Assembly (NCBI GenBank): GCA_035764385.1
Contig: DASTZI010000221.1
Coordinates: 482 to 64,481, forward strand
Direction: 5' to 3'
Origin: Vicinamibacterales bacterium
Lineage (GTDB): Bacteria; Acidobacteriota; Vicinamibacteria; Vicinamibacterales; UBA2999
Length of the DNA stretch: 64,000 bases
The notes beneath the pieces were generated by a model. The model did no database searches. It was not told the DNA's origin and saw nothing but the letters and a program-made list of their open reading frames with translations. The position numbers were made by a program, and so were the translations under genes. Below, piece after piece: positions 1 through 64,000 of this stretch (the stretch's first letter is position 1; every line of letters begins with the position of its first letter).

Positions 1-721
1 TCGCCTTCGGCACGCGCACGTTTTCGAACAACACCTCTCCATGTCCGTGCGGCGCATCGTCGTACCCAAACACGCTCAGCATGCGCGTGACCGTGATGCC
101 AGCGGTATCGCGTGGGACCAGGATCATCGATTGCTGCTTGTGACGGTCGGGATTGTGAGCGTCTGTCTTTCCCATGACGATCAGCAGTCTGCAACGCGGA
201 TCGCCGATCCCTGAAGTCCACCACTTCCGGCCGTTAATCACGTATTGGTCGCCGTCGCCACCGATCGATGCCTGAATGTTCGTCGCGTCCGACGAGGCGA
301 CGTCCGGCTCCGTCATCGCGAAAGCGGAACGGATCGTGCCCTCGAGCAGCGGCACGAGCCATTGCTTTCGTTGAGCGTCGGTGCCGTAGCGGACCAGTAC
401 CTCCATGTTGCCGGTGTCGGGAAACGAGCAGTTGAACACCTCGGGCGCGATGGGAGACCTTCCCATCAACTCACAGAGAGGCGCGTACTCGAGATTGGTG
501 AGTCCGGGGCCGTATTCACTTTCCGGCAGGAACAGGTTCCAGAGGCCTTCGCGCCTCGCGCGTGCCTTCAACTCCTCCATGACCGGAGGAATCGCCCAGC
601 GGGACGGACCGGATTCAAGTTGCGCGGCAAAGACAGTTTCGGCCGGCAGGACGTGCTCGTCCATGAATCGCTGCAGCTTCGCCAGCAGGTCCTTCGTCCG
701 CGCGCTGAGATCGAAATCCAT
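1..721 (-). CDS. Acyl-CoA dehydrogenase (ACAD10/11-like FadE family), N-terminal ~240 aa; 3' end runs off the left edge
   Basis: Not in the ORF track because it is open at the edge. Own reverse translation from ATG 721-719 gives [28 protein letters not shown]...[23 protein letters not shown]...[39 protein letters not shown] and KWWxSGxxDPRC are classic ACAD motifs. It supersedes the Arg-rich + ORF 245..739. Confidence 0.85.
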
Positions 722-735
722 TTATCGCCTGATAC

Positions 736-2103
736 CTAGATATCCCAAATTCTTTCGCGATCGAAGAACGTGATCTCGCCGTCTTCGCTGACTTTCAACA
801 CGGGGCCAAACTTGCCGGCCGCCATTGCCGCGGTCGTTCGAGCGCCCTCGACAATGCCTCCTGTCTCGAGCTCCGACGGTGGATGCCGGAGTATCGCTCC
901 CGCCGCAAGGAGGCGTCCTTCACGGTCAACGACAATGGCACCATCGAGCGACGCAAGCGTCGAGAGCACACTCAAATCAAGGTCCGTGACTGTTCGGCCC
1001 TCGAGCAGATGAAGGACCTCCCGGCGCGATACGGTTCCCGAGCCAGGCAAGTCCGTCTGGAACGGTATGTCCAGCCGATCGGCAGGCGCGACGAGCTGCG
1101 GAACGGCTTCGGCAGGATCGCGAAGCACGGCGAAGAGCGCGCCTTCGCGCGCGTCGGCCAAATCGAGTGCGAGCTGGAACAGCCGCAGCGCCAGCGCCGC
1201 GTTGCCCACGGCATCTGCCCACAGCTCGTACTTCCCTTTGAGATCCAGCAGATGCCACGCGGCGCTGTGAAACGAAAACACCTCCGCCCCTTCAGCAAAG
1301 ACCTTGATATCCCGCGAGGGGCTGAGCACGACACACACGCTCCGCAGCGTGAGCGTGGCGCGCGCGTGCGCCTGGTAAGCGGTGGCGCCCGGCACATCCA
1401 GGAGTTCATCTGGACAGAGCTGGCGACCCCAGCGATCGATGTCAATGATGTCGAGCAGCCGCCCTTCCGCATTGGCGAGGAACACGGTCCGCACCCCGTC
1501 CGCCAGCCGATAGAAGCTTTTGATGGACGTCAACGCCTGCATATCTGAGGGCGGAGGTTTGTCGGCCGCGGACAGCTCGGGCCGACATGGGTCGTAATCA
1601 CCAGCGAGCAGGAGTATCCCCGTCGAAATCGGGCGATTCTCATATGTCGACAGCGCCGCCACGCGCAGCATCTCGATAATCGACGCGATGCGATCGACGG
1701 CGCCCTCGGCTCCGGCGTCGCTGTACGGCCGTTCGTCGAAGAAGGCGCCCACGTAACGGTCCTCGATCGGCCCGCGAAACAGTTCGCCGCGCTCGGCAGC
1801 GAGTTCAGGATTCAGAACCGCGCGATACCGGGCGCGGATGACCGCCACGATTGCCTGTGCCATGCGGATCTGGTGCGGCGTAAACGTGCCGCGGCCCGGC
1901 ATCCGCAGCAGGTAGCGAGTCCCGGCCCATGAAAGGCTCAGCGTCGATGGCTCGGTCGACGGTTCGATGATGAGCGGACGCTCGGAGGTCGCGGACTGGC
2001 GCGGCTCGACGGCGAGCGACGCGCGGCGGAAGAACTGCCGCAGCGCCGCCTGAAGGATGCCGTCGTAGAACGTGTTGAGCGCAAGTCCGGGTGGGGTCGA
2101 CAT
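736..2103 (-). CDS. Hypothetical protein with two tandem degenerate DisA_N/DAC (diadenylate-cyclase-like) domains
   Basis: 455-aa ORF. The C-terminal region (REGALFAVL...LDGAIVVDREGRLLAAGAIL...EGARTTAAMAAGKFGPVLKVSEDGEITFF) follows the DAC pattern GALIVI...DGAvIi..g.i.AA...GTRHRAA...vVSEEtG.is, but RHR is replaced by RTT. A second, weaker copy lies upstream (STGILLLAGD...DGVRTVFLANAEGRLLDI...AHARATL...VVLSPSRDIKVF). Confidence 0.8.
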   Translation of the reverse strand: MSTPPGLALNTFYDGILQAALRQFFRRASLAVEPRQSATSERPLIIEPSTEPSTLSLSWAGTRYLLRMPGRGTFTPHQIRMAQAIVAVIRARYRAVLNPELAAERGELFRGPIEDRYVGAFFDERPYSDAGAEGAVDRIASIIEMLRVAALSTYENRPISTGILLLAGDYDPCRPELSAADKPPPSDMQALTSIKSFYRLADGVRTVFLANAEGRLLDIIDIDRWGRQLCPDELLDVPGATAYQAHARATLTLRSVCVVLSPSRDIKVFAEGAEVFSFHSAAWHLLDLKGKYELWADAVGNAALALRLFQLALDLADAREGALFAVLRDPAEAVPQLVAPADRLDIPFQTDLPGSGTVSRREVLHLLEGRTVTDLDLSVLSTLASLDGAIVVDREGRLLAAGAILRHPPSELETGGIVEGARTTAAMAAGKFGPVLKVSEDGEITFFDRERIWDI

Positions 2104-4688
2104 ATGAGGCTCAGGGCTCAGGGCTCGTCTTGAGCCATCATAATTCGACCGTGCAGCGCGAGACGCTGATCGACTTCTTTCGCGACCTCGTCACCATCCG
2201 CGGCGAATTCCTCGTCTACGACGATGGCTATCGCGTCCGCGGACATACGTACGAGGAGGTCGGACGCGCGGCGCGTGGATTTGCCCTCCGCCTAGCAGCC
2301 GCTGGACTGAAAAAGGGAGACAAGGTCGTCTTCTGGGGCGAGAACCGCCCTGAATGGATCGTCTGTTACTGGGGCTGTCTGATTGCCGGCGTCATCGTCG
2401 TTCCAATCGATTACCGATCGTCTGCTGAATTTGTCGGTAAGGTGCGGGGGCTGGTTGAGGCCGGGATCGTCGTGGTTGGCGAAGACGTGAATGAAACCGG
2501 GTTTGCCCGCGAGCGATCGGATCGAAATGGCGTTACCGTCTGGCGCTTTGGCGACATCGATTGGCGTGCGGATGGCCCGATGCCGGAGGTCGCGATTTCA
2601 CGTGACGACATCATCCAGATCATTTTCACGTCGGGCGCGACTGCGGAACCGAAGGGCGTCGTCATCCGACATCGGAACGTGCTCGCGAATATCGTCCCTG
2701 TCGAGCGCGAGATCATCAAATACCGCCAATACACGCGCCTGTTTCATCCGCTGCGATTCCTGAACCTGCTGCCGCTCAGCCACATGTTTGGACAGTCGAT
2801 GGCCACCAACATCCCACCGATGGTGCGTGGGACGGTCATCTTCACGCGCAGCTTCAATCCGCATGACATCCTGCGGCTGATCAAAACGCGCCGAGTCTCG
2901 GTGCTGGTCTGCGTGCCGAAGATTCTCGATGTGCTGCGCGAGCACGCGATTCGCGCCTGGCCCGAATCGAATCAGGCGCCGCCCTCGGGTATTTCCATCC
3001 CGGGGCGATGGTGGCGATACCGTCGCATCCATGCCGCCTTTGGTCTGAAGTTCTGGGCCTTCGTCGTCGGCGCTGCCCCGCTGCCGCCCGACGTCGAGGA
3101 GTTCTGGCGCCGCATGGGACTTGCCGTGATCCAGGGCTATGGACTGACGGAAACTGCGCCGATCGTCACGCTGAATCATCCGTTCAGGACAAGCAAGGGA
3201 TCGGTTGGCACCCCAATCGGTGGCGTTGAAGTCCGCATCGCGGACGACGGCGAGATTCTTGTTCGCGGCGAGAACGTGACGAGCGGCTATTACAAGGCTC
3301 CCGGCTCCGGACTACAGGCTCCGGAGTCGGACGCCCGAAGCCCGGAGCCGGTCTTTGATGCCGAGGGCTGGTTTCACACCGGCGACATCGGCGAACGAGA
3401 CGAGCAGGGGCGCATTTTCATCAAGGGCCGCAAGAAGGAAATGATCGTCACGCCCGACGGACTGAACGTCTTTCCCGAGGACGTCGAGCGGGTGCTGAAC
3501 GAGCTGCCAGGCGTACGCGAGTCCGCGGTCGTCGGCGTGACGCAGGGCGCCGAAGAGCGCGTCCACGCGGTGATGGTGCTCGATCCCGGTGCAGATAAAG
3601 ACGCGATACTGCGTACGGCGAACAGCCGCCTGCAGGATCACCAGCGCATTCGTTCCGCCTCTGTCTGGAACGCGGGGTCTCTCCCGCGCACCGAAGGGAC
3701 GCGGAAGTTGAAACGGGCGGCAATCCGTGAATGGGTGCAGGCGGGTGAAAAGCCGGTGACGGTCGCGGGCGGCGACAGCCTTGAATCGCTGATCGCGCGG
3801 TTCGCGCATGGCCGCGACATCACCGGGACAACGACGCTGGAGGAGCTCGGCCTCAGCTCGCTCGAGCGCGTCGAGTTGATGATTGCGCTCGAGGATCGGT
3901 TTCAGACCAGGCTCGACGAAGGGCGGTTCTCACAAGCGGCTCGCGTCGCCGATCTGAAAGACCTCGTCGAGCAGCCGGGTGCGATCGAGGAGGTCACTGA
4001 ACCCGTCGATTTCCCGTCGTGGAATCGCACGTGGCCCGTGCGCATCATCCGGCACCTGGCTCAGGCCACCTGGATCCTGCCGCTCGCTCGCGCCTTCGCC
4101 TGGACCCGAATCGAAGGACGTGAACATCTGCGGGAGCTCGACGGACCCGTGATCTTCGCCGCGAACCATCAGAGCCACATGGACGTCCCGGTCATACTGG
4201 CGGCGCTGCCGGCGCGCATTCGCGCAAACGTCGCACCGGCGATGGCAAAGGAATTCTTCAAGGCGCACTTCTTTCCGGAGGGGCACACCTGGACGCAGTG
4301 GTTTACCAATACTGTGAACTACTATCTGGCTGCGTTCTACTTCAACGCCTTCCCTCTTCCGCAGCGCGAAGCCGGGGCGCGACAGACGCTCACCTACGTG
4401 GGCGAAATGGTCGGCGATGGCTGGTCGATTCTGATTTTTCCAGAGGGTGAGCGCTCGGCAACCGGGGACATCAAACCGTTCCGAGGTGGAATCGGGATGA
4501 TGGCGTCACGTCTCGATGTGCCTGTCGTACCCGTACGGCTGGATGGCGTCGACCGCGTACTGCACATGAAGTGGAAAATGGCGAAGCCTGGTCACGTCCG
4601 AGTGGCGTTTGGGGCCCCGATGCGCTTGCGCGGAGAAGACTACGCGGCGCTCGCCGCAGAGGTAGAACGTCGCGTTAAGTCACTGTAA
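2091..4688 (+). CDS. Tri-domain lipid enzyme: fatty acyl-AMP/CoA ligase + carrier (phosphopantetheine-binding) domain + PlsC/LPLAT acyltransferase
   Basis: Ligase core motifs IIFTSGATAEPKGVVIRHRN and TGDIGERDEQGRIFIKGRKKEMI. Carrier-domain Ser motif LEELGLSSLERVELMIALEDRF. LPLAT motifs ANHQSHMDVPV (HX4D) and FPEGERS. The start is uncertain: GTG 2091 overlaps the divergent gene, while TTG 2130 or GTG 2151 lie just after the heptad repeat. Confidence 0.85.
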   Translation: MGSTYEAQGSGLVLSHHNSTVQRETLIDFFRDLVTIRGEFLVYDDGYRVRGHTYEEVGRAARGFALRLAAAGLKKGDKVVFWGENRPEWIVCYWGCLIAGVIVVPIDYRSSAEFVGKVRGLVEAGIVVVGEDVNETGFARERSDRNGVTVWRFGDIDWRADGPMPEVAISRDDIIQIIFTSGATAEPKGVVIRHRNVLANIVPVEREIIKYRQYTRLFHPLRFLNLLPLSHMFGQSMATNIPPMVRGTVIFTRSFNPHDILRLIKTRRVSVLVCVPKILDVLREHAIRAWPESNQAPPSGISIPGRWWRYRRIHAAFGLKFWAFVVGAAPLPPDVEEFWRRMGLAVIQGYGLTETAPIVTLNHPFRTSKGSVGTPIGGVEVRIADDGEILVRGENVTSGYYKAPGSGLQAPESDARSPEPVFDAEGWFHTGDIGERDEQGRIFIKGRKKEMIVTPDGLNVFPEDVERVLNELPGVRESAVVGVTQGAEERVHAVMVLDPGADKDAILRTANSRLQDHQRIRSASVWNAGSLPRTEGTRKLKRAAIREWVQAGEKPVTVAGGDSLESLIARFAHGRDITGTTTLEELGLSSLERVELMIALEDRFQTRLDEGRFSQAARVADLKDLVEQPGAIEEVTEPVDFPSWNRTWPVRIIRHLAQATWILPLARAFAWTRIEGREHLRELDGPVIFAANHQSHMDVPVILAALPARIRANVAPAMAKEFFKAHFFPEGHTWTQWFTNTVNYYLAAFYFNAFPLPQREAGARQTLTYVGEMVGDGWSILIFPEGERSATGDIKPFRGGIGMMASRLDVPVVPVRLDGVDRVLHMKWKMAKPGHVRVAFGAPMRLRGEDYAALAAEVERRVKSL
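2108..2128. repeat. Heptanucleotide tandem repeat GGCTCAG GGCTCAG GGCTCGT in a divergent intergenic region
   Basis: Read directly: catatga ggctcag ggctcag ggctcgt cttgag. It lies between the start of the minus gene (2103) and the plausible starts of the plus gene (2130/2151). Confidence 0.8.
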
Positions 4689-4741
4689 CGACAAAAGTTC
4701 TTTCGAGGTTGCGCCTGTCGTACGACGTGTGGCACACTCGT

Positions 4742-4750
4742 TGCTAGAAT
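4742..4750 (+). promoter_or_regulatory. Candidate extended -10 promoter element TGcTAGAAT upstream of infA
   Basis: An AT-rich TAGAAT preceded by TGn stands out in a GC-rich intergenic region, 20 nt upstream of the infA TTG start. AAAGGA (4757-4762) is a plausible SD. There is no convincing -35. It overlaps a sigma-54-like TGGCAC-N5-TTGCT match (4730-4745). Confidence 0.3.
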
Positions 4751-4769
4751 TGCGTGAAAGGATGAGCTG

Positions 4770-4988
4770 TTGAGCAAAGACGATCTAATCGATATGCAGG
4801 GAACCGTAGTGGCGGTGCACTCCGGTGGGCTGTATCGCGTGCAATGCGATGCCGGCCACGAGGTGCTCGCTCAGCTGAGCGGCCGGATGCGGCGCTTCCG
4901 TATCAAGGTCGTCCCCGGTGACCGCGTAACGGTTGGCGTCTCTCCCTACGATCCAGTGCGCGGCATCATCACGTTCCGCGCACGATAG
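4770..4988 (+). CDS. infA: Translation initiation factor IF-1
   Basis: The 72-aa product MSKDDLIDMQGTVV...LSGRMRRFRIKVVPGDRVTVGVSPYDPVRGIITFRAR aligns along its whole length with the IF-1 S1-fold (E. coli MAKEDNIEMQGTVL...[35 protein letters not shown]). TTG start. Confidence 0.95.
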   Translation: MSKDDLIDMQGTVVAVHSGGLYRVQCDAGHEVLAQLSGRMRRFRIKVVPGDRVTVGVSPYDPVRGIITFRAR

Positions 4989-4994
4989 TTACTG

Positions 4995-6254
4995 GTGACA
5001 CTTCATACCAACGCCCCAACATCGAAGCGCAGGGGCCGCCGCCCTGGCCCGAATCGTTCACGACGCCGCAAGGGTGCTCACAAGCCGGTTCATGTCACGC
5101 CCGAGCCGCCGGTGCTGGCATACGAGGCGGAGGCGTTTGACCCTGCGCCGATTGCCTTCGATAGTCTGAATCTCGACGCCCGGCTGCTCCACGGCATCCG
5201 CGATCTCGGCTGGGGAGAAACCCGCCCCGTCCAAAGCGGCGTGATCCCGCTGGCGCTAGCCGGCGACGACGTGATCGCGTGCGCCGAGACCGGCACCGGC
5301 AAGACCGCCGCATTCCTCGTCCCGATTCTTCAGCGGTTCCTCCGCGAAGGACCGACGCGGACCCCCGCGACACGTGCCTTGATTCTCGCGCCGACTCGCG
5401 AGCTGGCGGTGCAGATCGAGGATCAAGTTCAAGGCCTTACGTACCACACGACGGTGTCGAGCGTCGCCGTCTTCGGCGGAGTCCCGATGACGCAGCAGGA
5501 GCAGGCGCTGAAAGCGAACGTCGATATCGTCGTCGCGACGCCAGGACGGCTCATGGACCACATGCGGCATAACGCGGTGAGCTTCGAGTCGCTCGAGGTG
5601 CTCGTGCTCGACGAAGCCGACCGCATGCTGGACATGGGCTTCTGGCCGGACGTGCAGCGCATCCTCGCCGCGCTGCCGGCGAAGCGGCAGACGCTGCTGT
5701 TCTCGGCGACGATGCCGGCCGAGGTGCTGAAGCTGACGAAGGAGTTCCTGCACCATCCAAAATACGTGCAGGTTGGCAGACGCGGCGGTCCCGCGCAGAC
5801 AATCACTCACGCGGTCCAGACCGTGCCGGCAAGCGAGAAGGTGCAATGGCTCGCGCGATGGCTGCGGCAGGAAGCGACTGGGCCGGTGCTGGTATTCTGC
5901 CGAACGAAGATTGGCGCGGATCGAGTTGCGTCGCGCCTGAGCGGTATGGGCATCCGCACCGTGGCGCTGCATGCGGATCGCACGCAACAGCAGCGGATGG
6001 CTGCTGTCGAAGGGTTTCGGACCGGGACCTACCCGGTGATGGTCGCCACCGATGTCGCCGCACGTGGCCTCGACATCGATGGCATCGCGCACGTCGTGAA
6101 TTTCGAAGTGCCTGACACGCCCGAAGCCTATGTCCACCGCGTCGGCCGTACCGGCCGCGCCGAGTCAACCGGGAGCGCGCTCACGTTGGCCGCCCCTGAA
6201 GAATTGCGCGCGCTCCGCGCGCTGGAGAAAGCCGTTGGCGTCCAACTTCAATAA
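4995..6254 (+). CDS. DEAD-box ATP-dependent RNA helicase (RhlE-like) with basic N-terminal extension
   Basis: Motifs AETGTGKTAAF (I), PTRELA (Ia), VLDEADRM (DEAD), SAT (III) and HRVGRTGRA (VI). The N-terminus is Arg/Lys-rich (KRRGRRPGPNRSRRRKG). Confidence 0.95.
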   Translation: MTLHTNAPTSKRRGRRPGPNRSRRRKGAHKPVHVTPEPPVLAYEAEAFDPAPIAFDSLNLDARLLHGIRDLGWGETRPVQSGVIPLALAGDDVIACAETGTGKTAAFLVPILQRFLREGPTRTPATRALILAPTRELAVQIEDQVQGLTYHTTVSSVAVFGGVPMTQQEQALKANVDIVVATPGRLMDHMRHNAVSFESLEVLVLDEADRMLDMGFWPDVQRILAALPAKRQTLLFSATMPAEVLKLTKEFLHHPKYVQVGRRGGPAQTITHAVQTVPASEKVQWLARWLRQEATGPVLVFCRTKIGADRVASRLSGMGIRTVALHADRTQQQRMAAVEGFRTGTYPVMVATDVAARGLDIDGIAHVVNFEVPDTPEAYVHRVGRTGRAESTGSALTLAAPEELRALRALEKAVGVQLQ

Positions 6255-6291
6255 CGACGCGCTCGTTGGCGGCACGGCCGACGATCACACC

Positions 6292-6570
6292 GTGTCGCCC
6301 GTGGAACCCGCGGAACCTGCACCGGTCAAACCGGGCGAGGGACCAGTCACGTCAGATCGCCCCGAATCGGCCGCATTCGTGCGCTTCCGGTCGTGCCGAT
6401 GGATGCAGCCGGCGGAGAACGGAAATCAGGAGTTCTGCACGCATCGCGAGGTGAAGCCGTACGCGGGAACCCAGGGATTCGATGCCGACGCATGGTGCCC
6501 CGAGTGTCAGTACTACAAGCTGCGACGCGCGCCGAAGAAGCGCAATCCGACAGACGATTACACGTATTAG
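6292..6570 (+). CDS. Small Cys-rich hypothetical protein (possible zinc ribbon); start uncertain
   Basis: This is the tail of track ORF 6130..6570 lying beyond the helicase stop. Sequence ...SCRWMQPAENGNQEFCTHREVKPYAGTQGFDADAWCPECQYYKLRRAPKKRNP. Codon usage looks coding. Candidate starts are GTG 6292 or ATG 6402. No recognisable family. Confidence 0.35.
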   Translation: MSPVEPAEPAPVKPGEGPVTSDRPESAAFVRFRSCRWMQPAENGNQEFCTHREVKPYAGTQGFDADAWCPECQYYKLRRAPKKRNPTDDYTY

Positions 6571-7379
6571 TCGGAAAATTCCCGCGCCAGCTCCACCCAC
6601 TCTCCGTTCGGCGCAAGCTGCTGATAGGCCTTCCAATGCATGCGCGCGTCCTGTGACTGGCCGTTCTTTTCGAGGGTGACGGCCAGATAAAAATGCGCGT
6701 CGGCGTAGGTCGGGTTCAGTTTCAGCGCATCCCGATAGCACGCCTGCGCTTCGCGGTAGCGCCCAAGATCGTGAAAGATGTTGCCGAGATTGAAGTGGGC
6801 TTCGAAGACGTCGGCCTCGAGCGCTATGGCGCGTTCGTAGAGCGCCTGCGCCTCCGCGATCTCATCGCGTGAGTAGTGGATGTTGGCCAGATTGATCAGG
6901 GCGGGAACGAGGTAGGGGTCGATTTCGAGCGCGCGTCGGTAGGCGGTCGCTGCCTCGTCGAAATTCTCCGGGTTCTCATCGTCGAGAATGGACGCGGCGG
7001 CGAAATACTGCGCGGCGGACGATTCTTCGACGACGGGAGCGGGGCCCATCAGCGCGGCCATCGGCGGCGGCTCACGCCGTTTCAGCTGGAGCACCTTCGC
7101 GTGCTGCGCATCGAGGCGGAAATCAAAAGTCAGTTGCCCGTTCCGGGACGCCAGCAGGTTGCGCAGCACCGAGCGGAACTTCGCACCTCCGGCGACCGCT
7201 TCGTCGGCCTGGCGAACGATCGAGACGTCCGCAAATGAAAAGAAGGAATCGCCGTGCGGCCGATGGAAGGGACGGATCAGTCCCCACTTCTGCATGTAGC
7301 GCAGATGATCCTCGCGTACGTGCTTGTAGCGCTCGAGGAGCTGACGCTTGGAGATGTGAGCCGACTCCGGCGACGGCAC
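6567..7379 (-). CDS. TPR-repeat protein with N-terminal HTH-like region
   Basis: The C-terminal half has 4-5 TPR units (AYRRALEIDPYLVPALINLANIHY, EAQALYERAIALEADVFEAHFNLGNIF, EAQACYRDALKLNPTYADAHFYLAVTL). The N-terminus ISKRQLLERYKHVREDHLRYMQKWGLIRP resembles a MerR-type HTH. Confidence 0.85.
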   Translation of the reverse strand: MPSPESAHISKRQLLERYKHVREDHLRYMQKWGLIRPFHRPHGDSFFSFADVSIVRQADEAVAGGAKFRSVLRNLLASRNGQLTFDFRLDAQHAKVLQLKRREPPPMAALMGPAPVVEESSAAQYFAAASILDDENPENFDEAATAYRRALEIDPYLVPALINLANIHYSRDEIAEAQALYERAIALEADVFEAHFNLGNIFHDLGRYREAQACYRDALKLNPTYADAHFYLAVTLEKNGQSQDARMHWKAYQQLAPNGEWVELAREFSD

Positions 7380-7490
7380 GCGCGTTCACTATAATCTAGT
7401 GGTGAGTCCTTCCGACCCTTCGACCGGCCGTTCCGTTGTCGCGGCCGGCAGATGCGTGGTCTTCGGCTCGTGTGATTCCAGCTCCCGCAG

Positions 7491-8483
7491 TTGAAACGGA
7501 CCACTGGAATGATCTTGGCTGGCGATCTTGGAGGCACCAAGACGCTGCTCGGTCTCTTCGAACGCGCTGACCCGCGGCCGCAGCCGGTCATCGCGCGCGG
7601 ATATCCGACTCAGGAGTTCGACAGTTTCACCGCGATTCTCGACGTGTTCGCACGTGATGTCGGCACACCGCTCGCGATCGAAGCCGCCGCCGTCGGCGTT
7701 GCCGGACCGATCGTCGATCAGCACGCACGCCTGACGAACATCCTGTGGGATGTCAGCGCGACGCAAATTGGCAATCACCTGCACGTGCGCGGCGTCGCGC
7801 TCCTCAACGATCTCGAAGCGATGGCCACAAGCGTCGCCCTGCTCAACGGCGACGAACTTGTGCCGCTGCAGCGAGGCGACCCGAACCCGAGCGGCAACGC
7901 GGCGGTCATCGCGGCAGGAACGGGACTCGGACAGGCATATCTGCACCGTGTGAATGGGCGTCTACTGCCGGTGCCATCAGAGGCCGGGCATGCCGATTTT
8001 GCGGCTCGCACCGATCGTGAATTCGAGCTCGTGCGAATGCTCCGCGATCTCTATGGGCGTGCAGAAGTCGAGCAGGTGCTCAGTGGTCCGGGGCTGGTGA
8101 ACATTCATCGGTTGACGCACGCGGGACGCTCGTGCGCGTCTGTCGATGGGGTCGCACCCGCGGAACAGCCTGCTGCCATTTCGGAAGCCGCGCTGTCGCA
8201 GCAGTGCAGCGGTTGCGTCGAGGCCCTCGAGATGTTCGTCGAGGCATATGGTGCCGAGGCCGGAAATCTCGCGCTTCGCGGGGTGGCCACTGCCGGCGTC
8301 TACATTGGCGGCGGCATTGCGCCGAAGATTCTCTCCGCGCTTCAGAACGGGCGGTTCATCCGGGCATTCCGCGCCAAAGCTCCGATGGCGGATCTCGTCG
8401 CCGCGATGCCTGTCAGCGTCATCGTCAAACAGGACGCTGGCCTGCTGGGAGCAGCGATCGCCGCACAGCAGCTCATTCCCTAA
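7491..8483 (+). CDS. glk: Glucokinase (Glk family)
   Basis: LAGDLGGTKT (ATP-binding), LLNDLEAMA, AAGTGLGQA, SEAGHADFA, LSGPGLVNI, AGNLALRGVATAGVYIGGGIAPKI and GLLGAA together match the Glk family pattern. An alternative start is ATG 7509. Confidence 0.9.
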   Translation: MKRTTGMILAGDLGGTKTLLGLFERADPRPQPVIARGYPTQEFDSFTAILDVFARDVGTPLAIEAAAVGVAGPIVDQHARLTNILWDVSATQIGNHLHVRGVALLNDLEAMATSVALLNGDELVPLQRGDPNPSGNAAVIAAGTGLGQAYLHRVNGRLLPVPSEAGHADFAARTDREFELVRMLRDLYGRAEVEQVLSGPGLVNIHRLTHAGRSCASVDGVAPAEQPAAISEAALSQQCSGCVEALEMFVEAYGAEAGNLALRGVATAGVYIGGGIAPKILSALQNGRFIRAFRAKAPMADLVAAMPVSVIVKQDAGLLGAAIAAQQLIP

Positions 8484-10168
8484 TTGCTCATCGCGTCGAG
8501 CGCCCGGATGCCGGACCGCATGCCGTGCAGCCACGTCGACACCGTGAGCAGGATTGCACCAACGAAACAGGCCCCCATGGATGCGAGCCGCAAGCCTGGA
8601 ATCGGCCTGTGCCGCACTTGGTAATACAGATAGGTCGTTGAAGGCCATCCCACCAGCGCGATGATCGCGATGACGAGGAGCACCGCAATGACCATGAATG
8701 CGACGCCGCCATAGGATCCGGAGACGTCGCTCGGATTGTCTGCCGTGAACCGCGGGTAGCGTGCACCGAGACCGGTGGCGAGCCCGACGAGAGCGAAGCT
8801 CAAAAACAGAATCGCGACCGCCGCAACGCTCTTCAGAAACGGATCGACATCCAGCAACTCGTTGGCGGCAACGGTCAGAGTCTCGGCGAGCAACAAGACA
8901 GGAATCAATCCGATCCAGAACTTCGACCAGAGAAACTCGCGCATCTCCAACGGGGATTTGCGAACCAACCAGAAGGCACGTCCCTCGGCAGACACCATCG
9001 GGAACACAAAGCGAACCGCCACGGTGGCGAGCACGAAACCTGCCATACCAAGATTCAGCAGCGCGTAGACGTTCTTCACGAACCCGCTCATGTACGGGAT
9101 GCGGCCGAGATCGAGAACGCGGAAGTTGTAGAGGTAAATGAGGACCAGCGCGAGCAGCAGCAGGAGCTGCGACCACTGACTCACGTCACGGAGAAAGATT
9201 TTCACATCCTTGATGAAGAGCTGTTTGCGAACCGGTGACAGCGGCAGCCTGCCTGCGATCAAGTCGACGCCTCGAAAGTGAGCGAATCGTGCCTTCGGCG
9301 CTTCCTGCGAGCGGCTGTAACCGGAAAAGTGCCAGCGTTCATCGGCGACGCGAAGACCGACGCAGCAGGCGAGCGCCGTGGACCAGATCGCGCCGGCATG
9401 CATCGGATCCCAGCCGCCCTTGAGACTCGCAAACACCAGCTCGCCGGCCCAGAACGATGGCAGAAGCGGGGTGAGCGGCGACTGAAGCGAGCTGAAAAAT
9501 CCGGTGAGGTCAGGCAGCGATTCTGCGTGCATCAGCTGTTCCGGTCGGAGCATGCGCAACAGAATGACGACGCTGCCCACGAACAGGAAGCCCATCAGCA
9601 TCAGCAGGTCTCGCGCTCGCCTCGCGGGAAAGACGTTGACCAGCAGGAGCGTGGACGCGGTTCCGACAGCGACTGGAATAATCGCGAACGGCACAATGGT
9701 GAGCGCTGACGTGACGTAAAACGAAACCGGTGCACACCGCACGACTCCGACCCCGAGAAGCACGGGCGCGATGAACACGACCACCATCCACGACGACTGG
9801 GCGACGGTTTTTGCGAATCGCGCATAGAACAGCCGCCGCGACGCAATCGGCGCGGTGAGCAGAAGGCGCAGGTCGTCAGAAAGAAAGAACGTCGACAGCC
9901 CCGTGACGATCCCGCTGAAGGTCAGAAACGCCAGGAAGGTCATGAAGATCCACGAAAGCCCCAGCCGCAGCAGGTAGTCGCCCAGTTCCTCATAGCTATT
10001 GAGCTGCCAGGTCACCCAGGCGGCGGCGTAGAACAACGCGGCGAAGACTCCGATCCCCATTGCCCCAAACAGAAAGGCTCGTGTGAGATCGCCGGGTTGC
10101 CGGCGTGCAGCCCGATTCCGCGACGACCAGATCGCCGGCAGCAGCAAATAGGTGAACGCGCCTTTCAT
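8480..10168 (-). CDS. Large polytopic ABC-exporter permease
   Basis: Real start taken at MKGAFTYLLLPAIW (ATG 10168), which forms an ATGA overlap with the ATPase stop at 10165. The protein is 562 aa with many hydrophobic helices. The track's Arg/Pro-rich N-terminal extension to 10489 overlaps the ATPase gene and is rejected. Confidence 0.8.
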   Translation of the reverse strand: MKGAFTYLLLPAIWSSRNRAARRQPGDLTRAFLFGAMGIGVFAALFYAAAWVTWQLNSYEELGDYLLRLGLSWIFMTFLAFLTFSGIVTGLSTFFLSDDLRLLLTAPIASRRLFYARFAKTVAQSSWMVVVFIAPVLLGVGVVRCAPVSFYVTSALTIVPFAIIPVAVGTASTLLLVNVFPARRARDLLMLMGFLFVGSVVILLRMLRPEQLMHAESLPDLTGFFSSLQSPLTPLLPSFWAGELVFASLKGGWDPMHAGAIWSTALACCVGLRVADERWHFSGYSRSQEAPKARFAHFRGVDLIAGRLPLSPVRKQLFIKDVKIFLRDVSQWSQLLLLLALVLIYLYNFRVLDLGRIPYMSGFVKNVYALLNLGMAGFVLATVAVRFVFPMVSAEGRAFWLVRKSPLEMREFLWSKFWIGLIPVLLLAETLTVAANELLDVDPFLKSVAAVAILFLSFALVGLATGLGARYPRFTADNPSDVSGSYGGVAFMVIAVLLVIAIIALVGWPSTTYLYYQVRHRPIPGLRLASMGACFVGAILLTVSTWLHGMRSGIRALDAMSN

Positions 10169-10917
10169 ACCGCTTCTTCGAGTTCCTGGAGCGCGGACCC
10201 ACCGGTCAGGCGAAGGAACACGGACGTGAGGTGATCGTCGGCGCCGCCCGCGATCTGGCGAATTTCGTCCGCGGTCCCCTGCGCGATGATCTTTCCCTTC
10301 AGGATGATGCTGAGGCGGTGGCACATCTCCTGGGCGACTTCGAGCGTGTGGGTGCTCATGAGGATCGCAACGCCACGTTCGCTCATGCGACGGAACACGT
10401 CCTTGATCAGCCGGGCGCCCCGCGGATCGAGGCCGACCATCGGCTCGTCGACCGCCACGGCACGCGGACGATGAAGAAACGCCGCGCACATGACCAGACG
10501 CTGCTTCATACCGTGCGAGAAGCTCTCGACAAGCTCGTGTTCCACACGCCGCAGCTCAAACAAATCGAGCATCTCGTGGACGCGATCCGTGACGCCATCG
10601 CCGTCGAGTCCGTAGAGCCCCCCGTGAAAACGCAGGAACTCACCCGCGGTGAGCTTCTCGTAAATGAACGGACGATCGGGGATGAAACCGAGCGACGATT
10701 TCGCTTGCTCCGGCTCAAGCGCGACATTGTGCCCGTCCACGACGACACGACCCGACGTTGGTTTCAACAGTCCCGCAATCATGCGCAGCGTCGTCGTCTT
10801 GCCGGCGCCATTGGGACCGAGAAACCCATGAATCTCACCGGGCTGCACGTCGAGTGAGATGTCATCGACTGCGGTAAACCGGCCATACTGCTTCACGAGG
10901 TGCTCGACCGCGATCAT
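10165..10917 (-). CDS. ABC transporter ATP-binding protein
   Basis: Start at MIAVEHLVKQYG (ATG 10917), with an ATGA overlap onto the upstream stop. Walker A GPNGAGKTT, signature FSHGMKQRL, Walker B AVAVDEPMVGLD. Confidence 0.95.
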   Translation of the reverse strand: MIAVEHLVKQYGRFTAVDDISLDVQPGEIHGFLGPNGAGKTTTLRMIAGLLKPTSGRVVVDGHNVALEPEQAKSSLGFIPDRPFIYEKLTAGEFLRFHGGLYGLDGDGVTDRVHEMLDLFELRRVEHELVESFSHGMKQRLVMCAAFLHRPRAVAVDEPMVGLDPRGARLIKDVFRRMSERGVAILMSTHTLEVAQEMCHRLSIILKGKIIAQGTADEIRQIAGGADDHLTSVFLRLTGGSALQELEEAV

Positions 10918-12590
10918 CGGGTGTTCCTGTACGGGTTGAGAGAGCGAGGTTTCAGCAAGCTGCTCAACCAGCAGCAATCCGCCGCTGGCTGTTCCGGGGT
11001 CGCTGATTGAATGGGCACCGGATCCGATTGCGCGCCGACGAGGATCGGCGTCGTGTTCTCGGCAAGTTTCATGTCCAGGATGGTCATGCGGAGCCGCCCA
11101 ATCAGCGGGAGGATGGCGGCCTGTTTGTCGAGGCCACCACGGGCGAGCCGCAGATGCGTGGCATCGGCTGGAAACTCGTTGAGGGTCGGATCGACGGGCA
11201 GCCACAGGCCACGGTCGTCACCTTCATCGATATAGACCTCCGGCCACGCGTGGTAATAAAACGCGCCGCTGATGCCCCTCACATACGTCAGGCCTACGGC
11301 GATGCGAGCGGGAATGCCAATCGACCGTGCCATTGCGACGTACAGCGCGGTGTGCTCGTTGCAGTCGCCCACTTTGGTCCTCAGCACCTCGCGCGCAGAG
11401 GGGAGGCTGATCGTCGGCTTCTTGTCGAGTAGGCCGTTGACGTAGCGCGTCAACTTTTCGGCGCGTGCACGCGTGTCGACGGCGCCCGCGACGGCCTTCT
11501 CGGCCTCGGCGCGGATTTCCGGCGCGTCGCTTTCGATCAACGGCTCGGGTCTCAGGTACTCGCGAACATCTGTTTCGAGAGGGCCCGGCTCGAGCGACTG
11601 TGGATCGATCAATTCAATGGTCGATCCGCGCACCGTTTGCCCACTGCCCTGCAGATCCGCATTCGTCAGGTCCGCGCCATTCAGCTCGAGGCGCAGCAGC
11701 CTGACGTCGCGCGGCTCATCGATGCGCCGGCGCATGGCGGGGACGACGGCCGCGGCCTGCAGCAAGTCGCTCTGCACGGGTTCAGGGACGCTGAGACTCT
11801 GCGCGCGATCTGCCGACTCGCGAACGGTCATAAGTCCGAGCGGGCTTTCTTCTCGAATGACCTCTCCCGTGTCCGTGATCCACGACGTCGTGTGTAGTCC
11901 CGCGTATTCCAGATCGACGCGGAACGCCGGAAGCGGTCGCGCGCCGTCGTTTCGGACAACCTCGCGATTGCCGATCGCCACGGTGACCGGAGCATTCCGC
12001 AGCGTGGCGGGATCGAAAATCGTCCACTGCTGCCGCGAGCCCGCGACGAGCCGTCCGCCCGCAAGCAGCCGCGCAAAGTTCTGTGTGAGAACCGGCACCT
12101 CCGGAAGGTCGCGCGTTTCTGTCCGCGTGCTGCCGGCCGATGTAATCGCAATGACGAGACGCGCTCGCCCCCCGGCGCCGTCAATCGGATCCACGCGTCC
12201 TCGGACCACGATCGCGCCAGTGCCGGGGTCGAGCGAAAAATCGAACGATCGCAAGGCGAACTTCGAATCGACGCGCGCGGCCGTGTGCAGCGCGGCCGCG
12301 CTGGGTGCACCAAGCAACGACATTTGCAGGCGGCCGTCTTCCTGCAGTTCGAATCCGTCATCGCGCGGTACGGTTTGACTGACGGTGAACCCAATCTTTT
12401 CGCCGCGGTAGTACACGCCGCGCCATTCAGCGTTCGACCCGTAGCGGGCGAGGTCCGTCGCCAGATTCGCGGCCGACGGGTCGAAGTACGACCGTTTGAC
12501 CAGAATGGCCATCGACGCAATCCAGGCGACGACGATGATGGCGGAAACGGGCCGCGTGACCGACCGCGGCAGTGGCGTGAATACCGTCAT
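10914..12590 (-). CDS. Membrane-anchored transglutaminase-like (Cys-His-Asp core) protein
   Basis: GDCNEHTALYVAMARSIGIPARIAVGL...FYYHAWPEVYI is the transglutaminase-core Cys/His pattern. There is an N-terminal TM helix (VSAIIVVAWIASMAILV). The start was chosen at ATG 12590 (MTVFTPLP), preceded by GGGGGAGA. Confidence 0.85.
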   Translation of the reverse strand: MTVFTPLPRSVTRPVSAIIVVAWIASMAILVKRSYFDPSAANLATDLARYGSNAEWRGVYYRGEKIGFTVSQTVPRDDGFELQEDGRLQMSLLGAPSAAALHTAARVDSKFALRSFDFSLDPGTGAIVVRGRVDPIDGAGGRARLVIAITSAGSTRTETRDLPEVPVLTQNFARLLAGGRLVAGSRQQWTIFDPATLRNAPVTVAIGNREVVRNDGARPLPAFRVDLEYAGLHTTSWITDTGEVIREESPLGLMTVRESADRAQSLSVPEPVQSDLLQAAAVVPAMRRRIDEPRDVRLLRLELNGADLTNADLQGSGQTVRGSTIELIDPQSLEPGPLETDVREYLRPEPLIESDAPEIRAEAEKAVAGAVDTRARAEKLTRYVNGLLDKKPTISLPSAREVLRTKVGDCNEHTALYVAMARSIGIPARIAVGLTYVRGISGAFYYHAWPEVYIDEGDDRGLWLPVDPTLNEFPADATHLRLARGGLDKQAAILPLIGRLRMTILDMKLAENTTPILVGAQSDPVPIQSATPEQPAADCCWLSSLLKPRSLNPYRNTR

Positions 12591-12790
12591 GGATCTGTGA
12601 AGTCTCCCCCTATCTATCGGTCCGTTCGCGCTCGCCATGAATCTGAACCCCAGGCATTTGAGAAGCGTTACGGATCTGGCATTGCCATGCAGAATTGAGA
12701 CGCCCACGCGCCGTTCAGGGACATGAAATCAACGACTTAGTGTGGGCACGGCCGTTGCCCCTGTGGGCGCGCATGAGGACATCCATTTCT

Positions 12791-13366
12791 ATGGAAACAA
12801 CCCTGCTCCGGACGATCGCAGGGACGGGCGTGGTACTGCTGGCGATCACGGTCGCTGCGTGCGGCGGTTCCACCCAGGCCATGACGGGAACCGCACCCTC
12901 GCAGGTCTCATCCATCGCCGCAGTGGGCGGAGACGGCGGCAGCTTCAGTCTCTTGAAGGAAGGTAAGGGAAAGGGTCATTCACCCGCGCCTGAACTCGGC
13001 GCTCCCACGACGGGCGACACTCCCGAGCCGGACGACCCCGAAGGTGACGAATCCGGGGACGGCCATGGTCACGGCAAAGCCCAGATTCAGATCGAAGGGT
13101 TCACCAAGTCGATCACCGGCGACTGTCCGGCATTGACCATCGTCTTTGACGACAAAGACGAGACCACGGTCAAAACAGAAGATCTCACGACCGCATTCCA
13201 GCGCGCGACATGCAAGGCGCTGAAGGAGTCGACGGCATCATCGATTCACCTCCATATCGCCGCCACGCGATTGGAGGATGACTCATTGGTCGCGACCTAC
13301 GTTCGGATGCAGGGACCAAAGTTTGACGACAGCGACGATGCTGACGACGAGGAGACGACGAACTAA
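12791..13366 (+). CDS. Putative lipoprotein with acidic, low-complexity regions
   Basis: [27 protein letters not shown] is a signal peptide plus lipobox Cys. The protein has an Asp/Glu/Gly/His-rich linker and the tail [13 protein letters not shown]. The track ORF start at 12695 is rejected in favour of ATG 12791. Confidence 0.7.
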
Positions 13367-13367
13367 T

Positions 13368-13448
13368 CGTTCGGATCGTTCGGATCGTTCGTTGCTTAGC
13401 AGTACGAACGAACCGAACGATCCGAACGTCCCGAACGACCCGAATCCT
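13368..13448. repeat. 9-mer tandem repeats forming a long imperfect inverted repeat (25-bp stem) downstream of the lipoprotein gene
   Basis: Left arm 13368-13392 is cgttcggatcgttcggatcgttcgt and right arm 13404-13428 is acgaacgaaccgaacgatccgaacg, with 1 mismatch and an 11-nt loop. The right arm continues as ccgaacgtc ccgaacgac ccgaatcc. No U-tract follows, so it is not a canonical intrinsic terminator. Confidence 0.85.
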
Positions 13449-13504
13449 CCAACATCCACCAGCCCTCAGATTCCCTAGAGTAGAATTCAGCAAGACCCAC
13501 GCCC

Positions 13505-13720
13505 GTGCGTATTACGCTCAACGGGGACCCTTACGATCTCGAGCAGCCGGTGTCGGTGCAGGAACTGCTCGAACGGCTGAACATCGATCCCCGGCGCGTT
13601 GCGGTCGAACACAACATGGTCATCGTCAAACGACACGCGTTTGCCGCAACGCTGGTCGGCGACGGCGACGAAGTCGAGATCGTCAATTTTGTCGGCGGCG
13701 GCGCCTCCAACGGGGCGTAG
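13505..13720 (+). CDS. thiS: Sulfur-carrier protein ThiS, with a 5-residue extension after the GG motif
   Basis: [66 protein letters not shown] is a typical ThiS fold and ending. The ORF then continues with ASNGA before the stop. GTG start. It lies directly upstream of thiG. Confidence 0.85.
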
Positions 13721-13761
13721 TCAGACGCGCTCCGTGGGCAGGGCTTGAAGCAGGGAAGGCC

Positions 13762-14541
13762 ATGAACGATTCTCCATTCACCATTGCGGGCCGCACGTTC
13801 AAGTCGCGGCTCATCGTCGGCACCGGCAAGTACTCATCGCACCCGGTCATGGCGCAGGCGCATGCGGCCTCCGGCGCGGATATGGTGACCGTCGCGGTGC
13901 GACGTGTGAACATTTCGGACCGCAGCCGCGAATCGCTGCTCGATTACATCGACACCTCACGCATGTTCATCCTGCCGAACACTGCGGGATGTTACACGGC
14001 GGACGAGGCCGTCAGGACGGCGAGGCTCGCGCGCGAAGCCGGCCTGTCCAACTGGGTCAAGCTCGAAGTCATTGGTGACGAGCGAACGCTGTTCCCGGAC
14101 AACGAAGCGCTGGTCGAGGCCACGCGCACTCTGGTGCGCGACGGGTTCGTCGTCCTGCCGTATACCAGCGACGATCCGGTCGTGTGCCGCAAGCTCGAAG
14201 ACGCGGGGGCCGCCGCGGTGATGCCGCTCGGCGCGCCGATCGGCTCCGGCCTGGGCATTCAGAACGTCAACAACATCCGGATCATCCGCGAGTTCTCCCG
14301 AGTCCCGGTCATCGTTGATGCGGGCGTCGGCACAGCATCGGACGCGACGCTCGCCATGGAGCTCGGCGCCGATGGCGTGTTGATGAATACGGCCATTGCG
14401 GGCGCCCAGGAGCCTGTCGCGATGGCCGAAGCGATGAAATACGCGGTCACCGCCGGCCGTCTTGCGTACCTCGCAGGCCGCATCCCGAAGAAGATGTACG
14501 CGAGCGCGAGCAGCCCCGTCGAAGGACTGGTCGGCCGCTGA
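13762..14541 (+). CDS. thiG: Thiazole synthase
   Basis: [56 protein letters not shown] and [13 protein letters not shown] match ThiG across its full length. Confidence 0.95.
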
Positions 14542-14544
14542 TCG

Positions 14545-15804
14545 ATGACGGACGTCAAGGCAGGACCGCAGCCTTCGGCAATTCCTCCGCCCGATCGATC
14601 CCAGCTGGAACGTCTCAACACGCTCTACAGAATCATCGACCAGGCGCCGGCCGGCGCAGGGCTGAAGGCGCGCCTGGCCACCAGCGCGCGGCGCCTGCTC
14701 GGACGCATTCTGTCTCGCCAGCAGGAGTTCAACGCGGCCGTCGTTGAACACATCAATCGAAACATGGCGCTCGGTTTGGAGGCGCACCACGCGAGCGCCA
14801 ACACGATCGAATGGATGGCTGGGACCATCGATGGGTACCGGGACGCGCGCGACGAGGTCGAACGGCACCTCGAGGCGCTCCTCGCACGGGAACGACGGAA
14901 CGACACCGCCGTGCGCGCGCTGGCCGCGCAACACGAAGAACTGCGCTCGGCACTGAGCGTCGTGCAGCAGGCCGCGCACAACCTCAAGCGCGAGGTCGAG
15001 AAGGTGTCGGCTGGAAATCCCAACTCCCAAATCCCAAATTCCAAATCCCAAGAGTCGAATCCCGAATCCCGAATCCCGAATCCCGGCCTGAGTTCTCAAT
15101 TCGACGATCTCGACAGCCACAAGTACGTCGGCTTCGAAGACCAGTTCCGTGGTTCACCCGCCGACATCCGGCGGCGAGTGGAGGACTACCTGCCAGTCTT
15201 CGAGAACGCGAGCGACGTGCTGGATGTCGGGTGTGGACGCGGCGAGTTCCTCGAACTGCTGCGTGATCGCGGCGTGAGGGCCCAGGGCATCGACATCAAC
15301 CCCGCGATGGTGGAAGTGTGCAGGGGAAAGGGACTACAGGCGGAAACCGGTGACGCGCTGGCGTACCTGGGAGGGGTGCCGGACGGTTCGCTGGGCGGAC
15401 TCTTTGCGGCGCAGGTCGTCGAGCACCTCGAGCCGAGATACCTGATGCGCCTGCTCGACGCGGCGTTCGACAAGCTGCGGCCGGGCGCGCCGATCGTCCT
15501 TGAAACGATCAATCCAGCGTGCTGGTTCGCGTTCTTCGAAAGCTACATTCGCGATCTGACCCACGTCCGACCGGTGCATCCCGACACGTTGAAGTATCTA
15601 CTGGTGGCGACGGGATTCCAGCGCGTTGAAATCCGATACCAGGCGCCCTATCCAGAAGCCGACAAGCTGCAGACGCTGGCGCACGGCAGGGGCGCGCCCA
15701 CCTCGTTGGACGACATGATCGAAACCCTCAACGCGAATGTCGAGAAGATCAATCGTCTGCTGTTCACGTATCTGGATTACGCGGCGATCGGAGTTCGTGG
15801 ATGA
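14545..15804 (+). CDS. Class I SAM-dependent methyltransferase with N-terminal coiled-coil region
   Basis: YVGFEDQFRGSPADIRRRVEDYLPVF followed by VLDVGCGRGEFLELL (SAM motif I) and LFAAQVVEHL. The N-terminal ~150 aa are helical. The linker is encoded by a heptad DNA repeat (15015-15084). Confidence 0.85.
   Translation: MTDVKAGPQPSAIPPPDRSQLERLNTLYRIIDQAPAGAGLKARLATSARRLLGRILSRQQEFNAAVVEHINRNMALGLEAHHASANTIEWMAGTIDGYRDARDEVERHLEALLARERRNDTAVRALAAQHEELRSALSVVQQAAHNLKREVEKVSAGNPNSQIPNSKSQESNPESRIPNPGLSSQFDDLDSHKYVGFEDQFRGSPADIRRRVEDYLPVFENASDVLDVGCGRGEFLELLRDRGVRAQGIDINPAMVEVCRGKGLQAETGDALAYLGGVPDGSLGGLFAAQVVEHLEPRYLMRLLDAAFDKLRPGAPIVLETINPACWFAFFESYIRDLTHVRPVHPDTLKYLLVATGFQRVEIRYQAPYPEADKLQTLAHGRGAPTSLDDMIETLNANVEKINRLLFTYLDYAAIGVRG
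15015..15084 (+). repeat. 70-bp heptanucleotide tandem array inside the methyltransferase CDS
   Basis: Read directly as aaatccc aactccc aaatccc aaattcc aaatccc aagagtc gaatccc gaatccc gaatccc gaatccc, which is 10 x 7 nt with the last four copies perfect. It encodes NPNSQIPNSKSQESNPESRIPNP. Confidence 0.9.
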
Positions 15805-15809
15805 TGCCT

Positions 15810-17105
15810 CTACAAACGAAACACGTTTTCGGCGTGGATATTCTTCAGCGCATTGCGCGTATCGACGACGAGCGCGAACCGCTTCGGCATCTCGCCATAG
15901 TTGAACACCGAGTGATTGGTGCAGATCACCGCGCAATCGATATCGCCGCTGGCCGCGTCCGCCTCGGGCACCGACTTCAGCGACAAATCGCCATGTTCGA
16001 GAACCGCGACGTGAGGATCGGTGTAGCTGAGAACCGCCCCGCGGCGGTGAAGCAGTTCCAGGACGTCAAGGGCCGGTGATTCGCGCATATCGCCGACGTC
16101 CTTCTTGTACGCGATTCCGAAAATGTGGATACGCGATCCATTGATCGCCTTCTTCTGCGAATTGAGCGCCTCGCTGACCCGCTCGACGACGAACGCGGGC
16201 ATCGAGCCATTGATATGGCCAGCGAGCTCGATGAAACGGCACTCGAAGCCATTCTGCCGCGCCTTCCACGACAGATAGAAGGGATCGATCGGGATGCAGT
16301 GGCCGCCGAGACCTGGGCCCGGGAAGAACGGCATGAAACCGAACGGCTTGGTGCTCGCGGCTTCGATCACTTCCCACACGTCGATATTCATCCGGTGCGA
16401 CATCAACGCGATTTCGTTGACCAGACCGATGTTGACGGCTCGGAACGTGTTCTCGAGCAGTTTGACCATCTCGGCGACCTGCGTCGAGCTGACGGGCACA
16501 ATCGTGCTGATGATCGAACCGTACAACTCCTTGGCGAGCTCGGTGCTGATCTCGTTCACACCGCCGACGACTTTCGGGATCGTCCGCGTCGTGTAGGTCG
16601 GATTGCCGGGATCGACTCGTTCGGGCGAGAACGCCAGGTAGAAGTCCTTCCCTGCCTTGAGACCACCTTCCTCCAGCGCCGGCTGGACCACCTCGTCGGT
16701 CGTACCGGGGTACGTCGTCGATTCGAGGATAACGAGTTGGCCTGGCTTGAGCCGCGCACGCACGGCGTCGACCGCGAGCACGACGTAGGACAGATCGGGA
16801 TCGCGGGTCTTCCGCAGCGGCGTCGGGACGCAGATGTCGATCGCATCCATGTCGTGCAGCTTCGACATGTCGTCGGTCGCTGAGAGCTTGCCCGCTTTCA
16901 CGGCGGCAGCGACGTCCTTGCTCGCGACGTCGCCGATGTAGCTGTGGCCTTTGTTGATCGAGCTGACCTTGGCGACGTCCACGTCGAAGCCGGTGACCGC
17001 GAACCCCGCTTTGGCGAACTCGACGGCGAGCGGCAGCCCGACATAGCCCAGGCCGATGATGCCGATCCTGGCCTGTCTGTTCCGTATCCTGTCCCTCAGT
17101 TCCAA
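15810..17105 (-). CDS. Nucleotide-sugar 6-dehydrogenase, UDP-N-acetylhexosamine type (WbpA/TviB-like)
   Basis: IGIIGLGYVGLPLAVEFAKAG (NAD fold), ICVPTPL, FSPERVDPGN and the catalytic GPGLGGHCIPIDPFYL are typical of the UDP-GlcNAc/ManNAc dehydrogenase clade. Confidence 0.9.
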   Translation of the reverse strand: MELRDRIRNRQARIGIIGLGYVGLPLAVEFAKAGFAVTGFDVDVAKVSSINKGHSYIGDVASKDVAAAVKAGKLSATDDMSKLHDMDAIDICVPTPLRKTRDPDLSYVVLAVDAVRARLKPGQLVILESTTYPGTTDEVVQPALEEGGLKAGKDFYLAFSPERVDPGNPTYTTRTIPKVVGGVNEISTELAKELYGSIISTIVPVSSTQVAEMVKLLENTFRAVNIGLVNEIALMSHRMNIDVWEVIEAASTKPFGFMPFFPGPGLGGHCIPIDPFYLSWKARQNGFECRFIELAGHINGSMPAFVVERVSEALNSQKKAINGSRIHIFGIAYKKDVGDMRESPALDVLELLHRRGAVLSYTDPHVAVLEHGDLSLKSVPEADAASGDIDCAVICTNHSVFNYGEMPKRFALVVDTRNALKNIHAENVFRL

Positions 17106-17157
17106 GTCATCTCCGCTTCCAGCTGGAAGAATGGAAAAGTGAACAACAATCTGCTGC

Positions 17158-18141
17158 TTATCTGACGGCGACGCGCGCGGCCGGCGCCAGACGCGCGAGA
17201 TCGGCGTCCACCATCATGCCAATCAATTGCTCAAACGTGACCGATGGCGTCCATCCCAGGCGCTGGCGTCCTTTCGATGCATCGCCAATCAGATGATCGA
17301 CTTCGGCGGGCCGCATGAGAGTGGGGTCAATCCGCACGTACTTCTGCCAGTCCAGACCGGCGTGACCGAAGGCTGTTTCCGCAAGTGTCCTGACAGAGTG
17401 GCTGACGCCGGTCGCGATGACGTAATCATCGGGTTGATCCTGCTGAAGCATCAGCCACATCGCGCGCACGTAGTCGCCGGCGAACCCCCAGTCACGACAT
17501 GCATCCAGGTTGCCAAGGCTGAGGTGATCCGCAAGGCCGAGCTTGATACGAGCGACACCGTCGGTCACCTTCCGCGTCACGAACTCCACACCGCGCCGTG
17601 GCGACTCGTGGTTGAAGAGGATGCCGGAGCACGCGAACATTCCATAGCTTTCGCGATAGTTGACCGTGATGTAGTGCCCGAACACCTTCGCCACGCCGTA
17701 TGGACTGCGCGGGTAAAACGGCGTCACCTCGGTCTGCGGCACTTCGCGGACACGCCCATACATCTCGCTTGACGAGGCCTGATACAGCCGAATCCCTACA
17801 TCCACCTGACGAATCGCCTCGAGCACACGCGTGACGCCTTGTGAATTGAATTCGCCGGTCAGCAGCGGCTGGTCCCAGGACGCAGGCACAAAGGACATCG
17901 CGGCAAGGTTGTAGAACTCGTGTGGTCGCACATCGTGCACGATGCGCATGATCGACAGCTGATCGACGAGATCGGCCGGCCGCAGTGTGATGCGATCGAG
18001 CAGGTGCTCGATTCGCCAGAGATTCGGCGAACTCGAACGCCGTACGATGCCGGTGACCTCATACCCCTTTTCAAGGAGCAGTTCGGTGAGATACGAGCCG
18101 TCCTGGCCGGTAATGCCGGTAATAATTGCGCGTTTACCCAT
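17158..18141 (-). CDS. gmd: GDP-mannose 4,6-dehydratase
   Basis: [74 protein letters not shown]. Confidence 0.95.
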
Positions 18142-18150
18142 GAGTGCTTT

Positions 18151-19074
18151 TCATTCTATATGTGCGTCCATTCTGTTGCCCGGTCCCTCGACGCCGCTCG
18201 GAACGAGCGGCCTGCGCACAATCAGCCAACGCCGCAGCGCATCCTGCCATGTCGGCATGTCGAACCCGGCAGAGGCGAGCTTGCGATTCGACAGTGCACA
18301 GAATCGGGGGCGCGCCGCGGCCAGGCGAACGTCTTCCGTCGTAATCGGCTTCAGACGCGCCGACACGCCGAGCAGTCTTGCGGCCTCGGTGGCAATCTGA
18401 TACCACGTCGCGTGCCCGGAGTTCACGCAGTGATAAAGACCGTATGCCGCGTCAGCGTCGACAAGGTATCGTGTCGCAGCCGCCACGTCGACGACGTAGC
18501 TCGGTGAGATGGTGCGATCCGTGAAGACCGGTATCTCACGTCCGGCCTCGAGACCAGCAACGATGCTGTCCAGCGAACCTCGCCGGCCCTTCCAGTCCGC
18601 GGGCATACCGAACAGGCTTTCGACTCGAAGGACGTACGCGCGCGACTCTAGTGCCAGCCACTCACCGACGAGTTTCGATGCGGCATAGACGCTTTGCGGC
18701 GACGGCGCCGCGGATTCATCGTACGGTGCGCTGTCCGGGCCGCCGAGTCCCGCAAAGACGAAATCGGTTCCGTAATGCACGAGCATGGCGCCGTGCTCTT
18801 CCGCGGCACGCGCCAGCGTGCGCACCGCGAACGCGTTGACGCCAAATGCCTCGAGCGGCCGGCTCTCCGCATCGTCTACAAGGTTGAACGCGGCGCAGTT
18901 GACGATGACATCCGGCCGCGCTTCCGCGACTGCGCGCTTGACCGCCTCGATGTTGGTGATATCGAGGGAATCGTGCGTGTGCGCCGCGATGTGGCACCCG
19001 GAAAACGCGCGCAGAATCGCGGTGCCGAGCTGACCCGAAGATCCCGTGACGAGCACGCGTCTCTTCTCAGACAC
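18151..19074 (-). CDS. RmlD-fold NAD(P)H-dependent 4-keto-6-deoxy sugar-nucleotide reductase
   Basis: VLVTGSSGQLGTAI, PDVIVNCAAFNLVDDAE, NAFAVRTLARAA, STDFVF-like YGTDFVFAG and YAASKLVGE match the RmlD substrate-binding-domain pattern. It lies next to gmd, so it may reduce GDP-4-keto-6-deoxymannose. Confidence 0.8.
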   Translation of the reverse strand: MSEKRRVLVTGSSGQLGTAILRAFSGCHIAAHTHDSLDITNIEAVKRAVAEARPDVIVNCAAFNLVDDAESRPLEAFGVNAFAVRTLARAAEEHGAMLVHYGTDFVFAGLGGPDSAPYDESAAPSPQSVYAASKLVGEWLALESRAYVLRVESLFGMPADWKGRRGSLDSIVAGLEAGREIPVFTDRTISPSYVVDVAAATRYLVDADAAYGLYHCVNSGHATWYQIATEAARLLGVSARLKPITTEDVRLAAARPRFCALSNRKLASAGFDMPTWQDALRRWLIVRRPLVPSGVEGPGNRMDAHIE

Positions 19075-19143
19075 AACCGACGGATCGTACTTGGTCCGTG
19101 CGTTGACGTCTACCGAGCCCTAAACTGGTTCGTGATTGGCGCG

Positions 19144-19171
19144 CAGTGGTGTGGTGCGTCGTGAGTGGTTG
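19144..19171 (+). repeat. Degenerate heptad tract (cagtggt gtggtgc gtcgtga gtggttg) immediately upstream of a start codon
   Basis: Read directly. It ends 4 nt before ATG 19176. It is weaker than the other heptad arrays. Confidence 0.4.
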
Positions 19172-19175
19172 AGGC

Positions 19176-20276
19176 ATGGAGGAAATAGAAACTGCCGTGA
19201 TTGGAGGCGGCGCCGTCGGTCTTGCGGCGGCGCTCGCCGTGGCGCGCCGGGGCCACACAGTGTGCGTCCTCGAGAAGGAGCCGCGCCCTGGCATGGCCAC
19301 GAGCACGCACAACAGTCAGGTGATCCATGCAGGGATCTACTACCCGGCCGGATCACTCAAAGCGCGACATTGCGTCGAAGGTGCGCGGCGGATGTACGAG
19401 TTCTGCGCCACCTACGGGGTCCCGCATCGGCGCTGTGGAAAGCTCGTAGTGGCTCACGACGAGAGCGAGATCCCGGCGCTCGAGCAGCTGCGGACAACGG
19501 GAGCGGCCAACGGTGTGGACGGTCTCGAAATCATCGATGCGGCCGCGGTGCGGACACGCGAGCCGCACATACGCGCCGCGGCAGCATTGCTTTCGCCGAA
19601 TTCCGGCATTCTCGAAGCGGAGGCACTTGTCCGCACGCTGGCGCGGTTGCTCAACGAACGCGGTGGTTACGTACTACCTGGATCGCCGGTCGTCGCCGGC
19701 CATCTCGACGATGCCGCCATCGAACTGGCCACGCCGGCAGAGCGCATACGAGCGCGATCCGTCGTCAACGCCGCAGGTCTTTACGCCGACGACGTGTCCG
19801 CCGCGCTTGGCGGATCGGCGTTTCGAATCTATCCGTGCCGCGGTGAATACGCGGAACTGGTGCCGTCCAAACGCGGCCTGGTCAATGCACTGGTCTATCC
19901 GCTGCCACACACCCACAGCCTCGGCACACATCTGAGCAAGACCGTTCACGGCAACGTCACGCTTGGTCCGACGGCGCGGTTTCAGGAGCGGAAAGACGAC
20001 TACGAACGCGATCGGCTGCCGCTCGAATCCTTTCTCGAACCGGCGCGACGGCTGCTTCCATCGTTGCAGCTCTCGGACCTGAGGCCCGGCGGGAGCGGCA
20101 TCCGTCCGAAGCTGCATGGACCAGATACGTCGTATGCCGATTTCATGATCGTCAGAGACGACAAATGCCCGCGCCTGGTGCAGGCTGCGGGCATTGAGTC
20201 TCCGGGGTTGACCGCCTGTCTCGCCATCGGCGAGCACGTGGCGGATTTGGTTGACGAGATCCTAGGTCGGTCTTAG
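19176..20276 (+). CDS. FAD-dependent oxidoreductase (DAO / L-2-hydroxyglutarate oxidase-like)
   Basis: [30 protein letters not shown] (FAD dinucleotide fold), [35 protein letters not shown]. Confidence 0.85.
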
Positions 20277-21151
20277 CGCCAGGCAGCCGTCAGCAATTGC
20301 ATCCAGCAGCGCGTACCAAGAATCGCGCGCGCCAGAGCCCGCTTCGGACTGAGCGGTGCGGGAGCGACGTGGGTGGCGTAGTACAGATACGCGCTTCGAT
20401 GGAATGCGCGGATCGCCGATCGCCGCGTGGTGCGGCTGGACTGTCCGACGCGATGAATCGCCGCCGCGCCTGGCACGTACCGCACGTGATAACCCTTCGC
20501 GCGCAGCCGTCGACAGAGGTCAGCGTCCTCCCAATACAGGAAAAAACGCTCGTCGAAGCCCTTCACGGCGTCGAGCGCGTCGCGCCGCGCAAGCATGCAC
20601 GCGCCGGATACCCAGTCGACCTCCACACTCTGCTGGCCGCTTCGAATCGCCTCGTCGACGACGACGTGGCGCCTCCCGATCGGAAGGAACGGGGCGACTC
20701 TCCGAAGCAGCGTCGTACGGCCAAACAACCCGGTAAGCATGTCCGGGTCTCCGCGCGCGCTTCCCTGCACGGAGCCATCGGGATTGAGCACACGAGGCCC
20801 GGTAATCGCACACTGCGGCTGCGCGTCGAGAACGCCTCGCAGCGCTGCGATCGCGCCGGCCATCAGGCGACAGTCGGGATTCATGATCAGGACGTATGGC
20901 GCGGTGGTCGCGGCGAGTCCCTGGTTCACGCCGCACGCAAAGCCGACATTCGCCTCGTTGCGAATCAGCCGGACGTCGGACAGAAACTGATTCACCTTTG
21001 CCGCGCTGCCATCGACCGACGCGTTGTCGACGACCATACCCTGCCAGGACTGCCCGGCCATCTCGTCGGCTATTGAGCGAAGCGCCCGCTCGAGCTCCGG
21101 CCCGGCGTTGTAGTTCACGAGGATCGCCGCAAACTGCGGGCCTGTGGTCAT
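20273..21151 (-). CDS. GT2-family glycosyltransferase
   Basis: [14 protein letters not shown]...[10 protein letters not shown]...[11 protein letters not shown]...[10 protein letters not shown] is the GT-A/GT2 pattern (rhamnosyltransferase-like). It is the last gene of the minus-strand array, and its stop overlaps the convergent gene's stop. Confidence 0.9.
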
Positions 21152-22155
21152 TTCTCAGCCACCCGCTCGCGCATATTCGCGTCGAACTGTTTCTCACGGA
21201 TCTTCGCCGACAACCACTTCGTCTCGAGCAGCGATGCAATCGCCGCCGCATTGACACGACGCCCGCGCTGAACGACCGCGCGTTTTCTCAACATGCGCGG
21301 CAAGCGCACGGCGGCCGCTGCCTTCGCGCGCAGGTACGGCCCGAGCATCCCCATACGCGCGAAATGCACGCCCGCCGCAACGTCATAGACGATGTGGCCA
21401 GGCAGCGTCTTCCACAGGAGACTGGCAGGGGTGTCCTTGAAATAGACCCATTCGAGATTGCGCTGTCCGTGAAACACGGACGACGGACTCACAGTTCCAA
21501 GCGTCGCGCTTCCCACGTGACGCACGACCGCGTCGGCGACATAGCGGCAGCGATATCCGCGAAGCCGGGCTCGATACGAGAGGTCCACGTCTTCGTGCGA
21601 CGCAAAAAAATCCTCGTCGAATCCGCCAAGCTCCTCGAAGACCGCCTTCGGCATCATGCAGGCCGCGCCGCAGACGCCAAAGACTTCCTGGCTGACCAGC
21701 GCCGCGGACGCGGGCTCGCCGTGGTGGCGTTTGAACGCCCCACCCCACCGCAGCACGCCATCGCCGGCGCTGTCGATCGTGTCGGGATCGTGCATGTACA
21801 CGATGCGTGAGGTGACCAGCGCACAGCGATTCCGTTCGTCAACGGCCGCCGCCAGCGCTCGCAGCCAGCCGGCATCCGCGGCGGTGTCGTTGTTCAAGAA
21901 GGCAACCAGATGTCCGCGGGCCTCGCGGACGCCGGCGTTGTTCCCTCCCGCAAAGCCGCGATTTCCGCCGAGGGCGACGAGTCTGACCCACGGGAATTGT
22001 GATCGCACGTACTCCGCGGTGCCATCAGTCGAACCGTTATCGACGACGATCGTTTCGGCGCGAACAGCGATCTGTGCGGCCACACTCGACAGGCACGTCT
22101 GCAGATGCTGACGGCCGTTCCACGTCACGATGACGACCGAAATCTCAGGCTCCAC
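21148..22155 (-). CDS. GT2-family glycosyltransferase
   Basis: ISVVIVTWNGRQHL...VVDNGSTDGT...NRGFAGGNNAG...SHEDVDLSYR. ATGA overlap with the downstream gene. Confidence 0.9.
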   Translation of the reverse strand: MEPEISVVIVTWNGRQHLQTCLSSVAAQIAVRAETIVVDNGSTDGTAEYVRSQFPWVRLVALGGNRGFAGGNNAGVREARGHLVAFLNNDTAADAGWLRALAAAVDERNRCALVTSRIVYMHDPDTIDSAGDGVLRWGGAFKRHHGEPASAALVSQEVFGVCGAACMMPKAVFEELGGFDEDFFASHEDVDLSYRARLRGYRCRYVADAVVRHVGSATLGTVSPSSVFHGQRNLEWVYFKDTPASLLWKTLPGHIVYDVAAGVHFARMGMLGPYLRAKAAAAVRLPRMLRKRAVVQRGRRVNAAAIASLLETKWLSAKIREKQFDANMRERVAEK

Positions 22156-23266
22156 GCGCGACCTCGCGATACACGTCGAGTGTCAGCCGTGCCGTTCGCT
22201 GCCAGGTGAAGGTCGCCGCGCGCGCCAGGCCGCGCGCTCTCAGATCGGTCCGCAGCGCTTCGTCGTTCAACAGCCGGATGATCGCCTCACGCCAGGCCGA
22301 GACGTCCCGCGGATCCAGCAGCACACCGGCGCCCCCGAGCACTTCTGGCATCGACGCCTCGTGGGATGCCAACACAGGCGTGCCGCTCGCCATCGCTTCG
22401 ACGAGCGGCAGACCGAATCCCTCGTATAAGGATGGATACACGAGTGCGAGCGCGCCTTGGTAGAGCGCTCGTAATCGACGTTCCTCCACTCGTCCAAGAG
22501 CCACGACCGCGTCCGGCGTACCGGCTTCGGCAGCCATCGCACACAACCCATCGGCGACACCACGATCGACGCCCGCAAGTACGAGCGACAGGGCCGCCGC
22601 GCCCCCGAAATGACGGCGCGCCTCGAGCAGCGCGTCGACGACAACCGTGAGGTTCCTCCGTTCATGCAAATCGCCGACGTGCAGCACAAATGGCTCGACG
22701 ACGTTTGCCGGCAAGTCGAGCGGCAGATTCGGATCACCGGCGCCGAACATGCTGTGAACACCCAGCGGAATCACCCTGATGCGCTCGAGCGGAATCCCGT
22801 ACGCGCGCGAGATCTCCGAGGCGGAGAACCTCGAGTCGGTGAGCACGCGCGACGGCGTCTTTGCGCTGCGGCGATAGAAGTACCGGCGGAGCCGATCGCG
22901 GCGGTACGGGTACCACTCCGGATGCAGCTCGTAGCTGACGTCGTGAATCGATAGGACGACGGGGACGCCGGCCCAGAACGGGGCGGTGTAGGAGGGAGCG
23001 TGAAGGACGTGGACGCGGGCGCGGGCGGCGGTCCGCGGCAGCCCGATCAGCGTCCAGCCTGCGTTGCTCGGCGGGTGCGCCGATTCGCGAACGCGTTCGA
23101 CGCCGGGGGGAATGGCACCGGCGTCACCGCCGAGGGCGACGATCTCCAGCGGCTCGCCAAGCAAGGTCAGCGCAGAGACGAGCTCGGTTGAGTAGCGGCG
23201 GATGCCCGCAGCGGGAGAGGTGAAGGCGCGGCCGTCGAAGCCGATTCGGAGCGTGCGGGAATTCAA
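22145..23266 (-). CDS. GT4-family (GT-B, retaining-type) glycosyltransferase
   Basis: C-terminal motif LVYPSLYEGFGLPLVEAMASGTPVLAS. TTG start at 23266. There is an 11-nt overlap with the next gene. Confidence 0.9.
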   Translation of the reverse strand: MNSRTLRIGFDGRAFTSPAAGIRRYSTELVSALTLLGEPLEIVALGGDAGAIPPGVERVRESAHPPSNAGWTLIGLPRTAARARVHVLHAPSYTAPFWAGVPVVLSIHDVSYELHPEWYPYRRDRLRRYFYRRSAKTPSRVLTDSRFSASEISRAYGIPLERIRVIPLGVHSMFGAGDPNLPLDLPANVVEPFVLHVGDLHERRNLTVVVDALLEARRHFGGAAALSLVLAGVDRGVADGLCAMAAEAGTPDAVVALGRVEERRLRALYQGALALVYPSLYEGFGLPLVEAMASGTPVLASHEASMPEVLGGAGVLLDPRDVSAWREAIIRLLNDEALRTDLRARGLARAATFTWQRTARLTLDVYREVARGA

Positions 23267-23279
23267 AATTCAAAGTTCA
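23259..23279. repeat. Heptad repeat gaattca aaattca aagttca in a 15-nt intercistronic gap
   Basis: Read directly. It spans the TTG start of the GT4 gene and ends 3 nt from the stop codon (TAA 23282-23284) of the WecA-like gene. Confidence 0.7.
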
Positions 23280-23281
23280 AT

Positions 23282-25069
23282 TTACTGAATACTCATATGC
23301 AGCCTGCGGACGGGGCACTCGCGCGATGCGCAGACCTGGCGGATGGTGTACTCGATGTTCCCGTTGATCAATGGGCTGCTCAGAATCACTTCATCCACCT
23401 TGTATTTCTGCATCGCCGCTTCGAGCTGATCGAGCGCGCCCCGCACCGGGACACCCATGATCCACCGATGCGTCTTCATCGGGTCGTCATCGATGAAGAC
23501 AACGGGATTCATCAGCCAATCAGGGTTGGCGCGCATTTCCCTGACGATCAGCTGACCGAACGCGCCGGCGCCGTATACGAGCACGCGCCGGCTCCTTTTG
23601 CTGCGCGCCGCCGCGACGAGACTCATGCTGCGGAATGAGACACGCGTCGCGACGATCGCGAGGAGGAGCAACAGCCCGTCGATGATGAAGACAACGCGGG
23701 AGAATCCTTCGAATCGGTAGAAATAGGCGACCGCGAGCACCGACAAGAGCGAGCCGGTGAAGACACCGCGCACGACGACAGCGATGTCGCGCAGGCTGAA
23801 TGTCTGCCACGATCGTTGATACAAGCCCGATCCGTACAACGAGGCAAGCTTGCAGCCGAGCACGACCGGCACCGATGCCGTGAAATACGGAAGAAAGTGA
23901 TTGAGGCCTTCCCCCTCGAAGCGCAGCCGGTAGGCAAAGTAGTAGCACGCCGTGATGAGGATCAGGTCCAGCATCACCTCGCCCGCGTGCCATTTGAACG
24001 TCAGGTCCTTCAGTAACGGAGCGAATGCCGAACGCTCGAGCGCCTTGAAATCCTGGGCGTTGTACGCGGGAACGCGTGCCAGGTAAATGCCGACGAGCGT
24101 CACGAGCACCGCAAAGAGCGCAGCGACCGGACTCATCTGCTCGATGCCACCCGTCACCAATGCCCACGCGGTCAGGCCGCCGACAATGCCCAGCAGGTAA
24201 AGAATGCGGACGGCGCTGCGCTCTGAGAACCCCAGCGAGACCAGACGATGCGACACGTGGTCGGTGCCGCCGCGAGTCGCGCTGCGTCCTGCAAACCGTC
24301 TGAGGACCAGGACGAAGCCGGTATCAAACAGTGGGACGACCAGGATGGCAACGACGAGAATGGATGTCCACGGGAACGGGGTCCGTTCCTGCAGGACCGG
24401 CACAAGTGACGCACCCGCGAGCACCGCGCCGATGAAGAGGCTGCCACAGTCACCCATGAACAAGCGGGCGGGCGGACGGTTCCAGTACAGAAACCCAATC
24501 AGCGCGCCGCACAAGGCGACGAGCAGCAGCACAATTGGAGCCCCGAGAGACGGTCCGAGGAGCCAGGCGAGAAAGGCGGCAGCGACAAACGCAACACCGG
24601 CCGCAAGACCGTCCATGTTGTCGAGCAGGTTGAACGCGTGGCAGACGCCGGCAAACCAGATCGTCGCAACGAGCGTATGCGTGAGCGGCAGCGCGTTGTC
24701 AGGGCGCCTCACCAGCGAGAAGACGAGGAACGCGCCGATGATGAGCGACGACACCAGCTTCGCCAGCGGCGTGAGCTGCAGACGGTCGTCGAGGACGCCG
24801 ACCACGAACATCGCGATACCCGCGAGCGGGATCGCGAGCCATGTGGGCGACATACCCGCTGGGGTCACACGCTGCACAATCAGCGCAAACCCGAGAACGG
24901 TCGCAACCGCGATCGCGACACCACCCATCGTCGGGGTGGGCTCGCTGTGCCATCGATCCGGCCTGGGTGGCACGACGGCACCGATGGCGGGCGCTCCTCG
25001 ACGTACGAGCGCGCACAGCGCCACTGACGCGAGCAGCGAGATCAACAGCGCCAGTGGAAGATGGATCAC
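23282..25069 (-). CDS. Polyprenyl-phosphate HexNAc-1-phosphate transferase (WecA/MraY family) fused to a 4-TM + Rossmann-like (CoA_binding_3 / WbpM-N-terminal-like) module
   Basis: N-terminal half: VGVLDDRLQL, NLLDNMDGLAAG, FMGDCGSLFIG, VPLFDTGFV (WecA/MraY motifs). C-terminal ~250 aa: extra TM helices, then RRVLVYGAGAFGQLIVREMRANPDWLMNPVVFIDDDP...VPVRG...VDEVILS. Confidence 0.85.
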   Translation of the reverse strand: MIHLPLALLISLLASVALCALVRRGAPAIGAVVPPRPDRWHSEPTPTMGGVAIAVATVLGFALIVQRVTPAGMSPTWLAIPLAGIAMFVVGVLDDRLQLTPLAKLVSSLIIGAFLVFSLVRRPDNALPLTHTLVATIWFAGVCHAFNLLDNMDGLAAGVAFVAAAFLAWLLGPSLGAPIVLLLVALCGALIGFLYWNRPPARLFMGDCGSLFIGAVLAGASLVPVLQERTPFPWTSILVVAILVVPLFDTGFVLVLRRFAGRSATRGGTDHVSHRLVSLGFSERSAVRILYLLGIVGGLTAWALVTGGIEQMSPVAALFAVLVTLVGIYLARVPAYNAQDFKALERSAFAPLLKDLTFKWHAGEVMLDLILITACYYFAYRLRFEGEGLNHFLPYFTASVPVVLGCKLASLYGSGLYQRSWQTFSLRDIAVVVRGVFTGSLLSVLAVAYFYRFEGFSRVVFIIDGLLLLLAIVATRVSFRSMSLVAAARSKRSRRVLVYGAGAFGQLIVREMRANPDWLMNPVVFIDDDPMKTHRWIMGVPVRGALDQLEAAMQKYKVDEVILSSPLINGNIEYTIRQVCASRECPVRRLHMSIQ

Positions 25070-25071
25070 TG

Positions 25072-26844
25072 TTACCCGCCGGACACCGGCTGATGGGCGC
25101 GCGCCATACGGTCGCCGACGCCGGATCGCTCTTCGGCCTCGTCCTGCTTCAATCGTACGGGCGCGTCGCGCAGCACAAACGGCGCTTTCGACAGGATGCC
25201 TTCGCAGATCGTGTCGAGTCCGGACGATGCGCCTGGCAGCAGCTGCTGCAGGCGATCCAGTTTGAGACGGTAGACGGGATAGCCAGCCTTCGGCTCGATA
25301 AAGGGCAGCGGAATCATTCGGTTGAAGAAGAAGTGATACGCGTACCGGCGCGCGCGCGCCAGCTGCGTTGCCGGCAGCCGCTCCGGTATCGGGAGCTGCG
25401 CCAGCAACCGGAAGTACTCGTCGGGCGAACTGGCGTCGAGCGTGATCCCCTTATTACGAATCCACGCCTCGCCCGCCACGATCACGGGTAATCCGACGCT
25501 CGTCAGCTCGACGCCCATCTTCGTGCCGTAGATGATGGCCGAATTACACAACGACATCAGCGCGTACGTGCTGAGCCCGCTCTCCGGGGGAACCACAATG
25601 ATGTTGGGCGCGAGTCGAGGCAGCCGTTTGCGCAACTCGGTGAGAATCGGCTGGCGCGACGGCGGAAAGCCGCTGATCTCCGCCGGATGCACGCGAATCA
25701 GCAGCTGCAGGTCCGGCCGCGTAGCGAAGTACTCGCACGTCTGGACGAGCCACTCGAACATGTTCGGAAATGCGTTGGCCGGATAGTGCAGCTGCGCGTC
25801 CCAGGATACGTTGGTCAGCAGCCCGATGACCGGCTTGGATGGGTCGACGCCGATCTGTCTGGCAATCGCAGCAGGATCCTGACTCGTCGGCCGATGGAAG
25901 ACGATCCAGTCGAACATGCCTTCCCGTCGGCTGTCGAGATACTGCAGCAGCTCTCGCTCCTGCGCGGCAGACAGCTCGAGCCGCTCCCAGTGATCCCGCG
26001 GCTCGCTCAGCAACGTATGGTGGTAGGTGTCGTCGTGGCTGAAGATGAAGCGGCGCTTGCGGTATGCCACGTTCCAGTTCGAAACCTGCACGCGCTCCTG
26101 ACGCGCGACCTCCCCCACGATTCCCCACGGCACATAGATCCCGTGGGTGAACACGGCCGATCGAAACCCGATCGCGCGGATCAGGTTGCGTGAGGCGAAG
26201 GCGGTCAGCAGCGCCGACTCCAGATACCTGCGGAGGATTGGTTCCGCCAGCGGCTCGTCGTCGAGCGTTCCGGTGGCAAAGAAACGCAGCGTACCGGCGT
26301 GCGCATGTTCACCGATGTTGAGGCCGTCGTAGACGAAGTGCTCGATTTCACCAACCGGGAGTGTCGAACCGACGCGTGTTGCCTCGGCACGATCGGCCGG
26401 CGTGAGCCATTCGCTCATGCGATGGACCTTGAGGCCGAGCCTGTTGTAGACAGCTTCCGCGGGCCACGTGCAGTCACGGCAGAGATCGCGTGAGGGACCA
26501 TGTTGAACGAAGCGCTGGAGATCCGGGTAGATTGAGGCTTCGCACTCGGCGCACGCGCTCATCGTCCCATCGCACAACAGCGCGTGCACCTCGGCGCCGC
26601 GGAACGTCAACGCCGCCGCCAGCGCACTTTCCAGTGTGACCGCATGCGCGTACGAACCGATCGCGGTCGCCATTAGCACGCGCGGGCCGCCTTCGGCGGA
26701 CGTCCGCGCTGAATTCCAGAGCGCCGGCTCGGCATCAAGCACGCCGCGCCAATCGGGATAGGCCTCGCGCCGGGCGTGGTACCAGCGCCGGGCGAGCCGC
26801 GTCGCTCGCCAGATCGACGGAAAGTTCCGGATGAAATGCTTCAC
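25072..26844 (-). CDS. Capsule-biosynthesis-like GT-B protein (KpsC/KpsS/TagF-type HP motif) with N-terminal Cys cluster; distant relative of Family B
   Basis: LLIRVHPAE ... ALMSLCNSAIIYGTKMGVELTSVGLPVIVAG resembles the HP plus xNSxxGxEA pattern of capsule-synthesis proteins. Cys cluster CDGTMSACAECE...CRDC. The start was chosen at GTG 26844 (GTGA overlap with the HAD stop). Confidence 0.7.
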   Translation of the reverse strand: MKHFIRNFPSIWRATRLARRWYHARREAYPDWRGVLDAEPALWNSARTSAEGGPRVLMATAIGSYAHAVTLESALAAALTFRGAEVHALLCDGTMSACAECEASIYPDLQRFVQHGPSRDLCRDCTWPAEAVYNRLGLKVHRMSEWLTPADRAEATRVGSTLPVGEIEHFVYDGLNIGEHAHAGTLRFFATGTLDDEPLAEPILRRYLESALLTAFASRNLIRAIGFRSAVFTHGIYVPWGIVGEVARQERVQVSNWNVAYRKRRFIFSHDDTYHHTLLSEPRDHWERLELSAAQERELLQYLDSRREGMFDWIVFHRPTSQDPAAIARQIGVDPSKPVIGLLTNVSWDAQLHYPANAFPNMFEWLVQTCEYFATRPDLQLLIRVHPAEISGFPPSRQPILTELRKRLPRLAPNIIVVPPESGLSTYALMSLCNSAIIYGTKMGVELTSVGLPVIVAGEAWIRNKGITLDASSPDEYFRLLAQLPIPERLPATQLARARRYAYHFFFNRMIPLPFIEPKAGYPVYRLKLDRLQQLLPGASSGLDTICEGILSKAPFVLRDAPVRLKQDEAEERSGVGDRMARAHQPVSGG

Positions 26845-27542
26845 GCCGTCGTTTCGGTCACCTTCAACTGACCCAACCCAATGAGATCCAGAAATTCGGC
26901 CGGCGGCGGAAGCTGTTCGAACACCCGCCACGGATGATGGGCGCACAGCTCGTCGACCGAATAACCGCCGCTCGCGACCGCGATAGTACGGGCCCTGATT
27001 GCATCCGCGGCTTCAATGTCGTGCGGCGTGTCGCCAATGACGAAGAGCTGCTCTTCGGTCACGGGACCGTTGCGCCGCGCGAGCTCGAGGGCGCGGGTCG
27101 CGATCGACGCGCGCACGCTCTGATCTTCGGCGAACGCGCCGTCGGGAAAATACTTGAACAGATCGTAATGGGTCAGCTTCGCGCGCGCACCGCGGCGCGT
27201 GTTGCCGGTCAACAGATACGATCGAACGTCGTTCCTCGGGCGAAGCGTCTCGAGAATCTCGCGGACGTTGGGCATCACCTGTCCCTGCTTGAGCGGCAGC
27301 GTCGACGGCAGGAGGTCCTCGTAGCGTGTCACCATCCGTTCGAGCATCCCGTTTTCCGGCTGCAGGCTGAGCAATTCGAACGTCCGCGAGGCAATCTGGA
27401 AGTCCGTCAGGCCGGGCACCCGGATCGAGGACAACTGAAACTCTTTCCCGGTGGTTTCCCGCACTGCTGTTTCCCATGCAGGCACACCAGCCTTGCCGGT
27501 CGTCAGCAGAGTGCCGTCAATGTCCCAGAACAGGATCGTCAT
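26841..27542 (-). CDS. HAD-superfamily phosphatase (phosphoglycolate-phosphatase-like subfamily IA)
   Basis: ILFWDIDGTLL (motif I DxD), LLTGNTR (motif II), GDTPHDIEAA (motif IV). Confidence 0.9.
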   Translation of the reverse strand: MTILFWDIDGTLLTTGKAGVPAWETAVRETTGKEFQLSSIRVPGLTDFQIASRTFELLSLQPENGMLERMVTRYEDLLPSTLPLKQGQVMPNVREILETLRPRNDVRSYLLTGNTRRGARAKLTHYDLFKYFPDGAFAEDQSVRASIATRALELARRNGPVTEEQLFVIGDTPHDIEAADAIRARTIAVASGGYSVDELCAHHPWRVFEQLPPPAEFLDLIGLGQLKVTETTA

Positions 27543-29503
27543 GCGATTTGAGGAATGGAATGCGCGAGTACGCGACGGAATTGCTCGACGAGCCCAGGCA
27601 CGTCGAGACGGTGATAGGCAAGCACCTCATCGTTGGTGCCGCACTCCGGAAGTTGAGTCACGCCGATTCGAGACACGCGCACCGGAGGAGCCAGTCCGAG
27701 CTCCGCAACTGCGGCCGCAACCATCTCGCCCTGCCCCCCATGGACGTAATGGTTGTCGAGCGTGATCACGGTGCGGCTCTCGTCGATCGTCTGCTTCAGC
27801 CATCCTGCGTCAACGCGATTGAGCCATGGCAAATTGACAAGGCGGATACTCGCACCAGTGCTGCGCTGCAGTTCTTCGGCCGCGTGCCACGCGTTCGACA
27901 ACAGCCACGGGCCGTAGCCGAACACGACGGCGTCCGTCCCCGCACGCACGACCCAACCCTTGCCTGGCTGCACCCGGATGTTCGACGGGTAGGCAAATGG
28001 CAACGGCCACTTGACCGATACCAGCCGGAGATACCCGCTCTCGCTCGTCTGATTCACGAGATAGTCGAGGAGCGCGTGCACCTCAGGCTCGGCGGACGGC
28101 TCGGTCAGGAGGAGATTCGGAACGGCGCTCAACGCGCTGATGTCGCGCACCGATTGGTGAGAATGGCCCGGTCCGCCAGGCAGCACACCGGCGAGTGATC
28201 CGACGTAGATCACCTTTGAACCTTCGCTGCACTGGTTGTAAATCTGCTCATTGGGTCGCGTCGACAGGAAACACGCGAACGAGTGTGCAACCGGCAGCGC
28301 ACCACGGCGCGCCATTCCGCCTGCCATCGACACCATGTCCTGTTCGGCGATCCCGCATTCCACAAAACGTTCCGGGTACTTCGCGGCGAACTCCAGAAGG
28401 CCGCAGTCCTTGATCAGATCCGCGTCGAGGACCATCAGATGCGGATGCTTCTCCGCCTGCTGCACGACGGCCTTTCCGTACGCGGCCACGAGATTGTGGG
28501 TCTCGCGCGGTTCGCGACGCGGGTTACGGATGCGGGTTTCGATCGTCAGCTCGCCCAGTCCAAGGCTGGCGAACGCCGTTCGTGCGCTGGCGAGCAACTC
28601 CTCGAGGCCGTCAACGTACTGCCGTTCGGGAGGCGCACCAGAGTGGAACAGATACAAATCGCCGTCGTTCTTGAGCGCGTTCCAGCCTTCCATGAAGGAG
28701 ACGCCGCGCCCTTTTGTCGTGTCCGCGACAATCGCCTTCGGTCGATCCGTGATTGCATCCAGCGAACGGAACGTCCGCTGAAGTGCGGCCAGGTCGTGGC
28801 CGTCGCATCGCGAGACGTGCCAGCCGAACGCTCGAAGCTTGGCTTCGACATCGCCCAGATCGCTGACGTTGCGCACCCAGGTGTCCGATTGGATCTTGTT
28901 GTGGTCCACGATCGCGACAATCTCGCCAAGTCCCAGGTTCGCGGCCGAACCGAGCGATTCCCAGAACTGCCCCTCTTGAAGCTCACCGTCCCCGGTCAGG
29001 ACGAAGATGCGACGTTCGCGATGCGCAAGGCGATTGGCCAGCGCCATCCCCTTCGCCTTGGAGATCCCCATCCCGAGTGAACCGGTATTGGCCTGGATAT
29101 AGGGCGTCTCGACATGCGGATGTCCGGGCAGACCGCCGATGCGTCGGAGTAGATGAAGCTTGTCGGCTGGCAGCAACCCGAGCCCGAGCAGGACGGAATA
29201 GAGCGCTGGAGCATCGTGCCCCTTCGACGAAAAGAAAATGTCGCATGCGTCGGCGCCCTTCTCGAGGTCGCGCAGCTCATTGAGGAACAACCAGCTCATG
29301 ATCTCGAGCGAGCTGAAACTCGTGCCGATGTGTCCGGACCACGCGCCGGCAATCATGTAGAGCGTGTTGATGCGCGCCAGCGCCGCAAACGCGGCGGCCT
29401 TCAACACCGGATCGGCGTTCGTCCTCACGACGCCCGCAAACTCCGACACCGGTACGAAACGAAGCTCTAAGCTGTCGCCTTGGTCTGTCTGTAAATCGCC
29501 CAT
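27539..29503 (-). CDS. Transketolase-family ThDP enzyme (full-length, N+C fused) embedded in the glycan array
   Basis: GHIGTSFSSLEIM, GSLGMGISKAKG, VLTGDGELQEGQFWES (ThDP motif), then a Pyr/C-terminal half with CGIAEQDMVSMAGG. ATGA overlap with the HAD start. Confidence 0.9.
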   Translation of the reverse strand: MGDLQTDQGDSLELRFVPVSEFAGVVRTNADPVLKAAAFAALARINTLYMIAGAWSGHIGTSFSSLEIMSWLFLNELRDLEKGADACDIFFSSKGHDAPALYSVLLGLGLLPADKLHLLRRIGGLPGHPHVETPYIQANTGSLGMGISKAKGMALANRLAHRERRIFVLTGDGELQEGQFWESLGSAANLGLGEIVAIVDHNKIQSDTWVRNVSDLGDVEAKLRAFGWHVSRCDGHDLAALQRTFRSLDAITDRPKAIVADTTKGRGVSFMEGWNALKNDGDLYLFHSGAPPERQYVDGLEELLASARTAFASLGLGELTIETRIRNPRREPRETHNLVAAYGKAVVQQAEKHPHLMVLDADLIKDCGLLEFAAKYPERFVECGIAEQDMVSMAGGMARRGALPVAHSFACFLSTRPNEQIYNQCSEGSKVIYVGSLAGVLPGGPGHSHQSVRDISALSAVPNLLLTEPSAEPEVHALLDYLVNQTSESGYLRLVSVKWPLPFAYPSNIRVQPGKGWVVRAGTDAVVFGYGPWLLSNAWHAAEELQRSTGASIRLVNLPWLNRVDAGWLKQTIDESRTVITLDNHYVHGGQGEMVAAAVAELGLAPPVRVSRIGVTQLPECGTNDEVLAYHRLDVPGLVEQFRRVLAHSIPQIA

Positions 29504-29512
29504 TGAGTTATC

Positions 29513-29564
29513 GAATCCCGAATTCCCCTCGACTGCGCTCGGGGCAAGCCGAATACTGAATTCC
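29513..29564. repeat. Two pairs of GAAT-heptads (gaatccc gaattcc ... gaatact gaattcc) in the largest intercistronic gap
   Basis: Read directly: 29513-29526 and 29551-29564, separated by 24 nt. The gaatccc unit is the same as in the 15057-15084 array. Confidence 0.7.
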
Positions 29565-29565
29565 G

Positions 29566-30324
29566 TTACGCACGCACAGCGCCGTACGGTTCTTGTACAA
29601 CAGGCGGCAAGCTCACGGCGCCTTCCGCGAGCAGGCGCTCCGCGATCATCCAGTCGTGCGGATCGTTGATGTCGAACCCTTCGTACTTTTCCGTTATGAA
29701 CGGCATCAACACGTCACCTGCGATCGTTCGCTTCTCCAGTACGACGCGCGCCCACGCGAGCTCGAGCGAGGCATTCTGCACGTACACACGAGGCAAGGCC
29801 TGGTACGGCGTGCTGTGCCACGGCTGCGTGCGTGGCTCCGGCTGATCGAGCAGCGGCCGCATCCGGCTGCCCTCGATGACCCACATCTTGCCGGGGTGCT
29901 GTGCGCATAACTCCACCGCGCGCAGCGAATCAACTCCCGCTTCGGGCCCGAACAACTGCCATGCGCGACGAATCGTATCGGCCGTACGGAAGGGACTTGT
30001 CGGCCGCAGAAGCGAAAATGCGTCCCACTGCCGTCCGCGCCGGCCGAGCTCGCGCAGCGTATAGTCCACCCATTCGATATCAGGCGACGTGTCTGTCGCA
30101 AACGCGGCTGGCCGCAGAAACGGCACTTCGGCGCCGTAGTGTCGCGCGATGGCCGCCGTCTCTTCCGAATCGGTCGACACGATCACCGCGTCGAACACGC
30201 CACTCTGAATGGCCGGCGCAATCGTGTAGGCCAGCATCGGATGGCCGTTCAGCAGACGAATGTTCTTGCCAGGGACGCGCTTGGAACCTTGGCGAGCGGG
30301 AATCAGTGCAACGGCGGAAGGCAT
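29566..30324 (-). CDS. CMP-nonulosonic/ulosonic acid synthetase (acylneuraminate cytidylyltransferase family), paralogue 1
   Basis: VALIPARQGSKRVPGKNIRLLNGHPMLAYTI, LLRPTSPFR and YVQNASLE fit the CTP_transf_3 pattern. Confidence 0.9.
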   Translation of the reverse strand: MPSAVALIPARQGSKRVPGKNIRLLNGHPMLAYTIAPAIQSGVFDAVIVSTDSEETAAIARHYGAEVPFLRPAAFATDTSPDIEWVDYTLRELGRRGRQWDAFSLLRPTSPFRTADTIRRAWQLFGPEAGVDSLRAVELCAQHPGKMWVIEGSRMRPLLDQPEPRTQPWHSTPYQALPRVYVQNASLELAWARVVLEKRTIAGDVLMPFITEKYEGFDINDPHDWMIAERLLAEGAVSLPPVVQEPYGAVRA

Positions 30325-30354
30325 TCACATTCGGACGCGCCGCAAAAGCGCGCC

Positions 30355-31863
30355 CTACACCTGATTGGGATTGTGATTGATGTAAACCGTCTTCAAATCG
30401 GAGTAGACGTCCAACGCTTGCGTGCCGGCTTCACGCCACCCATTGCCTGACTGACGGAGGCCCCCAAATGGCATATGTGGCTCGCTGCCGTAGGTGCCGC
30501 CGTTGACCACGGCCACGCCGGCCTGAATGCGGCCGATGAAGGTCATCGCCCTGTGAATATTCTGCGTATGAATCGCCGCGGTAAGCCCGAACGGTGAATC
30601 ATTCGCCAACGCAATGGCTTCCTCGAAATCCCGAACGCGGTACAGACACGTAATGGGGCCGAAGAGCTCGCTGCGGGTGATCTCGTCATTCGGTCCGACG
30701 TGCTCGACGATGGTCGGCGAGACGAAATATCCATCGCCGTACGGAGATCCAGTCAACCGCGCGCCCCCCGTGAGGACGACTGCGCCCGTATCCTTCGCGC
30801 GCGCAACGGCTGCAAGCATGTTGCGCATCTGCTCTTCGTTGATGACCGGGCCGTAATCGTCCGTATCCGCCGTGCCGACCTTGAGCTTCCGCGTCGCCTC
30901 GACCAGCATCGTTTTGAACCGGTCGTAAACGCTGTCGAACACGATGATGCGGCTGCCGGCGGCGCAGCGCTGACCCGCATTGCTGAACGCGGACCCGAGC
31001 GTCCACGTCACCGCGTTGGCTAAATCCGCATCGTCACAGACGATCAACGGATTCTTGCCGCCGAGTTCGAGACAGACTTTTGCCAGCCTCCGCCCGGCGG
31101 TTTCGGCAATCCAACGGCCGACTTCGCACGAACCGGTGAAACTGACAATCGCCACGTCAGGATGCTCGACGAGCGGCGCACCCGCCTCTTCGCCGAACCC
31201 GTGCAGCGTCGTATAGACGCCGTCAGGCACTCCCGCTTCGCGCGCCAGCACGCCAAACGCCCAGGCGGAGAGCGGCGTATCTTCCGCCGCCTTGAGGATC
31301 GCTGCGTTGCCGCACAGCAGCGCGGGAAATGCCTTCCAGGCCACGTTGGCAATGGGCGTATTCGCGGCGATGATGAGCCCGGCCACACCGAGCGGCTGTC
31401 GTACGACCATCGCCGACTTGTTCGGCACCGCGCTGGTCGTCGTCTGGCCATAGAACCGGCGTCCCTCGCCGGCGACGAAGAAGCCCATCTCGATGGCGGC
31501 ATCGGTTTCGCCAAGCGCGTCTTTTCTGGACTTGCCCGTCTCCATCGCAACGAGCCTCGCGATCTCGTCGCGATGCTGGCGCATCAACAGCGCGATCTGC
31601 CTGAGGATGTCGCCGCGTCGAACGACGGTCATCGCTGCCCACGCGGGCTGCGCAGCTTTCGCTGTCTTCACCGCCAGATCGACATCGTCACGTGTGGATC
31701 GCGCAACTTCGCAAAGCGGTTGGCCCGTCGCCGGGTTCATCTTCGTGAATGACCGGCCAACATCGGCCGTCATGTCCACGTGACCGATCTGGTTCGGGAT
31801 TCGCGCTGGTATGACCGAGAGATCGCTGGCCGCCGGTGTCGTCGCTGAAAGATTCGCGTTCAT
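30355..31863 (-). CDS. NAD(P)-dependent aldehyde dehydrogenase
   Basis: Start at MNANLSATT (ATG 31863). Motifs FTGSCEVGRWI, the catalytic-Glu region CLELGGKNPLIV, and the Cys region NAGQRCAAGSRI. Confidence 0.9.
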   Translation of the reverse strand: MNANLSATTPAASDLSVIPARIPNQIGHVDMTADVGRSFTKMNPATGQPLCEVARSTRDDVDLAVKTAKAAQPAWAAMTVVRRGDILRQIALLMRQHRDEIARLVAMETGKSRKDALGETDAAIEMGFFVAGEGRRFYGQTTTSAVPNKSAMVVRQPLGVAGLIIAANTPIANVAWKAFPALLCGNAAILKAAEDTPLSAWAFGVLAREAGVPDGVYTTLHGFGEEAGAPLVEHPDVAIVSFTGSCEVGRWIAETAGRRLAKVCLELGGKNPLIVCDDADLANAVTWTLGSAFSNAGQRCAAGSRIIVFDSVYDRFKTMLVEATRKLKVGTADTDDYGPVINEEQMRNMLAAVARAKDTGAVVLTGGARLTGSPYGDGYFVSPTIVEHVGPNDEITRSELFGPITCLYRVRDFEEAIALANDSPFGLTAAIHTQNIHRAMTFIGRIQAGVAVVNGGTYGSEPHMPFGGLRQSGNGWREAGTQALDVYSDLKTVYINHNPNQV

Positions 31864-31873
31864 TGGCACGTCG

Positions 31874-32728
31874 TTACCAGGCTGTGAATCCGCCGTCGAC
31901 GCGCAGTTCGTGGCCGGTGACGTAGGAGGATGCCGACGAAGCGAGGAAGACGAGTGGACCCGTGAGGTCCTCAGGCTGCGCCATCCGACCAAGCGGCACG
32001 CGTGATCCGTATTTCTCCTTGAACGCCTCGTCCTGTCCACCAGCGACGCCACCCGGCGACAGCGTGTTGACGCGAACGCCGCGAGCGCCCCACAGCGTCG
32101 AAAAATACTTCGTCATGTTGACGACAGCCGCTTTCGACGCACCGTACGCAGGCGACTTCAAAAACGGGAGGTCGCCGGGCAGGTGATCGTAGAAGCGCTG
32201 ATCGGGCGACACGGATGCGTACAGCGATCCAATGTTGATGACCGAACCGCTGCCACGCTCAGCCATCTGAGAGCCGAACACCTGCGTCACCTGGAACGTC
32301 CCCATCAGGTTTACTTCAAGCATCCGGTGGAACTGGTCCATCGGCAGGTTTTCGATCCGTGACCGGGTACCCGCTGAATCCGGCGGTTGATCGACGCCCG
32401 CATTATTCACAAGGATGCTGACGGGACCCATGCGTTCGGCAACCACTGACGCGGCATTCACGATTGATTGCCGATTGGTGACGTCGCAGTCGAACCGTTG
32501 AACCTGGCCAGGCGTGCGCTCCTCGACTTTGCGGAATGCAGGAGAGGCGGAAGCGCCTGGCAGCTCGAGAGCCGCCACCTGCGCCCCCGCATCGATGAGC
32601 GCCTCGATCCAGATCGGCCCCAGTTTGCCGCACGCGCCGGTAACGACTGCGATCTGGCCGTCGAGACGAAACCGATCCCTGTGGGGTCCGCCTTCAGGCG
32701 GACCTGACGAGCGGGACGAGTCTGTCAC
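31874..32728 (-). CDS. Short-chain dehydrogenase/reductase (classical SDR)
   Basis: VVTGACGKLGPIW (TGxxxGxG-like), NNAG, and catalytic YGASKAAV. GTG start with a GTGA overlap. Confidence 0.9.
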   Translation of the reverse strand: MTDSSRSSGPPEGGPHRDRFRLDGQIAVVTGACGKLGPIWIEALIDAGAQVAALELPGASASPAFRKVEERTPGQVQRFDCDVTNRQSIVNAASVVAERMGPVSILVNNAGVDQPPDSAGTRSRIENLPMDQFHRMLEVNLMGTFQVTQVFGSQMAERGSGSVINIGSLYASVSPDQRFYDHLPGDLPFLKSPAYGASKAAVVNMTKYFSTLWGARGVRVNTLSPGGVAGGQDEAFKEKYGSRVPLGRMAQPEDLTGPLVFLASSASSYVTGHELRVDGGFTAW

Positions 32729-33789
32729 GAACGCGCGAACTCGACGTCCGGCTTGCTGAGCACCTCGAAGGTGAGGAAGTCGTCTTCCATCAGCGCCCGG
32801 AGCGTCACGCGACCGAGGACCTTGTCCAGCTCGTATGGCGGGATGCCGCCGCCAGGCGACTTCATGACGATGTCTCCAGGCCCGAGGATGTGTCCACTCG
32901 GCACATCGCGAGCGAGGACGAGGCTCTTGCCCATCTTGGTAATGGGCGCTTTTTCGCTGTCGTAGATCTTCTTGAAGCCGTTGCCGAGCGCCTTGTGCGT
33001 GCGCTCGAGGTCGCGAACCATCTTGCGCAAGCCAACAGGCTCCAGCGAGAACGCGTGATCGGTGCCCTTGCTGGCGCGGTTCAGGGTGAAGTGCTTCTCC
33101 ACGATTCGCGCGCCGAGCATGTAGGCCGCCACGGGCATGGCGATCCCGTTGTCATGGCTCGAAAAGCCGATGACGGCGCCGGGGAACCGCTCGCGGAAGG
33201 TGCTGATGACGCGCAGGTCGAGCTCCTCGAACGCCGCCGGATATCCCGCCGTGCACTGCAGAATGGCGAGCTGCGGGTTGATCGGCATGATCGTGTCGTA
33301 GGCGCGCTGCACGTCGTCGATGACCGCGCCGCCGGTGGAAATGACGACAGGTTTACCGAAGCTCGCGACGTGCCGCAACAGCGGCGTGCTTTTGAGATCG
33401 CCCGAGGCAATCTTGTACGCGGGGACGTCGAGATCACGCAGGAAGTCGGCGCTGGCCAGGTCGAATGCGGTGGAGAAGAAATCGACGCCGAGTTCCGCCG
33501 CGAACGTCTGCAGCTGACGGTACTCCTGCAGGCCGAACTCGAGGAATTCGCGGTGCTCACCGTAGGTTGAACCGAAGCTGTTCTCGTTGTCGTACGGCTT
33601 GTTGTAGGCAGCGCGAGTGTACAGCCCCCGGTTGTCGCGCTTCTGCAGCTTGACCGCGTGCGCGCCGGCGAGTTTCGCTTCGCGGAATAGCTCGCGCGCC
33701 TTATCGAGGTTGCCCTGGTGGTTGTGTCCGATTTCAGCGATGACATAGCACCTGGACTCGTCGCCGATCTCGTGCCGCCCGATTCTCAT
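32725..33789 (-). CDS. NeuB-family ulosonic-acid synthase, sugar-phosphate (animal NANS / Bacteroides Kdn-9-P synthase-like) type, with C-terminal SAF domain
   Basis: Start at MRIGRHEIG (ATG 33789). VIAEIGHNHQGNLDKARELFREAKLAGAHAVKLQK, FGSTYGEHREFLEF, LQCTAGYP, GFSSHDNGIAMPVAA and KGTDHAFSLEP parallel, from memory, human NANS (IIAEIGQNHQGDLDVAK..., WGKTYGEHKRHLEF, LQCTSAYP, GYSGHETGIAISVAA, KGSDHSASLEP). Confidence 0.85.
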   Translation of the reverse strand: MRIGRHEIGDESRCYVIAEIGHNHQGNLDKARELFREAKLAGAHAVKLQKRDNRGLYTRAAYNKPYDNENSFGSTYGEHREFLEFGLQEYRQLQTFAAELGVDFFSTAFDLASADFLRDLDVPAYKIASGDLKSTPLLRHVASFGKPVVISTGGAVIDDVQRAYDTIMPINPQLAILQCTAGYPAAFEELDLRVISTFRERFPGAVIGFSSHDNGIAMPVAAYMLGARIVEKHFTLNRASKGTDHAFSLEPVGLRKMVRDLERTHKALGNGFKKIYDSEKAPITKMGKSLVLARDVPSGHILGPGDIVMKSPGGGIPPYELDKVLGRVTLRALMEDDFLTFEVLSKPDVEFARS

Positions 33790-33811
33790 GGTTCCTGCCA
33801 ATGGTGTCTCC

Positions 33812-34807
33812 CTAGGCTTCAACGACCGGCCGCAGCTGCGCGACCAGCTGATCCCACCCGTAGTCGGCGTGCGCGATCTCCCGCGCGGCGCGACCAATCT
33901 TCTCTGCCTCGTCGTGGTCCGGAAGACGATCGCAGCGATTGATGTCGATGATGTTCTTCGCGTGCACGAGCCCCTGCGGCGAGTGCTGGTCAAGGTTGGT
34001 GATCACCGCGCAGCCGACTTCCATCGCCGCGTTCACCGTCGTGTTGTTCGCGCGCAGCCCTTTTTCGAAGAACGCCGCCAGGAATGTGCAGTCGACCAGA
34101 TGATTGAAGACTGCTGTGTCGGACAGATAGCCCATGAAGTACACGCGGCCGTTGAAGATGGACTGCAGCTCCTCGAAGCGGACGACAAAGGAATCGTCGA
34201 AACTGGTGTTCTCGTGCAGCGCCGTCGAGACGAACACTGAATACGTCTTGCCCGTCGCCTCGAGCAACTCGAGAAGCCTCCGGTAGAGCGGAACCCTGAT
34301 CTTGTGCGCCATCCCGAAGGTGAAGACCTTGATCTCCGTATCGTCGAATCGCTGGGGGTTCAGCAGGGTGCCCGGGCAGAACGCCTCGACAATATCGGGA
34401 CGCGCCGCCCGCAGCTGCTCGAACAGCTCACGATTGCCGCACGAGACGCGGGCAGCGGCAGCAAGCATCCGCTTCTCGAGTGCGGTGTTGTCGAATGCGT
34501 GCAGAAACAGTTCGAATTCGCCGACGTGCCGCTCGATCCAGGTGTCGAGCGCGAGGGCATCTTCGGCGGAAAATTCCGACATCTTCAGCGACAGCAGCGG
34601 CCGGCCGTAACGCGCCAGCTCCGGTGCGCCGATCCGGACAACTGGCAGGTCGAGCCGCCGCGCCAGGATCGCATTGAACTTGGCGATGCCGCACGTCCAC
34701 GGGTTCAGGTGATAACCGGCTATACAGTCGATCAAACGGACCTCAGGTGCTTCGAACTGTTTTGAGTGTGCGGGGAGTGCGCAGCCCAGCCGTTCGGACC
34801 CGCGCAA
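33812..34807 (-). CDS. Hypothetical protein, possible GT-B-type glycosyltransferase
   Basis: 331-aa ORF in the operon frame. The only hint of function is a GT1-like C-terminal pattern (VYFMGYLSD...FLAAFFEKGLRANNTTVNAAMEVGCAVITN). No firm family assignment. Confidence 0.6.
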   Translation of the reverse strand: MRGSERLGCALPAHSKQFEAPEVRLIDCIAGYHLNPWTCGIAKFNAILARRLDLPVVRIGAPELARYGRPLLSLKMSEFSAEDALALDTWIERHVGEFELFLHAFDNTALEKRMLAAAARVSCGNRELFEQLRAARPDIVEAFCPGTLLNPQRFDDTEIKVFTFGMAHKIRVPLYRRLLELLEATGKTYSVFVSTALHENTSFDDSFVVRFEELQSIFNGRVYFMGYLSDTAVFNHLVDCTFLAAFFEKGLRANNTTVNAAMEVGCAVITNLDQHSPQGLVHAKNIIDINRCDRLPDHDEAEKIGRAAREIAHADYGWDQLVAQLRPVVEA

Positions 34808-34816
34808 GTGGCCATT

Positions 34817-35749
34817 CTACTGCAGCTTGGCGGCTTCCCGCTGTCCCGCCATCGCCTCGATCAGATAGGGCGGACGTCGCCGCGTTTCCTCCAGCGCGCG
34901 CCACACGTACTCGCCGACGATTCCGAGGGCGACCAACTGGAACCCGGCGAGGCCGACAATCAACGACAGAACGAGCAGCAGACCTCCACCGAGCTCCGGC
35001 AACAGCGCGACGGCGAACAACAACAACACGAGGGACCCGACCAAGAACATCAACCCGATATAGGTGCAGAGCCGGATTGGAAAGCCCGAGAACGACGTCA
35101 TCGAATCGACGACAAGCTTGATTTTGCGCGCGAGCGTCCATCCGGATTGTCCTGACCGCCGCGGCTGTTTGTCGTACTCGACGCACTCCTGGCGGAAACC
35201 GAGCCACGTGATCAACGCAAGCACGCTGACGTTCCGCTCGGAAAAGCGCCGGAACGCATCGACCACCACGCGATCGACGAGAAAGAAGTCGGCGCCGCGA
35301 GCCGGCATCTCGGTCATTCCGACCAGGCGTCGCATCATCCAGTAATACAGCGCGGCGAATCCCCGGTGCGACGGATCACCGGGCCGGGCCCGCCGCGTTG
35401 CCCACACAACCTGCGCACCCTGACGCCACCGCGCGACCATCGAGGCGAGCGTCTCGGGGGGATCCTGCAGGTCGGCCGCCATCATCACGGCGGCGTCCGA
35501 GTCGACCTGATGAAGGCCGCACGTAATCGCGACGTGCGACCCCGAATTCCGCGAGAGTCGGAAGCCGCGTACACGCGCGTCGCGAAGCGCCAGGGCTTCG
35601 ATCACCGCGAACGTCTCGTCGCGCGAATGGTCGTCGACCACGATCCATTCCCAGTCGCTACCGACATCGCGCATCGCGGCCACGAGACGCTCGTAGAGCA
35701 CCGGCAGGTTAGTGGCTTCGTTGAACGCCGGCGTCACGATGGAGATCAT
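34817..35749 (-). CDS. GT2 polyprenyl-phosphate glycosyltransferase (ArnC/GtrB/DPM1-like) with two C-terminal TM helices
   Basis: ISIVTPAFNEATNLPVLYERL, IVVDDHSRDET, MMAADLQDPPE, then the C-terminal hydrophobic pair (LCTYIGLMFLVGSLVLLLFAVALL / LLLVLSLIVGLAGFQLVALGIVG). Confidence 0.9.
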   Translation of the reverse strand: MISIVTPAFNEATNLPVLYERLVAAMRDVGSDWEWIVVDDHSRDETFAVIEALALRDARVRGFRLSRNSGSHVAITCGLHQVDSDAAVMMAADLQDPPETLASMVARWRQGAQVVWATRRARPGDPSHRGFAALYYWMMRRLVGMTEMPARGADFFLVDRVVVDAFRRFSERNVSVLALITWLGFRQECVEYDKQPRRSGQSGWTLARKIKLVVDSMTSFSGFPIRLCTYIGLMFLVGSLVLLLFAVALLPELGGGLLLVLSLIVGLAGFQLVALGIVGEYVWRALEETRRRPPYLIEAMAGQREAAKLQ

Positions 35750-35753
35750 TCGT

Positions 35754-35781
35754 GATTTCGGATTTGTGATTTGTGATCTAG
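35754..35781. repeat. Heptad repeat gatttcg gatttgt gatttgt gatctag in an intercistronic gap
   Basis: Read directly. It includes the TAG stop (35778-35780) of the aminotransferase and ends 5 nt upstream (minus sense) of the ArnC-like start at 35749. Confidence 0.8.
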
Positions 35782-36953
35782 ACGTCGCGCATGACGCGGG
35801 CGACTGCGTCGATCACCCTGTCCTGATCTTCTTCAGTGAGCTGATGGAACAGCGGAAGGATGATGGTCGTATCCTGCGCCTCCTCGCTCTGGCCGAGGCC
35901 GCCGGCGCTGCGCCAGGTTCCTGCCGGATACGCGCGTTCGCGGTGCGCGTTCATCACCCCGCGGCGGGTGGCGATCCCCGCGTCGAGCATCCGCTGCATG
36001 AACGTCCGCTGATCGATCCAGGCGCCGATGCGGACGGCGTAGCTCTGCCAGTTGCTTCGACCCCACTGCGGCTCGCGGGGCACGACGACACCATCAATGG
36101 ACTGCAGCCGTGCCTCATACCGCGCCGCAAGCTCGCGCCGCCGGGCGATGATCGCTGGCAGGCGCTTCAACTGCTCGCGTCCGATGGCCGCCTGGATGTC
36201 TGTCATCCGGTAGTTGTAGCCAGCAACCACGTATTCCTCGAACACCACTTGCGTGGATGAGTGTCGCACTGCGTCAGGGACATTCATTCCATGCTGCCGC
36301 AACAAACGGAACGCGCGATCGAGGTCGGCGCTCCTCGTGGTCAGCATTCCGCCGTCACCGGTCGACAGCAGCTTTCGCGGATGAAATGAAAAGCACGCGA
36401 TGTCGCCGTGCGGCCTGCCGATGCGCTGCCACGTGCCTTCCCATTCGACTTCACTGCCGATCGCGCATGCGGCGTCTTCGATGAGCGGCAGGCGATGCCG
36501 AGCCGCGATCGCGGTCAGCGCCCGAAGGTCACACGGCATACCGAGCTGGTGCACCACGAGAATCGCTTTCGTCCGTCGTCCGATTGCGGCTTCGACGAGA
36601 CCGGGATCAATGTTCAGGGTCGCCCGATCGATGTCGACGAAGACCGGAATCGCAGCGCAATACCGGATGGCGTTTGCGGTGGCAATAAATGAGTGGCTGA
36701 CGGTGATGACTTCGTCATCCGTGCCGACGCCCAGCGCCACCAGCGCGACATGCAACGCGGTGGTGCAGCTCGACACGGCGCACGCGTGCGGTGCGCCGAC
36801 AGCATCACCGAACTCGCGCTCGAATGCGGCCACCTCTGGCCCCTGCGTGATCCAGCCTGAAAGAATGGCGCGACGCGCCGCCGCTGCCTCCTGCTCGTCC
36901 ATCCACGGACGTGCGACAGGAATGATCGTGCTCACGGCGTTACCGCGAACCAT
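35778..36953 (-). CDS. DegT/DnrJ/EryC1/StrS-family sugar aminotransferase (PLP)
   Basis: PWMDEQEAAAARRAILSGWITQGPEVAAFEREF, VSSCTTALHVAL and FSFHPRKLLSTGDGG (PLP-Lys region). ATG 36953 is preferred over the track's GTG 36959. Confidence 0.9.
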   Translation of the reverse strand: MVRGNAVSTIIPVARPWMDEQEAAAARRAILSGWITQGPEVAAFEREFGDAVGAPHACAVSSCTTALHVALVALGVGTDDEVITVSHSFIATANAIRYCAAIPVFVDIDRATLNIDPGLVEAAIGRRTKAILVVHQLGMPCDLRALTAIAARHRLPLIEDAACAIGSEVEWEGTWQRIGRPHGDIACFSFHPRKLLSTGDGGMLTTRSADLDRAFRLLRQHGMNVPDAVRHSSTQVVFEEYVVAGYNYRMTDIQAAIGREQLKRLPAIIARRRELAARYEARLQSIDGVVVPREPQWGRSNWQSYAVRIGAWIDQRTFMQRMLDAGIATRRGVMNAHRERAYPAGTWRSAGGLGQSEEAQDTTIILPLFHQLTEEDQDRVIDAVARVMRDV

Positions 36954-36956
36954 CGC

Positions 36957-36991
36957 CACTAATCACCACCCACTAACCACTAACCACTAAC
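36957..36991. repeat. Heptad repeat cactaat caccacc cactaac cactaac cactaac in an intercistronic gap
   Basis: Read directly (3 perfect copies at 36971-36991). It contains the TAG stop (36987-36989) of the upstream epimerase gene. Confidence 0.85.
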
Positions 36992-37994
36992 TACGAACCG
37001 GATTCACGTCCCAGTTTCGAACAACTTCGTCGCGCAGCAATTGCTCGGGCGATACGTTCCGCGAGCGATACCAGTCGAGCAGCATCGCCAGACCCTGTTC
37101 CAACGGCACTTGCGGTTCATAACCGAGCAGGCTTCTCGCCTGCGACATGTCGGCATACAGCCGCAACACGTCGCCCGGGCGCGCCTCGTCGTGCACGACC
37201 TCCGCGGCGGGGCGTTCCGTGATTTCCGCGACCGTCCGCGCCAGGTCGTTGATCGACAGCTCAAATCCGCTGCCGAGATTCAGCGTCCGGCCAACGGCCT
37301 CGGCCGTGCTCCCCGCGAGAACAATCCCTCGCGCGGAATCGCTCACGTAGGTGAAGTCCCGCGTCTGCGTTCCATCGCCGAAGATCACCATTGGCCTGTC
37401 CGCCAGGCATCGCAGCATGAATTTCGGAATGACTTCGCCGCTGTCGCCCTCGTGATGGCACCGGGGGCCGTAGGTGTTGAACGGCCGGACCACGACGGTT
37501 GGAAATCCGTAGGTGCGGTGATAGGCGCGGGTGTACGCCTCCCCCGCCAGCTTCGACCCTCCGTAGACGGTGCTTGGAAACGTCGGGTGATCTTCGGTCA
37601 TCGGCACTCGCTGCGCGGTGCCGTAGACCTCGGAACTCGAGACGTACACGAATTTCGGTACGCCGGCCGCGCGGCTGGCTTCGAGCAGTTGCAACGTACC
37701 GGTCGCGTTGACATCGTGATTGTCGAGCGGCGAGTGGACCGAATGCCGGACACCGAGACAGGCGAGGTGATACACGACATCCGCCTCCCGCAGGATCGGC
37801 GCGTAGGCGCTGACGTCGCGGATGTCGTATTCGAGCAGCGTGATGCGACCATTCACACCGGCCAGATTCTCACGCTTGCCATTGACGAGATTGTCGATCA
37901 CGACCACCGGCGAACCCGCCGCGATGAGCTGTCGGACCAACTCGGATCCGATGAAGCCCGCACCGCCGGTGACAACCGTGCTCGTGCGGCTCAC
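36987..37994 (-). CDS. Extended-SDR NAD-dependent sugar-nucleotide epimerase/dehydratase
   Basis: Start at GTG 37994 (VSRTSTVVTGGAGFIGSELV), with a GTGA overlap onto the upstream stop. SSSEVYG and YGGSKLAGE form the catalytic triad region. Confidence 0.9.
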   Translation of the reverse strand: MSRTSTVVTGGAGFIGSELVRQLIAAGSPVVVIDNLVNGKRENLAGVNGRITLLEYDIRDVSAYAPILREADVVYHLACLGVRHSVHSPLDNHDVNATGTLQLLEASRAAGVPKFVYVSSSEVYGTAQRVPMTEDHPTFPSTVYGGSKLAGEAYTRAYHRTYGFPTVVVRPFNTYGPRCHHEGDSGEVIPKFMLRCLADRPMVIFGDGTQTRDFTYVSDSARGIVLAGSTAEAVGRTLNLGSGFELSINDLARTVAEITERPAAEVVHDEARPGDVLRLYADMSQARSLLGYEPQVPLEQGLAMLLDWYRSRNVSPEQLLRDEVVRNWDVNPVRS

Positions 37995-39217
37995 GCGGAG
38001 TGCTCGGGACGTGCAGGTTCGAGGATGTCGATTTGATCCAGCACCGCCAGATCCATCGGCGTGAAGCGCGCCGCGTCCATCGAGTTGTAAGCGTGCCGAG
38101 CCGCATACAGGTGCGGCGTCAGGAAATGGTCGTCCGCGTACACCGCCAGCGTGTCGGTCCCCAGCATCGGCGCGAGCCACGCGAGGCTCCCACACGTGCC
38201 CACGAAACGGGTCGCGCGTCGAATGATTTCCGTCTGGACCGCAAGATTGTTCTGGGGCGTCAACCAGCCGTCGAGCGTGATCAGGCCTGGCACATCCTTG
38301 AACACGTAGTCGGCGTGCTCGTCGAGCGAGAGATTCGTGTTCAGCGCAACAACGGGGTACCGGCGGCTGATCCGCTCGACAAGGTGGCGCAGCTGCTCCC
38401 GGTTCGCAGGCGTATCCATCAGGGCTCGTCCCGTGTAGAACTTCACGGCGACGAACGTGTCCGGAAGCCTCGGAAGATCGACCGCGGCGATCGCGGTTGC
38501 GCGCTCGTACTCCGTGTAGTCGAGGAGCGATTGCAGCGAGTCGTTGCCGAGCCAGAACTGTCGAAGCAACTGGAACATCGTTGACGGATGTAACACCGCG
38601 GAGGTGAGAATGCCGACGTGGGCGCGGGCGCGGCCGAGGATCTCCTCGTCGAAGTTCGAGGACGCGAGCTGCTTCTGATCGGCGTCACGCTGCCGCGCCT
38701 GGTTGCGCGACGCGAATGCCTCCGGGCTGAACAGGTCGAACTGTTCGACGTACCGTGAGGCAATGCCCGTGTACCACGTCGCCACGCCGCCTCGCGAAAC
38801 CGCGATCACGCGATCGGGATCCACGTCGTACTGGCGGATGAACCAGCGGAGAAACGGAACCCAGTACAGCGCCTCGTAGCCGACTTCAGACAGCCACGGA
38901 CCGACGATGATCGGACCGGGGCTCGTCGCGATCGACCGCAGGGTCCGGCGAACCGAGACGTCGCGCACGATGACAGGCCACGTGCGATGGCGCAGCCGAT
39001 CCCAGTAGCGGGACGTCCGCACCACGCCTGCGTACGCATGCTGCGCCGCATCGCGGCCCCGGTCGCTTCCGAGCTTCACCTGCGCGCGAGCGTGTTTGTG
39101 CGTCTCATGCAGATCCTTCTGCCGCCGCAGCGTCCAGTGGCGACCGCGCCTGTAAAGCTTGGCGGTCCGGTTCCAGACGACGCGGGCCAGGTTCTGCGCG
39201 GCGAGCGAAATACTCAT
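37991..39217 (-). CDS. Family A uncharacterised putative transferase, paralogue A1
   Basis: Start at MSISLAAQN (ATG 39217). Signatures IIVGPWLSEVGYEALYWVPFLRW, VSRGGVATWY, LHPSTMFQLL, FVAVKFY, LSLDEHADY, NLAVQTEIIRRATRFVGTCGSLAWLAPMLG. Confidence 0.85.
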   Translation of the reverse strand: MSISLAAQNLARVVWNRTAKLYRRGRHWTLRRQKDLHETHKHARAQVKLGSDRGRDAAQHAYAGVVRTSRYWDRLRHRTWPVIVRDVSVRRTLRSIATSPGPIIVGPWLSEVGYEALYWVPFLRWFIRQYDVDPDRVIAVSRGGVATWYTGIASRYVEQFDLFSPEAFASRNQARQRDADQKQLASSNFDEEILGRARAHVGILTSAVLHPSTMFQLLRQFWLGNDSLQSLLDYTEYERATAIAAVDLPRLPDTFVAVKFYTGRALMDTPANREQLRHLVERISRRYPVVALNTNLSLDEHADYVFKDVPGLITLDGWLTPQNNLAVQTEIIRRATRFVGTCGSLAWLAPMLGTDTLAVYADDHFLTPHLYAARHAYNSMDAARFTPMDLAVLDQIDILEPARPEHSA

Positions 39218-39234
39218 AGGGCCGTCGGTCGCCT

Positions 39235-39903
39235 TTACCGCTTTTCGTGACCCGCGCGCCAGCGGAGAAACGTCGCGGGGACGCCGGCGACGATGGAAAA
39301 GGCGGCGACATCGCGTGTGACGATCGCGCCCGCGCCGACGATGGCTCCCTGGCCGATCACGACGCCTGGAAGCACGACGGCATTCACGCCGATGTCCGCC
39401 CACGCCTCGATACGCGTGCTCTTGATCTCGAGATCGGTCTGAATGATCGGAATATCGTGGGGCTGTCCGATGTGTTGCGACCCGAGCGCCCGTGCCCCCG
39501 GTCCCCACCCGACGTACTCGCCAATGACGAGGTCGCGTGCGTCGAGATAACTTTGCGGACCGATCCACGCGTGATCACCGATGATGCATCGGCCTTCCGC
39601 ACGCCCCTGGATAAACGCTTGTTCACCGACGAACACGCCGTCGCCGATCTCGAATGTCTCGAAATGAGAAGCGATGGCGCCGCGGCCAATCCGAACACCG
39701 TGGCCAAACCGGCGCGACAGCGCGCGCCAGGCCGCGCGGCGCATACGGGCGGCATGGTCGTCCTCGCCGAGCGCGTGCACGGAGGCCAGCTGCAGGATCT
39801 CCTCACGCGACTTCGATCGACGCAGGTCTTCGGCAAACGCAATTTCATCTGGCGGATCGTGCTCAACGGGCCGTACTCCGTGAACGGCACGAACAAGCGT
39901 CAC
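39235..39903 (-). CDS. Left-handed beta-helix (hexapeptide-repeat) acyl/acetyltransferase
   Basis: Start at GTG 39903 (GTGA overlap). Hexapeptide repeats IGDGVFVGEQAFIQG, IGDHAWIGPQSYL, IGVNAVVLPGVVIGQGAIVGAGAIVTRDV. Confidence 0.85.
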   Translation of the reverse strand: MTLVRAVHGVRPVEHDPPDEIAFAEDLRRSKSREEILQLASVHALGEDDHAARMRRAAWRALSRRFGHGVRIGRGAIASHFETFEIGDGVFVGEQAFIQGRAEGRCIIGDHAWIGPQSYLDARDLVIGEYVGWGPGARALGSQHIGQPHDIPIIQTDLEIKSTRIEAWADIGVNAVVLPGVVIGQGAIVGAGAIVTRDVAAFSIVAGVPATFLRWRAGHEKR

Positions 39904-40997
39904 ACGCGGGCCTTCGACACGACTGCGGCGACGGTCTCCACCTGCCCTTGAGTCATCTCCGGGAAAATCGGCAGCGACAACACCTCGCGCGCCGCGGCCT
40001 CGGCGACCTGGAAATCGCCCGCGCAATACCCGAGGTCGGCGTGCGCCGGCTGGAGGTGAACGGGAATCGGATAGTGGATGCCGGTCTGGATGCCCTCTTT
40101 CGAGAGCGCCTCGCGCAGGGCGTCGCGGTCGTCGCTTCGAACGACGTAGACGTGGTAGACGTGCCGGCATCCCGGCCGCTCTTTCGGCACACGGACGCTG
40201 TCATGGTCCAGGACCTCGGTGTACCACCGCGCGACCTGACGGCGCTTTTCCGTCCACGCCTCGAGATGTCGAAGTTTCACCCGCAGCACCGCGCCCTGGA
40301 TGCCGTCCATCCGGTAGTTGAATCCCTTCAACCGGTGTTCGTACCGTTTCTCCTGTCCCCAGTCGCGGAGAATGCGGCATGTCGTCGCCAGGTCGCTTCG
40401 TGTCGTTGTAATCGCGCCTCCTTCTCCGTAGGCGCCAAGATTCTTCCCCGGGTAGAAGCTGAAGGTGGCGATGTCGGTCAACGATCCGCAGCGCCGGCCG
40501 TGATATTCGGAGCCATGCGCCTGCGCGGCATCTTCAATCACAACCAGGCCTCGCCGGCGCGCGATCTCCAGGATTGGCGTCATGTCCGCCGGCTGGCCGT
40601 AGAGGTGCACGGGCATGATGGCCCTGGTCTTCCCCGTAATGGCGGACTCGATCCTGGTCGCGTCAATCGCGAAGTAATCAGGCTCGATGTCGACCAAGAC
40701 CGGTGTCGCACCCGCATACCGGATCGCTGCGACGGTTGCGACGAAGGTGAACGGCGTGGTGATCACTTCGTCGCCCGGACCAATCCCCGCAGCGAGCAGT
40801 GCCAGGTGCAGCGCGCTGGTGCCCGAATTCACGCCCACACATTCCGATGCCTGGCAGTAGGTCGCGAACTCGCGTTCAAAGGCCGCGACTTCGTCTCCCA
40901 GAATGAACTGCGTGCTGTCGAGGACACGCAGAACCGCCGCATCGATTTCGTCCTTGATGCCGCGGTACTGCGCCTTCAAATCCAGGTATGGAATCAT
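39900..40997 (-). CDS. DegT-family aminotransferase (WbpE/WlbC-like)
   Basis: Start at MIPYLDLKAQY (ATG 40997). FILGDEVAAFEREFATY, GVNSGTSALHLAL, FSFYPGKNLGAYGEGG. Confidence 0.9.
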   Translation of the reverse strand: MIPYLDLKAQYRGIKDEIDAAVLRVLDSTQFILGDEVAAFEREFATYCQASECVGVNSGTSALHLALLAAGIGPGDEVITTPFTFVATVAAIRYAGATPVLVDIEPDYFAIDATRIESAITGKTRAIMPVHLYGQPADMTPILEIARRRGLVVIEDAAQAHGSEYHGRRCGSLTDIATFSFYPGKNLGAYGEGGAITTTRSDLATTCRILRDWGQEKRYEHRLKGFNYRMDGIQGAVLRVKLRHLEAWTEKRRQVARWYTEVLDHDSVRVPKERPGCRHVYHVYVVRSDDRDALREALSKEGIQTGIHYPIPVHLQPAHADLGYCAGDFQVAEAAAREVLSLPIFPEMTQGQVETVAAVVSKARV

Positions 40998-41016
40998 CGA
41001 CAACAGGGTCGAGCGT

Positions 41017-42045
41017 TCAGAGAACGGGCGATGTGAGGTCGAGCGGGACAAGGGCACCGTGATGGGTCATCGACTGCGTCGCGGCTTCAAGCAATCGCAC
41101 CACCCGCAGTCCGGCTTGCCCATCCGTCGTCGGCTTCTTCTGCTGATCGATGCACTCGATGAAATGCCTGGCTTCGGTCTGCAGCGCTTCCGCCAGTGGA
41201 ATCTGCGGCGCCCACATGTCGCCTGCACGATAGCCAACCAGCATCTCGTACACGTTTTCGGGACTCGGATTCACGGAGATGCCGCGGTCGTAGACCTTGA
41301 TCTTTTCGCTCGCCTCGAGGTCGTCGAAGACGATCATCCGGCGGCTGCCGCCGAGCAGCGTGCGCCGCACCTTCACCGGCGCAAGCCAGTTGACGTGCAC
41401 ATGCGCGATCAGGCGTCCGTCGAAGAACATCGTCATGTAGGCGATGTTCTCGGGTTGGCCGGCGACATGCGCGAGCCCGGTGGCCGAGACCGAGACCGGC
41501 GTCTGCGCCAGCACGTAATCCATGATCGAGAGGTCGTGAACGGCGAGGTCCCAGAGCACGTTCACGTCATGCTGAAACAAACCGAGATTGATGCGAACCG
41601 AATCGTAGTAATAAATTTCCCCGAGATCGCCGTTTTGCGTTAGCTCCCGAATCTTCCTCACGGCATTCGTGTAGACGAAGGTGTGATCCACCATCAGCAC
41701 GAGCCGGCGCTTGTCGGCTTCATCAATCAGCGCCAGCGACTGTTCCGAGGTCGCGGTCATCGGCTTCTCGACAAGGACGTGCTTGCCCGCGCGAAGCGCT
41801 GCCATCGCCAGCTCGAAATGTGAGGAGACAGGCGTCGCAATCGCCACCGCGTCGACACTCGCGTCACTGATCAGGTCGCGGTAATCGGTCGACACTTTTG
41901 CTGTCGGGTATCTCGCCGTCAGCTGTGCGAGCCGCTCGGGGCGCATGTCCGTGACGAACCCGACACGGGCACCGGGCGCCTCGGCGAAGTTGCGCACCAG
42001 GTTCGGTCCCCAGTACCCGTAACCAATCACGCCGATGGAAATCAC
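41017..42045 (-). CDS. Gfo/Idh/MocA-family sugar-nucleotide oxidoreductase (WbpB/WlbA-like)
   Basis: ISIGVIGYGYWGPNLVRNF (NAD fold), HVLVEKPM, and the position next to the aminotransferase and acetyltransferase. Confidence 0.85.
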   Translation of the reverse strand: MISIGVIGYGYWGPNLVRNFAEAPGARVGFVTDMRPERLAQLTARYPTAKVSTDYRDLISDASVDAVAIATPVSSHFELAMAALRAGKHVLVEKPMTATSEQSLALIDEADKRRLVLMVDHTFVYTNAVRKIRELTQNGDLGEIYYYDSVRINLGLFQHDVNVLWDLAVHDLSIMDYVLAQTPVSVSATGLAHVAGQPENIAYMTMFFDGRLIAHVHVNWLAPVKVRRTLLGGSRRMIVFDDLEASEKIKVYDRGISVNPSPENVYEMLVGYRAGDMWAPQIPLAEALQTEARHFIECIDQQKKPTTDGQAGLRVVRLLEAATQSMTHHGALVPLDLTSPVL

Positions 42046-42518
42046 CGCGTCTCCTGCGCCCGTCCGTGAAGGCGCGCGGGCACACCCGCCACGACGGCAT
42101 CGGCCGGGACATCGTGCGTGACCACGGCGCCGGCGCCGACCAGCGCCCGCTCACCAATCGTCACGCCGCACATGATCACGGCTCCGCTGCCGATGGACGC
42201 ACCTCGGCGCACGCGCGTCGGAACGACTTTCCAGTCCGCCTGCGTCTGCAGTACGCCCTCGTTGGTTGCGCGCGGATAGGGATCGTTGATGAACATCACG
42301 CCGTGACCGACGAAGACCTCGTCTTCAATGTCGACGCCTTCGCAGATGAAGGTGTGCGATGAAATCTTGCAGCGGGCGCCGATGGTCGCGTTTTTCTGAA
42401 TCTCGACGAACGCGCCGATCTTCGTCTCGTCGCCAACCTCACAGCCATACAGATTCACCAGATCTGGGTGGTGAATCACGACATTGCGACCAAGCCGGAC
42501 CGTTGGCGCGAGCGGCAT
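42042..42518 (-). CDS. Hexapeptide-repeat N-acetyltransferase (WbpD/WlbB-like)
   Basis: Start at MPLAPTVRLG (ATG 42518, ATGA overlap). VGDETKIGAFVEIQKNATIGARCKISSHTFICEGVDIEDEVFVGHGVMFIND, IGSGAVIMCGVTIGERALVGAGAVVTHDV. Confidence 0.85.
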   Translation of the reverse strand: MPLAPTVRLGRNVVIHHPDLVNLYGCEVGDETKIGAFVEIQKNATIGARCKISSHTFICEGVDIEDEVFVGHGVMFINDPYPRATNEGVLQTQADWKVVPTRVRRGASIGSGAVIMCGVTIGERALVGAGAVVTHDVPADAVVAGVPARLHGRAQETR

Positions 42519-43192
42519 CAGTTGCCGGTTCCGAGCTTTTCGAGGACGAGCACGCGGCCCTTGTTGCCCCAATCCATGCGCGCTTCGAGGTCGGGCCTGG
42601 ACCGGCAGCCTTCGAGCACGAACATCAGGCGCAGCATGTCCTTGTTGAGGAGCGTGATGTGCGTGGGGTCGACGTCAAACTGGGTTGTGAAGTCGAGCAG
42701 GTTCGACGGATTCGGGTGAAACCGCGTCGTGACGTAGATGAACCGCGAGGTCATGCGCACCATATTGGTGACCGTCTGCTTCACCTGCAGGACAGTCAGG
42801 TGCTCGAGCACCTCGCGACAGATCACAAGGTCGTAGGCGTTCGCAGGCTTGATCGTCGGATCGCCGACATAGCCGACGGTGATGCGATCGCGCACCTCGG
42901 ATGTCGCGAGCTGCCTGCTGCTGTCCGCGAAGTCGATGCCTTCGACGTTGACGCCCAGCTCCCAGAGCAGATGCATCAGCGCCCCGGGGCCGCATCCGAG
43001 GTCCAACACCTTCTCCGGCTGGAACACGTCCTTGATGAGAGACGGATTCTTGGCCTCGATCTGCCGCCGCGTCTCGAGGCTGTAGTTGTTCCCCTCGGCG
43101 CGCCAGTCGCCGGTGAAATATTCCGAATCGTAGTGGCCCGACTCGACCGGCTTCTGATCGAGGACCTGCTGCTCGAACTGTGTAATGTTCAT
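42518..43192 (-). CDS. Class I SAM-dependent methyltransferase
   Basis: Start at MNITQFEQQ (ATG 43192, ATGA overlap). VLDLGCGPGALMHLL (motif I), DLVICREVLEHL. Confidence 0.85.
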   Translation of the reverse strand: MNITQFEQQVLDQKPVESGHYDSEYFTGDWRAEGNNYSLETRRQIEAKNPSLIKDVFQPEKVLDLGCGPGALMHLLWELGVNVEGIDFADSSRQLATSEVRDRITVGYVGDPTIKPANAYDLVICREVLEHLTVLQVKQTVTNMVRMTSRFIYVTTRFHPNPSNLLDFTTQFDVDPTHITLLNKDMLRLMFVLEGCRSRPDLEARMDWGNKGRVLVLEKLGTGN

Positions 43193-43635
43193 CGCTGACT
43201 TAGCTGCTTGATCATGTCGTTGAGAATCCGGGTCGACGAATCGAATACGGTGTCGAGATACACGACGTCGATCCCCTGCTCGCGGCAGATCTTCACCTGC
43301 TCCGGCGGCAGCCGGCCCTCCCAGTCCTTCCCCTTGACGTAATACTTCGGCTGGAGCTCGCGCAGGATGGTCTCGGTGTCGAACTGGTTGATGTGTGTGT
43401 AACCGATGAACCGAATCGCATCCACGATCGCCGCGCGTTGATCCTCTGGCAGCAGCGGCGGATGCTTGGTCCACACGTACCGGTCGGATGCCACATTGCA
43501 CAGCAATGGAACATCGAGCTGTGCGGCGGCCGCGCGGAAGTACTCGATGTGGCCACGGTGCAGTGGATCGAATGCACCGTCCACCATCGCCACTTTCTTG
43601 CGGTACTCCTTCAGTTGGTCGAAGGTGAGAATCAC
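43189..43635 (-). CDS. HxGH nucleotidyltransferase (TagD / RfaE-domain-II-like cytidylyl/adenylyltransferase)
   Basis: 148 aa. VAMVDGAFDPLHRGHIEYF (HxGH motif), VASDRYV, YVKGKDW. Confidence 0.85.
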   Translation of the reverse strand: MILTFDQLKEYRKKVAMVDGAFDPLHRGHIEYFRAAAAQLDVPLLCNVASDRYVWTKHPPLLPEDQRAAIVDAIRFIGYTHINQFDTETILRELQPKYYVKGKDWEGRLPPEQVKICREQGIDVVYLDTVFDSSTRILNDMIKQLSQR

Positions 43636-44768
43636 GATTTGACGAGGAGACCTTTTTCCTGCAGTTCCTGCAGCGCCTTGTCGAAGAAATCAACCGCCAC
43701 GTCGGGCGTTGTTTTCGCCCACTCGATCAGCTCCGAGAACCCTTCTTCGAGCGAGATTTTCGGAGCGTATCCGAGCGTCTGGCGCGCGCGAGCAATGTCC
43801 GCGGTGTTGTGCCGGATGTCGAACTTGCGGCCCGTCTGCGTGACCTGCGCCTCGATCGACACGCCAAGAAGACGTGTGAGCAGTTTCGCGATATCGAGAA
43901 TGGTGATCGTCTCGCCCGAGCCGATGTTCACCGGCAGGTAGTCGGCGCCCGGTTGTTCGAGCATGAGCACGAGACAATCGACGACGTCGTGTATGGACAC
44001 GAAGTCGCGCAGCTGCCCCCCGTCCTCGAACACGATCGGTTGCTTGCCGTTGAGCAGGCGGCTCAACCAGATTGCGGCGACACCCGCGTACGGATTGCTC
44101 AGACTCTGACGCGGCCCGTAGACGTTGAAGAACCGCGGCGCAACCGATGGAATCCCGTACGTCTTTCCGATCAGCAGCACCATTTCTTCCTGGTGGTACT
44201 TCGTCATCGAGTAGATGTTGTCGCGGTAGAGCGCTTTGTCTTCGGGGGTCGGGATCGATCGCACGTGCGTCGAGCAGTAGGGGCAGTGCTGTTCCCAGTC
44301 GCGCAGCGCCAGCTGCTGCTCGGAACGGATGGTCGGTGCGACGACACCGTGCGTCGCACATTCGTACGCACCCTCGCCGTAGACGCCGATCGACGAGGCG
44401 ACGATCACCTTCTCGACGTGGTGCGCAGCGTTGACGAGGATGTCGAGCAGCACCGCCGTGCCGCGCGTGTTGACGTCGACGTACCGATCGACCTGGTACA
44501 TGCTCTGGCCGACGCTCACGGCCGCACCGAAGTGCACCACCGCCTGCGATCGCAGCACGAGCGGTTCGAACACGGCTCGATCGCGCACGTCGCCTTTCAC
44601 GTATTCCGCCTTCGCATTGGCGTAGGTCGGCCACGTGCCGGAACGATGGACCTGTGGCTCGAGGTTGTCGAGGACGGTCACGCGGTACTCACGCGCCACC
44701 AGCGCATCGACGAGATGTGAACCGATATAACCGGCGCCGCCGGTCACGAGAATGTCGCGAATCGCCAT
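43632..44768 (-). CDS. Extended-SDR sugar-nucleotide epimerase/dehydratase with Cys/His insertion
   Basis: ILVTGGAGYIGSHLV, ASSIGVYG, YSMTKYHQE. An insertion contains YECATHG...CPYCSTH (possible metal site). Confidence 0.9.
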   Translation of the reverse strand: MAIRDILVTGGAGYIGSHLVDALVAREYRVTVLDNLEPQVHRSGTWPTYANAKAEYVKGDVRDRAVFEPLVLRSQAVVHFGAAVSVGQSMYQVDRYVDVNTRGTAVLLDILVNAAHHVEKVIVASSIGVYGEGAYECATHGVVAPTIRSEQQLALRDWEQHCPYCSTHVRSIPTPEDKALYRDNIYSMTKYHQEEMVLLIGKTYGIPSVAPRFFNVYGPRQSLSNPYAGVAAIWLSRLLNGKQPIVFEDGGQLRDFVSIHDVVDCLVLMLEQPGADYLPVNIGSGETITILDIAKLLTRLLGVSIEAQVTQTGRKFDIRHNTADIARARQTLGYAPKISLEEGFSELIEWAKTTPDVAVDFFDKALQELQEKGLLVKS

Positions 44769-44771
44769 GTG

Positions 44772-45977
44772 TCAGTTGATGAGCGGTGTTGAAAGGCCCA
44801 GTTGTTCGAATGCCGAGATGTCGAGCGGCGAGAAACGTCCGCCGCCTATCAATTGGTAGACGCGGCGTGCCACCTGCAGGTGTCCGTGAAGAAATCGCGC
44901 ATCGGCGAGGATCGCGGTCGTGTCGACGCCGAGCATCGGCGCCAGCCACGCCAGCGCACCGCACGTCCCCACAAATGACGACGCGCGGCTGATGATGGCC
45001 GTCTGCACCGCCAAATTGTCGCGCGGCGTCAGGGCATCGCGCACGCTGTGGATTCGGGAGGCCGCGAACGAGTAGTCCTCGTGGTCATCGAGCGAGAGTC
45101 CTGTATCGAGCATGACGACCGGCGTCCGTTCGGCGAGACCAACCACGATCGACCGAAGTGCCCGGCGGACCGCGTCGGTCGGCGGCAGTGACGCCGCCGT
45201 GTACAACTTCACCGCGACGAAGTCGGCGGGCAGCGGCGGCACGGCGACATTCGGCGCCGCAATGCGGCGATACCGCGTCCGGCGGTCGAGGAATGACGGC
45301 GGCCGGTGACCCAGCCAGAACTGATGGAACAACTGATACAGCAATGACGGGTGCAGCACCTGCGCCCGTGCGGCGCCGATCCGGCGCTGGGCCTCCGCCA
45401 CAATTCGCTGATCCATCGACGAGATGACGAACTGTTTGAGCGTTCCGCGATCTTCGGCGCTGCGCTGCGCATTGGCAGCCGCGTACTCGTCGGGAGACAT
45501 CAGGTCGAACAGTTCCACGGCGTTGGTGGTGATGTCCGAGTACCACGACGCCGCGCCGCCACGCGTCACGATGACCAGCCGATCGGCCGGGATGCCGTGC
45601 CGCGACTGGATCCAGCGCACGAACGGCACCCAATAGAGCACCTCGTAGCCCACTTCCGAGAGCCACGGTCCGACAATGATGGGGTCCGAACCAGAGACGA
45701 CACGGGCGATGTCGCGCTCGACGCGCCACTCGGCGCGATAGGTATCAACGCGCTTCTTCGCCTCGCCGATCTCGTGCATCTGTTTGTGGACCCGCGCCCG
45801 CAGCCACCCCGCACGACGCAGTTGCTTGGCTGAAATGTTGACGATCGCCACGCCGCCGTTGCGAATCTTCTCCCGCAGCAGCTTGAGCCGGCGCCTGGTT
45901 TCCGCAAACACCGCTCGCTTCGCGGTGCGCGCCCGCGCATCAACCCCGGCCCACCCGGACGCGGGACCCGCCGTCAT
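44772..45977 (-). CDS. Family A uncharacterised putative transferase, paralogue A2
   Basis: Start at ATG 45977 (ATGA overlap). IIVGPWLSEVGYEVLYWVPFVRW, VTRGGAASWY, LHPSLLYQLF, FVAVKLY, LSLDDHEDY, NLAVQTAIISRASSFVGTCGALAWLAPMLG. Confidence 0.85.
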   Translation of the reverse strand: MTAGPASGWAGVDARARTAKRAVFAETRRRLKLLREKIRNGGVAIVNISAKQLRRAGWLRARVHKQMHEIGEAKKRVDTYRAEWRVERDIARVVSGSDPIIVGPWLSEVGYEVLYWVPFVRWIQSRHGIPADRLVIVTRGGAASWYSDITTNAVELFDLMSPDEYAAANAQRSAEDRGTLKQFVISSMDQRIVAEAQRRIGAARAQVLHPSLLYQLFHQFWLGHRPPSFLDRRTRYRRIAAPNVAVPPLPADFVAVKLYTAASLPPTDAVRRALRSIVVGLAERTPVVMLDTGLSLDDHEDYSFAASRIHSVRDALTPRDNLAVQTAIISRASSFVGTCGALAWLAPMLGVDTTAILADARFLHGHLQVARRVYQLIGGGRFSPLDISAFEQLGLSTPLIN

Positions 45978-47017
45978 CTGTGACCCCACGTGCTGACGTC
46001 GCCGGCAATGTCCGCACCTCCCGCCGCGTCGCGGACCTCCAGCAGGCCCGACGCGCCGATCTGGTCGAACGCCGATCGCGCCATGTGCAGGTGCTTCTGG
46101 GAGAAGCCGCCGGGGTCGCTGTAGAACGCGAGCGATTTCACACCATGGAACGGTGCCATGTAGGAGAAGCCACCGTAGGTGCCGACAAACGCGTCCGCGC
46201 CAGCCACGATGGCGCTCTGAATGTGCAGATTGCGTGCGGGATCGAGACCTTCAGGCAGATGGCGCACACCATGCTCGTCGACACGATCGCCACGATGGTC
46301 GTCGATGTTCAATCCCGTGGAGAGAGCCACGACCGGACCGACCGCCGCGAAGGTCCTGAGCGCGTCACGAACAAATGCGCGATTCTGCGGCGTCGCGGGG
46401 AAGCACTCGTTGAAATAGAACTTGGCCGCAACGTAGCGCGGTGGCAGGTCGAGCACGTCGGTTTTCGGGGGCGTATCGAGGCGGGCATAGCGAACATGGT
46501 TGTGAACCCACCGATCCGCTTGATGGCCCCACCAGTACGGGTTCAGCACGTCGTACATCAATGACGGGTGCAGCAGAGACCACTCGCGCACCTGCGCGTG
46601 ACGCATTGCCGCGGCGACAATCTCGCGGTCGAACTCAGTGATGCGCGTCTGCTTCTGTTCACCAAGATCCCGCACCCTTGCATCGTGCTGCTCGCGGAAC
46701 ATCTCGGCGGTGACCTGGTCGAACACGTCCGCATAGCGCGACGCGAAGGGGCGGTACCAGTTTTCCGTGCCGCCACGCGAGACGACCACGAAGCGCTCCG
46801 GATCGATCGTCAACCGCTCGGCACACCACCGAAGAAACGGCACCCAGTAAAGCAGCTCGAACCCCACCTCGCCCAGCCAAGGACCGGCGACAATTGGGAT
46901 GCCGCGTGTGGCCATCGCGGCAAGCTCGCGTTGCAGTCGCTCGCTCTTGCGCTGCGCGAGAAACGCGCTTGCCGCGCGCCGAATGGGGCGCGGCACCACG
47001 TGACGCAGCGAATTCAT
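45974..47017 (-). CDS. Family A uncharacterised putative transferase, paralogue A3 (divergent subtype)
   Basis: IVAGPWLGEVGFELLYWVPFLRW, VSRGGTENWY, LHPSLMYDVL, YVAAKFY, LNIDDHRGD, NLHIQSAIVAGADAFVGTYGGFSYMAPFHG. Confidence 0.85.
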   Translation of the reverse strand: MNSLRHVVPRPIRRAASAFLAQRKSERLQRELAAMATRGIPIVAGPWLGEVGFELLYWVPFLRWCAERLTIDPERFVVVSRGGTENWYRPFASRYADVFDQVTAEMFREQHDARVRDLGEQKQTRITEFDREIVAAAMRHAQVREWSLLHPSLMYDVLNPYWWGHQADRWVHNHVRYARLDTPPKTDVLDLPPRYVAAKFYFNECFPATPQNRAFVRDALRTFAAVGPVVALSTGLNIDDHRGDRVDEHGVRHLPEGLDPARNLHIQSAIVAGADAFVGTYGGFSYMAPFHGVKSLAFYSDPGGFSQKHLHMARSAFDQIGASGLLEVRDAAGGADIAGDVSTWGHR

Positions 47018-47712
47018 TGCCGACTGAGCAGACGTTCGGCTTCATCCCAGTCCGCCGGAGAGTCGATGCTGAGCGAGTCGGACGGATCGATGAGCAGCGG
47101 CCGGCAATCTTCCCCATAAATGCCGCCGGATTTCTCGATGGTCGAGCGCCGGAACGCGTACACCGTGCCATCGCGCGAGTAGGCCGGCCGTGCATCCTGC
47201 CGGCGGGTGACGCGTTCACCGTCAGGCAAAAACGTCTTGAGGCGCCCATCGGCGATCCGCATGACATAGTCCGGTGACAAGTGACGTGGAACTTCCACCA
47301 CCGTGACCACCGAATCGGCGCTGGTCTCGCGCAGCAGCGTCACCGCTGCGCGAATGTGATCGGGCCGTCGAAGCGGAGACGTGGGTTGCAGCAGCACGAC
47401 GATCTCAGGCGACCAACCCTGCCGCGACAACTCGGCAAGCGCATGCACGATGACGGGAACCATCGGCGTATCGTCCGCCGCCAGCGCGGCCGGTCGCATG
47501 AACGGCACTTCGAGGCCTGCACGGCGACCCTCGTCGGCAATTTCGGGAGAGTCGGTGCTCAGAATGATTCGGTCGACGACACCCGATTCGCGCGCCGCAC
47601 GCGCGGTGTAGTCCAGTAGCGAATGGCCGGCGAGCAGCTTCACGTTCTTCCGTGGAACACCTTTCGATCCGCCACGTGCAGGGACAAGTGCGAGAACCAG
47701 CTCTCGAGTCAT
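47014..47712 (-). CDS. CMP-nonulosonic acid synthetase (acylneuraminate cytidylyltransferase family), paralogue 2
   Basis: Start at MTRELVLALVPARGGSKGVPRKNVKLLAGHSLLDYT (ATG 47712, ATGA overlap). LLQPTSPLRR. About half of its positions are identical to paralogue 3 by eye. Confidence 0.9.
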   Translation of the reverse strand: MTRELVLALVPARGGSKGVPRKNVKLLAGHSLLDYTARAARESGVVDRIILSTDSPEIADEGRRAGLEVPFMRPAALAADDTPMVPVIVHALAELSRQGWSPEIVVLLQPTSPLRRPDHIRAAVTLLRETSADSVVTVVEVPRHLSPDYVMRIADGRLKTFLPDGERVTRRQDARPAYSRDGTVYAFRRSTIEKSGGIYGEDCRPLLIDPSDSLSIDSPADWDEAERLLSRQ

Positions 47713-48155
47713 CGCGTGCACGAAGCGACGGCTACTGTCGAGGGCCGATAGGCATCGATGGCTTCGATGACGTCGTCCTCTCCAATATCGGCAGCGATGC
47801 AATGAAGATGGTGCCAGCCGGGTTCATCCACGGCAGCCCCTTCACGCATCAATAGCTGGACAATCTCAGGGCGCCGCGCAAGAACCGCGGCCTCGAGCGG
47901 GGTCGCGCGACTGACAGCGAGAACGTCGGGACGCAATGCGTACTCGATGTTTGGATCCGCGCCTGCTTCGATGAGCCGCGCGACCTCTGCCTGATCCCGC
48001 AGGGCGGCAGCTTCCGCGAGCGTCAGCGGACCGCCCTGCCAGAATGTCGGTGTGTAGCCGAACACGGCCGCGCCGAACACCGCGCCGCAAAAAGCGACTG
48101 CGGCCAGCGGTGGGATGCCGGCACAGACCGCCGGCAAAGTCGTCAAGCGAGCCAC
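47709..48155 (-). CDS. Small membrane-anchored ankyrin-repeat protein
   Basis: N-terminal hydrophobic helix (IPPLAAVAFCGAVFGAAVFG), then ANK-like units (EVARLIEAGADPN; TPLEAAVLARRPEIVQLLMREGAAVD). The start is uncertain (GTG 48155 chosen; the track gives 48212). Confidence 0.6.
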   Translation of the reverse strand: MARLTTLPAVCAGIPPLAAVAFCGAVFGAAVFGYTPTFWQGGPLTLAEAAALRDQAEVARLIEAGADPNIEYALRPDVLAVSRATPLEAAVLARRPEIVQLLMREGAAVDEPGWHHLHCIAADIGEDDVIEAIDAYRPSTVAVASCTR

Positions 48156-48168
48156 GTGACTGCCGCCA

Positions 48169-49560
48169 CTAGTAGTCGATATCGAACACGCGGTCCGCCC
48201 ATCGGGGCACAAACCAGGGGTTGACGACAGGCCTAGACAAAGCGTCGGCGCGCAGCGACGAGACGAGCCGGTGAGCCGCCGGATCGTCCGGCAAGTAGTC
48301 GCGCATACCCGCCCAATCGTTGTGAAACGCGAACGCCTGGGTCCTCATGACATGGTGCACCCCGACGACGCGCACCGCCCATAGCGAGCTCGCCGCGAGA
48401 AGGACGATTGTGGTCACGAGGGCGGGACCAACGCGCCGCGCCCGAATCAGGTGATCGCGGACCGCCCAGAACGCGACGATCGCATAGCAGGCGCCCGCGG
48501 TGCTCATGATGACGTCCTTCGCGTACGCAAACGACGACACCGCACTCGCAGCAAGCAAGGCGCCGAAGATCAGGAAATCGCCGCGTATCGCTGCGCGATC
48601 GCCGTCCGTGTTGGCGCTGCCTTCACGCGACCATCGCCATGCCGTGATTGCGATCAGAACCGTCGTCAGCGTCGACGAGACGATGTTGATCCACATCCTC
48701 GGCGGAATGTCTCCATGCTGCCATCCTCGCAAGATCACGAACGTCCCGTCGCGCGGCTCCGAGAAGAGCACCGAGGATATCGATGCATACACCGTATAGA
48801 TCGTGAATCGGCTGAGGCCCGCGCCGAAGCGCTCTCGAATCTGTTCCGGTTCGAGCCGCTCCGCCAGGTACCCGGAGGCGTTCTGCGTGTCCAGCGGAAG
48901 CAGTGTGAGACGCCCCACCACGTAAACCACCATCAAAATCGTGACGCTGATCAAGGCACGATCTGAAACACCGCGACGTCCAGCAAGGCGTCCAGCCACC
49001 AGCGCGACCCACACCAGAACGCCGGATTCGAGCGTCAGGCACGCGGCGACAAACGTGAGCACTGCCGCAAGGTCGATCCAGACTCCGCCGCGGCCGCGCG
49101 ACAAAAGCATCGCCAGCAGGACGAGCCCGACGATCGGCAGATACACGTTCACGGGGGTCGCTTCTTTCACGAGACCAACAAATGTGTTGCTGCCGACAAA
49201 GACATTCAGCGCGAAGAGCGAAGCGGCGAGGTCTACGCCGCTTTCGATACGCAACGCGGTAACGAACAAGCACAACGCCGCTACCAAGAGTGCAATATGA
49301 AACGCCTTGTAAGCGACGTGCACGTGACCGCCCGACAGATCGAACAGCAGCTTTGTTTCCGCCATCCACAGCGGACGAAAATCCGTGGTTCCGATCTCCG
49401 AGGTGAAGGACGCCCACACTCCGGGCGAACGTCCGGCCTCCACAATTTTCGGTAGCGAATCCTGCACCTGCAGCGGTACGCGCAGAAGACCGTAGCCGAG
49501 CGAACCCGCCATCAGCGCCGCGCAGAAAAGAGCACACGCCCGGGGCGCCGAGATCGTCAC
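48169..49560 (-). CDS. Polytopic membrane protein (about 10 TM); candidate polymerase/ligase or GT-C-type transferase
   Basis: 463 aa dominated by hydrophobic helices, with a soluble C-terminal tail. No recognisable motif. It is the only large integral-membrane protein in the array apart from the WecA-like enzyme. Confidence 0.75.
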   Translation of the reverse strand: MTISAPRACALFCAALMAGSLGYGLLRVPLQVQDSLPKIVEAGRSPGVWASFTSEIGTTDFRPLWMAETKLLFDLSGGHVHVAYKAFHIALLVAALCLFVTALRIESGVDLAASLFALNVFVGSNTFVGLVKEATPVNVYLPIVGLVLLAMLLSRGRGGVWIDLAAVLTFVAACLTLESGVLVWVALVAGRLAGRRGVSDRALISVTILMVVYVVGRLTLLPLDTQNASGYLAERLEPEQIRERFGAGLSRFTIYTVYASISSVLFSEPRDGTFVILRGWQHGDIPPRMWINIVSSTLTTVLIAITAWRWSREGSANTDGDRAAIRGDFLIFGALLAASAVSSFAYAKDVIMSTAGACYAIVAFWAVRDHLIRARRVGPALVTTIVLLAASSLWAVRVVGVHHVMRTQAFAFHNDWAGMRDYLPDDPAAHRLVSSLRADALSRPVVNPWFVPRWADRVFDIDY

Positions 49561-50483
49561 ACCCGGTGTGGAGAGTTTTGCACGAAGCGCACTTCCCGAA
49601 GCAGCGCGTCAACCGAGGCAACCGTTGGCATCACGTCCACATTGCCGGTGCCTGGACGGCACACGTAGCTGACGTGCAGATGATCGCTGGCGTAGTCGCT
49701 ACGGAGCACTTCGAACGCCGCCCTGCGCAAGTGCGCGACGATGGTCGGTTCGGTGAGGTAGTACGGATGATCGATCTTGATCGCATCCTCAACCGACCAG
49801 TTGCGGAGATAGGCCGCCCGAAAATCGACGATATCGATGAAGAGCAATCCATCGTCGGACAGCAACTGGCGGACACGCGTCAGCGTCCCCGCAACATCGA
49901 GCAGGTGATCGACCGTCTGGCAGATGGTGACGACGTCGAAACGACGGCTCCCGAAGTCGTGGTGTTCGACCAATCCCGAGATCGTCTCGAGCCCGAGGCG
50001 CTGCGCCTGCTCGATTTCGAGCGGCGCCGGATCGATGACGGTTCCGTCCAGTCCGAACTCTCGCGCGAAGTGCGCGGCCACCACTCCCGTCGAACCTCCG
50101 ATGTCCAGCAGCGTCCGTCGTCGGGTACTGGCGGTGAAGGGCCTCAGGAATTCCGCACGTTCCACCGCATACTCGCGCTGCTCGGCCTGGATCGTGCGCG
50201 CATCGATGAGCCGGCCGTGGAACGCGCTGACGAGCGGACGATACACGCCGTTGTAGAAACGTGCGTACGCCTCCGCCGCGAGGCGCGGGTTCAGAAAGAC
50301 AAGACCGCACTGGCGGCACGCGTGCGCCTGCGCCGGGTAGCCATACCGGTCCCGATGCGTGAGGATGACGAACTGGCCTGCGCCACACAGGTTACAGGCC
50401 GTCAAGGTCTGTTTCGGCTGCGTCGCGTAGTCGTACTCGAGCGCGGCAATCCGCTCTCTGCGATCTGCTGAAACTGTCGTCAT
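49557..50483 (-). CDS. SAM-dependent methyltransferase with N-terminal Cys4 zinc-ribbon, paralogue 1
   Basis: Start at MTTVSADRR (ATG 50483, sharing 1 nt with the upstream TGA). CNLCG...CRQCGLVFLNP, then LLDIGGSTGVVAAHF, VTICQTVDHL. Confidence 0.85.
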   Translation of the reverse strand: MTTVSADRRERIAALEYDYATQPKQTLTACNLCGAGQFVILTHRDRYGYPAQAHACRQCGLVFLNPRLAAEAYARFYNGVYRPLVSAFHGRLIDARTIQAEQREYAVERAEFLRPFTASTRRRTLLDIGGSTGVVAAHFAREFGLDGTVIDPAPLEIEQAQRLGLETISGLVEHHDFGSRRFDVVTICQTVDHLLDVAGTLTRVRQLLSDDGLLFIDIVDFRAAYLRNWSVEDAIKIDHPYYLTEPTIVAHLRRAAFEVLRSDYASDHLHVSYVCRPGTGNVDVMPTVASVDALLREVRFVQNSPHRV

Positions 50484-51640
50484 CAGTACGTCAGTCTCTT
50501 CTCGATCGTCAGCTCGGCCTGCGACAGACAGTCGGCAATGCGTTCTCCAGCCCTGCCGTCGCCGTAGAGCAAGTCCCGTGACGCTCTGCCACGCTTGATG
50601 TGCGCCGCCAGGGCGTCGGTAATCTCGACGCGATCGTGGCTGACGTCTATGACGTTGCGGCCACGCTCGCGACCAAGCTGCCTGGTGCCGATGTTGACCG
50701 CAGGTACGCCCAGATAAGAACACTCGCGGATGGCGACGCTCGAATTGCCGACGATGGCTGTCGCACTACAGAGCAGGCGCAGGAAGTCCTCGGGGAACAT
50801 GTTGCGGAACAGGTGGAAGTTCTCCGGCTGCTCCCTTTCGCGGAACATCCGGATGCCTTTCGAGGTCCCGTCGGACCCCGCATCCACATTCGGCCAGAAC
50901 CACAGCACCGGAAGGCCGAAGTCTTTGACGGCATACAACGTCTCGTCGACCTGATGCCGCGCTTCTTCGTACTCGGTCGTCACGGGATGCTGCATCACGA
51001 CGAGATACCCGTTCGACAGATCGGTGGTCGGACCGACGCCGCCATATTTTCCAAACGGATCGAAATCCATCTCCGGACGCGCCGCGACTTCGGCCGCGAT
51101 GTCGATCGACGGACAACCGGTGACATGCACGTTGGCTGGATCTTCACCGAGCTTCTTGACGCGCTCACCGGCGAGATTGGTCGACACGAGATGCAGGTTG
51201 GCGAGCTTGGTGACCGAATGTCGTACCTTCTCATCGATCGAGCCCGTCACCTCGCCGCCCTGGATATGCACAAGCGGGATGTTCATGTACGACGCGGCCA
51301 CGGCCGTCGCGAGCGTCTCGTAACGATCCGCGATCGTGACCACCGCGTCGGGCTTGATGTTGTCGAACACGGTCGCCAGCTCCGACAGGCCGATACCCGT
51401 CGACTTGGCGGAGGTGACGAGGTTTTCTCCCTCGAGCACCATGTACACCCGCGCAACAATCGGAAATCCGTCGCGTTCAATCGAATGGATGGCGCTGCCG
51501 TACCGATCCAGCAGCGCCGACGCCGCAACGACCAGCTGCAACTCGAGATCGCTGTGCTGATCGATGGCTTTGAGCGCCGTACGAATGCGGGAGTAGCTCG
51601 GACGAGCAGTCACGACGACGCAGATTTTCCGTTTGGGCAA
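50483..51640 (-). CDS. neuC: UDP-N-acetylhexosamine 2-epimerase, hydrolysing (NeuC-type), paralogue 1
   Basis: KICVVVTARPSYSRI, DRYETLATAVAASYMNIPLVHIQGGEVTGSIDEKVRHSVTKLANLH, GNSSVAIRECSYLGVPAVNIGTRQ. TTG start. Confidence 0.9.
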   Translation of the reverse strand: MPKRKICVVVTARPSYSRIRTALKAIDQHSDLELQLVVAASALLDRYGSAIHSIERDGFPIVARVYMVLEGENLVTSAKSTGIGLSELATVFDNIKPDAVVTIADRYETLATAVAASYMNIPLVHIQGGEVTGSIDEKVRHSVTKLANLHLVSTNLAGERVKKLGEDPANVHVTGCPSIDIAAEVAARPEMDFDPFGKYGGVGPTTDLSNGYLVVMQHPVTTEYEEARHQVDETLYAVKDFGLPVLWFWPNVDAGSDGTSKGIRMFREREQPENFHLFRNMFPEDFLRLLCSATAIVGNSSVAIRECSYLGVPAVNIGTRQLGRERGRNVIDVSHDRVEITDALAAHIKRGRASRDLLYGDGRAGERIADCLSQAELTIEKRLTY

Positions 51641-51641
51641 C

Positions 51642-52679
51642 CTAGGCGAGTCCTTCGATGTCTTCAGCGGTCAGAACCTGATCTGCGGTGACCCGCCGCG
51701 CTAGGCGTCGGCCAATCACGTCCTCGAGTCGATCGGGCGGCAGACCGGTTCCAGGTTTCTTGATGACCACATGTTCACGTTCGATGACCGTGCCGGCTGG
51801 CAGGCTGGCGCACGCCACAAGACTTCGCGTGAACAGCTTGCGCAGCGGAGCCGTCTCCTGCGCCGATTCGTCCTTGTCGAGCGGGTGCGCGCGCATCCGT
51901 TCGATGAACCGGATCCCGTCCACAAGCTGCCGTAGTTCCTGCGTGGTAATCGAGGCGATGACATCGGGACCGAACATCTCGCGAGAAAGCGCCACGTGCA
52001 CTTCGAGCATGTCCATTCCCATCGCAGCCCCCGCGAGGCCCGGAAAGATCGTCGCCGAATGATCCGACAACCCCACCCAACAGCCATAGCGCCCGCGATA
52101 GAACGGAATCAGATTGAGCCCGATCTTCTCTGGTGGACATGGGTAGGCGGTCGTGCACTGGAAGACACCGAGATCGGCGTGGCGCGCGCGAACCCGTGCG
52201 ACGGCGCGGTCGATTTCCTCGAGCGGACTCATCCCGGTCGACAGCAACACCGGCTTCCGCGTATCGAGGATGCGATCGAGCAGTGTTGTGTTCGAGGTCT
52301 CGCCTGATGCGATTTTCCAGAGCGGGACGCCGATGCGCTCGAGCAGGTCGACGGCCTGGATTGAAAAGGGCGACGAGAGGAACAGAATGCCGCGCTCGCG
52401 CGCGTGCTCGGCCAGCCCGCGCCAGCCCTCTTCGGTGAACTCCATCCGTTTCCAGTAGTCGTATCGCGTCTTGTCCTGACGGCTGAATTTCACGCGAAAC
52501 GGTTCGGACGGCGTGCTCTCGGCCGCGGCGATGTGGGTCTGGAATTTCACGGCATCAGCGCCCGCATCGGCAATCGCATCCACAAATGCGTGTGCGAGCC
52601 CGAGACTGCCGTCGTGTGTCAGCGCGACTTCGCCGATGACGAGACTGCGGCCGGCAACAAGAAATCGCTCGGAAATCAA
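51642..52679 (-). CDS. neuB: NeuB-family nonulosonic acid synthase (bacterial NeuB/LegI/PseI type) with SAF domain
   Basis: VIGEVALTHDGSLGLAHAFVDAIADAGADAVKFQTH, WKIASGE, FQCTTAYPCPPE, GLSDHS, and a C-terminal SAF-like region. Confidence 0.9.
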   Translation of the reverse strand: MISERFLVAGRSLVIGEVALTHDGSLGLAHAFVDAIADAGADAVKFQTHIAAAESTPSEPFRVKFSRQDKTRYDYWKRMEFTEEGWRGLAEHARERGILFLSSPFSIQAVDLLERIGVPLWKIASGETSNTTLLDRILDTRKPVLLSTGMSPLEEIDRAVARVRARHADLGVFQCTTAYPCPPEKIGLNLIPFYRGRYGCWVGLSDHSATIFPGLAGAAMGMDMLEVHVALSREMFGPDVIASITTQELRQLVDGIRFIERMRAHPLDKDESAQETAPLRKLFTRSLVACASLPAGTVIEREHVVIKKPGTGLPPDRLEDVIGRRLARRVTADQVLTAEDIEGLA

Positions 52680-53734
52680 GGATTCGCCTCTTGAGCCATG
52701 AGTCTCGAGCCTTGAGCCGAACCCATTGGATCGAGCGCCCGGAGATCAAGGGCAGCGAAATGACCCGCCCCGGTCCGGTGGCATGCGCGCAGCATGACGC
52801 CGAGATGGGCATGCAGCCACTTCGGATCCATGTAGACGGCAGATGTGTTCACGCCGAGCATTGGCGCGAGCCACGCCACGCTGCCGCACGTCCCGACAAA
52901 TGCCTGCGCGCTGGCGATGATCTGAGTCTGGACGGCGAGATTGTTGTTCGGAGCCATCCATGATCGGGCGCTGATGACGCGCCCGGTCGGTCCAAACGCA
53001 TAGTCGGCGTGCTCATCAAGCGCCAGCCCAGTGTCGAGCAGGACGACGTGGGTGCGCTCGGCGAGGGTGTCGACGAACCACGCGAGCGTGCGACGCACGT
53101 CTGGTGTGTCCGGCAACGATCGCGCCGCATAGAGCTTCACCGCGACGTACTCGCGGGGAAGAGCCGCGGCATCCAGAACCTGCGGTGGCGGAATCGCCTC
53201 GAAGCGCATATGGGCATCGAGGAAGCTCTGCGCGCGCTGACCGGACCAGAAGAGCGAGAACAGGCGATACATCAACGAAGGGTGCAGTACGGCGACGCGG
53301 GTTCCCGCAACTCGCTCGACGACGTGCACCACCTCACGATCGAACGCCGAGACCTCCAACTGTTTCGTCGCGCCGCGCTCTCCGGTCCGCCGAGCGAAGT
53401 CGGCAGGGTCGATGTGATCCCAGATCTCCACGTACCGATCGGAGATGCCGCGGTACCACGACGCAACGCCCCCGCGCGAGACGGCGATCACACGCGACGG
53501 CTCGACACGAAAGGCCGCCTTGACCCATCGCAGGAACGGCACCCAGTAGAGCGCCTCGAAGCCGACTTCCGAGAGCCACGGTCCCGCAACAATCGTCTCC
53601 GCGCCGTTGACGACCGCCTCGATCTCCCGCTCGACGGCCCAGCCGGCGCGAGACCATTCGAGCTGCTCGCGTATCTCCGCGCGGTGGCGGAGTGCATCGC
53701 GCAACGGCCGCTTAGCTCTTCGCAACAAACTCAT
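52676..53734 (-). CDS. Family A uncharacterised putative transferase, paralogue A4
   Basis: Start at MSLLRRAKRP (ATG 53734, overlapping the upstream gene end by 23 nt). IVAGPWLSEVGFEALYWVPFLRW, VSRGGVASWY, LHPSLMYRLF, YVAVKLY, LALDEHADY, NLAVQTQIIASAQAFVGTCGSVAWLAPMLG. Confidence 0.85.
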   Translation of the reverse strand: MSLLRRAKRPLRDALRHRAEIREQLEWSRAGWAVEREIEAVVNGAETIVAGPWLSEVGFEALYWVPFLRWVKAAFRVEPSRVIAVSRGGVASWYRGISDRYVEIWDHIDPADFARRTGERGATKQLEVSAFDREVVHVVERVAGTRVAVLHPSLMYRLFSLFWSGQRAQSFLDAHMRFEAIPPPQVLDAAALPREYVAVKLYAARSLPDTPDVRRTLAWFVDTLAERTHVVLLDTGLALDEHADYAFGPTGRVISARSWMAPNNNLAVQTQIIASAQAFVGTCGSVAWLAPMLGVNTSAVYMDPKWLHAHLGVMLRACHRTGAGHFAALDLRALDPMGSAQGSRLMAQEANP

Positions 53735-56369
53735 GATGCGCGACGCCGAAACCGAGTCGAAGCATGTCCACCGAACGCAGATCGAGCTCGACGAAGCTTC
53801 CCTTCCGAAGCCCTGAAAACACACGCTTGGCGACTTCGAGATGGTCGAACCGGAAACCCGTGATGTGCGAGTAAAACGTCAGCGCGTGCGTTCCCGACAG
53901 CGGCGCGACGTACGAGAACCCGCCATACGTCCCAACGTAGGCCTCGGCGCCGGCAATGACACGTGTCTGCACGTCGAGATTGGTGGCCGGCGTCATCAAA
54001 TGATCGATCGTGTGAATCCGGCTGCGATTTCCTCTGGCGATGTCGGAGTGATCGTCGAAGCGATGCGGCGTGTTCAGCAGGACCACGTCCGTGTGACGCG
54101 TCAGCTCGTCGAGATACGACGCGACGAACGCGTGGTTTTCGGGCGTGTCGGGCAAGGCCGTATTGCTGTAGAACTTCGCTGCCACGTATCGCTGCGGCAG
54201 GTGATTGCGCAATTCGCCGGGGTCGACCGGCGGCAGGGCTCCAAACGACGTGAATGCCTCGATGAGCGTCACCGGCACGCGCTGGAACCAGAAATGATCG
54301 AACAGACGATACATGCTCGACGGGTGCAGTAGACGCACTCCGCTCAGACCGCGCTTCTCGGTGACCTTCGCAATGATCTCGCGGTCGAAGCTTGACACCT
54401 CAACATGCTTGAGGCGACCACGCTGTTCGACGATGCGTGCCTCGTTGCGCACGCGGAACTGTTCGGGCGAATAGAACGAGAGCACGTCCTCGTAGTTCGT
54501 CGTGATGTCGCGATACCAGGAGGCCGCGCCGCCACGTGAAATGACGACGAGTTGCGATGGGTCGAGGTTGCCGTAGGTCTTTGCCCACGTCAGAAATGGA
54601 ATCCAGTAGAGCAGCTCGAACCCTGCCTCCGAGAGCCACGGACCGATCAGAATCGGTCGGCCACTTCGTCCCAGGCCGGTAATCAACTCGCGGGTTTCCT
54701 CCGCCTCCGGAAGGTTCCATCCAGCGAGTTTTTTTGCGGGATCGCGCTGGCGCCCAGGCTTTGGTGTCAGCGCGGATGGCGGCCCCACCGGCGGCGCGGT
54801 CAGCTCTTTCTCGCCGAGCTGTTTTTGCGCGAACTGCTTGACCCAGACGAATACGCGGCGGCGGCCATCCTGGAACAGCTTCTTGATCTCCAGGCGCACG
54901 CGCTTGCGATGTGGCTGCGTGATTAGAAGGAGCTGAAGTGCTCCGACGGCGGGATACATCACCAAACGCAGCACGCGTTCCGTCACACCGACGCCGGAAG
55001 GCCGGGGAGCCGGCAACGCCACGAGCTGTTCGATCGCGTCCGCAAATCGCGGCGTCGCGGCCTGCGCCAGACCAAAGGGACGAATAAAGCCTTCGACGAA
55101 GCAGCGCGCCTTCGGGTCGCCTCCCCCTTCAGGCGCGAGCGAGTCGGCGAGCACCTGCACGTGTTCGTCGAGCGTTCGCGCGACGCGAAGCAGCCCGCCG
55201 TTCACATCCAGCAGATAGTGAAAGTGAATCGTGCCTTCCTGGTTATGCCTCGAGATGTGTTCATCGAGAACGGTGTGCACCGGCTTGCCGACGACCGCGG
55301 CTTCGAGAAACGCGCTCGTATTGAGGCCGACCACCGCCGCGCTGTAGTACATCGAGTCGAAGTAGTCGTTCTTCGCGTCATCGTCAACCGGATGGTCACC
55401 CCAGAATGCGAGGTTCCTGAAACCGGACAGATCGATCTGCTTCCACTCGTCCGGCCGTGCCGGGTGCGGCCTGATCAGGATGCCGATGTCGTGCAGGCGA
55501 GGATCGCTGCTCGTGCGAATCGCTTCAACCCAGCGCTCGACAAAGGCAGCTTCGCTTGCGGTGCCGCGGAAGAGCGACGAACACAGGTACACCACGAACG
55601 GGCGATCCGCACGAAGGCCGACGCGCGAGCAGAAGCTGTCGCGACTGCGCGACGGCGCCCGGCCAAACCACTGATCATAGGGATGTGCGCCGGTGACAAC
55701 TACCCGGTCCGCCGCGACGCCGTGCATCTCGATCGCTTCCTGCTTCTGAATCTCGTTCCACACCAGCAGGAGATCCGGCACGTTGCGAATGAGCGCTTTG
55801 CTCGACAGGTGATCCCAGCTGGCAACGGGAAGCGCCGTTCGAATCCCAAGCGCCTTGGCGGCGGCAAGGTGATCCATCTGCGGCGATCCGAGCTCGATGA
55901 GCGGAGTCACGAGCACGGCATCTGGGTGATGGCTTGCGATGTAGTGCTCGAGGTCGGTTCTCGCGGGGATGCCACGCTCGAGCGTGCGCAACAGGTGTGC
56001 GAACGTCTCTCGTGCGCCTGCGCCAAAGCGATCCGCGATGGCCACGACGCTGCGTGGCGCGCGCTCACGTGCCCGCGCGCGAATATGCGGTGTCGCCGCG
56101 TAACGCGGATCGAGGTAACGCAGATAGTCGATGCCGAGCCGCAGCCGCCGCGCGAATTCACTCCACGCACCGGGTGCGCGCCCTGGAGTCGTCGCGAGCG
56201 TGATGTTGGGAAATCGCTCCGCCAGCCGCTCAACCATCCGCCGGCCCCCCATCGCCTCCTCGCGATCGGCCGACAACGTCAGCTGGTGGCCGCGACGCGC
56301 GAGCTCTTCGATGGACGACTCGAACAGTCGGAGGTACGCATAGTGGCGAGCGAAAAACAGGATCTTCAC
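53712..56369 (-). CDS. Fusion protein: Family B domain (N-terminal, ~aa 1-450) + Family A domain (C-terminal, ~aa 555-885; paralogue A5)
   Basis: Single 885-aa ORF. B signatures: ASWDHLSSKALIRNVPDLLLVWNE, ILIRPHPARPDEW, YYSAAVVGLNTSAFLEAAVVGKPV, EGTIHFHYLLDVNGGLL. A signatures: ILIGPWLSEAGFELLYWIPFLTW, ISRGGAASWY, LHPSSMYRLF, YVAAKFY, NLDVQTRVIAGAEAYVGTYGGFSYVAPLSG. GTG start with a GTGA overlap. Confidence 0.85.
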   Translation of the reverse strand: MKILFFARHYAYLRLFESSIEELARRGHQLTLSADREEAMGGRRMVERLAERFPNITLATTPGRAPGAWSEFARRLRLGIDYLRYLDPRYAATPHIRARARERAPRSVVAIADRFGAGARETFAHLLRTLERGIPARTDLEHYIASHHPDAVLVTPLIELGSPQMDHLAAAKALGIRTALPVASWDHLSSKALIRNVPDLLLVWNEIQKQEAIEMHGVAADRVVVTGAHPYDQWFGRAPSRSRDSFCSRVGLRADRPFVVYLCSSLFRGTASEAAFVERWVEAIRTSSDPRLHDIGILIRPHPARPDEWKQIDLSGFRNLAFWGDHPVDDDAKNDYFDSMYYSAAVVGLNTSAFLEAAVVGKPVHTVLDEHISRHNQEGTIHFHYLLDVNGGLLRVARTLDEHVQVLADSLAPEGGGDPKARCFVEGFIRPFGLAQAATPRFADAIEQLVALPAPRPSGVGVTERVLRLVMYPAVGALQLLLITQPHRKRVRLEIKKLFQDGRRRVFVWVKQFAQKQLGEKELTAPPVGPPSALTPKPGRQRDPAKKLAGWNLPEAEETRELITGLGRSGRPILIGPWLSEAGFELLYWIPFLTWAKTYGNLDPSQLVVISRGGAASWYRDITTNYEDVLSFYSPEQFRVRNEARIVEQRGRLKHVEVSSFDREIIAKVTEKRGLSGVRLLHPSSMYRLFDHFWFQRVPVTLIEAFTSFGALPPVDPGELRNHLPQRYVAAKFYSNTALPDTPENHAFVASYLDELTRHTDVVLLNTPHRFDDHSDIARGNRSRIHTIDHLMTPATNLDVQTRVIAGAEAYVGTYGGFSYVAPLSGTHALTFYSHITGFRFDHLEVAKRVFSGLRKGSFVELDLRSVDMLRLGFGVAHHEFVAKS

Positions 56370-57898
56370 AGCCAGCTGACTTCGCGTCCCTCGCTATCGG
56401 CGCGCCGGAGCTTTCCTTCGATCTCGCGCTTGTTGAGCAGCAGCTTGCGACCGCGCGGGATTCGCGCCAACGCTCGTAATGTGATGAACCCGAATCGTGC
56501 GACGGTGGCCGGCGCGCTCACGGCATGCTGCGGCCGCACCGTGCCGAGTGCTTCGACCGCATCTGCGATCGCGCACGTGGCGGACATGTCGAGACCAAGC
56601 GGTCTCACGAATGTATGGACGAACTCGCGCTGTCGTCGAAGAATCTCTTGCGTGTTCCCACCCAGAATGGAGGCCAACTGCCCACAGTGTTCGGCAAGAG
56701 AGCGCGAAATGGTCAGTAAGCCTCCCTCCACGAGATATCGAAAGTGCAGCGTCCCTTCCTGATTCGGTCGAAACTCTTCGGGCAAAATGGCCAATACGGG
56801 AGGACCGACGATGCCTGCCTCGATGAACGCACTGGTGTTCAGGCCGACAACGGCAGCGCTGTAATGGAGTGAGTCGAAGTAATCGGCGCGCGACTCCGTG
56901 TCGATCGGATTGTCGCCCCATAAGGCGAGGTCGGGTACGCTTCGCCCGTCGACCTCATCCCACTCACGCTTCCTGGATGGGTGCGGGCGCACCAGGATCG
57001 CCGCGTCGCGCAGGGACGGATCCGAAGAATTTCGCAGCGCGGCAGCCCACCTGAGCACGAACTGCGCCTCCGACGGACTTCCTGGAAACAGGGCCGAACA
57101 TACCCACAGGACGACTGGCCGGCCATCGGGCAACCCGACGCGGTGCACGAAATCCGCACGGCTGCGAGAGGGGCGCTGGTCGAACCAGCGGTCGAACGAT
57201 TGTGCACCCGTCACGACCACGCGCTCCGCAGGCACGCCATGCATCTCGGTCGCTTCGCGCCGCTGCACGTCGTTCCATACGAACAAGCGATCGGGCATGT
57301 CGCGGATGATGGCCTTGCTGGACAGATGGTCCCAGCTCCAGACGCACACTGCGGTCGGGATACCGCGCGCTCGCGCGCTGCGCAACAGGTCCAGCTGCGA
57401 TGAAGGGACAAGCCCAATCAGCGGTGTGATCACCACCGCGTCAGGCGCCTGCACGTCGAGAAAACGTTCAATGTCCGGACTTGCGGGAACCGAACGATCG
57501 ATCGCGTGCAGCGCGCTCGCAAGCAGGCGGCGCGCCCGCGGCGAGCGCAGCAAGCCATGCTCGGCGAGCGTAATGAAGCCGCTCGGCGTCCGCACTTCCG
57601 CCCGTTGCCGCAGCGCGGGGGTGCCTTCGTACTGTGGCTCGAGGTAACGGAGGTAATCGAGCGTCAGCCTGACCTTAGTGGCGAGGAACCGGGTCTTCTG
57701 CTCGCGGGTGGGAACTCTCCCGTAACTGACGTTCGAATGAGCTGCCGCCAGGCGCTGGACGATCGACCCTCCACCCAGCGCGGATTCGTGGCGCTCCGCG
57801 CCGAGATGGAGCTGGTGCCCCCGTGCCGCCAGCTCGTCCACCATTGACTCGATGTTGCGGTAGTAGCCGTTGTGAAGAGCGGCGATGAGAATTTTCAC
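56366..57898 (-). CDS. Family B uncharacterised putative GT-B transferase, paralogue B2
   Basis: Start at GTG 57898 (VKILIAALHNGYYRN; GTGA overlap). WSWDHLSSKAIIRDMPDRLFVWND, ILVRPHPSRKREW, HYSAAVVGLNTSAFIEAGIVGPPV, EGTLHFRYLVEGGLL. Confidence 0.85.
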   Translation of the reverse strand: MKILIAALHNGYYRNIESMVDELAARGHQLHLGAERHESALGGGSIVQRLAAAHSNVSYGRVPTREQKTRFLATKVRLTLDYLRYLEPQYEGTPALRQRAEVRTPSGFITLAEHGLLRSPRARRLLASALHAIDRSVPASPDIERFLDVQAPDAVVITPLIGLVPSSQLDLLRSARARGIPTAVCVWSWDHLSSKAIIRDMPDRLFVWNDVQRREATEMHGVPAERVVVTGAQSFDRWFDQRPSRSRADFVHRVGLPDGRPVVLWVCSALFPGSPSEAQFVLRWAAALRNSSDPSLRDAAILVRPHPSRKREWDEVDGRSVPDLALWGDNPIDTESRADYFDSLHYSAAVVGLNTSAFIEAGIVGPPVLAILPEEFRPNQEGTLHFRYLVEGGLLTISRSLAEHCGQLASILGGNTQEILRRQREFVHTFVRPLGLDMSATCAIADAVEALGTVRPQHAVSAPATVARFGFITLRALARIPRGRKLLLNKREIEGKLRRADSEGREVSWL

Positions 57899-58923
57899 CG
57901 GCTCTGTCTTCGCAGCCCCGTGCGATGCGTGAACATCAGGATTTCGTACACCACCTTGCGGGTCGCGCGGCGGCTCTTGCCGGCCAGCTTCCTGCCGCCA
58001 ACAAGCGTGTAGTAGACAGCGTGATGAAAGGCCTTCTTCACCAGCTTCTTCGCAAAGTGCACTTGATCGAGACCACGACCAACGCGCTTCGACGTTTCGG
58101 TCTTTCGGGTCGCGCGCCAGGTTGATGCAATGACATAGGTCGCAATCATCGAGACGTCGTATCCTTCGCGCCGCAGGAGCACGGCGTGCTGGAGCGACGG
58201 CGGCCAGTTGAATCGCGACGGCGGCGAACCGGCAAACAGCGAAACGCGCTGCCGGTCGACACTCGCGCCATCGGACTGCCGCCGGCTCCACAACGGCTCA
58301 GCGACCTGGCGGATCTCGCCTTGGTGCGACAGCTCCGCGACCAGGAGGCGGTCCGGATTGAGAACAGACCGGAAGATACCGGCCGCCTCGAGCGCGCGCA
58401 CGCGCATGAGGCCGTAGACCATGTCGCCGGATCCGAAGCCGCTCCAGCAGAAATGCCGCCACCGGTCGCGCGGATCGCCAATCCCTGATGTGTCGAACAT
58501 CCGCGGCTCTTTGTCGACGAGCGCGCCGCCCTCGTCGACACGAAGCGTCTGTGGATATACGAGCACCGCCTCCGGATGCGCGTCGAGCTCCGCGACCATG
58601 CGCGCCAGCCATTGCGGAGCCCATCGATCGTGATCGCTGACCCACGCGAAGTACTCGGCAGATGGATGCTCGCGGCGCGCAATCTGGACGACTTCCCGCC
58701 ACGTCGGCACCATCCCACGCCGTTCCGGATGACGCCAGTACCGAACTCGGCGATCTCGCGTTTCGAACTCGCGCGCGATGTGCTCGCTGTCCGTGTTCGT
58801 GCCATCGTCGAGCATGACGAGCGCGAAATCGCCATCGGTCTGGGCGAGAAGCGACTCGGTCGCTTCGCGGAGGTGCCCGGCGTTGTTGTACAAGGTCATG
58901 CCGAGCACAACGCGCGGCTTCAC
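57895..58923 (-). CDS. GT2-family glycosyltransferase
   Basis: VLGMTLYNNAGHLREATESLLAQTDGDFALVMLDDGTNTDS fits the GT-A fold with a DxD-type region. GTG start. Confidence 0.85.
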   Translation of the reverse strand: MKPRVVLGMTLYNNAGHLREATESLLAQTDGDFALVMLDDGTNTDSEHIAREFETRDRRVRYWRHPERRGMVPTWREVVQIARREHPSAEYFAWVSDHDRWAPQWLARMVAELDAHPEAVLVYPQTLRVDEGGALVDKEPRMFDTSGIGDPRDRWRHFCWSGFGSGDMVYGLMRVRALEAAGIFRSVLNPDRLLVAELSHQGEIRQVAEPLWSRRQSDGASVDRQRVSLFAGSPPSRFNWPPSLQHAVLLRREGYDVSMIATYVIASTWRATRKTETSKRVGRGLDQVHFAKKLVKKAFHHAVYYTLVGGRKLAGKSRRATRKVVYEILMFTHRTGLRRQSR

Positions 58924-58924
58924 G

Positions 58925-60634
58925 TCAGTGATGGCCCACCTCGATCAACCGTTTGACGCTCGCCTTCAGACGCGCGACCTGCTTGCGGGCGCTGAGACCT
59001 CGACGCCACTTGCGCCATTCCTTGGCGGCCCGTTCCTGGCGTGTTGCACGGATGATCGCTTCGCGTTCACGGTGCTCGCGCTCGCGGTAAGCGGCCCTCG
59101 CGCCGAGTATCTGTTCCTTCTGTGCACGATTGGCGCGCTCGCTGTCGTCGCGCGCGATGTCTATGGCATCCATCAGCAGCCATCTCCCGATCGCCGTGTT
59201 CGACGCAGCAATCGCGGCTCTCAACATGAGCGGCGGGTCATCGAACGTGGGCTCAGGCTGCGCATGTCCTGCGGAGCGTCCGAGCCCCTCGACCGTCTCA
59301 ACAAACCTCGGCGTTGATGGCGACTCGAGACCGCCGGGCCTGACAAACGCGGTGAGAAAGCGTCGGTTGCGCGCCTCGCGCGATCCATCGCTCTTCATGA
59401 CCCCGGCGAGGTGCGACAGATGCGAGCCGACGTCGGGCGCGGTGTGCAGCAGCCCGCCTTCCACATTCAACAGATACCGGAAATGCACCATACCGTCCTG
59501 ATGCATCCGATACGCCGGCAGCTGCATCGTCAGGACCGGCCGTCCGATGATGGCAGCCTCGAGGAACACGGTCGTGCAGAGACCCACAACGGCGCGGCTG
59601 TAGTAGATCGAATCGAAGTAGTCCGCCTTCGCGTCTGCGTCGATCGGGTTGCGTCCGCCTATCGCTACATTCTCCAAACCGTCGAGAGAAATGCCCGTCC
59701 ATTCCTTGATCCGCTCGGGGTGCGGTCGTACGAGTACACCCGCAGTCCGAAGAACAGGATCGCTGCTGGATCGAAGCGCCTGGATCCATTCCTTGACGAA
59801 CACGGGCTCCGCCGGGTCTGGAACAGGGCTCATCGCCGAGCAGACGTAGAGGACGAATGGGCGCTCTGGATCGAGGCCCACGGCGCGACAAAACTGCTGC
59901 CGCGACCGCTCCGGGTGTTTGTCGAACCATTGGTCGTAGCACTGCGCGCCTGTCACGATGATGCGGGATGCCGGAATGCCGTGCATCTCGATGGCCTCGC
60001 GCTTCTGCACGTCATTCCAGACAATCGTCACGTCCGGTTGGATGTGCACCAGCGCCTTGCTCGACAGGTGGTCCCAGCTCATGATGCAGGCGGCGGTTGG
60101 AACACCAAGCGACCGCGCGGCCTTCATCTGCTCCATCGCAAACGAGCGCGAGAAGGTCAGCGATGTCAGCAGCACAACGTCCGGCTGCTGAGCCTCGAGT
60201 AACCTGGTGATCGCACGGCTCGGCGGCAGTCTTCGCTCGATGGCCTTGAGCCACGCGGCCGTCCTGCGGTGGCCAACGACCGCCCCTCCAACACCCGATG
60301 TGATCCACTTGATGACGCGGGGTGTGCGTTCGATGTTGCGAAGGCGGAGCTTTTCAGCCGACGCATAGCGTGAATCGAGAAAGCGCACGTAGTCGAGCGC
60401 AAAACGCAGCTTCTGGGCGAGGTGGAACCATGGCTCGTCCACCGGCGACGGCGTCAGTCCGAAGCTGACGTTGGGATATTCGGCGGCAAGTCGCTCGACA
60501 AACGCCTGGCCGCCGAAGGTTTCCCGCTCGTCGGCGAGCAGGTGGACGTCATGCCCTCGCCCGGCGAGCGAACGGATGACAGACTCGAAGTTGCGATAGT
60601 TCGCAAAGTGCAGCGCCGTTAAGAGAACCTTCAT
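58925..60634 (-). CDS. Family B uncharacterised putative GT-B transferase, paralogue B3, with basic coiled C-terminal tail
   Basis: Start at MKVLLTALHFANYRN (ATG 60634). MSWDHLSSKALVHIQPDVTIVWND, VLVRPHPERIKEW, YYSRAVVGLCTTVFLEAAIIGRPV, DGMVHFRYLLNVEGGLL. Tail REREHREREAIIRATRQERAAKEWRKWRR. Confidence 0.85.
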   Translation of the reverse strand: MKVLLTALHFANYRNFESVIRSLAGRGHDVHLLADERETFGGQAFVERLAAEYPNVSFGLTPSPVDEPWFHLAQKLRFALDYVRFLDSRYASAEKLRLRNIERTPRVIKWITSGVGGAVVGHRRTAAWLKAIERRLPPSRAITRLLEAQQPDVVLLTSLTFSRSFAMEQMKAARSLGVPTAACIMSWDHLSSKALVHIQPDVTIVWNDVQKREAIEMHGIPASRIIVTGAQCYDQWFDKHPERSRQQFCRAVGLDPERPFVLYVCSAMSPVPDPAEPVFVKEWIQALRSSSDPVLRTAGVLVRPHPERIKEWTGISLDGLENVAIGGRNPIDADAKADYFDSIYYSRAVVGLCTTVFLEAAIIGRPVLTMQLPAYRMHQDGMVHFRYLLNVEGGLLHTAPDVGSHLSHLAGVMKSDGSREARNRRFLTAFVRPGGLESPSTPRFVETVEGLGRSAGHAQPEPTFDDPPLMLRAAIAASNTAIGRWLLMDAIDIARDDSERANRAQKEQILGARAAYREREHREREAIIRATRQERAAKEWRKWRRGLSARKQVARLKASVKRLIEVGHH

Positions 60635-60659
60635 CGATGACCCGCTCGGCGACGTTCCC

Positions 60660-61670
60660 TCAGGGCGCCCGGCGCGCGACAACGCGCAGGTTCTTACCGT
60701 AACAACCGGCGTTGGCGAGGAACTGGACGACATCGGCAATTTCCGTCAGCGCCTGCGCATCGCGATGGAGTACCTCGCGGCGGTACCAGATGTAATCCTC
60801 GATGTCGAGACCTTCGGTGACGATCAGCTCCGGCGTCAACGAATGCCGCAGCATCAGATCGCGCATTGTCGTCGGCGTGTAGTAATTGAGATGGTGCGTC
60901 GGCCAGATGAAGTGCGCGTTGGCGCCCATCAGCAGCCGCGACGCCGAGTCGAAGTTTGGCACATAGAGAAACAGAATGCCGTCGGGCGCGAGCAGATCCA
61001 CGCAGGCCCGCAGCGTGCGTCCTGGATCGAGGAGGTGCTCGAGCACGTCGAACAACGACACTGCGTCGAAGGTGCCTGCGGCAAGACCCGCGTCCTCGAG
61101 CCCGACCGTCCGCAGGTCGAGCCCGCGCGACCGTCCGAATTCGATCGCCGAGGGGTTCAGATCGATCCCAGTCGCCTTCCAGCCGTTGGCCTGAGCGGCC
61201 TCGACGACAAAGCCCGTGCTGCAGCCGACATCGAGGTACCTTGGCGCACGGCCGTTCGCCATCCGCAAATGCTCGCCCATGATGCGCACACGCTCCGCAC
61301 CGAAGCGCTTCACGCGGTAGTCATGACTGTTGATCCCGAGGTCCCGGACGATGTCCTGGTATGCCTGTGAGGCGTAGACCTGCTGGTAGTGTGCCTGGTC
61401 GAAGGTCGGATTGACGAAGACGAGATCGCACTCCCTGCAGCGGACGATCCGCATGTGATCTTTTTCGAGTTCGAGCGTCTCCTCCACACTGCCGCACGTG
61501 GGGCACGCCCGGCGTGACAGCAACTCCTGCGGAATGTGGCCAAAGCGCCTGACGAGCTCGTCGATCGGGTGGGTCCGCTTGTCGATCAGGCTCTTATACG
61601 ACGCGCCTGGCCGCAGCTGGTTCACGTCCACCGGCTGGTATTCAGAGACGCGTCTATACGGAATCTGCAT
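60660..61670 (-). CDS. SAM-dependent methyltransferase with N-terminal Cys4 zinc-ribbon, paralogue 2
   Basis: CPTCGS...CRECDLVFVNP, then YLDVGCSTGFVVEAA, VSLFDVLEHL. It has the same architecture as 49557..50483. Confidence 0.85.
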   Translation of the reverse strand: MQIPYRRVSEYQPVDVNQLRPGASYKSLIDKRTHPIDELVRRFGHIPQELLSRRACPTCGSVEETLELEKDHMRIVRCRECDLVFVNPTFDQAHYQQVYASQAYQDIVRDLGINSHDYRVKRFGAERVRIMGEHLRMANGRAPRYLDVGCSTGFVVEAAQANGWKATGIDLNPSAIEFGRSRGLDLRTVGLEDAGLAAGTFDAVSLFDVLEHLLDPGRTLRACVDLLAPDGILFLYVPNFDSASRLLMGANAHFIWPTHHLNYYTPTTMRDLMLRHSLTPELIVTEGLDIEDYIWYRREVLHRDAQALTEIADVVQFLANAGCYGKNLRVVARRAP

Positions 61671-62358
61671 TCGAACGCGCAGCGACGACCGACTCGGCGA
61701 GTCGTAAATCCCACGGTGTGTCGATGTCGAGCGACTCTTCCGGCGTCATGATCAGCGGCCACGTCTCGTCGCCGTACAGCGAACCCTGTTCGATGACACG
61801 CGCATGAACCGCCAGCACGGCCGGACCATTACGCGCGTAGAGACGAGGTTTGTCCTGTCGCCGCGTCGGCCCGGAACCTTCGAGGAATGGCTTGAGAACT
61901 CCTTCGTCGAGCCGCATCACCGATGTCGGGTTGAACTGATGCGGTAATTCCACAACCGAGACGACTGAGTCGCCGCGCACGCGCTGCAGCCAGTCGATGG
62001 CTGCGTCGATGTGCTGCCCGCGGCGCAGCGGTGACGTCGGCTGAAGCAGGACGACCATATCGGCGTCGAAACCGGCTTCACGCATTGCGCGAATGGCATG
62101 CTGCAGGACGGGCAGCATGGGAGCGTCGTCTGCGGCGAGCGACGCGGGTCGCATGAACGGCACTTCGAGCCCGAGCAACCTCGCGCAGTCAGCCACGCGA
62201 GCGTCGTCGGTGCTCACGATCGTGCGGGTCAGCTTCTTGCTTTCTTTGACTGCATCCGCGGTGTAGGCAAGCAACGGGCGTCCACAGAGTGGCGCCAGGT
62301 TCTTCATCCCAATGCCTTTGGACCCACCGCGGGCGGGGATGACCCCGAGAACGTTCAT
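61654..62358 (-). CDS. CMP-nonulosonic acid synthetase (acylneuraminate cytidylyltransferase family), paralogue 3
   Basis: Start at MNVLGVIPARGGSKGIGMKNLAPLCGRPLLAYT (ATG 62358, sharing 1 nt with the upstream TAA). LLQPTSPLRR. Confidence 0.9.
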   Translation of the reverse strand: MNVLGVIPARGGSKGIGMKNLAPLCGRPLLAYTADAVKESKKLTRTIVSTDDARVADCARLLGLEVPFMRPASLAADDAPMLPVLQHAIRAMREAGFDADMVVLLQPTSPLRRGQHIDAAIDWLQRVRGDSVVSVVELPHQFNPTSVMRLDEGVLKPFLEGSGPTRRQDKPRLYARNGPAVLAVHARVIEQGSLYGDETWPLIMTPEESLDIDTPWDLRLAESVVAARSNADSV

Positions 62359-63512
62359 TAATAGGACAAACGCTTCTGGATGCGCAGCGGCGTGTCGACG
62401 AGGATCTTCGCGATGCGTGCGCCCGCGCCGCCGTCGCCATACAGATGGCTCGACGGGTATCGGCCACGGGCAAGCTGCTTCTTGACCGCAGCGGCAATCT
62501 CCCGCCGGTCGTATCCGACGTCGCTCACGTTGTCCGCCCGATCCCGACCCTGCTGCCGGCTGCCGATATTGACGGTTGGAACACCGATGTACGCACCTTC
62601 GCGTACCGGCGCGGACGAATTCCCGACGGCGCACGCGCAGCTCAACATCAATTTGACGTAGGTCTCGATCGGGAAATTCTTGTAAAAGCGGATGTACTCA
62701 GGGCGATAGTGCTCCCTGAATTTCCGCATGCCGCGCGAGATGTCCTCGGACCCGGCGTCGGCATTGGGCCACAGCATGATCGTCGGCATCTGCAACTCGT
62801 GCAGCGCCATCAATGTCTCGACGATCTGGTCTTCGCCATGACCGTATTCGGTCGTAACCGGATGCTGACTGACGAGCAGGAAGGGTTTGTCGAGCGTGAT
62901 GTGCGCGCCGACGCCCTCGCGATCAAGCCAGTCAGGCGAGCCGAGGTGTCCATTGGCCCTCGCCATCTCGGCGACCAGGTCGATGCGCGGACACCCGACG
63001 ACATGAACAGTAGCTGGATCCTCCCCCATGCGGACAATGCGCTCGGCCGCGGCGGCATTCGCGGGGAAGTGCAGGTGCGACAGCTTCGTCACCGCGTGGC
63101 GGATGCTCTCGTCGATGGTGCCGCTGATTTCTCCGCCCATCGTGTGCGCCAGCGGAATGTTCATATAGGCCGCGGCAACCGCCGTCGCCATGGTCTCGAA
63201 ACGATCGCCGACGCTGACCACAACATCGGGCTTCAGCATGCCGAAGATTGTCGGCAGCTCGAGCAACCCCAGGCCGGTCGACTTCGCCATCGTGCCCGGT
63301 GTTTCTCCTTCGACGATCATCGTCACCTTTGCATCGGGGTGAAATCCGTCGGCTTCGATGACGTCCACAACCGAGCCGAAGCGATCCAGCAACGCCGATG
63401 CTCCGACGACAAGTTGCAGCTTCAAACCGGGCGTTGCCCGCACCGCGCACATGACCGACTTGATGCTGCTGTAGTTCGCGCGGGAGCCGACGACGATGCA
63501 GATCTTCCTCAT
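62358..63512 (-). CDS. UDP-N-acetylhexosamine 2-epimerase, hydrolysing (NeuC-type), paralogue 2
   Basis: MRKICIVVGSRANYSSI, DRFETMATAVAAAYMNIPLAHTMGGEISGTIDESIRHAVTKLSHLH, GNSSAPVREGAYIGVPTVNIGSRQ. Confidence 0.9.
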   Translation of the reverse strand: MRKICIVVGSRANYSSIKSVMCAVRATPGLKLQLVVGASALLDRFGSVVDVIEADGFHPDAKVTMIVEGETPGTMAKSTGLGLLELPTIFGMLKPDVVVSVGDRFETMATAVAAAYMNIPLAHTMGGEISGTIDESIRHAVTKLSHLHFPANAAAAERIVRMGEDPATVHVVGCPRIDLVAEMARANGHLGSPDWLDREGVGAHITLDKPFLLVSQHPVTTEYGHGEDQIVETLMALHELQMPTIMLWPNADAGSEDISRGMRKFREHYRPEYIRFYKNFPIETYVKLMLSCACAVGNSSAPVREGAYIGVPTVNIGSRQQGRDRADNVSDVGYDRREIAAAVKKQLARGRYPSSHLYGDGGAGARIAKILVDTPLRIQKRLSY

Positions 63513-64000
63513 CGGGTTCCCTGAGCATCGACGTTCTGCGCGCGCCGCGCTTCGGCACGGCGCAATGCCTTGAGACGTCGTGCTCCACGAAGCTTCTCGA
63601 CCGATGCGAGCTCGCGAGAGGAGAGCGTCCAGCGCTCGTATCGATCGTCATCGCGCATGCGTGCGGCGCGATGCGCAATCCAACGCCACATGGGGACCAA
63701 TGGACTGGAGCGCAGCACTGTTACCGTCAGGCCATTCATCGATTCGACCGCCTCGACGAACCGCTGGGCGGCTGAAACGTCGAGGCCGTGAGGCCGCACG
63801 AATTCGCGTACGAACGGCTTGATGAGCTGTTTGGGCTCGTTCAATGCGTGGTCGAGTTGTGGGATGTGTTCGTCGAAGCTGCGCGCCACCTCGAGCACGC
63901 CGCCTCCAGTGTTCAGCAGGTAAGTAAAGTGCACAGTGCCGGTCTGGTTATCGGCCGTTTCGGGAATCATCAGTGTGTGAACTGGACGACCCAGAATCGC
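63509..64000 (-). CDS. Family B uncharacterised putative GT-B transferase, paralogue B4, C-terminal part only (5' end beyond the right edge)
   Basis: The frame is open to the window edge. Own translation gives AILGRPVHTLMIPETADNQTGTVHFTYLLNTGGGVLEVARSFDEH, which aligns with B1 (AAVVGKPVHTVLDEHISRHNQEGTIHFHYLLDVNGGLLRVARTLDEH). Basic tail RRLKALRRAEARR. Confidence 0.8.
   Translation of the reverse strand, partial: AILGRPVHTLMIPETADNQTGTVHFTYLLNTGGGVLEVARSFDEHIPQLDHALNEPKQLIKPFVREFVRPHGLDVSAAQRFVEAVESMNGLTVTVLRSSPLVPMWRWIAHRAARMRDDDRYERWTLSSRELASVEKLRGARRLKALRRAEARRAQNVDAQGTR

Follow-up and report, generated by a model that had tools for sequence, protein, structure and literature searches.

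What does a block of about 45 kb and about 40 genes, all on one strand, make, and how does its product leave the cell? The block lies in a 64-kb stretch of DNA (the window) from an uncultured soil acidobacterium of the order Vicinamibacterales, and its chromosomal context is conserved in relatives. The initial annotation had read it as a glycan-assembly locus, which the gene content supports. We favor, with slightly better than even confidence, the view that this chromosomal locus directs the synthesis of a complex, methylated heteroglycan of the cell surface.

All 40 coding sequences first described, running contiguously on the minus strand from 64000 down to 20273, were recovered at the same coordinates in an ORF check. 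The widest intergenic gap is indeed 62 nt (29504-29565), and the array is truly open at the right window edge, as the ORF from 63509 runs on to that edge with no stop codon upstream. By synteny, the 5' start probably lies about 1.1 kb past that edge; at the other end, the stop of the last gene, GT2a, overlaps the convergent thiO. GC content is uniform (0.61 to 0.65). Given the starts that we chose, genes overlap at 23 of 39 junctions (median, -4 nt). The count of at least 20 stop/start overlaps stands at 20, with 17 4-nt NTGA overlaps (21148, 26841, 27539, 32725, 37991, 39900, 42042, 43189, 43632, 45974, 47014, 47709, 49557, 52676 [TTGA], 56366, 57895, and 63509) and three 1-nt overlaps (42518 [TGATG], 50483, and 62358), but 42518 had been listed as a 4-nt case. 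Gene calls made independently in relatives give the same overlaps and protein lengths. Translational coupling stays an inference, since chance readily yields an NTGA overlap wherever the frame offset fits. Synteny also speaks against a chimeric contig, a concern raised initially: gene order is kept in many relatives, so the array is not chimeric. One relative carries an opposite-strand insertion mid-array and must therefore have promoters inside the array; one transcript of 44 kb stays hypothetical.

By homology, the array supplies its own activated sugars. It contains three CMP-ulosonic-acid modules (two NeuB, two NeuC, and three CMP-synthetases) and two amino-sugar branches, one WbpB/E/D-like and one LegB/C-like. 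The sugar-nucleotide and modification genes are as follows.

62358-63512, minus: NeuC2, NeuC-type hydrolyzing UDP-HexNAc 2-epimerase (Pfam Epimerase_2; TIGR03568, 380 bits, cut-off 235.9)
61654-62358, minus: CMP1, CMP-nonulosonate synthetase (Pfam CTP_transf_3; PseF model, 141 bits, below cut-off)
60660-61670, minus: MT1, SAM methyltransferase (Methyltransf_23/11/12)
51642-52679, minus: NeuB1, NeuB-type nonulosonate synthase (Pfam NeuB and SAF; TIGR03569, 293 bits, below cut-off)
50483-51640, minus: NeuC1, NeuC-type hydrolyzing 2-epimerase (TIGR03568, 365 bits against 235.9)
49557-50483, minus: MT2, SAM methyltransferase (Pfam)
47014-47712, minus: CMP2, CMP-nonulosonate synthetase
43632-44768, minus: SDR epimerase/dehydratase, GalE/heptose-6-epimerase-like
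43189-43635, minus: small nucleotidyltransferase, RfaE domain II/TagD-like (Pfam CTP_transf_like; TIGR02199, E 3.7e-19, below cut-off)
42518-43192, minus: MT3, SAM methyltransferase (Pfam)
42042-42518, minus: hexapeptide N-acetyltransferase, NeuD/PglD/WbpD-like
41017-42045, minus: GFO/IDH/MocA oxidoreductase, UDP-GlcNAc 3-dehydrogenase-like (WbpB-like)
39900-41003, minus: DegT1, DegT-family sugar aminotransferase
39235-39903, minus: second hexapeptide acetyltransferase
36987-37994, minus: LegB-like NAD-dependent sugar 4,6-dehydratase
35778-36959, minus: DegT2, DegT-family aminotransferase, PseC/ArnB/LegC-like
32725-33801, minus: NeuB2, second NeuB-type synthase
31874-32728, minus: short-chain dehydrogenase
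30355-31869, minus: aldehyde dehydrogenase
29566-30324, minus: CMP3, third CMP-ulosonate synthetase
27539-29503, minus: transketolase-family ThDP enzyme
26841-27542, minus: HAD phosphatase
15810-19074, minus: flanking RmlD-like reductase, 4,6-dehydratase, and UDP-sugar 6-dehydrogenase, conserved beside the array

Two NeuC/NeuB modules and a third CMP-synthetase module (transketolase, aldehyde dehydrogenase, SDR, and HAD phosphatase) account for three CMP-activated ulosonic acids. A 2,3-diamino sugar arises via the dehydrogenase, aminotransferase, and acetyltransferase, together with a 4-amino-6-deoxy sugar. Sugar-nucleotide genes resume left of thiO, and this flanking set adjoins the array also in L045, L051, L052, L055, and L057. 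Of four methyltransferases originally counted, Pfam places three in the array (42518, 49557, and 60660), but the fourth (14545-15804, plus strand) lies outside it.

Homology further shows that chain assembly begins at the cytoplasmic face, where a WecA-type enzyme uses undecaprenyl phosphate as the starting lipid. This enzyme, the GT2 and GT4 transferases, and two unassigned proteins are encoded as follows.

23282-25069, minus: initiating enzyme, WecA/MraY-type polyprenyl-phosphate HexNAc-1-P transferase fused to a WbaP-N-terminal-like transmembrane region and CoA_binding_3 domain (Pfam Glycos_transf_4 and CoA_binding_3; NCBIfam); 12 hydrophobic segments
22145-23266, minus: GT4 glycosyltransferase
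21148-22155, minus: GT2b glycosyltransferase
20273-21151, minus: GT2a glycosyltransferase, last gene of the array
57895-58923, minus: GT2d glycosyltransferase (Pfam PF00535)
34817-35749, minus: ArnC/GtrB-type polyprenyl-phosphate glycosyltransferase, a GT2 with a C-terminal membrane anchor (transmembrane segment; ArnC match)
25072-26844, minus: U590, soluble 590-aa protein, possibly GT-B ('RVHPAE' motif; faint Capsule_synth match at a Pfam E of only 0.086; no PDB match), its gene kept beside the WecA-like gene in relatives
33812-34807, minus: U331, 331-aa protein conserved in relatives by synteny, its C-terminal part GT-B-like by eye only (neither family nor PDB match)

The initial inventory of transferases is essentially right, with four GT2, one GT4, the WecA-like enzyme, five Family A, and four Family B proteins. 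All-against-all BLASTP bears out both families and the joining of B1 and A5 in one polypeptide. Neither family has a Pfam or NCBIfam assignment, and to our knowledge these are large enzyme families without characterized members: Family A has 1,687 representatives in 1.84 billion clusters, and the homologues of B2, numbering more than 3,134, all lack Pfam domains.

63509-64000, minus: B4, Family B copy 4, its C-terminal 163 aa only, running off the window edge (B profile, E 1.5e-28); 72% identical to the 521-aa gene opening the array in L003/L005
58925-60634, minus: B3, Family B copy 3, with a charged helical C-terminal tail (BLASTP, 44 to 46% to B1 and B2; NCBIfam BFO_1060, E 3e-7, below cut-off)
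56366-57898, minus: B2, Family B copy 2 (BLASTP; BFO_1060, E 1.3e-6)
53712-56369, minus: B1-A5 fusion, 885 aa, N-terminal Family B, linker (a 56-residue helix and a disordered stretch), and C-terminal Family A (BLASTP)
52676-53734, minus: A4, Family A copy 4
45974-47017, minus: A3, Family A copy 3
44772-45977, minus: A2, Family A copy 2
37991-39217, minus: A1, Family A copy 1

The fusion is the best-conserved transferase of the array, with 63 to 98% identity across the clade and about 885 to 910 aa in most full-length matches, and is a candidate bifunctional polymerase. Its AlphaFold2 model (pLDDT 82) matches GT-B enzymes in the PDB at a Foldseek probability of 1.0, including UDP-GlcNAc 2-epimerases, which are the top matches, MshA, TagF, and WaaG; the alignments of about 450 to 530 columns are attributed to the B half. 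Family B is thus predicted to adopt a GT-B fold. Three paralogues each match the same region of BFO_1060, a family of genetically proven Pse/Leg transferases of Tannerella (PMC5420450), but at 27 to 30 bits, far under the family cut-off of 200. Since 2-epimerases, whose fold is likewise GT-B, give the best structural matches, Family B transferase activity stays predicted. Family A looks GT-B-like, with two lobes of alternating beta/alpha structure, and hhalign against Escherichia coli GT9 enzymes (E 3e-4, probability 40%) faintly suggests a GT9-like C-terminal half. Elsewhere, Family A members are fused to B, GT2, or sulfotransferase domains, and tandem expansion brings B-like matches to as many as about seven per 21-kb locus.

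Chain growth would proceed in the cytoplasm through GT2, GT4, Family A, and Family B enzymes, with Family B perhaps using cytidine nucleotides such as CMP-NulO as donors. The conserved B-A fusion could act as a two-site polymerase making the repeating backbone, the variable tandem A and B copies could add side or terminal residues, and the methyltransferases could modify sugars or cap chains.

Besides the WecA-like enzyme, the array encodes just one polytopic protein, an orphan whose gene lies next to that of an ankyrin-repeat protein.

48169-49560, minus: orphan polytopic protein, probable GT-C-type periplasmic glycosyltransferase (AlphaFold2/Foldseek; at least eight hydrophobic segments)
47709-48155, minus: ankyrin-repeat protein, anchored by a hydrophobic N-terminal segment (Pfam Ank; hydrophobic residues 14 to 32)

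The orphan (463 aa) was initially singled out as the sole unexplained polytopic protein. It does belong to an orphan family, with about 130 homologues and no Pfam domain in any, but its predicted fold now suggests a GT-C glycosyltransferase. The model (pLDDT 88.8, pTM 0.90) has meaningful TM-scores only to Pmt4 and AftD (0.35 to 0.41, E of ~0.1), and Asp34, directly past the first transmembrane segment, is invariant. A GT-C-type periplasmic glycosyltransferase is most likely from the modeled fold, an assignment to which sequence searches lend no support. It is probably not an exporter, its predicted structure being nearer to GT-C glycosyltransferases than to transporters, and it matches neither the MurJ, Wzy, and WaaL structures nor the WaaL sequence. 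The ArnC-type GT2, which aligns over its full length to E. coli ArnC (27% over 303 aa, E 7e-42, C-terminal hydrophobic region included), could feed it. The ankyrin and polytopic genes occur together in L003 and L013, whereas the L001 array, syntenic in other respects, lacks both; the pair is therefore dispensable for the pathway.

How, then, is the glycan exported? As reported initially, no recognizable exporter or ligase is present: Wzx, Wzy, Wzz, Wza/Wzc, KpsMT, Wzm/Wzt, and ligase were all absent from the 64-kb window. Relatives point to an ABC-2 (Wzm/Wzt) route, presumably encoded outside the window. Homologous arrays in L004 and L037 open with a gene for a Wzm-like permease (no Wzt ATPase adjoins it in either). 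In L079, wzm-wzt come immediately before the gene for a more distant homologue of the initiating enzyme (47% identical), and in Anaerolineales they lie some 4 kb upstream of NeuB-NeuC-CMP loci. The polylegionaminic O-antigen of Legionella Sg1, made with WecA and Wzm/Wzt (PMC3766260), offers a precedent. In the nearest overall relatives, L003 and L005, divergent sulfotransferase, GT2, and polytopic genes, not wzm, lie upstream of the array.

These L005 genes bear on an unlikely, though not negligible, alternative, in which the same locus is Wzx/Wzy dependent and builds an Und-PP repeat unit, with flippase and polymerase encoded elsewhere or too divergent to recognize. Several unannotated polytopic proteins in L005 could hide a flippase or polymerase, and the variety of transferases, about 18 in all, points to a repeat unit of large size and complexity and not to a simple polymer. 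However, the window has no MOP or Wzy-like protein, the orphan does not resemble MurJ, Wzy, or WaaL, and related arrays contain Wzm-type permeases. We consider it improbable that the locus serves O- or S-layer protein glycosylation as in Tannerella/Bacteroidota, with the orphan as oligosaccharyltransferase. The remote likeness of Family B to Tannerella O-glycan Pse/Leg transferases and the pairing of a GT-C-like membrane enzyme with a putative periplasmic protein-binding ankyrin partner would fit, but that pair is dispensable, the orphan lacks a large periplasmic domain like that of PglB/STT3, and an ArnC-like Und-P-sugar synthase better suits single-sugar transfer.

Slightly more doubtful still is that A and/or B, instead of being glycosyltransferases, are epimerase- or hydrolase-like sugar-nucleotide modifiers with a GT-B fold, or TagF-like phosphotransferases building a teichoic-acid-like polymer. 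The 2-epimerases and TagF among the fusion's structural matches, the TagD/RfaE-II-like nucleotidyltransferase, and a TagB-like domain described for the Tannerella enzymes (PMC5420450) agree with this, yet the array already has two NeuC epimerases above cut-off, the tandem expansion of B-like matches, up to about seven per 21-kb locus, is typical of linkage-specific transferases, and the Family A fusions to GT2 and sulfotransferase domains suit transferases. For this window, a glycosylation island for flagellin, as in Campylobacter/Aeromonas, is effectively refuted: such islands share the large NulO locus and the expanded families of paralogous putative transferases, but no Maf (PF01973), flagellin, or flagellar gene occurs in the window or the related loci examined, and the membrane-bound WecA-type enzyme indicates lipid-linked assembly.

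Under the favored heteroglycan reading, the lipid-linked glycan would leave the cytoplasm via a Wzm/Wzt-type ABC transporter, not Wzx/Wzy, as relatives suggest. The ArnC-like GT2 would form an undecaprenyl-phosphate amino sugar, which the GT-C-like protein and anchored ankyrin protein may move onto the glycan or LPS in the periplasm; this decoration would be optional. The product would probably be a polysaccharide resembling an O-antigen or a capsule, with abundant nonulosonic or other 2-ulosonic acids.

The window holds a glycan-assembly locus in which no exporter can be recognised, as the initial annotation proposed, and that interpretation was correct. The kind of system is already known, a polysaccharide biosynthesis cluster with nonulosonic acid (NulO) modules. 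The locus is new in what it encodes, namely two large uncharacterised GT-B-like families (A and B), a conserved fusion of the two (B-A), an orphan pair of GT-C-like and ankyrin proteins and a third CMP-acid module of an unusual kind, in a soil lineage that has hardly been studied. The array genes discussed individually are as follows:

20273-21151 (-), GT2a, a GT2 glycosyltransferase
23282-25069 (-), initiating enzyme
25072-26844 (-), U590, uncharacterised soluble protein
26841-32728 (-), conserved block: HAD phosphatase, transketolase, CMP3 (CMP-synthetase, 29566-30324), aldehyde dehydrogenase and SDR
32725-33801 (-), NeuB2
33812-34807 (-), U331, uncharacterised soluble protein
34817-35749 (-), ArnC-like GT2
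47709-48155 (-), ankyrin-repeat protein
48169-49560 (-), polytopic protein
53712-56369 (-), B1-A5 fusion
62358-63512 (-), NeuC2
63509-64000 (-), B4, cut by the window edge

Forty minus-strand ORFs with high third-position GC run unbroken from 20273 to the right edge, where the last has no stop codon before 64000; the array is therefore open there, and the window (63% GC, of uniform composition) cuts it. Examination of every junction upheld the count of 20 short overlaps, of which 17 are 4-nt NTGA and three are 1-nt, the one at 42518 being 1-nt rather than 4-nt as first listed. With the most parsimonious starts, 23/39 junctions overlap and the median spacing is -4 nt, the largest gap being the 62 nt already noted at 29504-29565. 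A Shine-Dalgarno-like 4-mer precedes 12/39 array starts (~31%, against a 19% background), and the array genes may be translated mainly by re-initiation where stop and start sites overlap. GTG or TTG serves as the start codon in 21/39 array genes. The proposed translational coupling is still inferred, because an NTGA overlap easily arises once frames are offset; it gains from gene calls made independently on related contigs, which give the same overlaps and protein lengths. A promoter and terminator scan of 40-60 kb found no enrichment over shuffles, a consensus scan being uninformative for an acidobacterium, and Rfam and tRNA scans returned no matches. In the related locus L001 the array is broken by three opposite-strand genes in a block (APS kinase, GT2, sulfotransferase), so the downstream half needs its own promoter, at least there, and a single 44-kb transcript is unproven.

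Homologues of the array genes carry Acidobacteria or Vicinamibacterales names, the best matches being in L004, a subdivision-6 acidobacterial MAG (NeuC2 91% identical), and L005 (90%). Array order recurs in relatives, so the array is not chimeric. In L003 and L005 the order from B4 to A3/A4 is kept at 73-90% identity, and in L043-L057 the stretch from NeuB2/U331 through GT2a, convergent thiO, RmlD, dehydratase, Ugd, methyltransferase and thiG is kept at 60-94%. L001 and L052 lie on the same 126.9-kb contig, whose equivalent array is ~47 kb long. B4 is 72% identical to the first array gene of L003 and L005 (521 aa), against only 58% to the L004 copy, and in L003 and L005 that first gene is preceded by a ~280-nt gap and by divergent genes, which would most likely place the start of the present array ~1.1 kb beyond the right edge. 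A tblastn search with Families A and B against 72,556 plasmids gave no match. NeuC2 is also 71-74% identical to proteins of Chloroflexi MAGs labelled Anaerolineales (L021-L026 and L036), which share only the NeuB-NeuC-CMP triad with the window and have wzm-wzt nearby; this suggests either that soil phyla have exchanged the NulO module horizontally or that mis-binning has occurred.

Several features of the flanks and of related loci were noted alongside. Between thiG (13762-14541, +) and a DAO-family thiO-like gene (19176-20276, +) come the gene of a methyltransferase containing a coiled-coil region (14545-15804, +) and three sugar-nucleotide genes on the minus strand, an odd arrangement that is conserved in relatives. 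At 2091-4688 (+) lies an 865-aa fusion of AMP-binding, carrier-protein and PlsC-type acyltransferase domains, an Aas-like lipid-remodelling enzyme. A sulfation module sits beside or inside the arrays of relatives, namely sulfotransferase, GT2 and APS kinase in L001 (6568-8829) and sulfotransferase and GT2 in L003 (760-2519) and L005 (6413-8160), and P0371, a homologue of Family A, carries a fused sulfotransferase. The clade may make a sulfated glycan; the window itself has no sulfotransferase.

The sugar-nucleotide genes are predicted to supply the NeuC/NeuB/CMP-synthetase core of NulO biosynthesis. Two NeuC proteins exceed the TIGR03568 cut-off (hydrolysing 2-epimerases), two NeuB proteins have strong Pfam matches (E 1e-64 to 1e-75) yet fall under the equivalog cut-offs, and three CTP_transf_3 CMP-synthetases score above the Pfam cut-off. 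Three methyltransferases are also encoded in the array, together with the following minus-strand sugar genes:

WbpB/E/D-like branch: GFO dehydrogenase, DegT aminotransferase and hexapeptide acetyltransferase
LegB-like branch: 4,6-dehydratase, second DegT and second acetyltransferase
Other sugar genes: epimerase and RfaE-II/TagD-like nucleotidyltransferase

The block at 26841-32728 holds together in relatives. In L051, L054 and L055, NeuB2 and the SDR are absent, with the aldehyde dehydrogenase, CMP-synthetase, transketolase and HAD protein kept, and the third CMP-activated acid may therefore arise without a NeuB-type condensation. Speculatively, it could be formed by, for example, a ketol transfer and a subsequent oxidation that yields a 2-ulosonic acid.

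Assembly is predicted to begin with a WecA/PNPT-type enzyme. The initiating protein has 12 hydrophobic segments and joins a WecA/MraY type to a WbaP-N-terminal-like domain; it matches Pfam Glycos_transf_4 at E 1e-28 and the NCBIfam WecA and MraY models under their cut-offs. The further assembly genes are one GT4, four GT2, U590, U331 and Families A and B. U590 and U331, each searched as a single sequence against the PDB sequences, gave nothing meaningful, and HMMs of Families A and B run against all window proteins placed them in neither family.

BLASTP defines five copies of Family A and four of Family B, B1 and A5 being parts of a single 885-aa protein. No Pfam or significant NCBIfam assignment exists for either family, their profiles found nothing meaningful among PDB sequences, and HMM comparison detects no relation between them. 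Family B proteins (510-570 aa) form >3,100 clusters at 90% identity, all annotated as hypothetical. An AF2 model of the B1-A5 fusion (pLDDT 82) matches, among others, UDP-GlcNAc 2-epimerases, MshA, TagF, WaaG and macrolide GTs in the PDB by Foldseek (probability 1.0, E down to 8e-10, target-normalised TM up to 0.69) over ~450-530 aligned columns; this fits the length of the B half, to which the match is attributed on that basis, query ranges not being reported. On this model, Family B probably has a GT-B fold of two Rossmann-like lobes.

Family B bears comparison with the NCBIfam BFO_1060 family (NF046086), which includes transferases of Tannerella forsythia for Pse and Leg derivatives, proven by knock-out and complementation; these are soluble, GT-B/TagB-like and encoded beside CMP-NulO synthesis genes (PMC5420450). 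B1, B2 and B3 match one and the same stretch of the model at E 3e-7 to 3e-6, with 26.8-29.8 bits against a cut-off of 200, and judged by these scores Family B is not a member. Like the Tannerella O-glycan transferases, Family B proteins are soluble, GT-B-like and located near CMP-NulO synthesis genes, but they are longer, tandem-expanded and sometimes fused to Family A.

Family A numbers 1,687 representatives at 50% identity among 1.84 billion and strictly conserves the motifs GPWLSE.G.E.LYW.PF, SRGG, LHPS, D.H.D and FVGT.G. In the AF2 model of the fusion it has a beta/alpha architecture in two lobes. The family has no match to Pfam Glyco_transf_9, a faint NCBIfam match to TibC (E 0.085) and, for its C-terminal half, a weak hhalign match to E. 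coli GT9 WaaC/F/Q/U (probability 40%, E 3e-4, 95 columns). Elsewhere, Family A domains occur in fusions with B, GT2 or sulfotransferase domains.

Across the clade, the B-A fusion is conserved in length and is 63-98% identical, and in the AF2 model a 56-residue helix and a disordered stretch link the two domains. The remaining B genes vary in number in relatives, with up to ~7 B-like matches in one 21-kb locus. The capsule polymerases of Neisseria meningitidis serogroups W and Y combine a hexosyltransferase and a sialyltransferase in one polypeptide. B1-A5 resembles them in its two linker-joined putative transferase domains and its position beside sialic-acid genes, whereas it shows no sequence similarity (no Pfam, NCBIfam or PDB sequence match) and is only a candidate polymerase. 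By analogy with such two-domain polymerases, the fusion would be the backbone polymerase and the other copies linkage-specific transferases. The three methyltransferases and the helical tails of the B proteins would be compatible with a role in ending the chain, or in setting its length, at its non-reducing end.

The polytopic protein belongs to a family of ~130 sequences, none annotated. A Pfam scan of 39 members at E up to 10 gave only noise, no NCBIfam model matches, and the family profile found nothing meaningful among PDB sequences. Its AF2 model is confident (pLDDT 88.8, pTM 0.90). The top Foldseek rows, to MFS transporters, have a TM of ~0.13 and are spurious; the only PDB matches with real superposition are two GT-C enzymes, Pmt4 (probability 0.96, TM 0.41) and AftD (probability 0.94, TM 0.35). 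In GT-C enzymes the catalytic acid usually sits just after the first TM helix. Asp34, invariant in the 39 sequences, directly follows TM1 (helix 5-26) and precedes two short loop helices, and it would lie in the first extracytoplasmic loop under the predicted topology. Alignment of the family profile by hhalign to E. coli ArnT (probability <1%), WaaL and the polytopic ORFs upstream of the L005 array showed no relation, and by sequence the protein appears to lie outside the described GT-C families (PMT_2, ArnT and others). In L005, the region upstream of the array (1-6824) encodes, besides a GtrB-like GT2, three or more polytopic proteins that lack annotation (716 aa, 529 aa and a YfhO-like fragment), suggesting that GT-C-like enzymes are concentrated there.

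Over its full length, C-terminal membrane anchor included, the GT2 at 34817-35749 can be aligned with E. coli ArnC (E 7e-42), and it adjoins an ArnB/PseC-like aminotransferase; the array thus has a predicted partner that could make the donor for a GT-C enzyme. The setting recalls the Arn (PmrHFIJKLM)/Gtr systems, where an ArnB-like aminotransferase adjoins an ArnC-like Und-P-sugar synthase and a GT-C-like membrane transferase is found. In contrast to those systems, the array has no ArnE/F- or GtrA-type small flippase gene, the polytopic protein is not detectably similar to ArnT in sequence, and its partner is an ankyrin-repeat protein. The ankyrin gene encodes an N-terminal hydrophobic segment and always accompanies the polytopic gene, the pair being missing from the otherwise syntenic L001 array and found at other positions in L012-L014.

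Nothing within the window resembles Wzx, Wzy, KpsMT or WaaL, in agreement with the initial annotation, nor does anything resemble Wzm/Wzt. No MOP flippase or Wzy in the array was matched by Pfam or NCBIfam, and its only two polytopic proteins gave no match to Wzx or Wzy. The Wzm of L079 has no tblastn match in the window, Group 2 capsule KpsM/KpsT are absent from it, and Capsule_synth (GT107) is met only as a non-significant match of U590 (E 0.086). A left-flank operon is likely at 8480-12707 (-), with a transglutaminase-like membrane protein, an ABCA/NosF-like ATPase and a large PF16949 'ABC_tran_2' permease of ~12-14 hydrophobic segments and no PDB relative; no link between this operon and the glycan array was found. 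Its ABC system (8480-11205) was considered as the missing exporter and rejected, as the ATPase is not Wzt/KpsT-like and the permease lacks Wzm/KpsM similarity.

Around related loci, a search for exporter genes found Wzm-type genes in L004, L037, L079 and the Anaerolineales loci. In L004, hflC is followed by a same-strand Wzm/TarG-like ABC-2 permease and then tandem B genes; L037 keeps the same Wzm-then-B order, and neither has a Wzt next to its Wzm-like gene. In L079, wzm (E 1e-23 to Aquifex Wzm) and wzt (E ~1e-55 to Wzt/TarH) come immediately before the gene of a fused initiating enzyme that is 47% identical. The Anaerolineales loci that share only NeuB-NeuC-CMP carry wzm-wzt ~4 kb upstream. 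L003 and L005, the closest relatives overall, show no wzm upstream but a GtrB-like GT2, a sulfotransferase and several polytopic proteins that lack annotation. The polylegionaminic O-antigen of Legionella is made with WecA and Wzm/Wzt, its NulO-polymerising transferases being poorly defined (PMC3766260). Given this precedent, the wzm/wzt genes of relatives, WecA-type initiation and the lack of Wzx/Wzy, we infer ABC-transporter-dependent export encoded outside the window.

Among known systems, the Legionella pneumophila serogroup 1 LPS locus is alike in its chromosomal NulO genes, WecA-type initiation and ABC export, the last being proposed here on the basis of relatives. The present array differs in being larger, with three CMP-ulosonate modules, ~18 transferases and two undescribed GT-B-like families, and in that wzm/wzt are absent from the window. 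The Campylobacter jejuni flagellin island likewise comprises tens of genes, with Pse/Leg pathways and expanded paralogous putative transferases. Unlike that island, the array has no Maf domain and no flagellar genes (neither Maf, PF01973, nor flagellin genes occur in the window), and its assembly would be lipid-linked (WecA-type).

Taken together, these features allow a joint reading that we put forward tentatively and consider rather unlikely to be right as a whole. Families A and B would be two new GT families specialised for nonulosonic acids or other ulosonic acids, and the universally conserved B-A fusion would be a new bifunctional polymerase of a NulO heteropolymer. In the periplasm, the glycan would be completed or attached by a new GT-C-type family, represented by the polytopic protein and its anchored ankyrin partner. 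The transketolase, SDR, aldehyde dehydrogenase, HAD protein and CMP-synthetase might in addition lead to a CMP-activated 2-ulosonic acid independently of NeuB. Literature searches on nonulosonic acids in Acidobacteria and on Vicinamibacter glycosyltransferases found nothing relevant.

To our knowledge, few enzymes are known to transfer the nonulosonic acids of bacteria (Leg, Pse and related sugars), and the polymerase of the Legionella O-antigen is unassigned. The locus offers two abundant, unannotated families of candidate transferases whose genomic setting gives concrete donor hypotheses. Should these assignments prove wrong, the locus would still be an unusually long, tight and well-documented polysaccharide gene cluster. 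If they are right, it would add new CAZy-level families, provide enzymes for the synthesis of NulO-containing glycans and afford a first view of the envelope glycan of the Vicinamibacterales, a lineage of abundant and almost uncultured soil bacteria, with a bearing on soil aggregation, interactions with phages and predators, and desiccation tolerance.

What the first reader, a model, noticed from the sequence alone, without database searches (positions are those of the whole stretch)
26841..33789. Non-canonical ulosonic-acid module: animal-type NeuB + HAD phosphatase + transketolase + aldehyde dehydrogenase + SDR + cytidylyltransferase
The NeuB at 32725-33789 tracks my recollection of human NANS block by block (IAEIGxNHQGxLD, YGEHxxxLEF, LQCTxxYP, GxSxHxxGIAxxVAA, KGxDHxxSLEP). 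That clade condenses PEP with a sugar 6-phosphate, and the product is then dephosphorylated. This is established for animal Neu5Ac-9-P and for Bacteroides Kdn-9-P. A HAD phosphatase (26841-27542) and a cytidylyltransferase (29566-30324) are present in the same coupled block, but no NeuC or aminotransferase. Instead, a full-length transketolase, an aldehyde dehydrogenase and an SDR are interleaved, with stop-start overlaps at 27539 and 32725. This combination suggests that an unusual sugar-phosphate precursor is built by two-carbon transfer or oxidation before condensation. That would make it a possible new ulosonic-acid pathway. I am not aware of a transketolase in a NulO locus.
Basis: inference. 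Interest (0 to 1): 0.7.

Follow-up and report, generated by a model that had tools for sequence, protein, structure and literature searches.

The report
Sialic-acid-like pathway with odd transketolase
A six-gene block, whose five-gene core recurs in the same order in bacteria of about a dozen phyla, couples an animal-type sialic acid synthase to a transketolase-like enzyme that has lost its sugar-phosphate binding site. It probably makes a new, shortened acidic sugar for the cell surface.

Summary
Six tightly packed minus-strand genes encode NeuB+SAF, an SDR, an aldehyde dehydrogenase, a CMP-transferase, a three-domain transketolase-like protein and a HAD-IA hydrolase.

- **NeuB.** It is 40% identical to human NANS (277 bits). 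Bacterial NeuB/SpsE structures and the window's own second NeuB give only about 140-160 bits.
- **Transketolase-like protein.** It is not a housekeeping enzyme. Its subfamily keeps the ThDP-binding and catalytic histidines but has replaced every sugar-phosphate-binding residue.
- **Conservation.** NeuB-SDR-ALDH-CMP-transferase-TK-like, usually with a KdsC-like phosphatase after NeuB, is conserved in order in about 12 phyla. Nineteen of 35 usable TK-like loci hold all four partners, against 0 of 34 canonical transketolase loci.
- **Interpretation.** The idea that the transketolase builds a sugar-phosphate precursor is not.

My best explanation is inferred, not shown. After dephosphorylation the SDR makes a ketol in the side chain, the TK-like enzyme removes two carbons to leave a C7 aldehyde, and ALDH oxidises it to a heptulosaric (Dha-like) acid that is then CMP-activated. 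In two loci ALDH is replaced by a semialdehyde-type aminotransferase, which supports an aldehyde intermediate. I found no published description.

The parts
32725..33789 (-). NANS-type (animal-type) ulosonic acid synthase, NeuB + SAF domains. Proposed to condense PEP with a hexose 6-phosphate.
   Evidence: Pfam NeuB 254.7 bits and SAF. 40% identity and 277 bits to human NANS. Groups with NANS in the NJ tree and shares its motif. Below the NeuB and PseI equivalog cut-offs, as is human NANS itself.
31874..32728 (-). Short-chain dehydrogenase. Proposed to oxidise a side-chain CHOH (C8) of the dephosphorylated ulosonic acid to a ketol.
   Evidence: adh_short_C2 151.8 bits. The closest solved relatives are gluconate 5-dehydrogenase and galactitol, sorbitol, mannitol and polyol dehydrogenases. 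Conserved next to NeuB in 24 of 35 loci. The role is inferred.
30355..31863 (-). NAD(P)-dependent aldehyde dehydrogenase. Proposed to oxidise the C7 aldehyde to a carboxylate.
   Evidence: Aldedh 515.8 bits. The best NCBIfam matches are alpha-ketoglutaric semialdehyde and 2,5-dioxovalerate dehydrogenases, both below cut-off. Replaced by a class-III semialdehyde-type aminotransferase in L010 and L030. Start ATG at 31863.
29566..30324 (-). CMP-ulosonic acid synthetase (cytidylyltransferase).
   Evidence: CTP_transf_3 74 bits. PseF model 135 bits, below the 205.7 cut-off. Conserved directly upstream of the TK-like gene in 25 of 35 loci.
27539..29503 (-). Transketolase-like ThDP enzyme of a distinct subfamily. 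Proposed to cleave C-C in the keto side chain and remove a C2 unit.
   Evidence: Three TK domains. Closest structure is human TKT, 206 bits. It keeps H37, H77, H110, D155, N185, H258 and E366. It has no Arg at R318 (alignment gap), and S345 is D, H416 is L, D424 is P and R474 is S, as in the great majority of the subfamily members aligned. Below the transketolase equivalog cut-off, 393 vs 488 bits.
26841..27542 (-). HAD-IA hydrolase, translationally coupled to the TK-like gene. Proposed ulosonate-9-phosphate phosphatase that replaces the KdsC-like enzyme of other lineages.
   Evidence: HAD_2, Hydrolase and HAD Pfam hits. Homologues occur only in Vicinamibacterales loci L001-L003. No KdsC-like gene is found in the window, whereas 15 other loci have one. 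The role is inferred.
25072..26844 (-). Soluble protein with no family match and a GT-B-like fold. Candidate transferase for the CMP-activated sugar.
   Evidence: No Pfam or NCBIfam match. Homologues follow the TK-like gene in L001, L003, L008, L017, L023 and L039 and lie a few kb downstream in L005 and L026. AF2 model pLDDT 64.8. Foldseek hits are weak and all GT-B (NeuC, MurG, GtfA, KpsC), TM 0.2-0.35. Low confidence.
33812..34807 (-). Conserved protein of unknown family directly upstream of NeuB. Role unknown; a glycosyltransferase is only a guess.
   Evidence: No Pfam or NCBIfam match. Homologues occur at the same position in L001 and L003 and in TK-like loci L013, L015, L036 and L072 at 38-44% identity.

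Best explanation
The block encodes a pathway for a tailored ulosonic acid. It has a Kdn/NANS-type front end and a three-enzyme cassette that shortens the sugar's side chain.

1. The NANS-like NeuB condenses PEP with a hexose 6-phosphate. Mannose-6-P is the most likely substrate, because the module has no NeuC or kinase. The product is a nonulosonate 9-phosphate.
2. A phosphatase frees the C9 hydroxyl. This is the HAD-IA enzyme here and a KdsC-like enzyme in most other lineages.
3. The SDR oxidises a secondary alcohol of the glycerol side chain, probably C8. This creates a HOCH2-CO-CH(OH)- ketol with the D-threo configuration that transketolase donors have.
4. The TK-like ThDP enzyme cleaves the C7-C8 bond. 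The C2 unit leaves as glycolaldehyde or is passed to an acceptor, and a C7 aldehyde remains.
5. ALDH oxidises the aldehyde to a carboxylate. The product is a 3-deoxy-hept-2-ulosaric acid, a stereoisomer of Dha (C7H10O8).
6. The cytidylyltransferase makes the CMP-sugar, and an adjacent GT-B-like protein adds it to a polysaccharide assembled by the downstream WecA-like and GT genes.

Shown: the gene content, the NANS affinity, the loss of the phosphate site, and the conservation and variation of the module. Inferred: every chemical step, the order of CMP activation relative to tailoring, and the identity of the hexose phosphate.
For: - Domains and tight coupling.
- NANS affinity.
- A KdsC/Kdn-9-P-phosphatase-like gene lies in 15 loci, in most of them next to NeuB.
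- The TK-like subfamily keeps the cofactor-binding and catalytic residues, including the histidines that hold the donor's C1 hydroxyl. It has replaced all phosphate-binding residues and the Asp that reads the C4 hydroxyl. In a pyranose ulosonic acid the equivalent oxygen is the ring oxygen.
- The SDR's closest solved relatives all oxidise the penultimate CHOH next to a terminal CH2OH in sugar acids or polyols.
- ALDH's best named relatives act on omega-aldehydes of 2-keto acids.
- Among the genome loci, those of Polyangiaceae (L010) and Bacteroidota (L030) have a glutamate-1-semialdehyde-aminomutase-like class-III aminotransferase in place of ALDH. This fits a terminal aldehyde intermediate.
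- Co-occurrence: of 35 TK-like loci, 28 have NeuB, 24 SDR, 24 ALDH, 25 the CMP-transferase and 19 all four. None of 34 canonical TK loci has any.
- Stereochemistry, from established carbohydrate nomenclature: read from C9, C7-OH and O6 of a D-glycero-D-galacto nonulosonate have the (3S,4R) arrangement of fructose and xylulose.
- Heptulosaric acid (Dha) is reported in Rhizobiaceae LPS, a 1991 paper seen only as a reference title in PMC5713287. No pathway is known even in plants (PMC12168206).
Against: - No enzyme was assayed and no product is known from any organism carrying the module.
- The closest-relative arguments for the SDR and ALDH are weak. All matches are far below the equivalog cut-offs, and both families are promiscuous.
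- The fate of the C2 unit and the acceptor are unknown.
- Some loci lack ALDH (L018, L080) or the SDR (L028, L035). Some TK-like genes have no NeuB nearby (L027, L029, L032, L038, L063). The trio is therefore not obligatory.
- The window's HAD-IA resembles phosphoglycolate phosphatases, so its substrate is uncertain.
- The Kdn-derived product would be the L-arabino isomer, not Dha itself.
Confidence: 0.4

Rival explanations
1. The SDR and ALDH oxidise the terminal C9 alcohol through an aldehyde to a 9-carboxylate (a nonulosaric acid). In the aminotransferase variants the product is a 9-amino sugar, as in Shewanella Kdo8N. The TK-like enzyme does something separate, for example adding or supplying a C2 or other substituent.
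For: The ALDH/aminotransferase swap fits any terminal aldehyde. The Kdo8N pathway is a precedent for oxidise-then-transaminate at the terminal carbon (my own knowledge). Loci without the SDR or ALDH exist.
Against: It leaves the best-conserved and most unusual gene, the TK-like one, without a role. The SDR's nearest relatives oxidise secondary alcohols, not primary ones. No acyl- or alkyl-transfer partner is conserved with the module.
Confidence: 0.15
2. The transketolase-like enzyme, with the SDR and ALDH, builds an unusual aldose phosphate by two-carbon transfer or oxidation. NeuB then condenses it with PEP.
For: The NeuB is NANS-like and so probably takes a sugar phosphate. No NeuC or kinase lies in the module.
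Against: All four phosphate-binding residues and D424 are replaced across the subfamily. Transketolase makes ketoses, not the aldoses that NeuB needs. Mannose-6-P is available without extra enzymes. An aldehyde-consuming ALDH or aminotransferase upstream of NeuB would destroy the aldose.
Confidence: 0.1
3. The TK-like enzyme is a donor-side enzyme. It makes a C2 (glycolyl or dihydroxyethyl) or C2-branch substituent that is attached to the ulosonic acid. The SDR and ALDH process that substituent, for example glycolaldehyde to glycolate.
For: ThDP enzymes of this fold generate dihydroxyethyl-ThDP. N-glycolyl and branched sugars exist in bacteria (my own knowledge). ALDH could detoxify or process glycolaldehyde.
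Against: No conserved acyltransferase, CoA ligase, carrier protein or amino-sugar step accompanies the core module. A canonical ketose-phosphate donor site is absent.
Confidence: 0.1
4. The transketolase-like gene is the organism's ordinary transketolase and lies here by chance. The module is then a plain Kdn pathway plus unrelated oxidoreductases.
For: Three TK domains. The best NCBIfam hit is called 'transketolase'. Identity among relatives is very high at 74-96%.
Against: Below the equivalog cut-off (393 vs 488 bits). The substrate site is rebuilt. The same gene order recurs in about 12 phyla, whereas 0 of 34 canonical TK loci have these neighbours. The gene is translationally coupled to the HAD gene.
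Confidence: 0.02

Closest known systems
Bacteroides thetaiotaomicron Kdn pathway (BT1714 Kdn-9-P synthase, BT1713 Kdn-9-P phosphatase, BT1712 CMP-Kdn synthetase) and the animal NANS/NANP/CMAS pathway
   Same: A NANS-type synthase, a dedicated phosphatase and a CMP-transferase, with no NeuC. In most related loci the phosphatase is KdsC/Kdn-9-P-phosphatase-like.
   Different: Three extra conserved enzymes are interleaved: the SDR, ALDH and the TK-like enzyme. In the window the phosphatase is a HAD-IA enzyme, not the KdsC type.
Canonical transketolase (human TKT; split bacterial TK)
   Same: The three-domain fold, the ThDP/Mg2+ motif, the catalytic histidines and the cofactor-activating Glu.
   Different: The sugar-phosphate binding residues R318, S345, H416 and R474, and also D424, are all replaced by a different pattern that the great majority of the subfamily shares. 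The gene lies in glycan loci rather than in central metabolism.
Shewanella Kdo8N pathway (KdnB oxidase and KdnA aminotransferase acting on Kdo); recalled from the literature, not checked here
   Same: Post-condensation tailoring of an ulosonic acid through a terminal aldehyde. The aminotransferase variants L010 and L030 would follow the same logic.
   Different: No C-C cleavage and no ThDP enzyme is involved. The enzyme families differ (metal-dependent alcohol dehydrogenase and a different aminotransferase class).
Dha, 3-deoxy-D-lyxo-hept-2-ulosaric acid, of plant RG-II, prasinophyte thecae and Rhizobiaceae LPS
   Same: The same class of product as proposed here: a C7 2-keto-3-deoxy diacid, C7H10O8. 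Its biosynthesis is unknown.
   Different: A Kdn-derived product would be the L-arabino isomer. No link between this module and Dha-containing organisms was tested.
Classical bacterial NeuC-NeuB-NeuA sialic or legionaminic acid loci
   Same: A NeuB-family synthase and a CMP-transferase in a surface-glycan locus. Such a set is also present in the window at 47-53 kb.
   Different: The module's NeuB is only 31% identical to that second NeuB. The module lacks NeuC and has a phosphatase instead.

Membership tests
NANS / Kdn-9-P-synthase-type NeuB (sugar-6-phosphate-using) | NeuB catalytic domain plus C-terminal SAF/AFP-like domain | tested here: met
   Pfam NeuB 254.7 bits and SAF 37.6 bits.
NANS / Kdn-9-P-synthase-type NeuB (sugar-6-phosphate-using) | Closer to animal NANS than to ManNAc-using bacterial NeuB | tested here: met
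   277 bits and 40% identity to human NANS. 139-159 bits to solved bacterial enzymes and 145 bits to the window's second NeuB. Supported by the NJ tree and the shared TYGEHR..LEF motif.
NANS / Kdn-9-P-synthase-type NeuB (sugar-6-phosphate-using) | Dedicated product phosphatase encoded with the synthase | tested here: met
   A KdsC/Kdn-9-P-phosphatase-like gene in 15 related loci. A HAD-IA gene in the window and in L001-L003.
NANS / Kdn-9-P-synthase-type NeuB (sugar-6-phosphate-using) | Uses a 6-phosphorylated hexose as substrate | not testable with these tools
   Needs an enzyme assay.
NANS / Kdn-9-P-synthase-type NeuB (sugar-6-phosphate-using) | Groups with BT1714 in a phylogeny | not tested
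   The BT1714 sequence could not be obtained with the available collections.
Transketolase (EC 2.2.1.1) | Three-domain architecture with the ThDP/metal motif and catalytic histidines | tested here: met
   H37, H77, H110, D155, N185, H258 and E366 are conserved.
Transketolase (EC 2.2.1.1) | Phosphate-binding Arg/Ser/His/Arg (human R318, S345, H416, R474) and the Asp that reads the substrate hydroxyl (D424) | tested here: not met
   The R318 column is a gap. S345 is D, H416 is L, D424 is P and R474 is S in the window protein and in the great majority of the subfamily. Canonical short TKs in the same alignment keep all five.
Transketolase (EC 2.2.1.1) | Reaches the curated equivalog score | tested here: not met
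   NF004559: 393 bits against a cut-off of 488. TIGR00232: 133 against 682.
CMP-ulosonic acid synthetase (NeuA/PseF/KdsB family) | CTP_transf_3 fold and a family-specific score | tested here: inconclusive
   Pfam 74 bits, over residues 5-73 only. The PseF model gives 135 bits against a cut-off of 205.7.
KdsC-type (HAD-IIIA) ulosonate-phosphate phosphatase | Small capless HAD-IIIA enzyme of the YrbI/KdsC family | tested here: not met
   The window's HAD (233 aa) matches HAD-IA and phosphoglycolate-phosphatase-like models only. No KdsC-like sequence is found in the window. The KdsC-like gene is present in other lineages.
Classical NeuC-NeuB-NeuA sialic acid locus | Hydrolysing UDP-GlcNAc 2-epimerase (NeuC) encoded with the synthase | tested here: not met
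   None in 25-34.8 kb. NeuC belongs to the separate set at 50483-51640.

The most novel reading that the evidence does not exclude
The SDR, TK-like enzyme and ALDH (or aminotransferase) form a previously unrecognised enzymatic 'periodate-like' cassette. It cuts two carbons off nonulosonic acids and yields CMP-activated C7 ulosaric acids, or 7-amino-heptulosonic acids in the aminotransferase variants. This would be the first biosynthetic route to the Dha class of sugars and a new reaction type for the transketolase fold. The cassette is present in soil, freshwater and marine bacteria of about a dozen phyla.
Probability: 0.35. Interest if true: 0.85.

Novelty: new variant of a known kind. Interest (0 to 1): 0.72.

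Why it matters
Ulosonic acids such as sialic, legionaminic and pseudaminic acids, Kdn and Kdo are major determinants of microbial surfaces. Their known pathways contain no ThDP-dependent C-C chemistry.

This points to a widespread surface sugar that has not been characterised. It also gives a concrete, testable candidate route to heptulosaric acids, whose biosynthesis is still listed as unknown (PMC12168206). Finally, it defines a transketolase subfamily with a rebuilt substrate site, which may be useful as a biocatalyst for non-phosphorylated keto-sugar acids.

Tried and rejected
- **Exact look-up of the window NeuB.** Nothing on record.
- **Literature.** Searches for transketolase with nonulosonic or sialic acid synthase, and for Acidobacteria with nonulosonic acid, found no description. 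Searches on heptulosaric and ulosaric acids found plant and algal Dha papers and one reference-list citation of Dha in Rhizobiaceae LPS, but no pathway.
- **Solved-structure searches for the SDR and ALDH.** They gave only generic relatives. I use them as weak hints.
- **The 590-aa protein at 25072-26844.** The AF2 model was mediocre (pLDDT 64.8). Foldseek supports only 'GT-B-like', and I did not pursue the family assignment.
- **Housekeeping transketolase.** Rejected on active-site and context evidence.
- **2-keto-acid decarboxylase acting on the ulosonic acid head group.** Considered for the TK-like enzyme and rejected, because that would destroy the C1-C2 unit the CMP-transferase needs.
- **Upstream LegB-like/DegT/ArnC-like genes.** I considered whether they feed the module. 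They are absent from that position in L003 and in other phyla, so I treat them as a separate module.
- **ORF calling in high-GC loci.** It produced antisense shadow ORFs (clusters c9 and c13). I ignored these and relied on tblastn.
- **First MAFFT run.** It timed out and was repeated with faster settings.

Full report
**What is in the sequence**

The window has about 63% G+C. From about 38.2 kb down to 20.3 kb it carries one long run of minus-strand genes. Apart from a 62-nt gap before the TK-like gene, the gaps are 30 nt or less, and several stop and start codons overlap.

- HAD-IA hydrolase, 26841-27542.
- Three-domain transketolase-like protein, 27539-29503.
- CTP_transf_3 cytidylyltransferase, 29566-30324.
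- Aldehyde dehydrogenase, 30355 to about 31863.
- Classical SDR, 31874-32728.
- NeuB+SAF synthase, 32725-33789.

The 4-nt overlaps at 27539 and 32725 are real.

Flanking genes:
- Upstream lie a protein of unknown family (33812-34807), an ArnC/PgfS-like GT2, a DegT aminotransferase and a LegB-like dehydratase.
- Downstream lie a soluble 590-aa protein without any family match (25072-26844), a WecA-like GT4 fused to a CoA_binding_3 domain, a GT1, two GT2s and the dTDP-rhamnose genes rmlD and rmlB.

The closest homologues that carry an organism name are from Vicinamibacterales (Acidobacteriota) metagenome-assembled genomes.

**The NeuB is animal-type**

I recalled the human NANS sequence and verified it as exact (NP_061819.2). 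Against it the window NeuB shows 40% identity over 338 residues, a single one-residue gap and 277 bits. By comparison:
- The best solved bacterial enzymes (SpsE, N. meningitidis NeuB, PseI) give 139-159 bits.
- The window's own second NeuB at 51642-52679 gives 31% identity and 145 bits.

In a neighbour-joining tree the NeuBs that sit in this kind of module form one clade. Human NANS is the next branch. N. meningitidis NeuB (sequence verified against 1xuu) lies outside. The segment S[FWY]G-x-TYGEHR-x2-LEF is shared by NANS and the module NeuBs and is absent from the meningococcal enzyme.

Both the window NeuB and human NANS fall below NCBI's NeuB and PseI equivalog cut-offs by similar margins. 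BT1714 could not be included.

**The transketolase-like protein is not a transketolase in the ordinary sense**

Its closest solved relative is human TKT at 206 bits and about 29% identity. It does not reach any transketolase equivalog cut-off.

I searched 1.8 billion representative proteins and obtained the 150 best cluster representatives. I aligned them with human TKT. A large subfamily that includes the window protein behaves as follows:
- It keeps the cofactor-binding and catalytic residues (human numbering H37, H77, H110, D155, N185, H258, E366).
- It has no Arg at R318, where the column is a gap.
- It has D for S345, L (or Y) for H416, P for D424 and S (or another non-basic residue) for R474.

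The canonical short transketolases in the same alignment keep R, S, H, D and R. The replaced residues are exactly those that hold the substrate's phosphate and read its C4 hydroxyl. This assignment rests on established transketolase structural work, recalled from memory.

None of the subfamily loci whose motif region could be extracted has the GEDG motif. Two sub-clades carry GSLAG..PGGPGHSHQ or CHYAGLIPAGPGKSHQ instead. Only one TK-like gene is present in the window.

**The module is conserved far beyond this lineage**

Two Vicinamibacterales contigs, with 88% and 74% TK identity, have the same order:
unknown - NeuB - SDR - ALDH - CMP-transferase - TK-like - HAD - unknown - WecA-like - GT1 - GT2 - GT2.

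In the more distant of the two (L003) the LegB/DegT/GT2 trio is not adjacent, so that trio is a separate module.

I then scanned one genome per species with an alignment of distant subfamily members. This returned 80 loci. tblastn with the window proteins and ORF clustering show NeuB-SDR-ALDH-CMP-transferase-TK-like, mostly in that order, in:
- Chromatiales and Methylobacter
- Melainabacteria and Chloroflexaceae
- several Actinomycetota
- Verrucomicrobiota and Phycisphaerales
- Deltaproteobacteria and a gammaproteobacterium
- Anaerolineae
- a Bdellovibrio-like bacterium
- Elusimicrobia
- Roseospira
- SAR202 and Dehalococcoidales

Counts among the 35 subfamily loci with at least 6 kb of upstream flank:

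| Partner within 9 kb | Loci |
|---|---|
| NeuB | 28 |
| SDR | 24 |
| ALDH | 24 |
| CMP-transferase | 25 |
| all four | 19 |

None of the 34 canonical-transketolase loci returned by the same scan has any of these neighbours.

**The phosphatase**

In 15 of the related loci a gene of about 177 aa lies in the locus, and in most of them it sits next to NeuB. It matches KdsC (118 bits) and the Bacteroides Kdn-9-P phosphatase model (96 bits).

The window and its close relatives have no such gene. They are the only loci with the HAD-IA gene, which is coupled to the TK-like gene. I read this as non-orthologous replacement.

**Informative variants**

- L010 (Polyangiaceae) and L030 (Bacteroidota) keep the SDR, the KdsC-like phosphatase, NeuB and the TK-like gene. 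L030 also has a CMP-transferase. Both have no ALDH. Instead they carry a class-III aminotransferase whose best matches are glutamate-1-semialdehyde aminomutase and other semialdehyde or omega-amine transaminases.
- L019 (Cyanobacteriota) couples SDR-TK-ALDH-CMP-transferase to a NeuC-type epimerase.
- L018 and L080 lack ALDH, and L028 and L035 lack the SDR.
- Ignavibacteria and Gaiellales TK-like genes have unrelated or uncharacterised neighbours.
- One representative (P0137) is fused to an FkbM methyltransferase, and methyltransferases are common neighbours.

**Mechanism (inferred)**

Any model must explain six facts: the front end is NANS-like; a phosphatase is needed; the ThDP enzyme has a donor-type catalytic apparatus but no phosphate site; an SDR is conserved; an aldehyde-consuming enzyme is conserved and can be either an ALDH or a transaminase; and the product is CMP-activated, so the 2-keto-3-deoxy acid head group must survive.

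The simplest scheme is side-chain truncation:
1. The SDR oxidises C8-OH of the dephosphorylated nonulosonate. Its closest solved relatives, gluconate 5-dehydrogenase and polyol 2-dehydrogenases, do just this kind of penultimate-carbon oxidation.
2. This creates HOCH2-CO-CH(OH)-. For a D-glycero-D-galacto sugar read from C9, this has the (3S,4R) configuration of natural transketolase donors (my derivation from Fischer projections).
3. The TK-like enzyme cleaves C7-C8. The position that corresponds to the donor's C4-OH is the pyranose ring oxygen, and the far end is a carboxylated ring rather than a phosphate. This would rationalise the loss of D424 and of the phosphate site.
4. The resulting C7 aldehyde is oxidised by ALDH to a 3-deoxy-hept-2-ulosaric acid, or transaminated in the L010/L030 variants.
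5. A ketone at C7 instead of C8 would give the same two products.

Calculated masses for a Kdn-based route are 268, 266, 206 plus glycolaldehyde (60), and 222 Da.

I put the probability of this scheme at about 0.4. The broader statement, that this is an undescribed and widely conserved ulosonic acid tailoring pathway built around a non-canonical transketolase-fold enzyme, I hold at about 0.85.

**Comparison with known systems and novelty**

The front end equals the Bacteroides Kdn and animal Neu5Ac logic. The tailoring resembles Kdo8N formation only in passing through a terminal aldehyde.

I found no paper linking a transketolase-like enzyme to ulosonic acid biosynthesis. The Dha pathway is listed as unknown in a 2025 review. 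Dha is reported in Rhizobiaceae LPS, according to a 1991 paper that I saw only as a reference title in PMC5713287.

I therefore class the module as a new variant of a known kind of system, with a plausible but unproven new enzyme reaction.

**Limits**

- There are no assays and no known product.
- No complete genome was examined for a second tkt.
- The NeuB tree is a simple NJ tree without BT1714.
- The GT-B assignment of the 590-aa protein is weak.
- The roles of the SDR and ALDH rest on distant similarity.

Noticed in passing
window 47014-52679 (-): A second, canonical ulosonic acid gene set lies 14 kb upstream on the same strand. It comprises NeuC (50483-51640; TIGR03568 365 bits, above cut-off), a second NeuB (51642-52679; only 31% identical to the NANS-like one) and a second CTP_transf_3 cytidylyltransferase (47014-47802), with methyltransferases and unknown genes between them. 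The organism probably makes two different ulosonic acids.
   Followed up: partly
window 34817-38195 (-): A LegB-like 4,6-dehydratase (36987-38195), a PseC/ArnB-like DegT aminotransferase (35778-36959) and an ArnC/PgfS-like GT2 (34817-35749) look like a module for a polyprenyl-phosphate-linked amino sugar. They are not adjacent to the NeuB module in the 74%-identity relative L003.
   Followed up: partly
L010:5064-6896 and L030:11994-13328: In two loci from different phyla the ALDH of the module is replaced by a glutamate-1-semialdehyde-aminomutase-like class-III aminotransferase. L010 also has a fatty-acid-hydroxylase-family gene (9220-10008) between NeuB and the TK-like gene.
   Followed up: partly
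window 33812-34807 and 37991-39568 (-): Two proteins have no Pfam or NCBIfam match (331 aa and an ORF of up to 525 aa). Their homologues (34-44% identity) recur together in TK-like loci of Actinomycetota and Verrucomicrobiota (both in L013, L015, L036 and L072; only the larger one in L012). They may be further parts of the same glycan system.
   Followed up: no
protein P0137 (900 aa, representative hit): A TK-like subfamily member is fused at its C-terminus to an FkbM-type methyltransferase. FkbM and class-I methyltransferases also lie next to the TK-like gene in L036 and L072, which hints at O-methylation of the product.
   Followed up: no
L027, L029, L032 (Ignavibacteria/Melioribacteraceae); L038, L063 (Gaiellales): TK-like subfamily genes (41-45% identity, same rebuilt active site) occur with no NeuB, SDR, ALDH or CMP-transferase within 10 kb. 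In the Ignavibacteria loci the annotated neighbours include a histidine kinase, a transposase, an MFS transporter and a vWA protein. The L038 neighbours scanned have no Pfam match. The subfamily may have a second role, or the partners may lie elsewhere.
   Followed up: partly
window 52676-60739 (-): A run of large ORFs (382, 885, 641 and 604 aa) has no Pfam match at E<=1e-5. It lies directly upstream of the second NeuB.
   Followed up: no
window 23282-25069 (-): The WecA/WbpL-like GT4 phosphosugar transferase is fused to a C-terminal CoA_binding_3 domain and has about 9-11 predicted membrane helices. It is the likely initiating transferase of the glycan that receives the new sugar.
   Followed up: no
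window 19176-20276 (+): A lone plus-strand FAD-dependent DAO-family oxidoreductase sits between the GT2 genes and rmlD. It is conserved at the same place in L001 and L003.
   Followed up: no

What the first reader, a model, noticed from the sequence alone, without database searches (positions are those of the whole stretch)
29566..63512. Redundant nonulosonic-acid toolkit: 3 CMP-synthetases, 2 NeuB synthases of different types, 2 hydrolysing NeuC epimerases
The CTP_transf_3 cytidylyltransferases lie at 29566-30324, 47014-47712 and 61654-62358. The NeuB-family synthases lie at 32725-33789 (sugar-phosphate type) and 51642-52679 (bacterial type). The NeuC-type 2-epimerases lie at 50483-51640 and 62358-63512. 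A typical sialic, legionaminic or pseudaminic acid locus has one of each. Three activating enzymes imply up to three distinct CMP-ulosonic acids, or derivatives of one, feeding the many transferases. NeuC2 and NeuA3 have no adjacent NeuB of their own.
Basis: partly seen in the sequence, partly recalled or inferred. Interest (0 to 1): 0.65.

Follow-up and report, generated by a model that had tools for sequence, protein, structure and literature searches.

The report
Three ulosonic-acid modules in one locus
A soil acidobacterium (Vicinamibacterales) carries one giant surface-sugar gene island holding three separately conserved gene sets for sialic-acid-like sugars; the "extra" copies are not spares, and one set belongs to an undescribed cassette found in many bacterial phyla.

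Summary
All seven genes sit at the stated coordinates, are intact and are under purifying selection (dN/dS 0.07-0.2). The contig is from a Vicinamibacterales MAG.

The genes are not redundant copies. They fall into three separately conserved modules.
- M1 (26.8-33.8 kb): NeuB1-SDR-ALDH-NeuA1-transketolase-like-HAD. NeuB1 carries the eukaryote-type markers E134D and loss of R314. This cassette is syntenic in at least 10 phyla or orders, never with a NeuC nearby. A phosphatase accompanies it in many loci, of different HAD subfamilies in different lineages.
- M2 (42.5-52.7 kb): NeuB2-NeuC1-MT-NeuA2 plus an epimerase and a second methyltransferase. This is a complete sialic-type pathway.
- M3 (60.7-63.5 kb): NeuC2-NeuA3-MT. 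It has no NeuB of its own in about 40 related contigs, so it probably borrows NeuB2.

Both NeuCs resemble the human GNE epimerase domain more than a bacterial LegG. The many transferases include two unannotated paralogous families: X (GT-B fold, 5 copies) and Y (4 copies).

Multi-paralogue NulO loci are already known, for example in Leptospira. The SDR/ALDH/transketolase cassette and the NeuB-less module appear undescribed. No product chemistry can be established from sequence.

The parts
63509..64000 (-). 3' part of a Y-family (GT4-like) gene that runs off the window end
   Evidence: The reading frame is open to the window edge. The orthologue in L085 is 529 aa. Similar to the Y domains of u641 and u885.
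62358..63512 (-). NeuC2, hydrolysing UDP-GlcNAc 2-epimerase family (module 3)
   Evidence: TIGR03568 380 bits against cut-off 235.9. Best solved relative is the human GNE epimerase domain 4zht at 1e-73, against LegG 5xvs at 3e-56. dN/dS 0.10-0.20.
61654..62358 (-). NeuA3, CMP-ulosonate synthetase (module 3)
   Evidence: CTP_transf_3. Best PDB matches are V. cholerae and N. meningitidis CMP-NeuAc synthetases. The P-loop, QPTSPLR, R165 and DID motifs are kept. Its start shares a base with the NeuC2 stop.
60660..61670 (-). SAM methyltransferase MT3 (module 3)
   Evidence: Methyltransf_23/11/12. Syntenic with NeuC2-NeuA3 in about 40 contigs.
58925..60739 (-). Y-family putative glycosyltransferase
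   Evidence: Weak Glyco_transf_4 match, 6e-5. 46% identical to the Y domains of u641 and u885.
57895..58923 (-). GT2 glycosyltransferase
   Evidence: Glycos_transf_2, 8e-20.
56366..58291 (-). Y-family protein (u641)
   Evidence: No Pfam family. Paralogue of 58925-60739 and of the N-terminal half of u885.
53712..56369 (-). Y-X fusion protein (u885)
   Evidence: Residues 1-449 match family Y and residues 549-870 match family X.
52676..53824 (-). X-family putative GT-B glycosyltransferase (u382)
   Evidence: Paralogue of u347, u405 and u525.
51642..52679 (-). NeuB2, bacterial-type NulO synthase (module 2, probably shared with module 3)
   Evidence: NeuB+SAF. Best PDB match is N. meningitidis NeuB, 2e-43. 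E134 is kept, R314 is K, and the PEP/metal residues are kept.
50483..51640 (-). NeuC1, hydrolysing 2-epimerase family (module 2)
   Evidence: TIGR03568 365 bits. GNE 4zht 2e-65 against LegG 1e-48. The D/E/D motif DRYE...GGEVTGSIDE aligns with GNE.
49557..50723 (-). SAM methyltransferase MT2 (module 2)
   Evidence: Methyltransf_23. Syntenic NeuC1-MT2-NeuA2 in L004, L026, L027, L040, L041 and L124.
48169..49560 (-). Protein with about 8 hydrophobic segments (u463), candidate polymerase, ligase or flippase
   Evidence: No Pfam family. 8 hydrophobic windows. Recurs paired with the Ank gene upstream of NeuC2 in relatives.
47709..48212 (-). Ankyrin-repeat protein
   Evidence: Ank, 3e-6.
47014..47712 (-). 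NeuA2, CMP-ulosonate synthetase (module 2)
   Evidence: CTP_transf_3. PDB 6ifd 3e-29 and 1eyr 3e-28. NeuA-like pocket with Q104 and R165.
45974..47017 (-). X-family GT-B protein (u347)
   Evidence: No Pfam or PDB sequence match. 1878 homologues; the 120 listed are unnamed or 'hypothetical'. AlphaFold model pLDDT 89.7. Nearest folds are GT9 heptosyltransferases TibC, WaaC and WaaF, with TM about 0.4.
44772..45989 (-). X-family protein (u405)
43632..44768 (-). SDR-type epimerase/dehydratase conserved with module 2 (Epi378)
   Evidence: Epimerase / GDP_Man_Dehyd in two stretches. 66-87% identical and syntenic in relatives.
42518..43693 (-). SAM methyltransferase MT1
   Evidence: synteny.
39900..42572 (-). 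Hexapeptide acetyltransferase, GFO/IDH/MocA oxidoreductase and DegT aminotransferase (a WbpD/WbpB/WbpE-like trio)
   Evidence: Pfam. The functional assignment rests on established knowledge of the Wbp pathway and was not tested.
35778..40170 (-). PglD-like acetyltransferase, an X-family protein (u525), a LegB-like 4,6-dehydratase and a DegT aminotransferase. This is a variable block that could make a 2,4-diamino-2,4,6-trideoxyhexose.
   Evidence: Pfam. TIGR04180 LegB 215 bits (cut-off 475). PseC 306 and LegC 245 bits, both below cut-off.
33812..35749 (-). GT2 glycosyltransferase plus the unknown protein u331, conserved upstream of NeuB1 in Vicinamibacterales
32725..33789 (-). NeuB1, eukaryote-like (sugar-phosphate type) ulosonate synthase (module 1)
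   Evidence: NeuB+SAF. E134D and R314S are conserved in 82 and 81 of 84 orthologues; the markers come from PMC8208679. 65-91% identical across phyla.
31874..32728 (-). Short-chain dehydrogenase that follows NeuB1 in nearly every locus long enough to show it (1 of 84 differs)
   Evidence: adh_short_C2. The best NCBIfam models include mannonate oxidoreductase, gluconate-5-DH and KduD, all below cut-off. NNAG and YxxxK are present. Synteny.
30355..31866 (-). Aldehyde dehydrogenase (module 1)
   Evidence: Aldedh, 1e-154. Nearest model is 2,5-dioxovalerate / alpha-ketoglutarate-semialdehyde DH, below cut-off. Catalytic ELGGKN and GQRC are present.
29566..30324 (-). NeuA1, CMP-ulosonate synthetase with a divergent sugar pocket (module 1)
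   Evidence: CTP_transf_3. Q104R, R165Y and D211N are conserved in the orthologue group. dN/dS 0.08.
27539..29503 (-). Transketolase-like ThDP enzyme (module 1)
   Evidence: All three TK domains are present. NF004559 393 bits, below the 488 cut-off. ThDP and catalytic residues are kept, but the H461...GEDGP(D469) motif is replaced by G...LPGGPG in all phyla.
26841..27542 (-). HAD-IA phosphatase (module 1)
   Evidence: HAD_2. DxDGT motif. In many other lineages a KdsC-like HAD lies next to NeuB1 instead.
25072..26844 (-). Unknown 590-aa soluble protein (u624) that travels with the cassette in several phyla; candidate transferase
   Evidence: Synteny. 3737 homologues, none of those listed with a Pfam domain. 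Faint Capsule_synth match, E 0.095. The model is too poor to use, pLDDT 58.
23282..25069 (-). Polyprenyl-phosphate sugar-phosphate transferase (GT4/MraY-WecA type) fused to CoA_binding_3
   Evidence: Conserved downstream of the cassette in Vicinamibacterales.

Best explanation
The seven genes are working parts of three distinct ulosonic-acid modules in one co-directional glycan-assembly island of a Vicinamibacterales bacterium.

Module 1 (inferred mechanism):
- NeuB1 is a eukaryote-like synthase. It condenses PEP with a phosphorylated aldose taken from central metabolism.
- The HAD phosphatase removes the phosphate.
- The SDR, and where present the transketolase-like enzyme and the aldehyde dehydrogenase, remodel the product oxidatively.
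- NeuA1, which has its own sugar pocket, activates the product with CMP.

Module 2 (inferred from family membership): NeuC1 releases a ManNAc-type sugar from a UDP-sugar. NeuB2 condenses it with PEP. NeuA2 activates it. The methyltransferases and an SDR-type epimerase decorate it.

Module 3 (inferred): NeuC2, NeuA3 and MT3 make a second derivative and rely on NeuB2 for the condensation step.

The CMP-sugars are then used by GT2 enzymes and by two unannotated paralogous transferase-like families (X and Y), on a lipid carrier primed by the WecA-like enzyme.

Shown: gene identity, integrity, selection, synteny and marker residues. Inferred: every substrate and product.
For: - Domain identity.
- Source organism and high conservation of NeuB1.
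- Module 1 order NeuB1-SDR-ALDH-NeuA1-TK(-HAD-u624) holds in about 40 Acidobacteriota MAGs. It also holds in Gemmatimonadales, Nitrospirota, Desulfobacterales and other 'delta' MAGs, Chloroflexi, Gaiellaceae, Pyrinomonadaceae, Burkholderiales, Sedimenticola and Syntrophobacterales. NeuB1 is 65-70% identical there, and no NeuC lies within 10 kb.
- A phosphatase lies next to NeuB1 or after the TK in many of these loci, but it comes from two different HAD subfamilies. This argues for a phosphorylated intermediate.
- NeuB1 has E134D and R314S. NeuB2 has E134 and K314. PEP and metal ligands are intact in both (with markers from PMC8208679).
- NeuA1 has a pocket signature distinct from NeuA2 and NeuA3.
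- Module 2 synteny is seen in L004, L026, L027, L040, L041 and L124.
- Module 3 order NeuC2-NeuA3-MT3-Y-GT2-Y-YX-X appears in about 40 contigs without its own NeuB. In L124, NeuC2-MT3 abuts NeuB2-NeuC1-MT2-NeuA2.
- dN/dS is 0.07-0.20 for nine of the eleven genes tested; NeuA2 and the TK had no usable orthologue pair.
- Catalytic motifs of the ALDH, SDR, HAD and TK are intact.
- Family X has a GT-B fold.
Against: - No chemistry is available. None of the NeuA or NeuB paralogues reaches an NCBIfam equivalog cut-off, so no product can be named.
- Both NeuCs look GNE-like, so two different UDP-sugar substrates are not demonstrated. Modules 2 and 3 could differ only in late decoration.
- Sharing of NeuB2 by module 3 rests on absence of evidence within 10-kb flanks.
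- The cassette composition varies: ALDH without TK, TK without ALDH, or neither. The three accessory enzymes therefore need not act in one fixed sequence.
- In Streptomyces the NeuB-SDR-TK core sits in a secondary-metabolite-like context with no CMP-synthetase detected by similarity to the window's genes. The core is therefore not intrinsically a glycan module.
Confidence: 0.6

Rival explanations
1. Classic legionaminic-acid reading. The LegB-like dehydratase, DegT and PglD-like acetyltransferase (35.8-40.2 kb) make UDP-diNAcBac. One NeuC paralogue is LegG, NeuB2 is LegI and one NeuA is LegF. The other NeuC/NeuA pair makes Neu5Ac.
For: - A LegB-like dehydratase (best NCBIfam model TIGR04180), a DegT with PseC/LegC similarity and a hexapeptide acetyltransferase are present.
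- Two NeuCs and two NeuAs around one NeuB would fit a promiscuous synthase.
Against: - All Leg-specific models score far below cut-off: 215 against 475, and 245 against 420.
- Both NeuCs score higher against human GNE than against the solved LegG. Both have the GNE-type GGEV(S/T)G(S/T)IDE motif, not the LegG-type GGEITEGAYDE.
- In relatives, module 2 (L026, L040, L041) and module 3 (about 40 contigs) occur without the LegB-like block within 10 kb.
Confidence: 0.2
2. True redundancy or dosage. The paralogues make the same CMP-sialic acid, and the duplicates only raise flux or are differentially regulated.
For: - NeuC1/NeuC2 and NeuA2/NeuA3 are each about 50% identical, with the same family signatures.
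Against: - 50% identity maintained under purifying selection, with each copy in its own conserved gene neighbourhood and with its own methyltransferase (MT2 and MT3 only 30% identical), is not the pattern of recent dosage duplicates.
- NeuA1/NeuB1 are only 31-39% identical to the others and have a different phyletic distribution.
Confidence: 0.1
3. Module 1 simply makes Kdn (or Neu5Ac) through the 9-phosphate route, as in animals and Bacteroides. The SDR, ALDH and transketolase-like genes are unrelated neighbours.
For: - A sugar-phosphate-type synthase, a phosphatase and a CMP-synthetase form a complete Kdn-type pathway (established knowledge of NANS/NANP/CMAS and of the B. thetaiotaomicron Kdn genes).
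- Some relatives have only NeuB1-SDR-NeuA1.
Against: - The SDR follows NeuB1 in nearly every locus long enough to show it, in all phyla and in Streptomyces.
- ALDH and TK lie between or beside the core genes, with 44-68% identity across phyla.
- The TK has a family-wide altered substrate motif.
- NeuA1 has a non-NeuA pocket.
Confidence: 0.1

Closest known systems
Leptospira interrogans NulO biosynthetic cluster (PMC3438082)
   Same: [quoted passage not shown] It includes a synthase linked to a phosphatase, taken as an animal-like 9-phosphate route.
   Different: In the window the phosphatase is a separate gene. The sugar-phosphate-type synthase is tied to an SDR, an ALDH and a transketolase-like enzyme. 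One NeuC-NeuA-MT set has no synthase. The host is an environmental acidobacterium.
Animal sialic acid pathway (GNE, NANS, NANP, CMAS) and the Bacteroides thetaiotaomicron Kdn-9-P synthase/phosphatase pathway (own knowledge)
   Same: Both NeuCs are closest to the human GNE epimerase domain among solved structures. NeuB1 shares the E134D change and the loss of R314 with eukaryotic NanS. The synthase is linked to a HAD phosphatase.
   Different: No ManNAc kinase was found in the island. The HAD is not NANP-like by sequence; its best PDB match is 2hcf, of unknown function. Extra oxidative and ThDP enzymes are present. Phylogenetic grouping with NanS was not tested.
Campylobacter jejuni three NeuB paralogues for Neu5Ac, Leg and Pse (own knowledge)
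   Same: Several NeuB/NeuA paralogues in one genome serve different NulOs.
   Different: In C. jejuni they lie in separate loci (LOS and flagellar glycosylation), each with a full pathway. No Pse-type genes (PseB, PseG, PseH) were recognised here.
Specialised C2-cleaving transketolases such as apulose-4-phosphate transketolase AptAB
   Same: The window's TK-like protein is 30-34% identical to split 'transketolase family' proteins, including annotated AptA/AptB. It keeps all ThDP and catalytic residues.
   Different: It is a single polypeptide. It lacks the H...GEDGP motif. It is linked to a NeuB-type synthase rather than to a catabolic operon.
GT9 heptosyltransferases (WaaC, WaaF, TibC)
   Same: They are the nearest folds to the family X model, a GT-B two-Rossmann architecture. 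Three members give faint Pfam GT9 hits.
   Different: TM-scores are only about 0.4-0.45 and identity is 11-13%. There is no significant sequence match to any Pfam or PDB family. The donor sugar is unknown.

Membership tests
NeuC/NnaA hydrolysing UDP-GlcNAc 2-epimerase (TIGR03568) | Score above the curated equivalog cut-off | tested here: met
   NeuC1 365 bits and NeuC2 380 bits against cut-off 235.9. The non-hydrolysing WecB model gives only 55-68 bits.
NeuC/NnaA hydrolysing UDP-GlcNAc 2-epimerase (TIGR03568) | Catalytic acidic triad (GNE D112/E134/D143 equivalents; own knowledge of residue roles) | tested here: met
   NeuC1 DRYE...GGEVTGSIDE aligns with GNE DRFD...GGEVSGTIDD. NeuC2 has DRFE...GGEISGTIDE (sequence).
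NeuC/NnaA hydrolysing UDP-GlcNAc 2-epimerase (TIGR03568) | Substrate is UDP-GlcNAc rather than UDP-diNAcBac | tested here: inconclusive
   Both score higher against GNE than against LegG. No specificity-determining residues were validated.
N-acetylneuraminate synthase NeuB (TIGR03569 equivalog) | Score above the curated cut-off | tested here: not met
   NeuB1 288 and NeuB2 293 bits against 399.65. PseI 228 and 216 against 340.
NeuB-family NulO synthase (PF03102 + SAF) | TIM-barrel NeuB domain plus C-terminal SAF domain, with PEP and metal ligands E25, K53, K129, S132, S154, H215, E234 and H236 | tested here: met
   Pfam. All listed residues are conserved in both proteins.
Eukaryote-type NanS (sugar-6-phosphate-using synthase) | E134D and loss of R314 (markers described in PMC8208679) | tested here: met
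   NeuB1 has D and S, conserved in 82/84 and 81/84 orthologues. NeuB2 has E and K. The paper notes that E134D also occurs in 29% of environmental bacterial NeuB, so the marker is not exclusive.
Eukaryote-type NanS (sugar-6-phosphate-using synthase) | Obligatory partner phosphatase | tested here: met
   HAD-IA in the cassette here and in Gemmatimonadales and Nitrospirota. A KdsC-like HAD lies next to NeuB1 in delta, Chloroflexi, Pyrinomonadaceae and Burkholderiales loci.
Eukaryote-type NanS (sugar-6-phosphate-using synthase) | Groups with eukaryotic NanS in a phylogeny; uses ManNAc-6-P or Man-6-P | not tested
   No eukaryotic NanS sequence was obtainable with the tools. A search with the SAF domain alone gave only chance hits.
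CMP-NulO synthetase (CTP_transf_3: NeuA / LegF / PseF) | Pfam domain above the gathering score, with the CTP-binding PARxGSKxxxKN loop and the PTSP motif | tested here: met
   (all three paralogues).
CMP-NulO synthetase (CTP_transf_3: NeuA / LegF / PseF) | PseF equivalog cut-off (TIGR03584) or KdsB cut-offs | tested here: not met
   135, 151 and 141 bits against 205.7. KdsB models give at most 54 bits against at least 155.
CMP-NulO synthetase (CTP_transf_3: NeuA / LegF / PseF) | NeuA-type sugar pocket (Q104, R165, D209/D211; residue roles from own knowledge of N. meningitidis CNS) | tested here: inconclusive
   NeuA3 keeps all of them. NeuA2 keeps Q104, R165 and D211. NeuA1 has R, Y and D/N.
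Legionaminic acid pathway (LegB / LegC / LegH / LegG / LegI / LegF) | LegB and LegC models above cut-off | tested here: not met
   TIGR04180 215 against 475. TIGR04181 245 against 420.
Transketolase | ThDP-binding and catalytic residues (E. coli H26, H66, H100, D155, N185, H261, E411, H473) | tested here: met
Transketolase | Curated model cut-off, and the sugar-phosphate channel motif H461...GEDGP(D469) | tested here: not met
   NF004559 393 bits against 488. H461 is G/C and D469 is G/S/A in every cassette TK examined. Positions R358, S385 and R520 are too poorly aligned to call.

The most novel reading that the evidence does not exclude
The cross-phylum cassette NeuB1-(HAD)-SDR-ALDH-NeuA1-TK encodes an undescribed route to a CMP-activated ulosonic acid with a remodelled side chain. 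The proposed steps are:
1. A C9 2-keto-3-deoxy acid is made through its phosphate ester.
2. The SDR, which resembles KduD and gluconate-5-DH, oxidises the penultimate hydroxyl to a ketol.
3. The transketolase-like enzyme removes the terminal C2 unit, leaving an aldehyde.
4. The ALDH, which resembles 2,5-dioxovalerate DH, oxidises the aldehyde to a second carboxylate. The product is a heptulosaric-type diacid, a relative of plant Dha, whose biosynthesis and nucleotide form are still unknown (PMC12168206).

In the Streptomyces version a class-III aminotransferase would take the aldehyde instead.
Probability: 0.2. Interest if true: 0.8.

Novelty: new variant of a known kind. Interest (0 to 1): 0.55.

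Why it matters
Vicinamibacteria are abundant soil bacteria whose surface chemistry is essentially unknown. I found no paper in the searchable library linking Acidobacteria to nonulosonic acids in any substantive way.

The locus predicts a glycan carrying two or three different sialic-acid-like sugars. It also points to several things that can now be tested:
- a synthase-SDR(-ALDH-TK) cassette shared by many uncultured phyla and by one cultured Streptomyces, which gives an experimental handle;
- a conserved NeuC-NeuA-methyltransferase unit that works without its own synthase;
- two large unannotated transferase-like families.

If the cassette makes a chain-shortened diacid, it would be the first defined route to an ulosaric acid.

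Tried and rejected
- Exact-sequence look-up of NeuC2 found nothing.
- A PDB search with the NeuB1 SAF domain alone, meant to test likeness to the human NANS AFP domain, gave only chance T4-lysozyme hits.
- The HAD is not NANP-like by sequence; its best match is 2hcf, of unknown function.
- Family X gave no Pfam or PDB sequence hit even with a profile. Only the fold search helped.
- The u624 structure model was poor (pLDDT 58), and its fold matches were a meaningless mix of cyclodipeptide synthases, TyrRS and GT-B proteins. Only a faint Capsule_synth hit remains.
- My first claim, that all five phosphate- or acceptor-binding residues of transketolase are lost, was cut back after I inspected the local alignment. 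Only H461 and D469 are securely aligned.
- The idea that TK and ALDH are obligatorily coupled was weakened by cassette variants.
- Literature searches for transketolase together with NulO or sialic acid synthase clusters found nothing relevant.
- The teichulosonic acid search gave no gene-level comparison.

Full report
**Observation.** The window is 63% G+C. From about 20 kb to its end, almost every gene lies on the minus strand, often with overlapping stop and start codons.
- Three CTP_transf_3 cytidylyltransferases, two NeuB+SAF synthases and two Epimerase_2 proteins are found.
- Both epimerases pass the curated cut-off of the hydrolysing NeuC/NnaA model. None of the synthases or cytidylyltransferases reaches any equivalog cut-off (NeuB, PseI, PseF, KdsB), so the family is certain and the specificity is open.
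- The paralogues are old: 31-51% identical.
- NeuB1 is identical to an NCBI protein from a Vicinamibacterales (Acidobacteriota) MAG contig of 64,958 bp.

**Gene map.** Pfam and NCBIfam scans of every long minus-strand ORF show one large glycan island.
- It holds a WecA/MraY-type initiating transferase fused to CoA_binding_3, plus GT1 and GT2 enzymes.
- It holds GDP-mannose dehydratase, an RmlD-like reductase and a UDP-sugar dehydrogenase.
- It holds a WbpB/E/D-like trio and a LegB-like dehydratase with DegT and hexapeptide acetyltransferases.
- It holds several methyltransferases and ABC-transporter components.
- Nine long ORFs had no Pfam family. All-against-all BLAST sorts six of them into two paralogous families. 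Family X is about 310 aa and occurs five times (u347, u382, u405, and the C-terminal parts of u525 and u885). Family Y is about 450 aa and occurs in 58925-60739, in u641, in the N-terminal part of u885 and in a gene cut by the window end.
- Family X has 1878 database homologues; the 120 listed are unnamed or 'hypothetical'. It gives no profile hit to Pfam or PDB.
- A confident AlphaFold model of u347 (pLDDT 89.7) has a GT-B fold, weakly nearest to GT9 heptosyltransferases.

**Three modules, not redundancy.** Context in relatives is the main evidence. I scanned species-representative genomes with NeuB1 and metagenomes with NeuC2, then mapped all window proteins onto the 160 loci by tblastn.
- Module 1: u331-NeuB1-SDR-ALDH-NeuA1-TK-HAD-u624-initiating transferase is collinear in about 40 Acidobacteriota MAGs.
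- The core NeuB1-SDR-ALDH-NeuA1-TK recurs in the same order in Gemmatimonadales, Nitrospirota, Desulfobacterales and other 'delta' MAGs, Anaerolineales/Chloroflexi, Gaiellaceae, Pyrinomonadaceae, Burkholderiales, Sedimenticola and Syntrophobacterales. Conservation there is unusually high: NeuB1 65-70%, ALDH 60-68%, NeuA1 61-67% and TK 44-59% identical. No NeuC lies within 10 kb.
- Module 2: NeuB2-NeuC1-MT2-NeuA2-X-(X)-Epi378-MT1 is collinear in several Vicinamibacterales loci (L026, L040, L041; partly in L004, L027 and L124).
- Module 3: NeuC2-NeuA3-MT3-Y-GT2-Y-YX-X is collinear in about 40 soil contigs, never with a NeuB of its own. In L124, NeuC2-MT3 directly precedes NeuB2-NeuC1-MT2-NeuA2. 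This makes NeuB2 the obvious shared synthase.
- dN/dS against orthologues is 0.07-0.20 for six of the seven paralogues, the SDR and the ALDH. NeuA2 and the TK had no gapless orthologue in the usable identity range. No paralogue tested shows signs of decay.

**Typing the paralogues: synthases.** A large phylogenetic study reports two differences between eukaryotic NanS and N. meningitidis NeuB. E134 becomes D, and the essential R314 is lost. E134D also occurs in 29% of environmental bacterial NeuB (PMC8208679).
- I used the N. meningitidis sequence printed as reference. NeuB1 has D134 and S314, conserved in 82 and 81 of 84 orthologues across phyla.
- NeuB2 keeps E134 and has K314.
- All PEP and metal ligands are intact in both.
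- The cassette carries a phosphatase in many loci, but of different kinds. It is HAD-IA after the TK here and in Gemmatimonadales and Nitrospirota. It is a KdsC-like HAD beside NeuB1 in delta, Chloroflexi, Pyrinomonadaceae, Burkholderiales and cyanobacterial loci.
- This non-orthologous replacement is good indirect evidence that NeuB1 releases a phosphorylated product.

**Typing the paralogues: epimerases and cytidylyltransferases.**
- Among solved structures, both NeuCs are closer to the human GNE epimerase domain (252 and 224 bits) than to the A. baumannii UDP-diNAcBac hydrolysing epimerase (194 and 170 bits). Both share the GNE-type acidic motif.
- All three NeuAs keep the CTP loop and the PTSP motif.
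- NeuA2 and NeuA3 keep NeuA-like Q104 and R165.
- The NeuA1 group consistently has R104, Y165 and N211, which implies a different sugar. The residue roles are from my own knowledge of the meningococcal enzyme.

**The accessory enzymes of module 1.**
- The SDR's better NCBIfam matches include mannonate oxidoreductase, gluconate 5-dehydrogenase and KduD. These enzymes oxidise the penultimate hydroxyl of sugar acids.
- The ALDH's best matches are 2,5-dioxovalerate / alpha-ketoglutarate-semialdehyde dehydrogenases.
- All of these matches are below cut-off and only marginally ahead of generic family members.
- Catalytic motifs are intact in the ALDH, SDR, HAD and TK.
- I aligned the transketolase-like protein with E. 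coli TktA, fetched. It keeps every ThDP and catalytic residue.
- However, the well-anchored substrate-channel motif H461...GEDGP(D469)TH is replaced by G/C...(L/I)P(G/S/A)GPGHSH in every cassette TK examined.
- Positions 358, 385 and 520 are not reliably aligned, so I do not use them.
- Its nearest annotated relatives (30-34% identical) are split 'transketolase family' proteins, including apulose-4-phosphate transketolase.

**Cassette variants and a cultured example.**
- The cassette is not rigid. NeuB1-SDR is nearly invariant, but there are loci with ALDH and no TK (L059, L083), with TK and no ALDH (L056), and with neither (L047, L064, L078).
- One cultured organism has the core. Streptomyces sp. 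NBC_01237 carries NeuB (54%), SDR (52%) and TK (47%) in a row on a 1.6-Mb replicon. They are followed by an RraA-like aldolase, an RmlD-like reductase, a HAD_2 hydrolase and a class-III aminotransferase. They sit next to hydroxyphenylglycine-type genes, and no cytidylyltransferase was detected by similarity.

**Mechanism.**
- The best-supported account has three modules. Module 1 makes a modified ulosonic acid through a phosphorylated intermediate, independent of NeuC. Module 2 is a complete NeuC/NeuB/NeuA pathway with methylation and epimerisation. Module 3 makes a second derivative using NeuB2.
- The shown facts are identity, integrity, selection, synteny and marker residues. All substrates and products are inferred.
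- The most novel reading is a chain-shortening sequence: SDR to ketol, TK-like C2 removal to aldehyde, then ALDH to acid. This would give a CMP-heptulosaric-type diacid.
- In favour: 8-keto-Kdn or 8-keto-Neu has the D-threo C7/C6 configuration that transketolase donors need (my derivation). In the Streptomyces variant an aldehyde-accepting class-III aminotransferase stands in place of the ALDH.
- Against: the cassette variants, the sub-threshold family matches and the total lack of chemistry. I put this reading at about 0.2.
- The biosynthesis and nucleotide form of the only well-known ulosaric sugar, plant Dha, are still undefined (PMC12168206).

**Comparison and novelty.**
- Several NulO synthases and CMP-synthetases in one cluster, interpreted as several NulOs, and a synthase-phosphatase linkage read as an animal-like route, are both published for Leptospira interrogans (PMC3438082). 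The headline 'redundant toolkit' is therefore a new member of a known kind.
- Three things seem undescribed: the cross-phylum NeuB-SDR(-ALDH-NeuA-TK) cassette, the conserved synthase-less NeuC-NeuA-MT unit, and families X and Y. No relevant paper was found.
- I therefore rate the whole as a new variant of a known kind, of moderate interest.

Noticed in passing
window 45974-47017, 44772-45989, 52676-53824, 37991-39238, 53712-54734: There are five paralogous copies of an unannotated protein family of about 310 aa (X). It has the invariant motifs GPWxGExGxELLYWxPF, SRGG, LHPS and NLxxQ, has 1878 database homologues (those listed are unnamed or 'hypothetical'), and is predicted to have a GT-B fold.
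   Followed up: partly
window 58925-60739, 56366-58291, 55020-56369, 63509-64000: A second unannotated paralogous family (Y, about 450 aa) shows only a faint GT4 N-domain match. One copy is fused to an X domain (u885). One copy is cut by the window end (529 aa in L085).
   Followed up: partly
window 47709-49560: An ankyrin-repeat protein lies next to a protein with about 8 hydrophobic segments and no Pfam family. The pair recurs upstream of NeuC2 in relatives (L126, L128, L131, L138, L141, L142).
   Followed up: no
window 23282-25069: An MraY/WecA-type polyprenyl-phosphate transferase carries a C-terminal CoA_binding_3 domain, which (from my own knowledge) is more usual at the N-terminus of WbaP/PglC-type or CapD-type proteins.
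   Followed up: no
window 2091-4688: A fusion protein combines AMP-binding, a phosphopantetheine site and an acyltransferase (Aas-like). It lies upstream of the glycan island, near a DEAD-box helicase and ABC_tran_2 genes.
   Followed up: no
window 13762-14541 and 19176-20276 (+ strand): thiG and a ThiO-like FAD oxidoreductase are interspersed, on the opposite strand, among the polysaccharide genes.
   Followed up: no
L069 1-9730 (uncultured delta proteobacterium): In this locus the NeuB1 cassette is preceded by an acyl-AMP ligase, an alpha-oxoamine-synthase-type aminotransferase, an MsbA-like ABC exporter and a KdsC-like HAD. This hints at a glycolipid rather than a polysaccharide context.
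   Followed up: no
L166 (Streptomyces sp. NBC_01237, NZ_CP108509.1 813691-830719): A NeuB-SDR-TK core is followed by an RraA-like aldolase, an RmlD-like reductase, a HAD and a class-III aminotransferase. It sits beside HmaS/Hmo/HpgT-like genes, so it is probably part of a secondary-metabolite cluster that makes an unusual building block.
   Followed up: partly
L001/L002 11901-12812; L003/L004, between the SDR and the ALDH: Relatives carry an extra gene between the SDR and the ALDH that is absent from the window: a formyltransferase in L001/L002, or an unknown 346-aa protein in L003/L004. The cassette therefore has a variable decoration slot.
   Followed up: no
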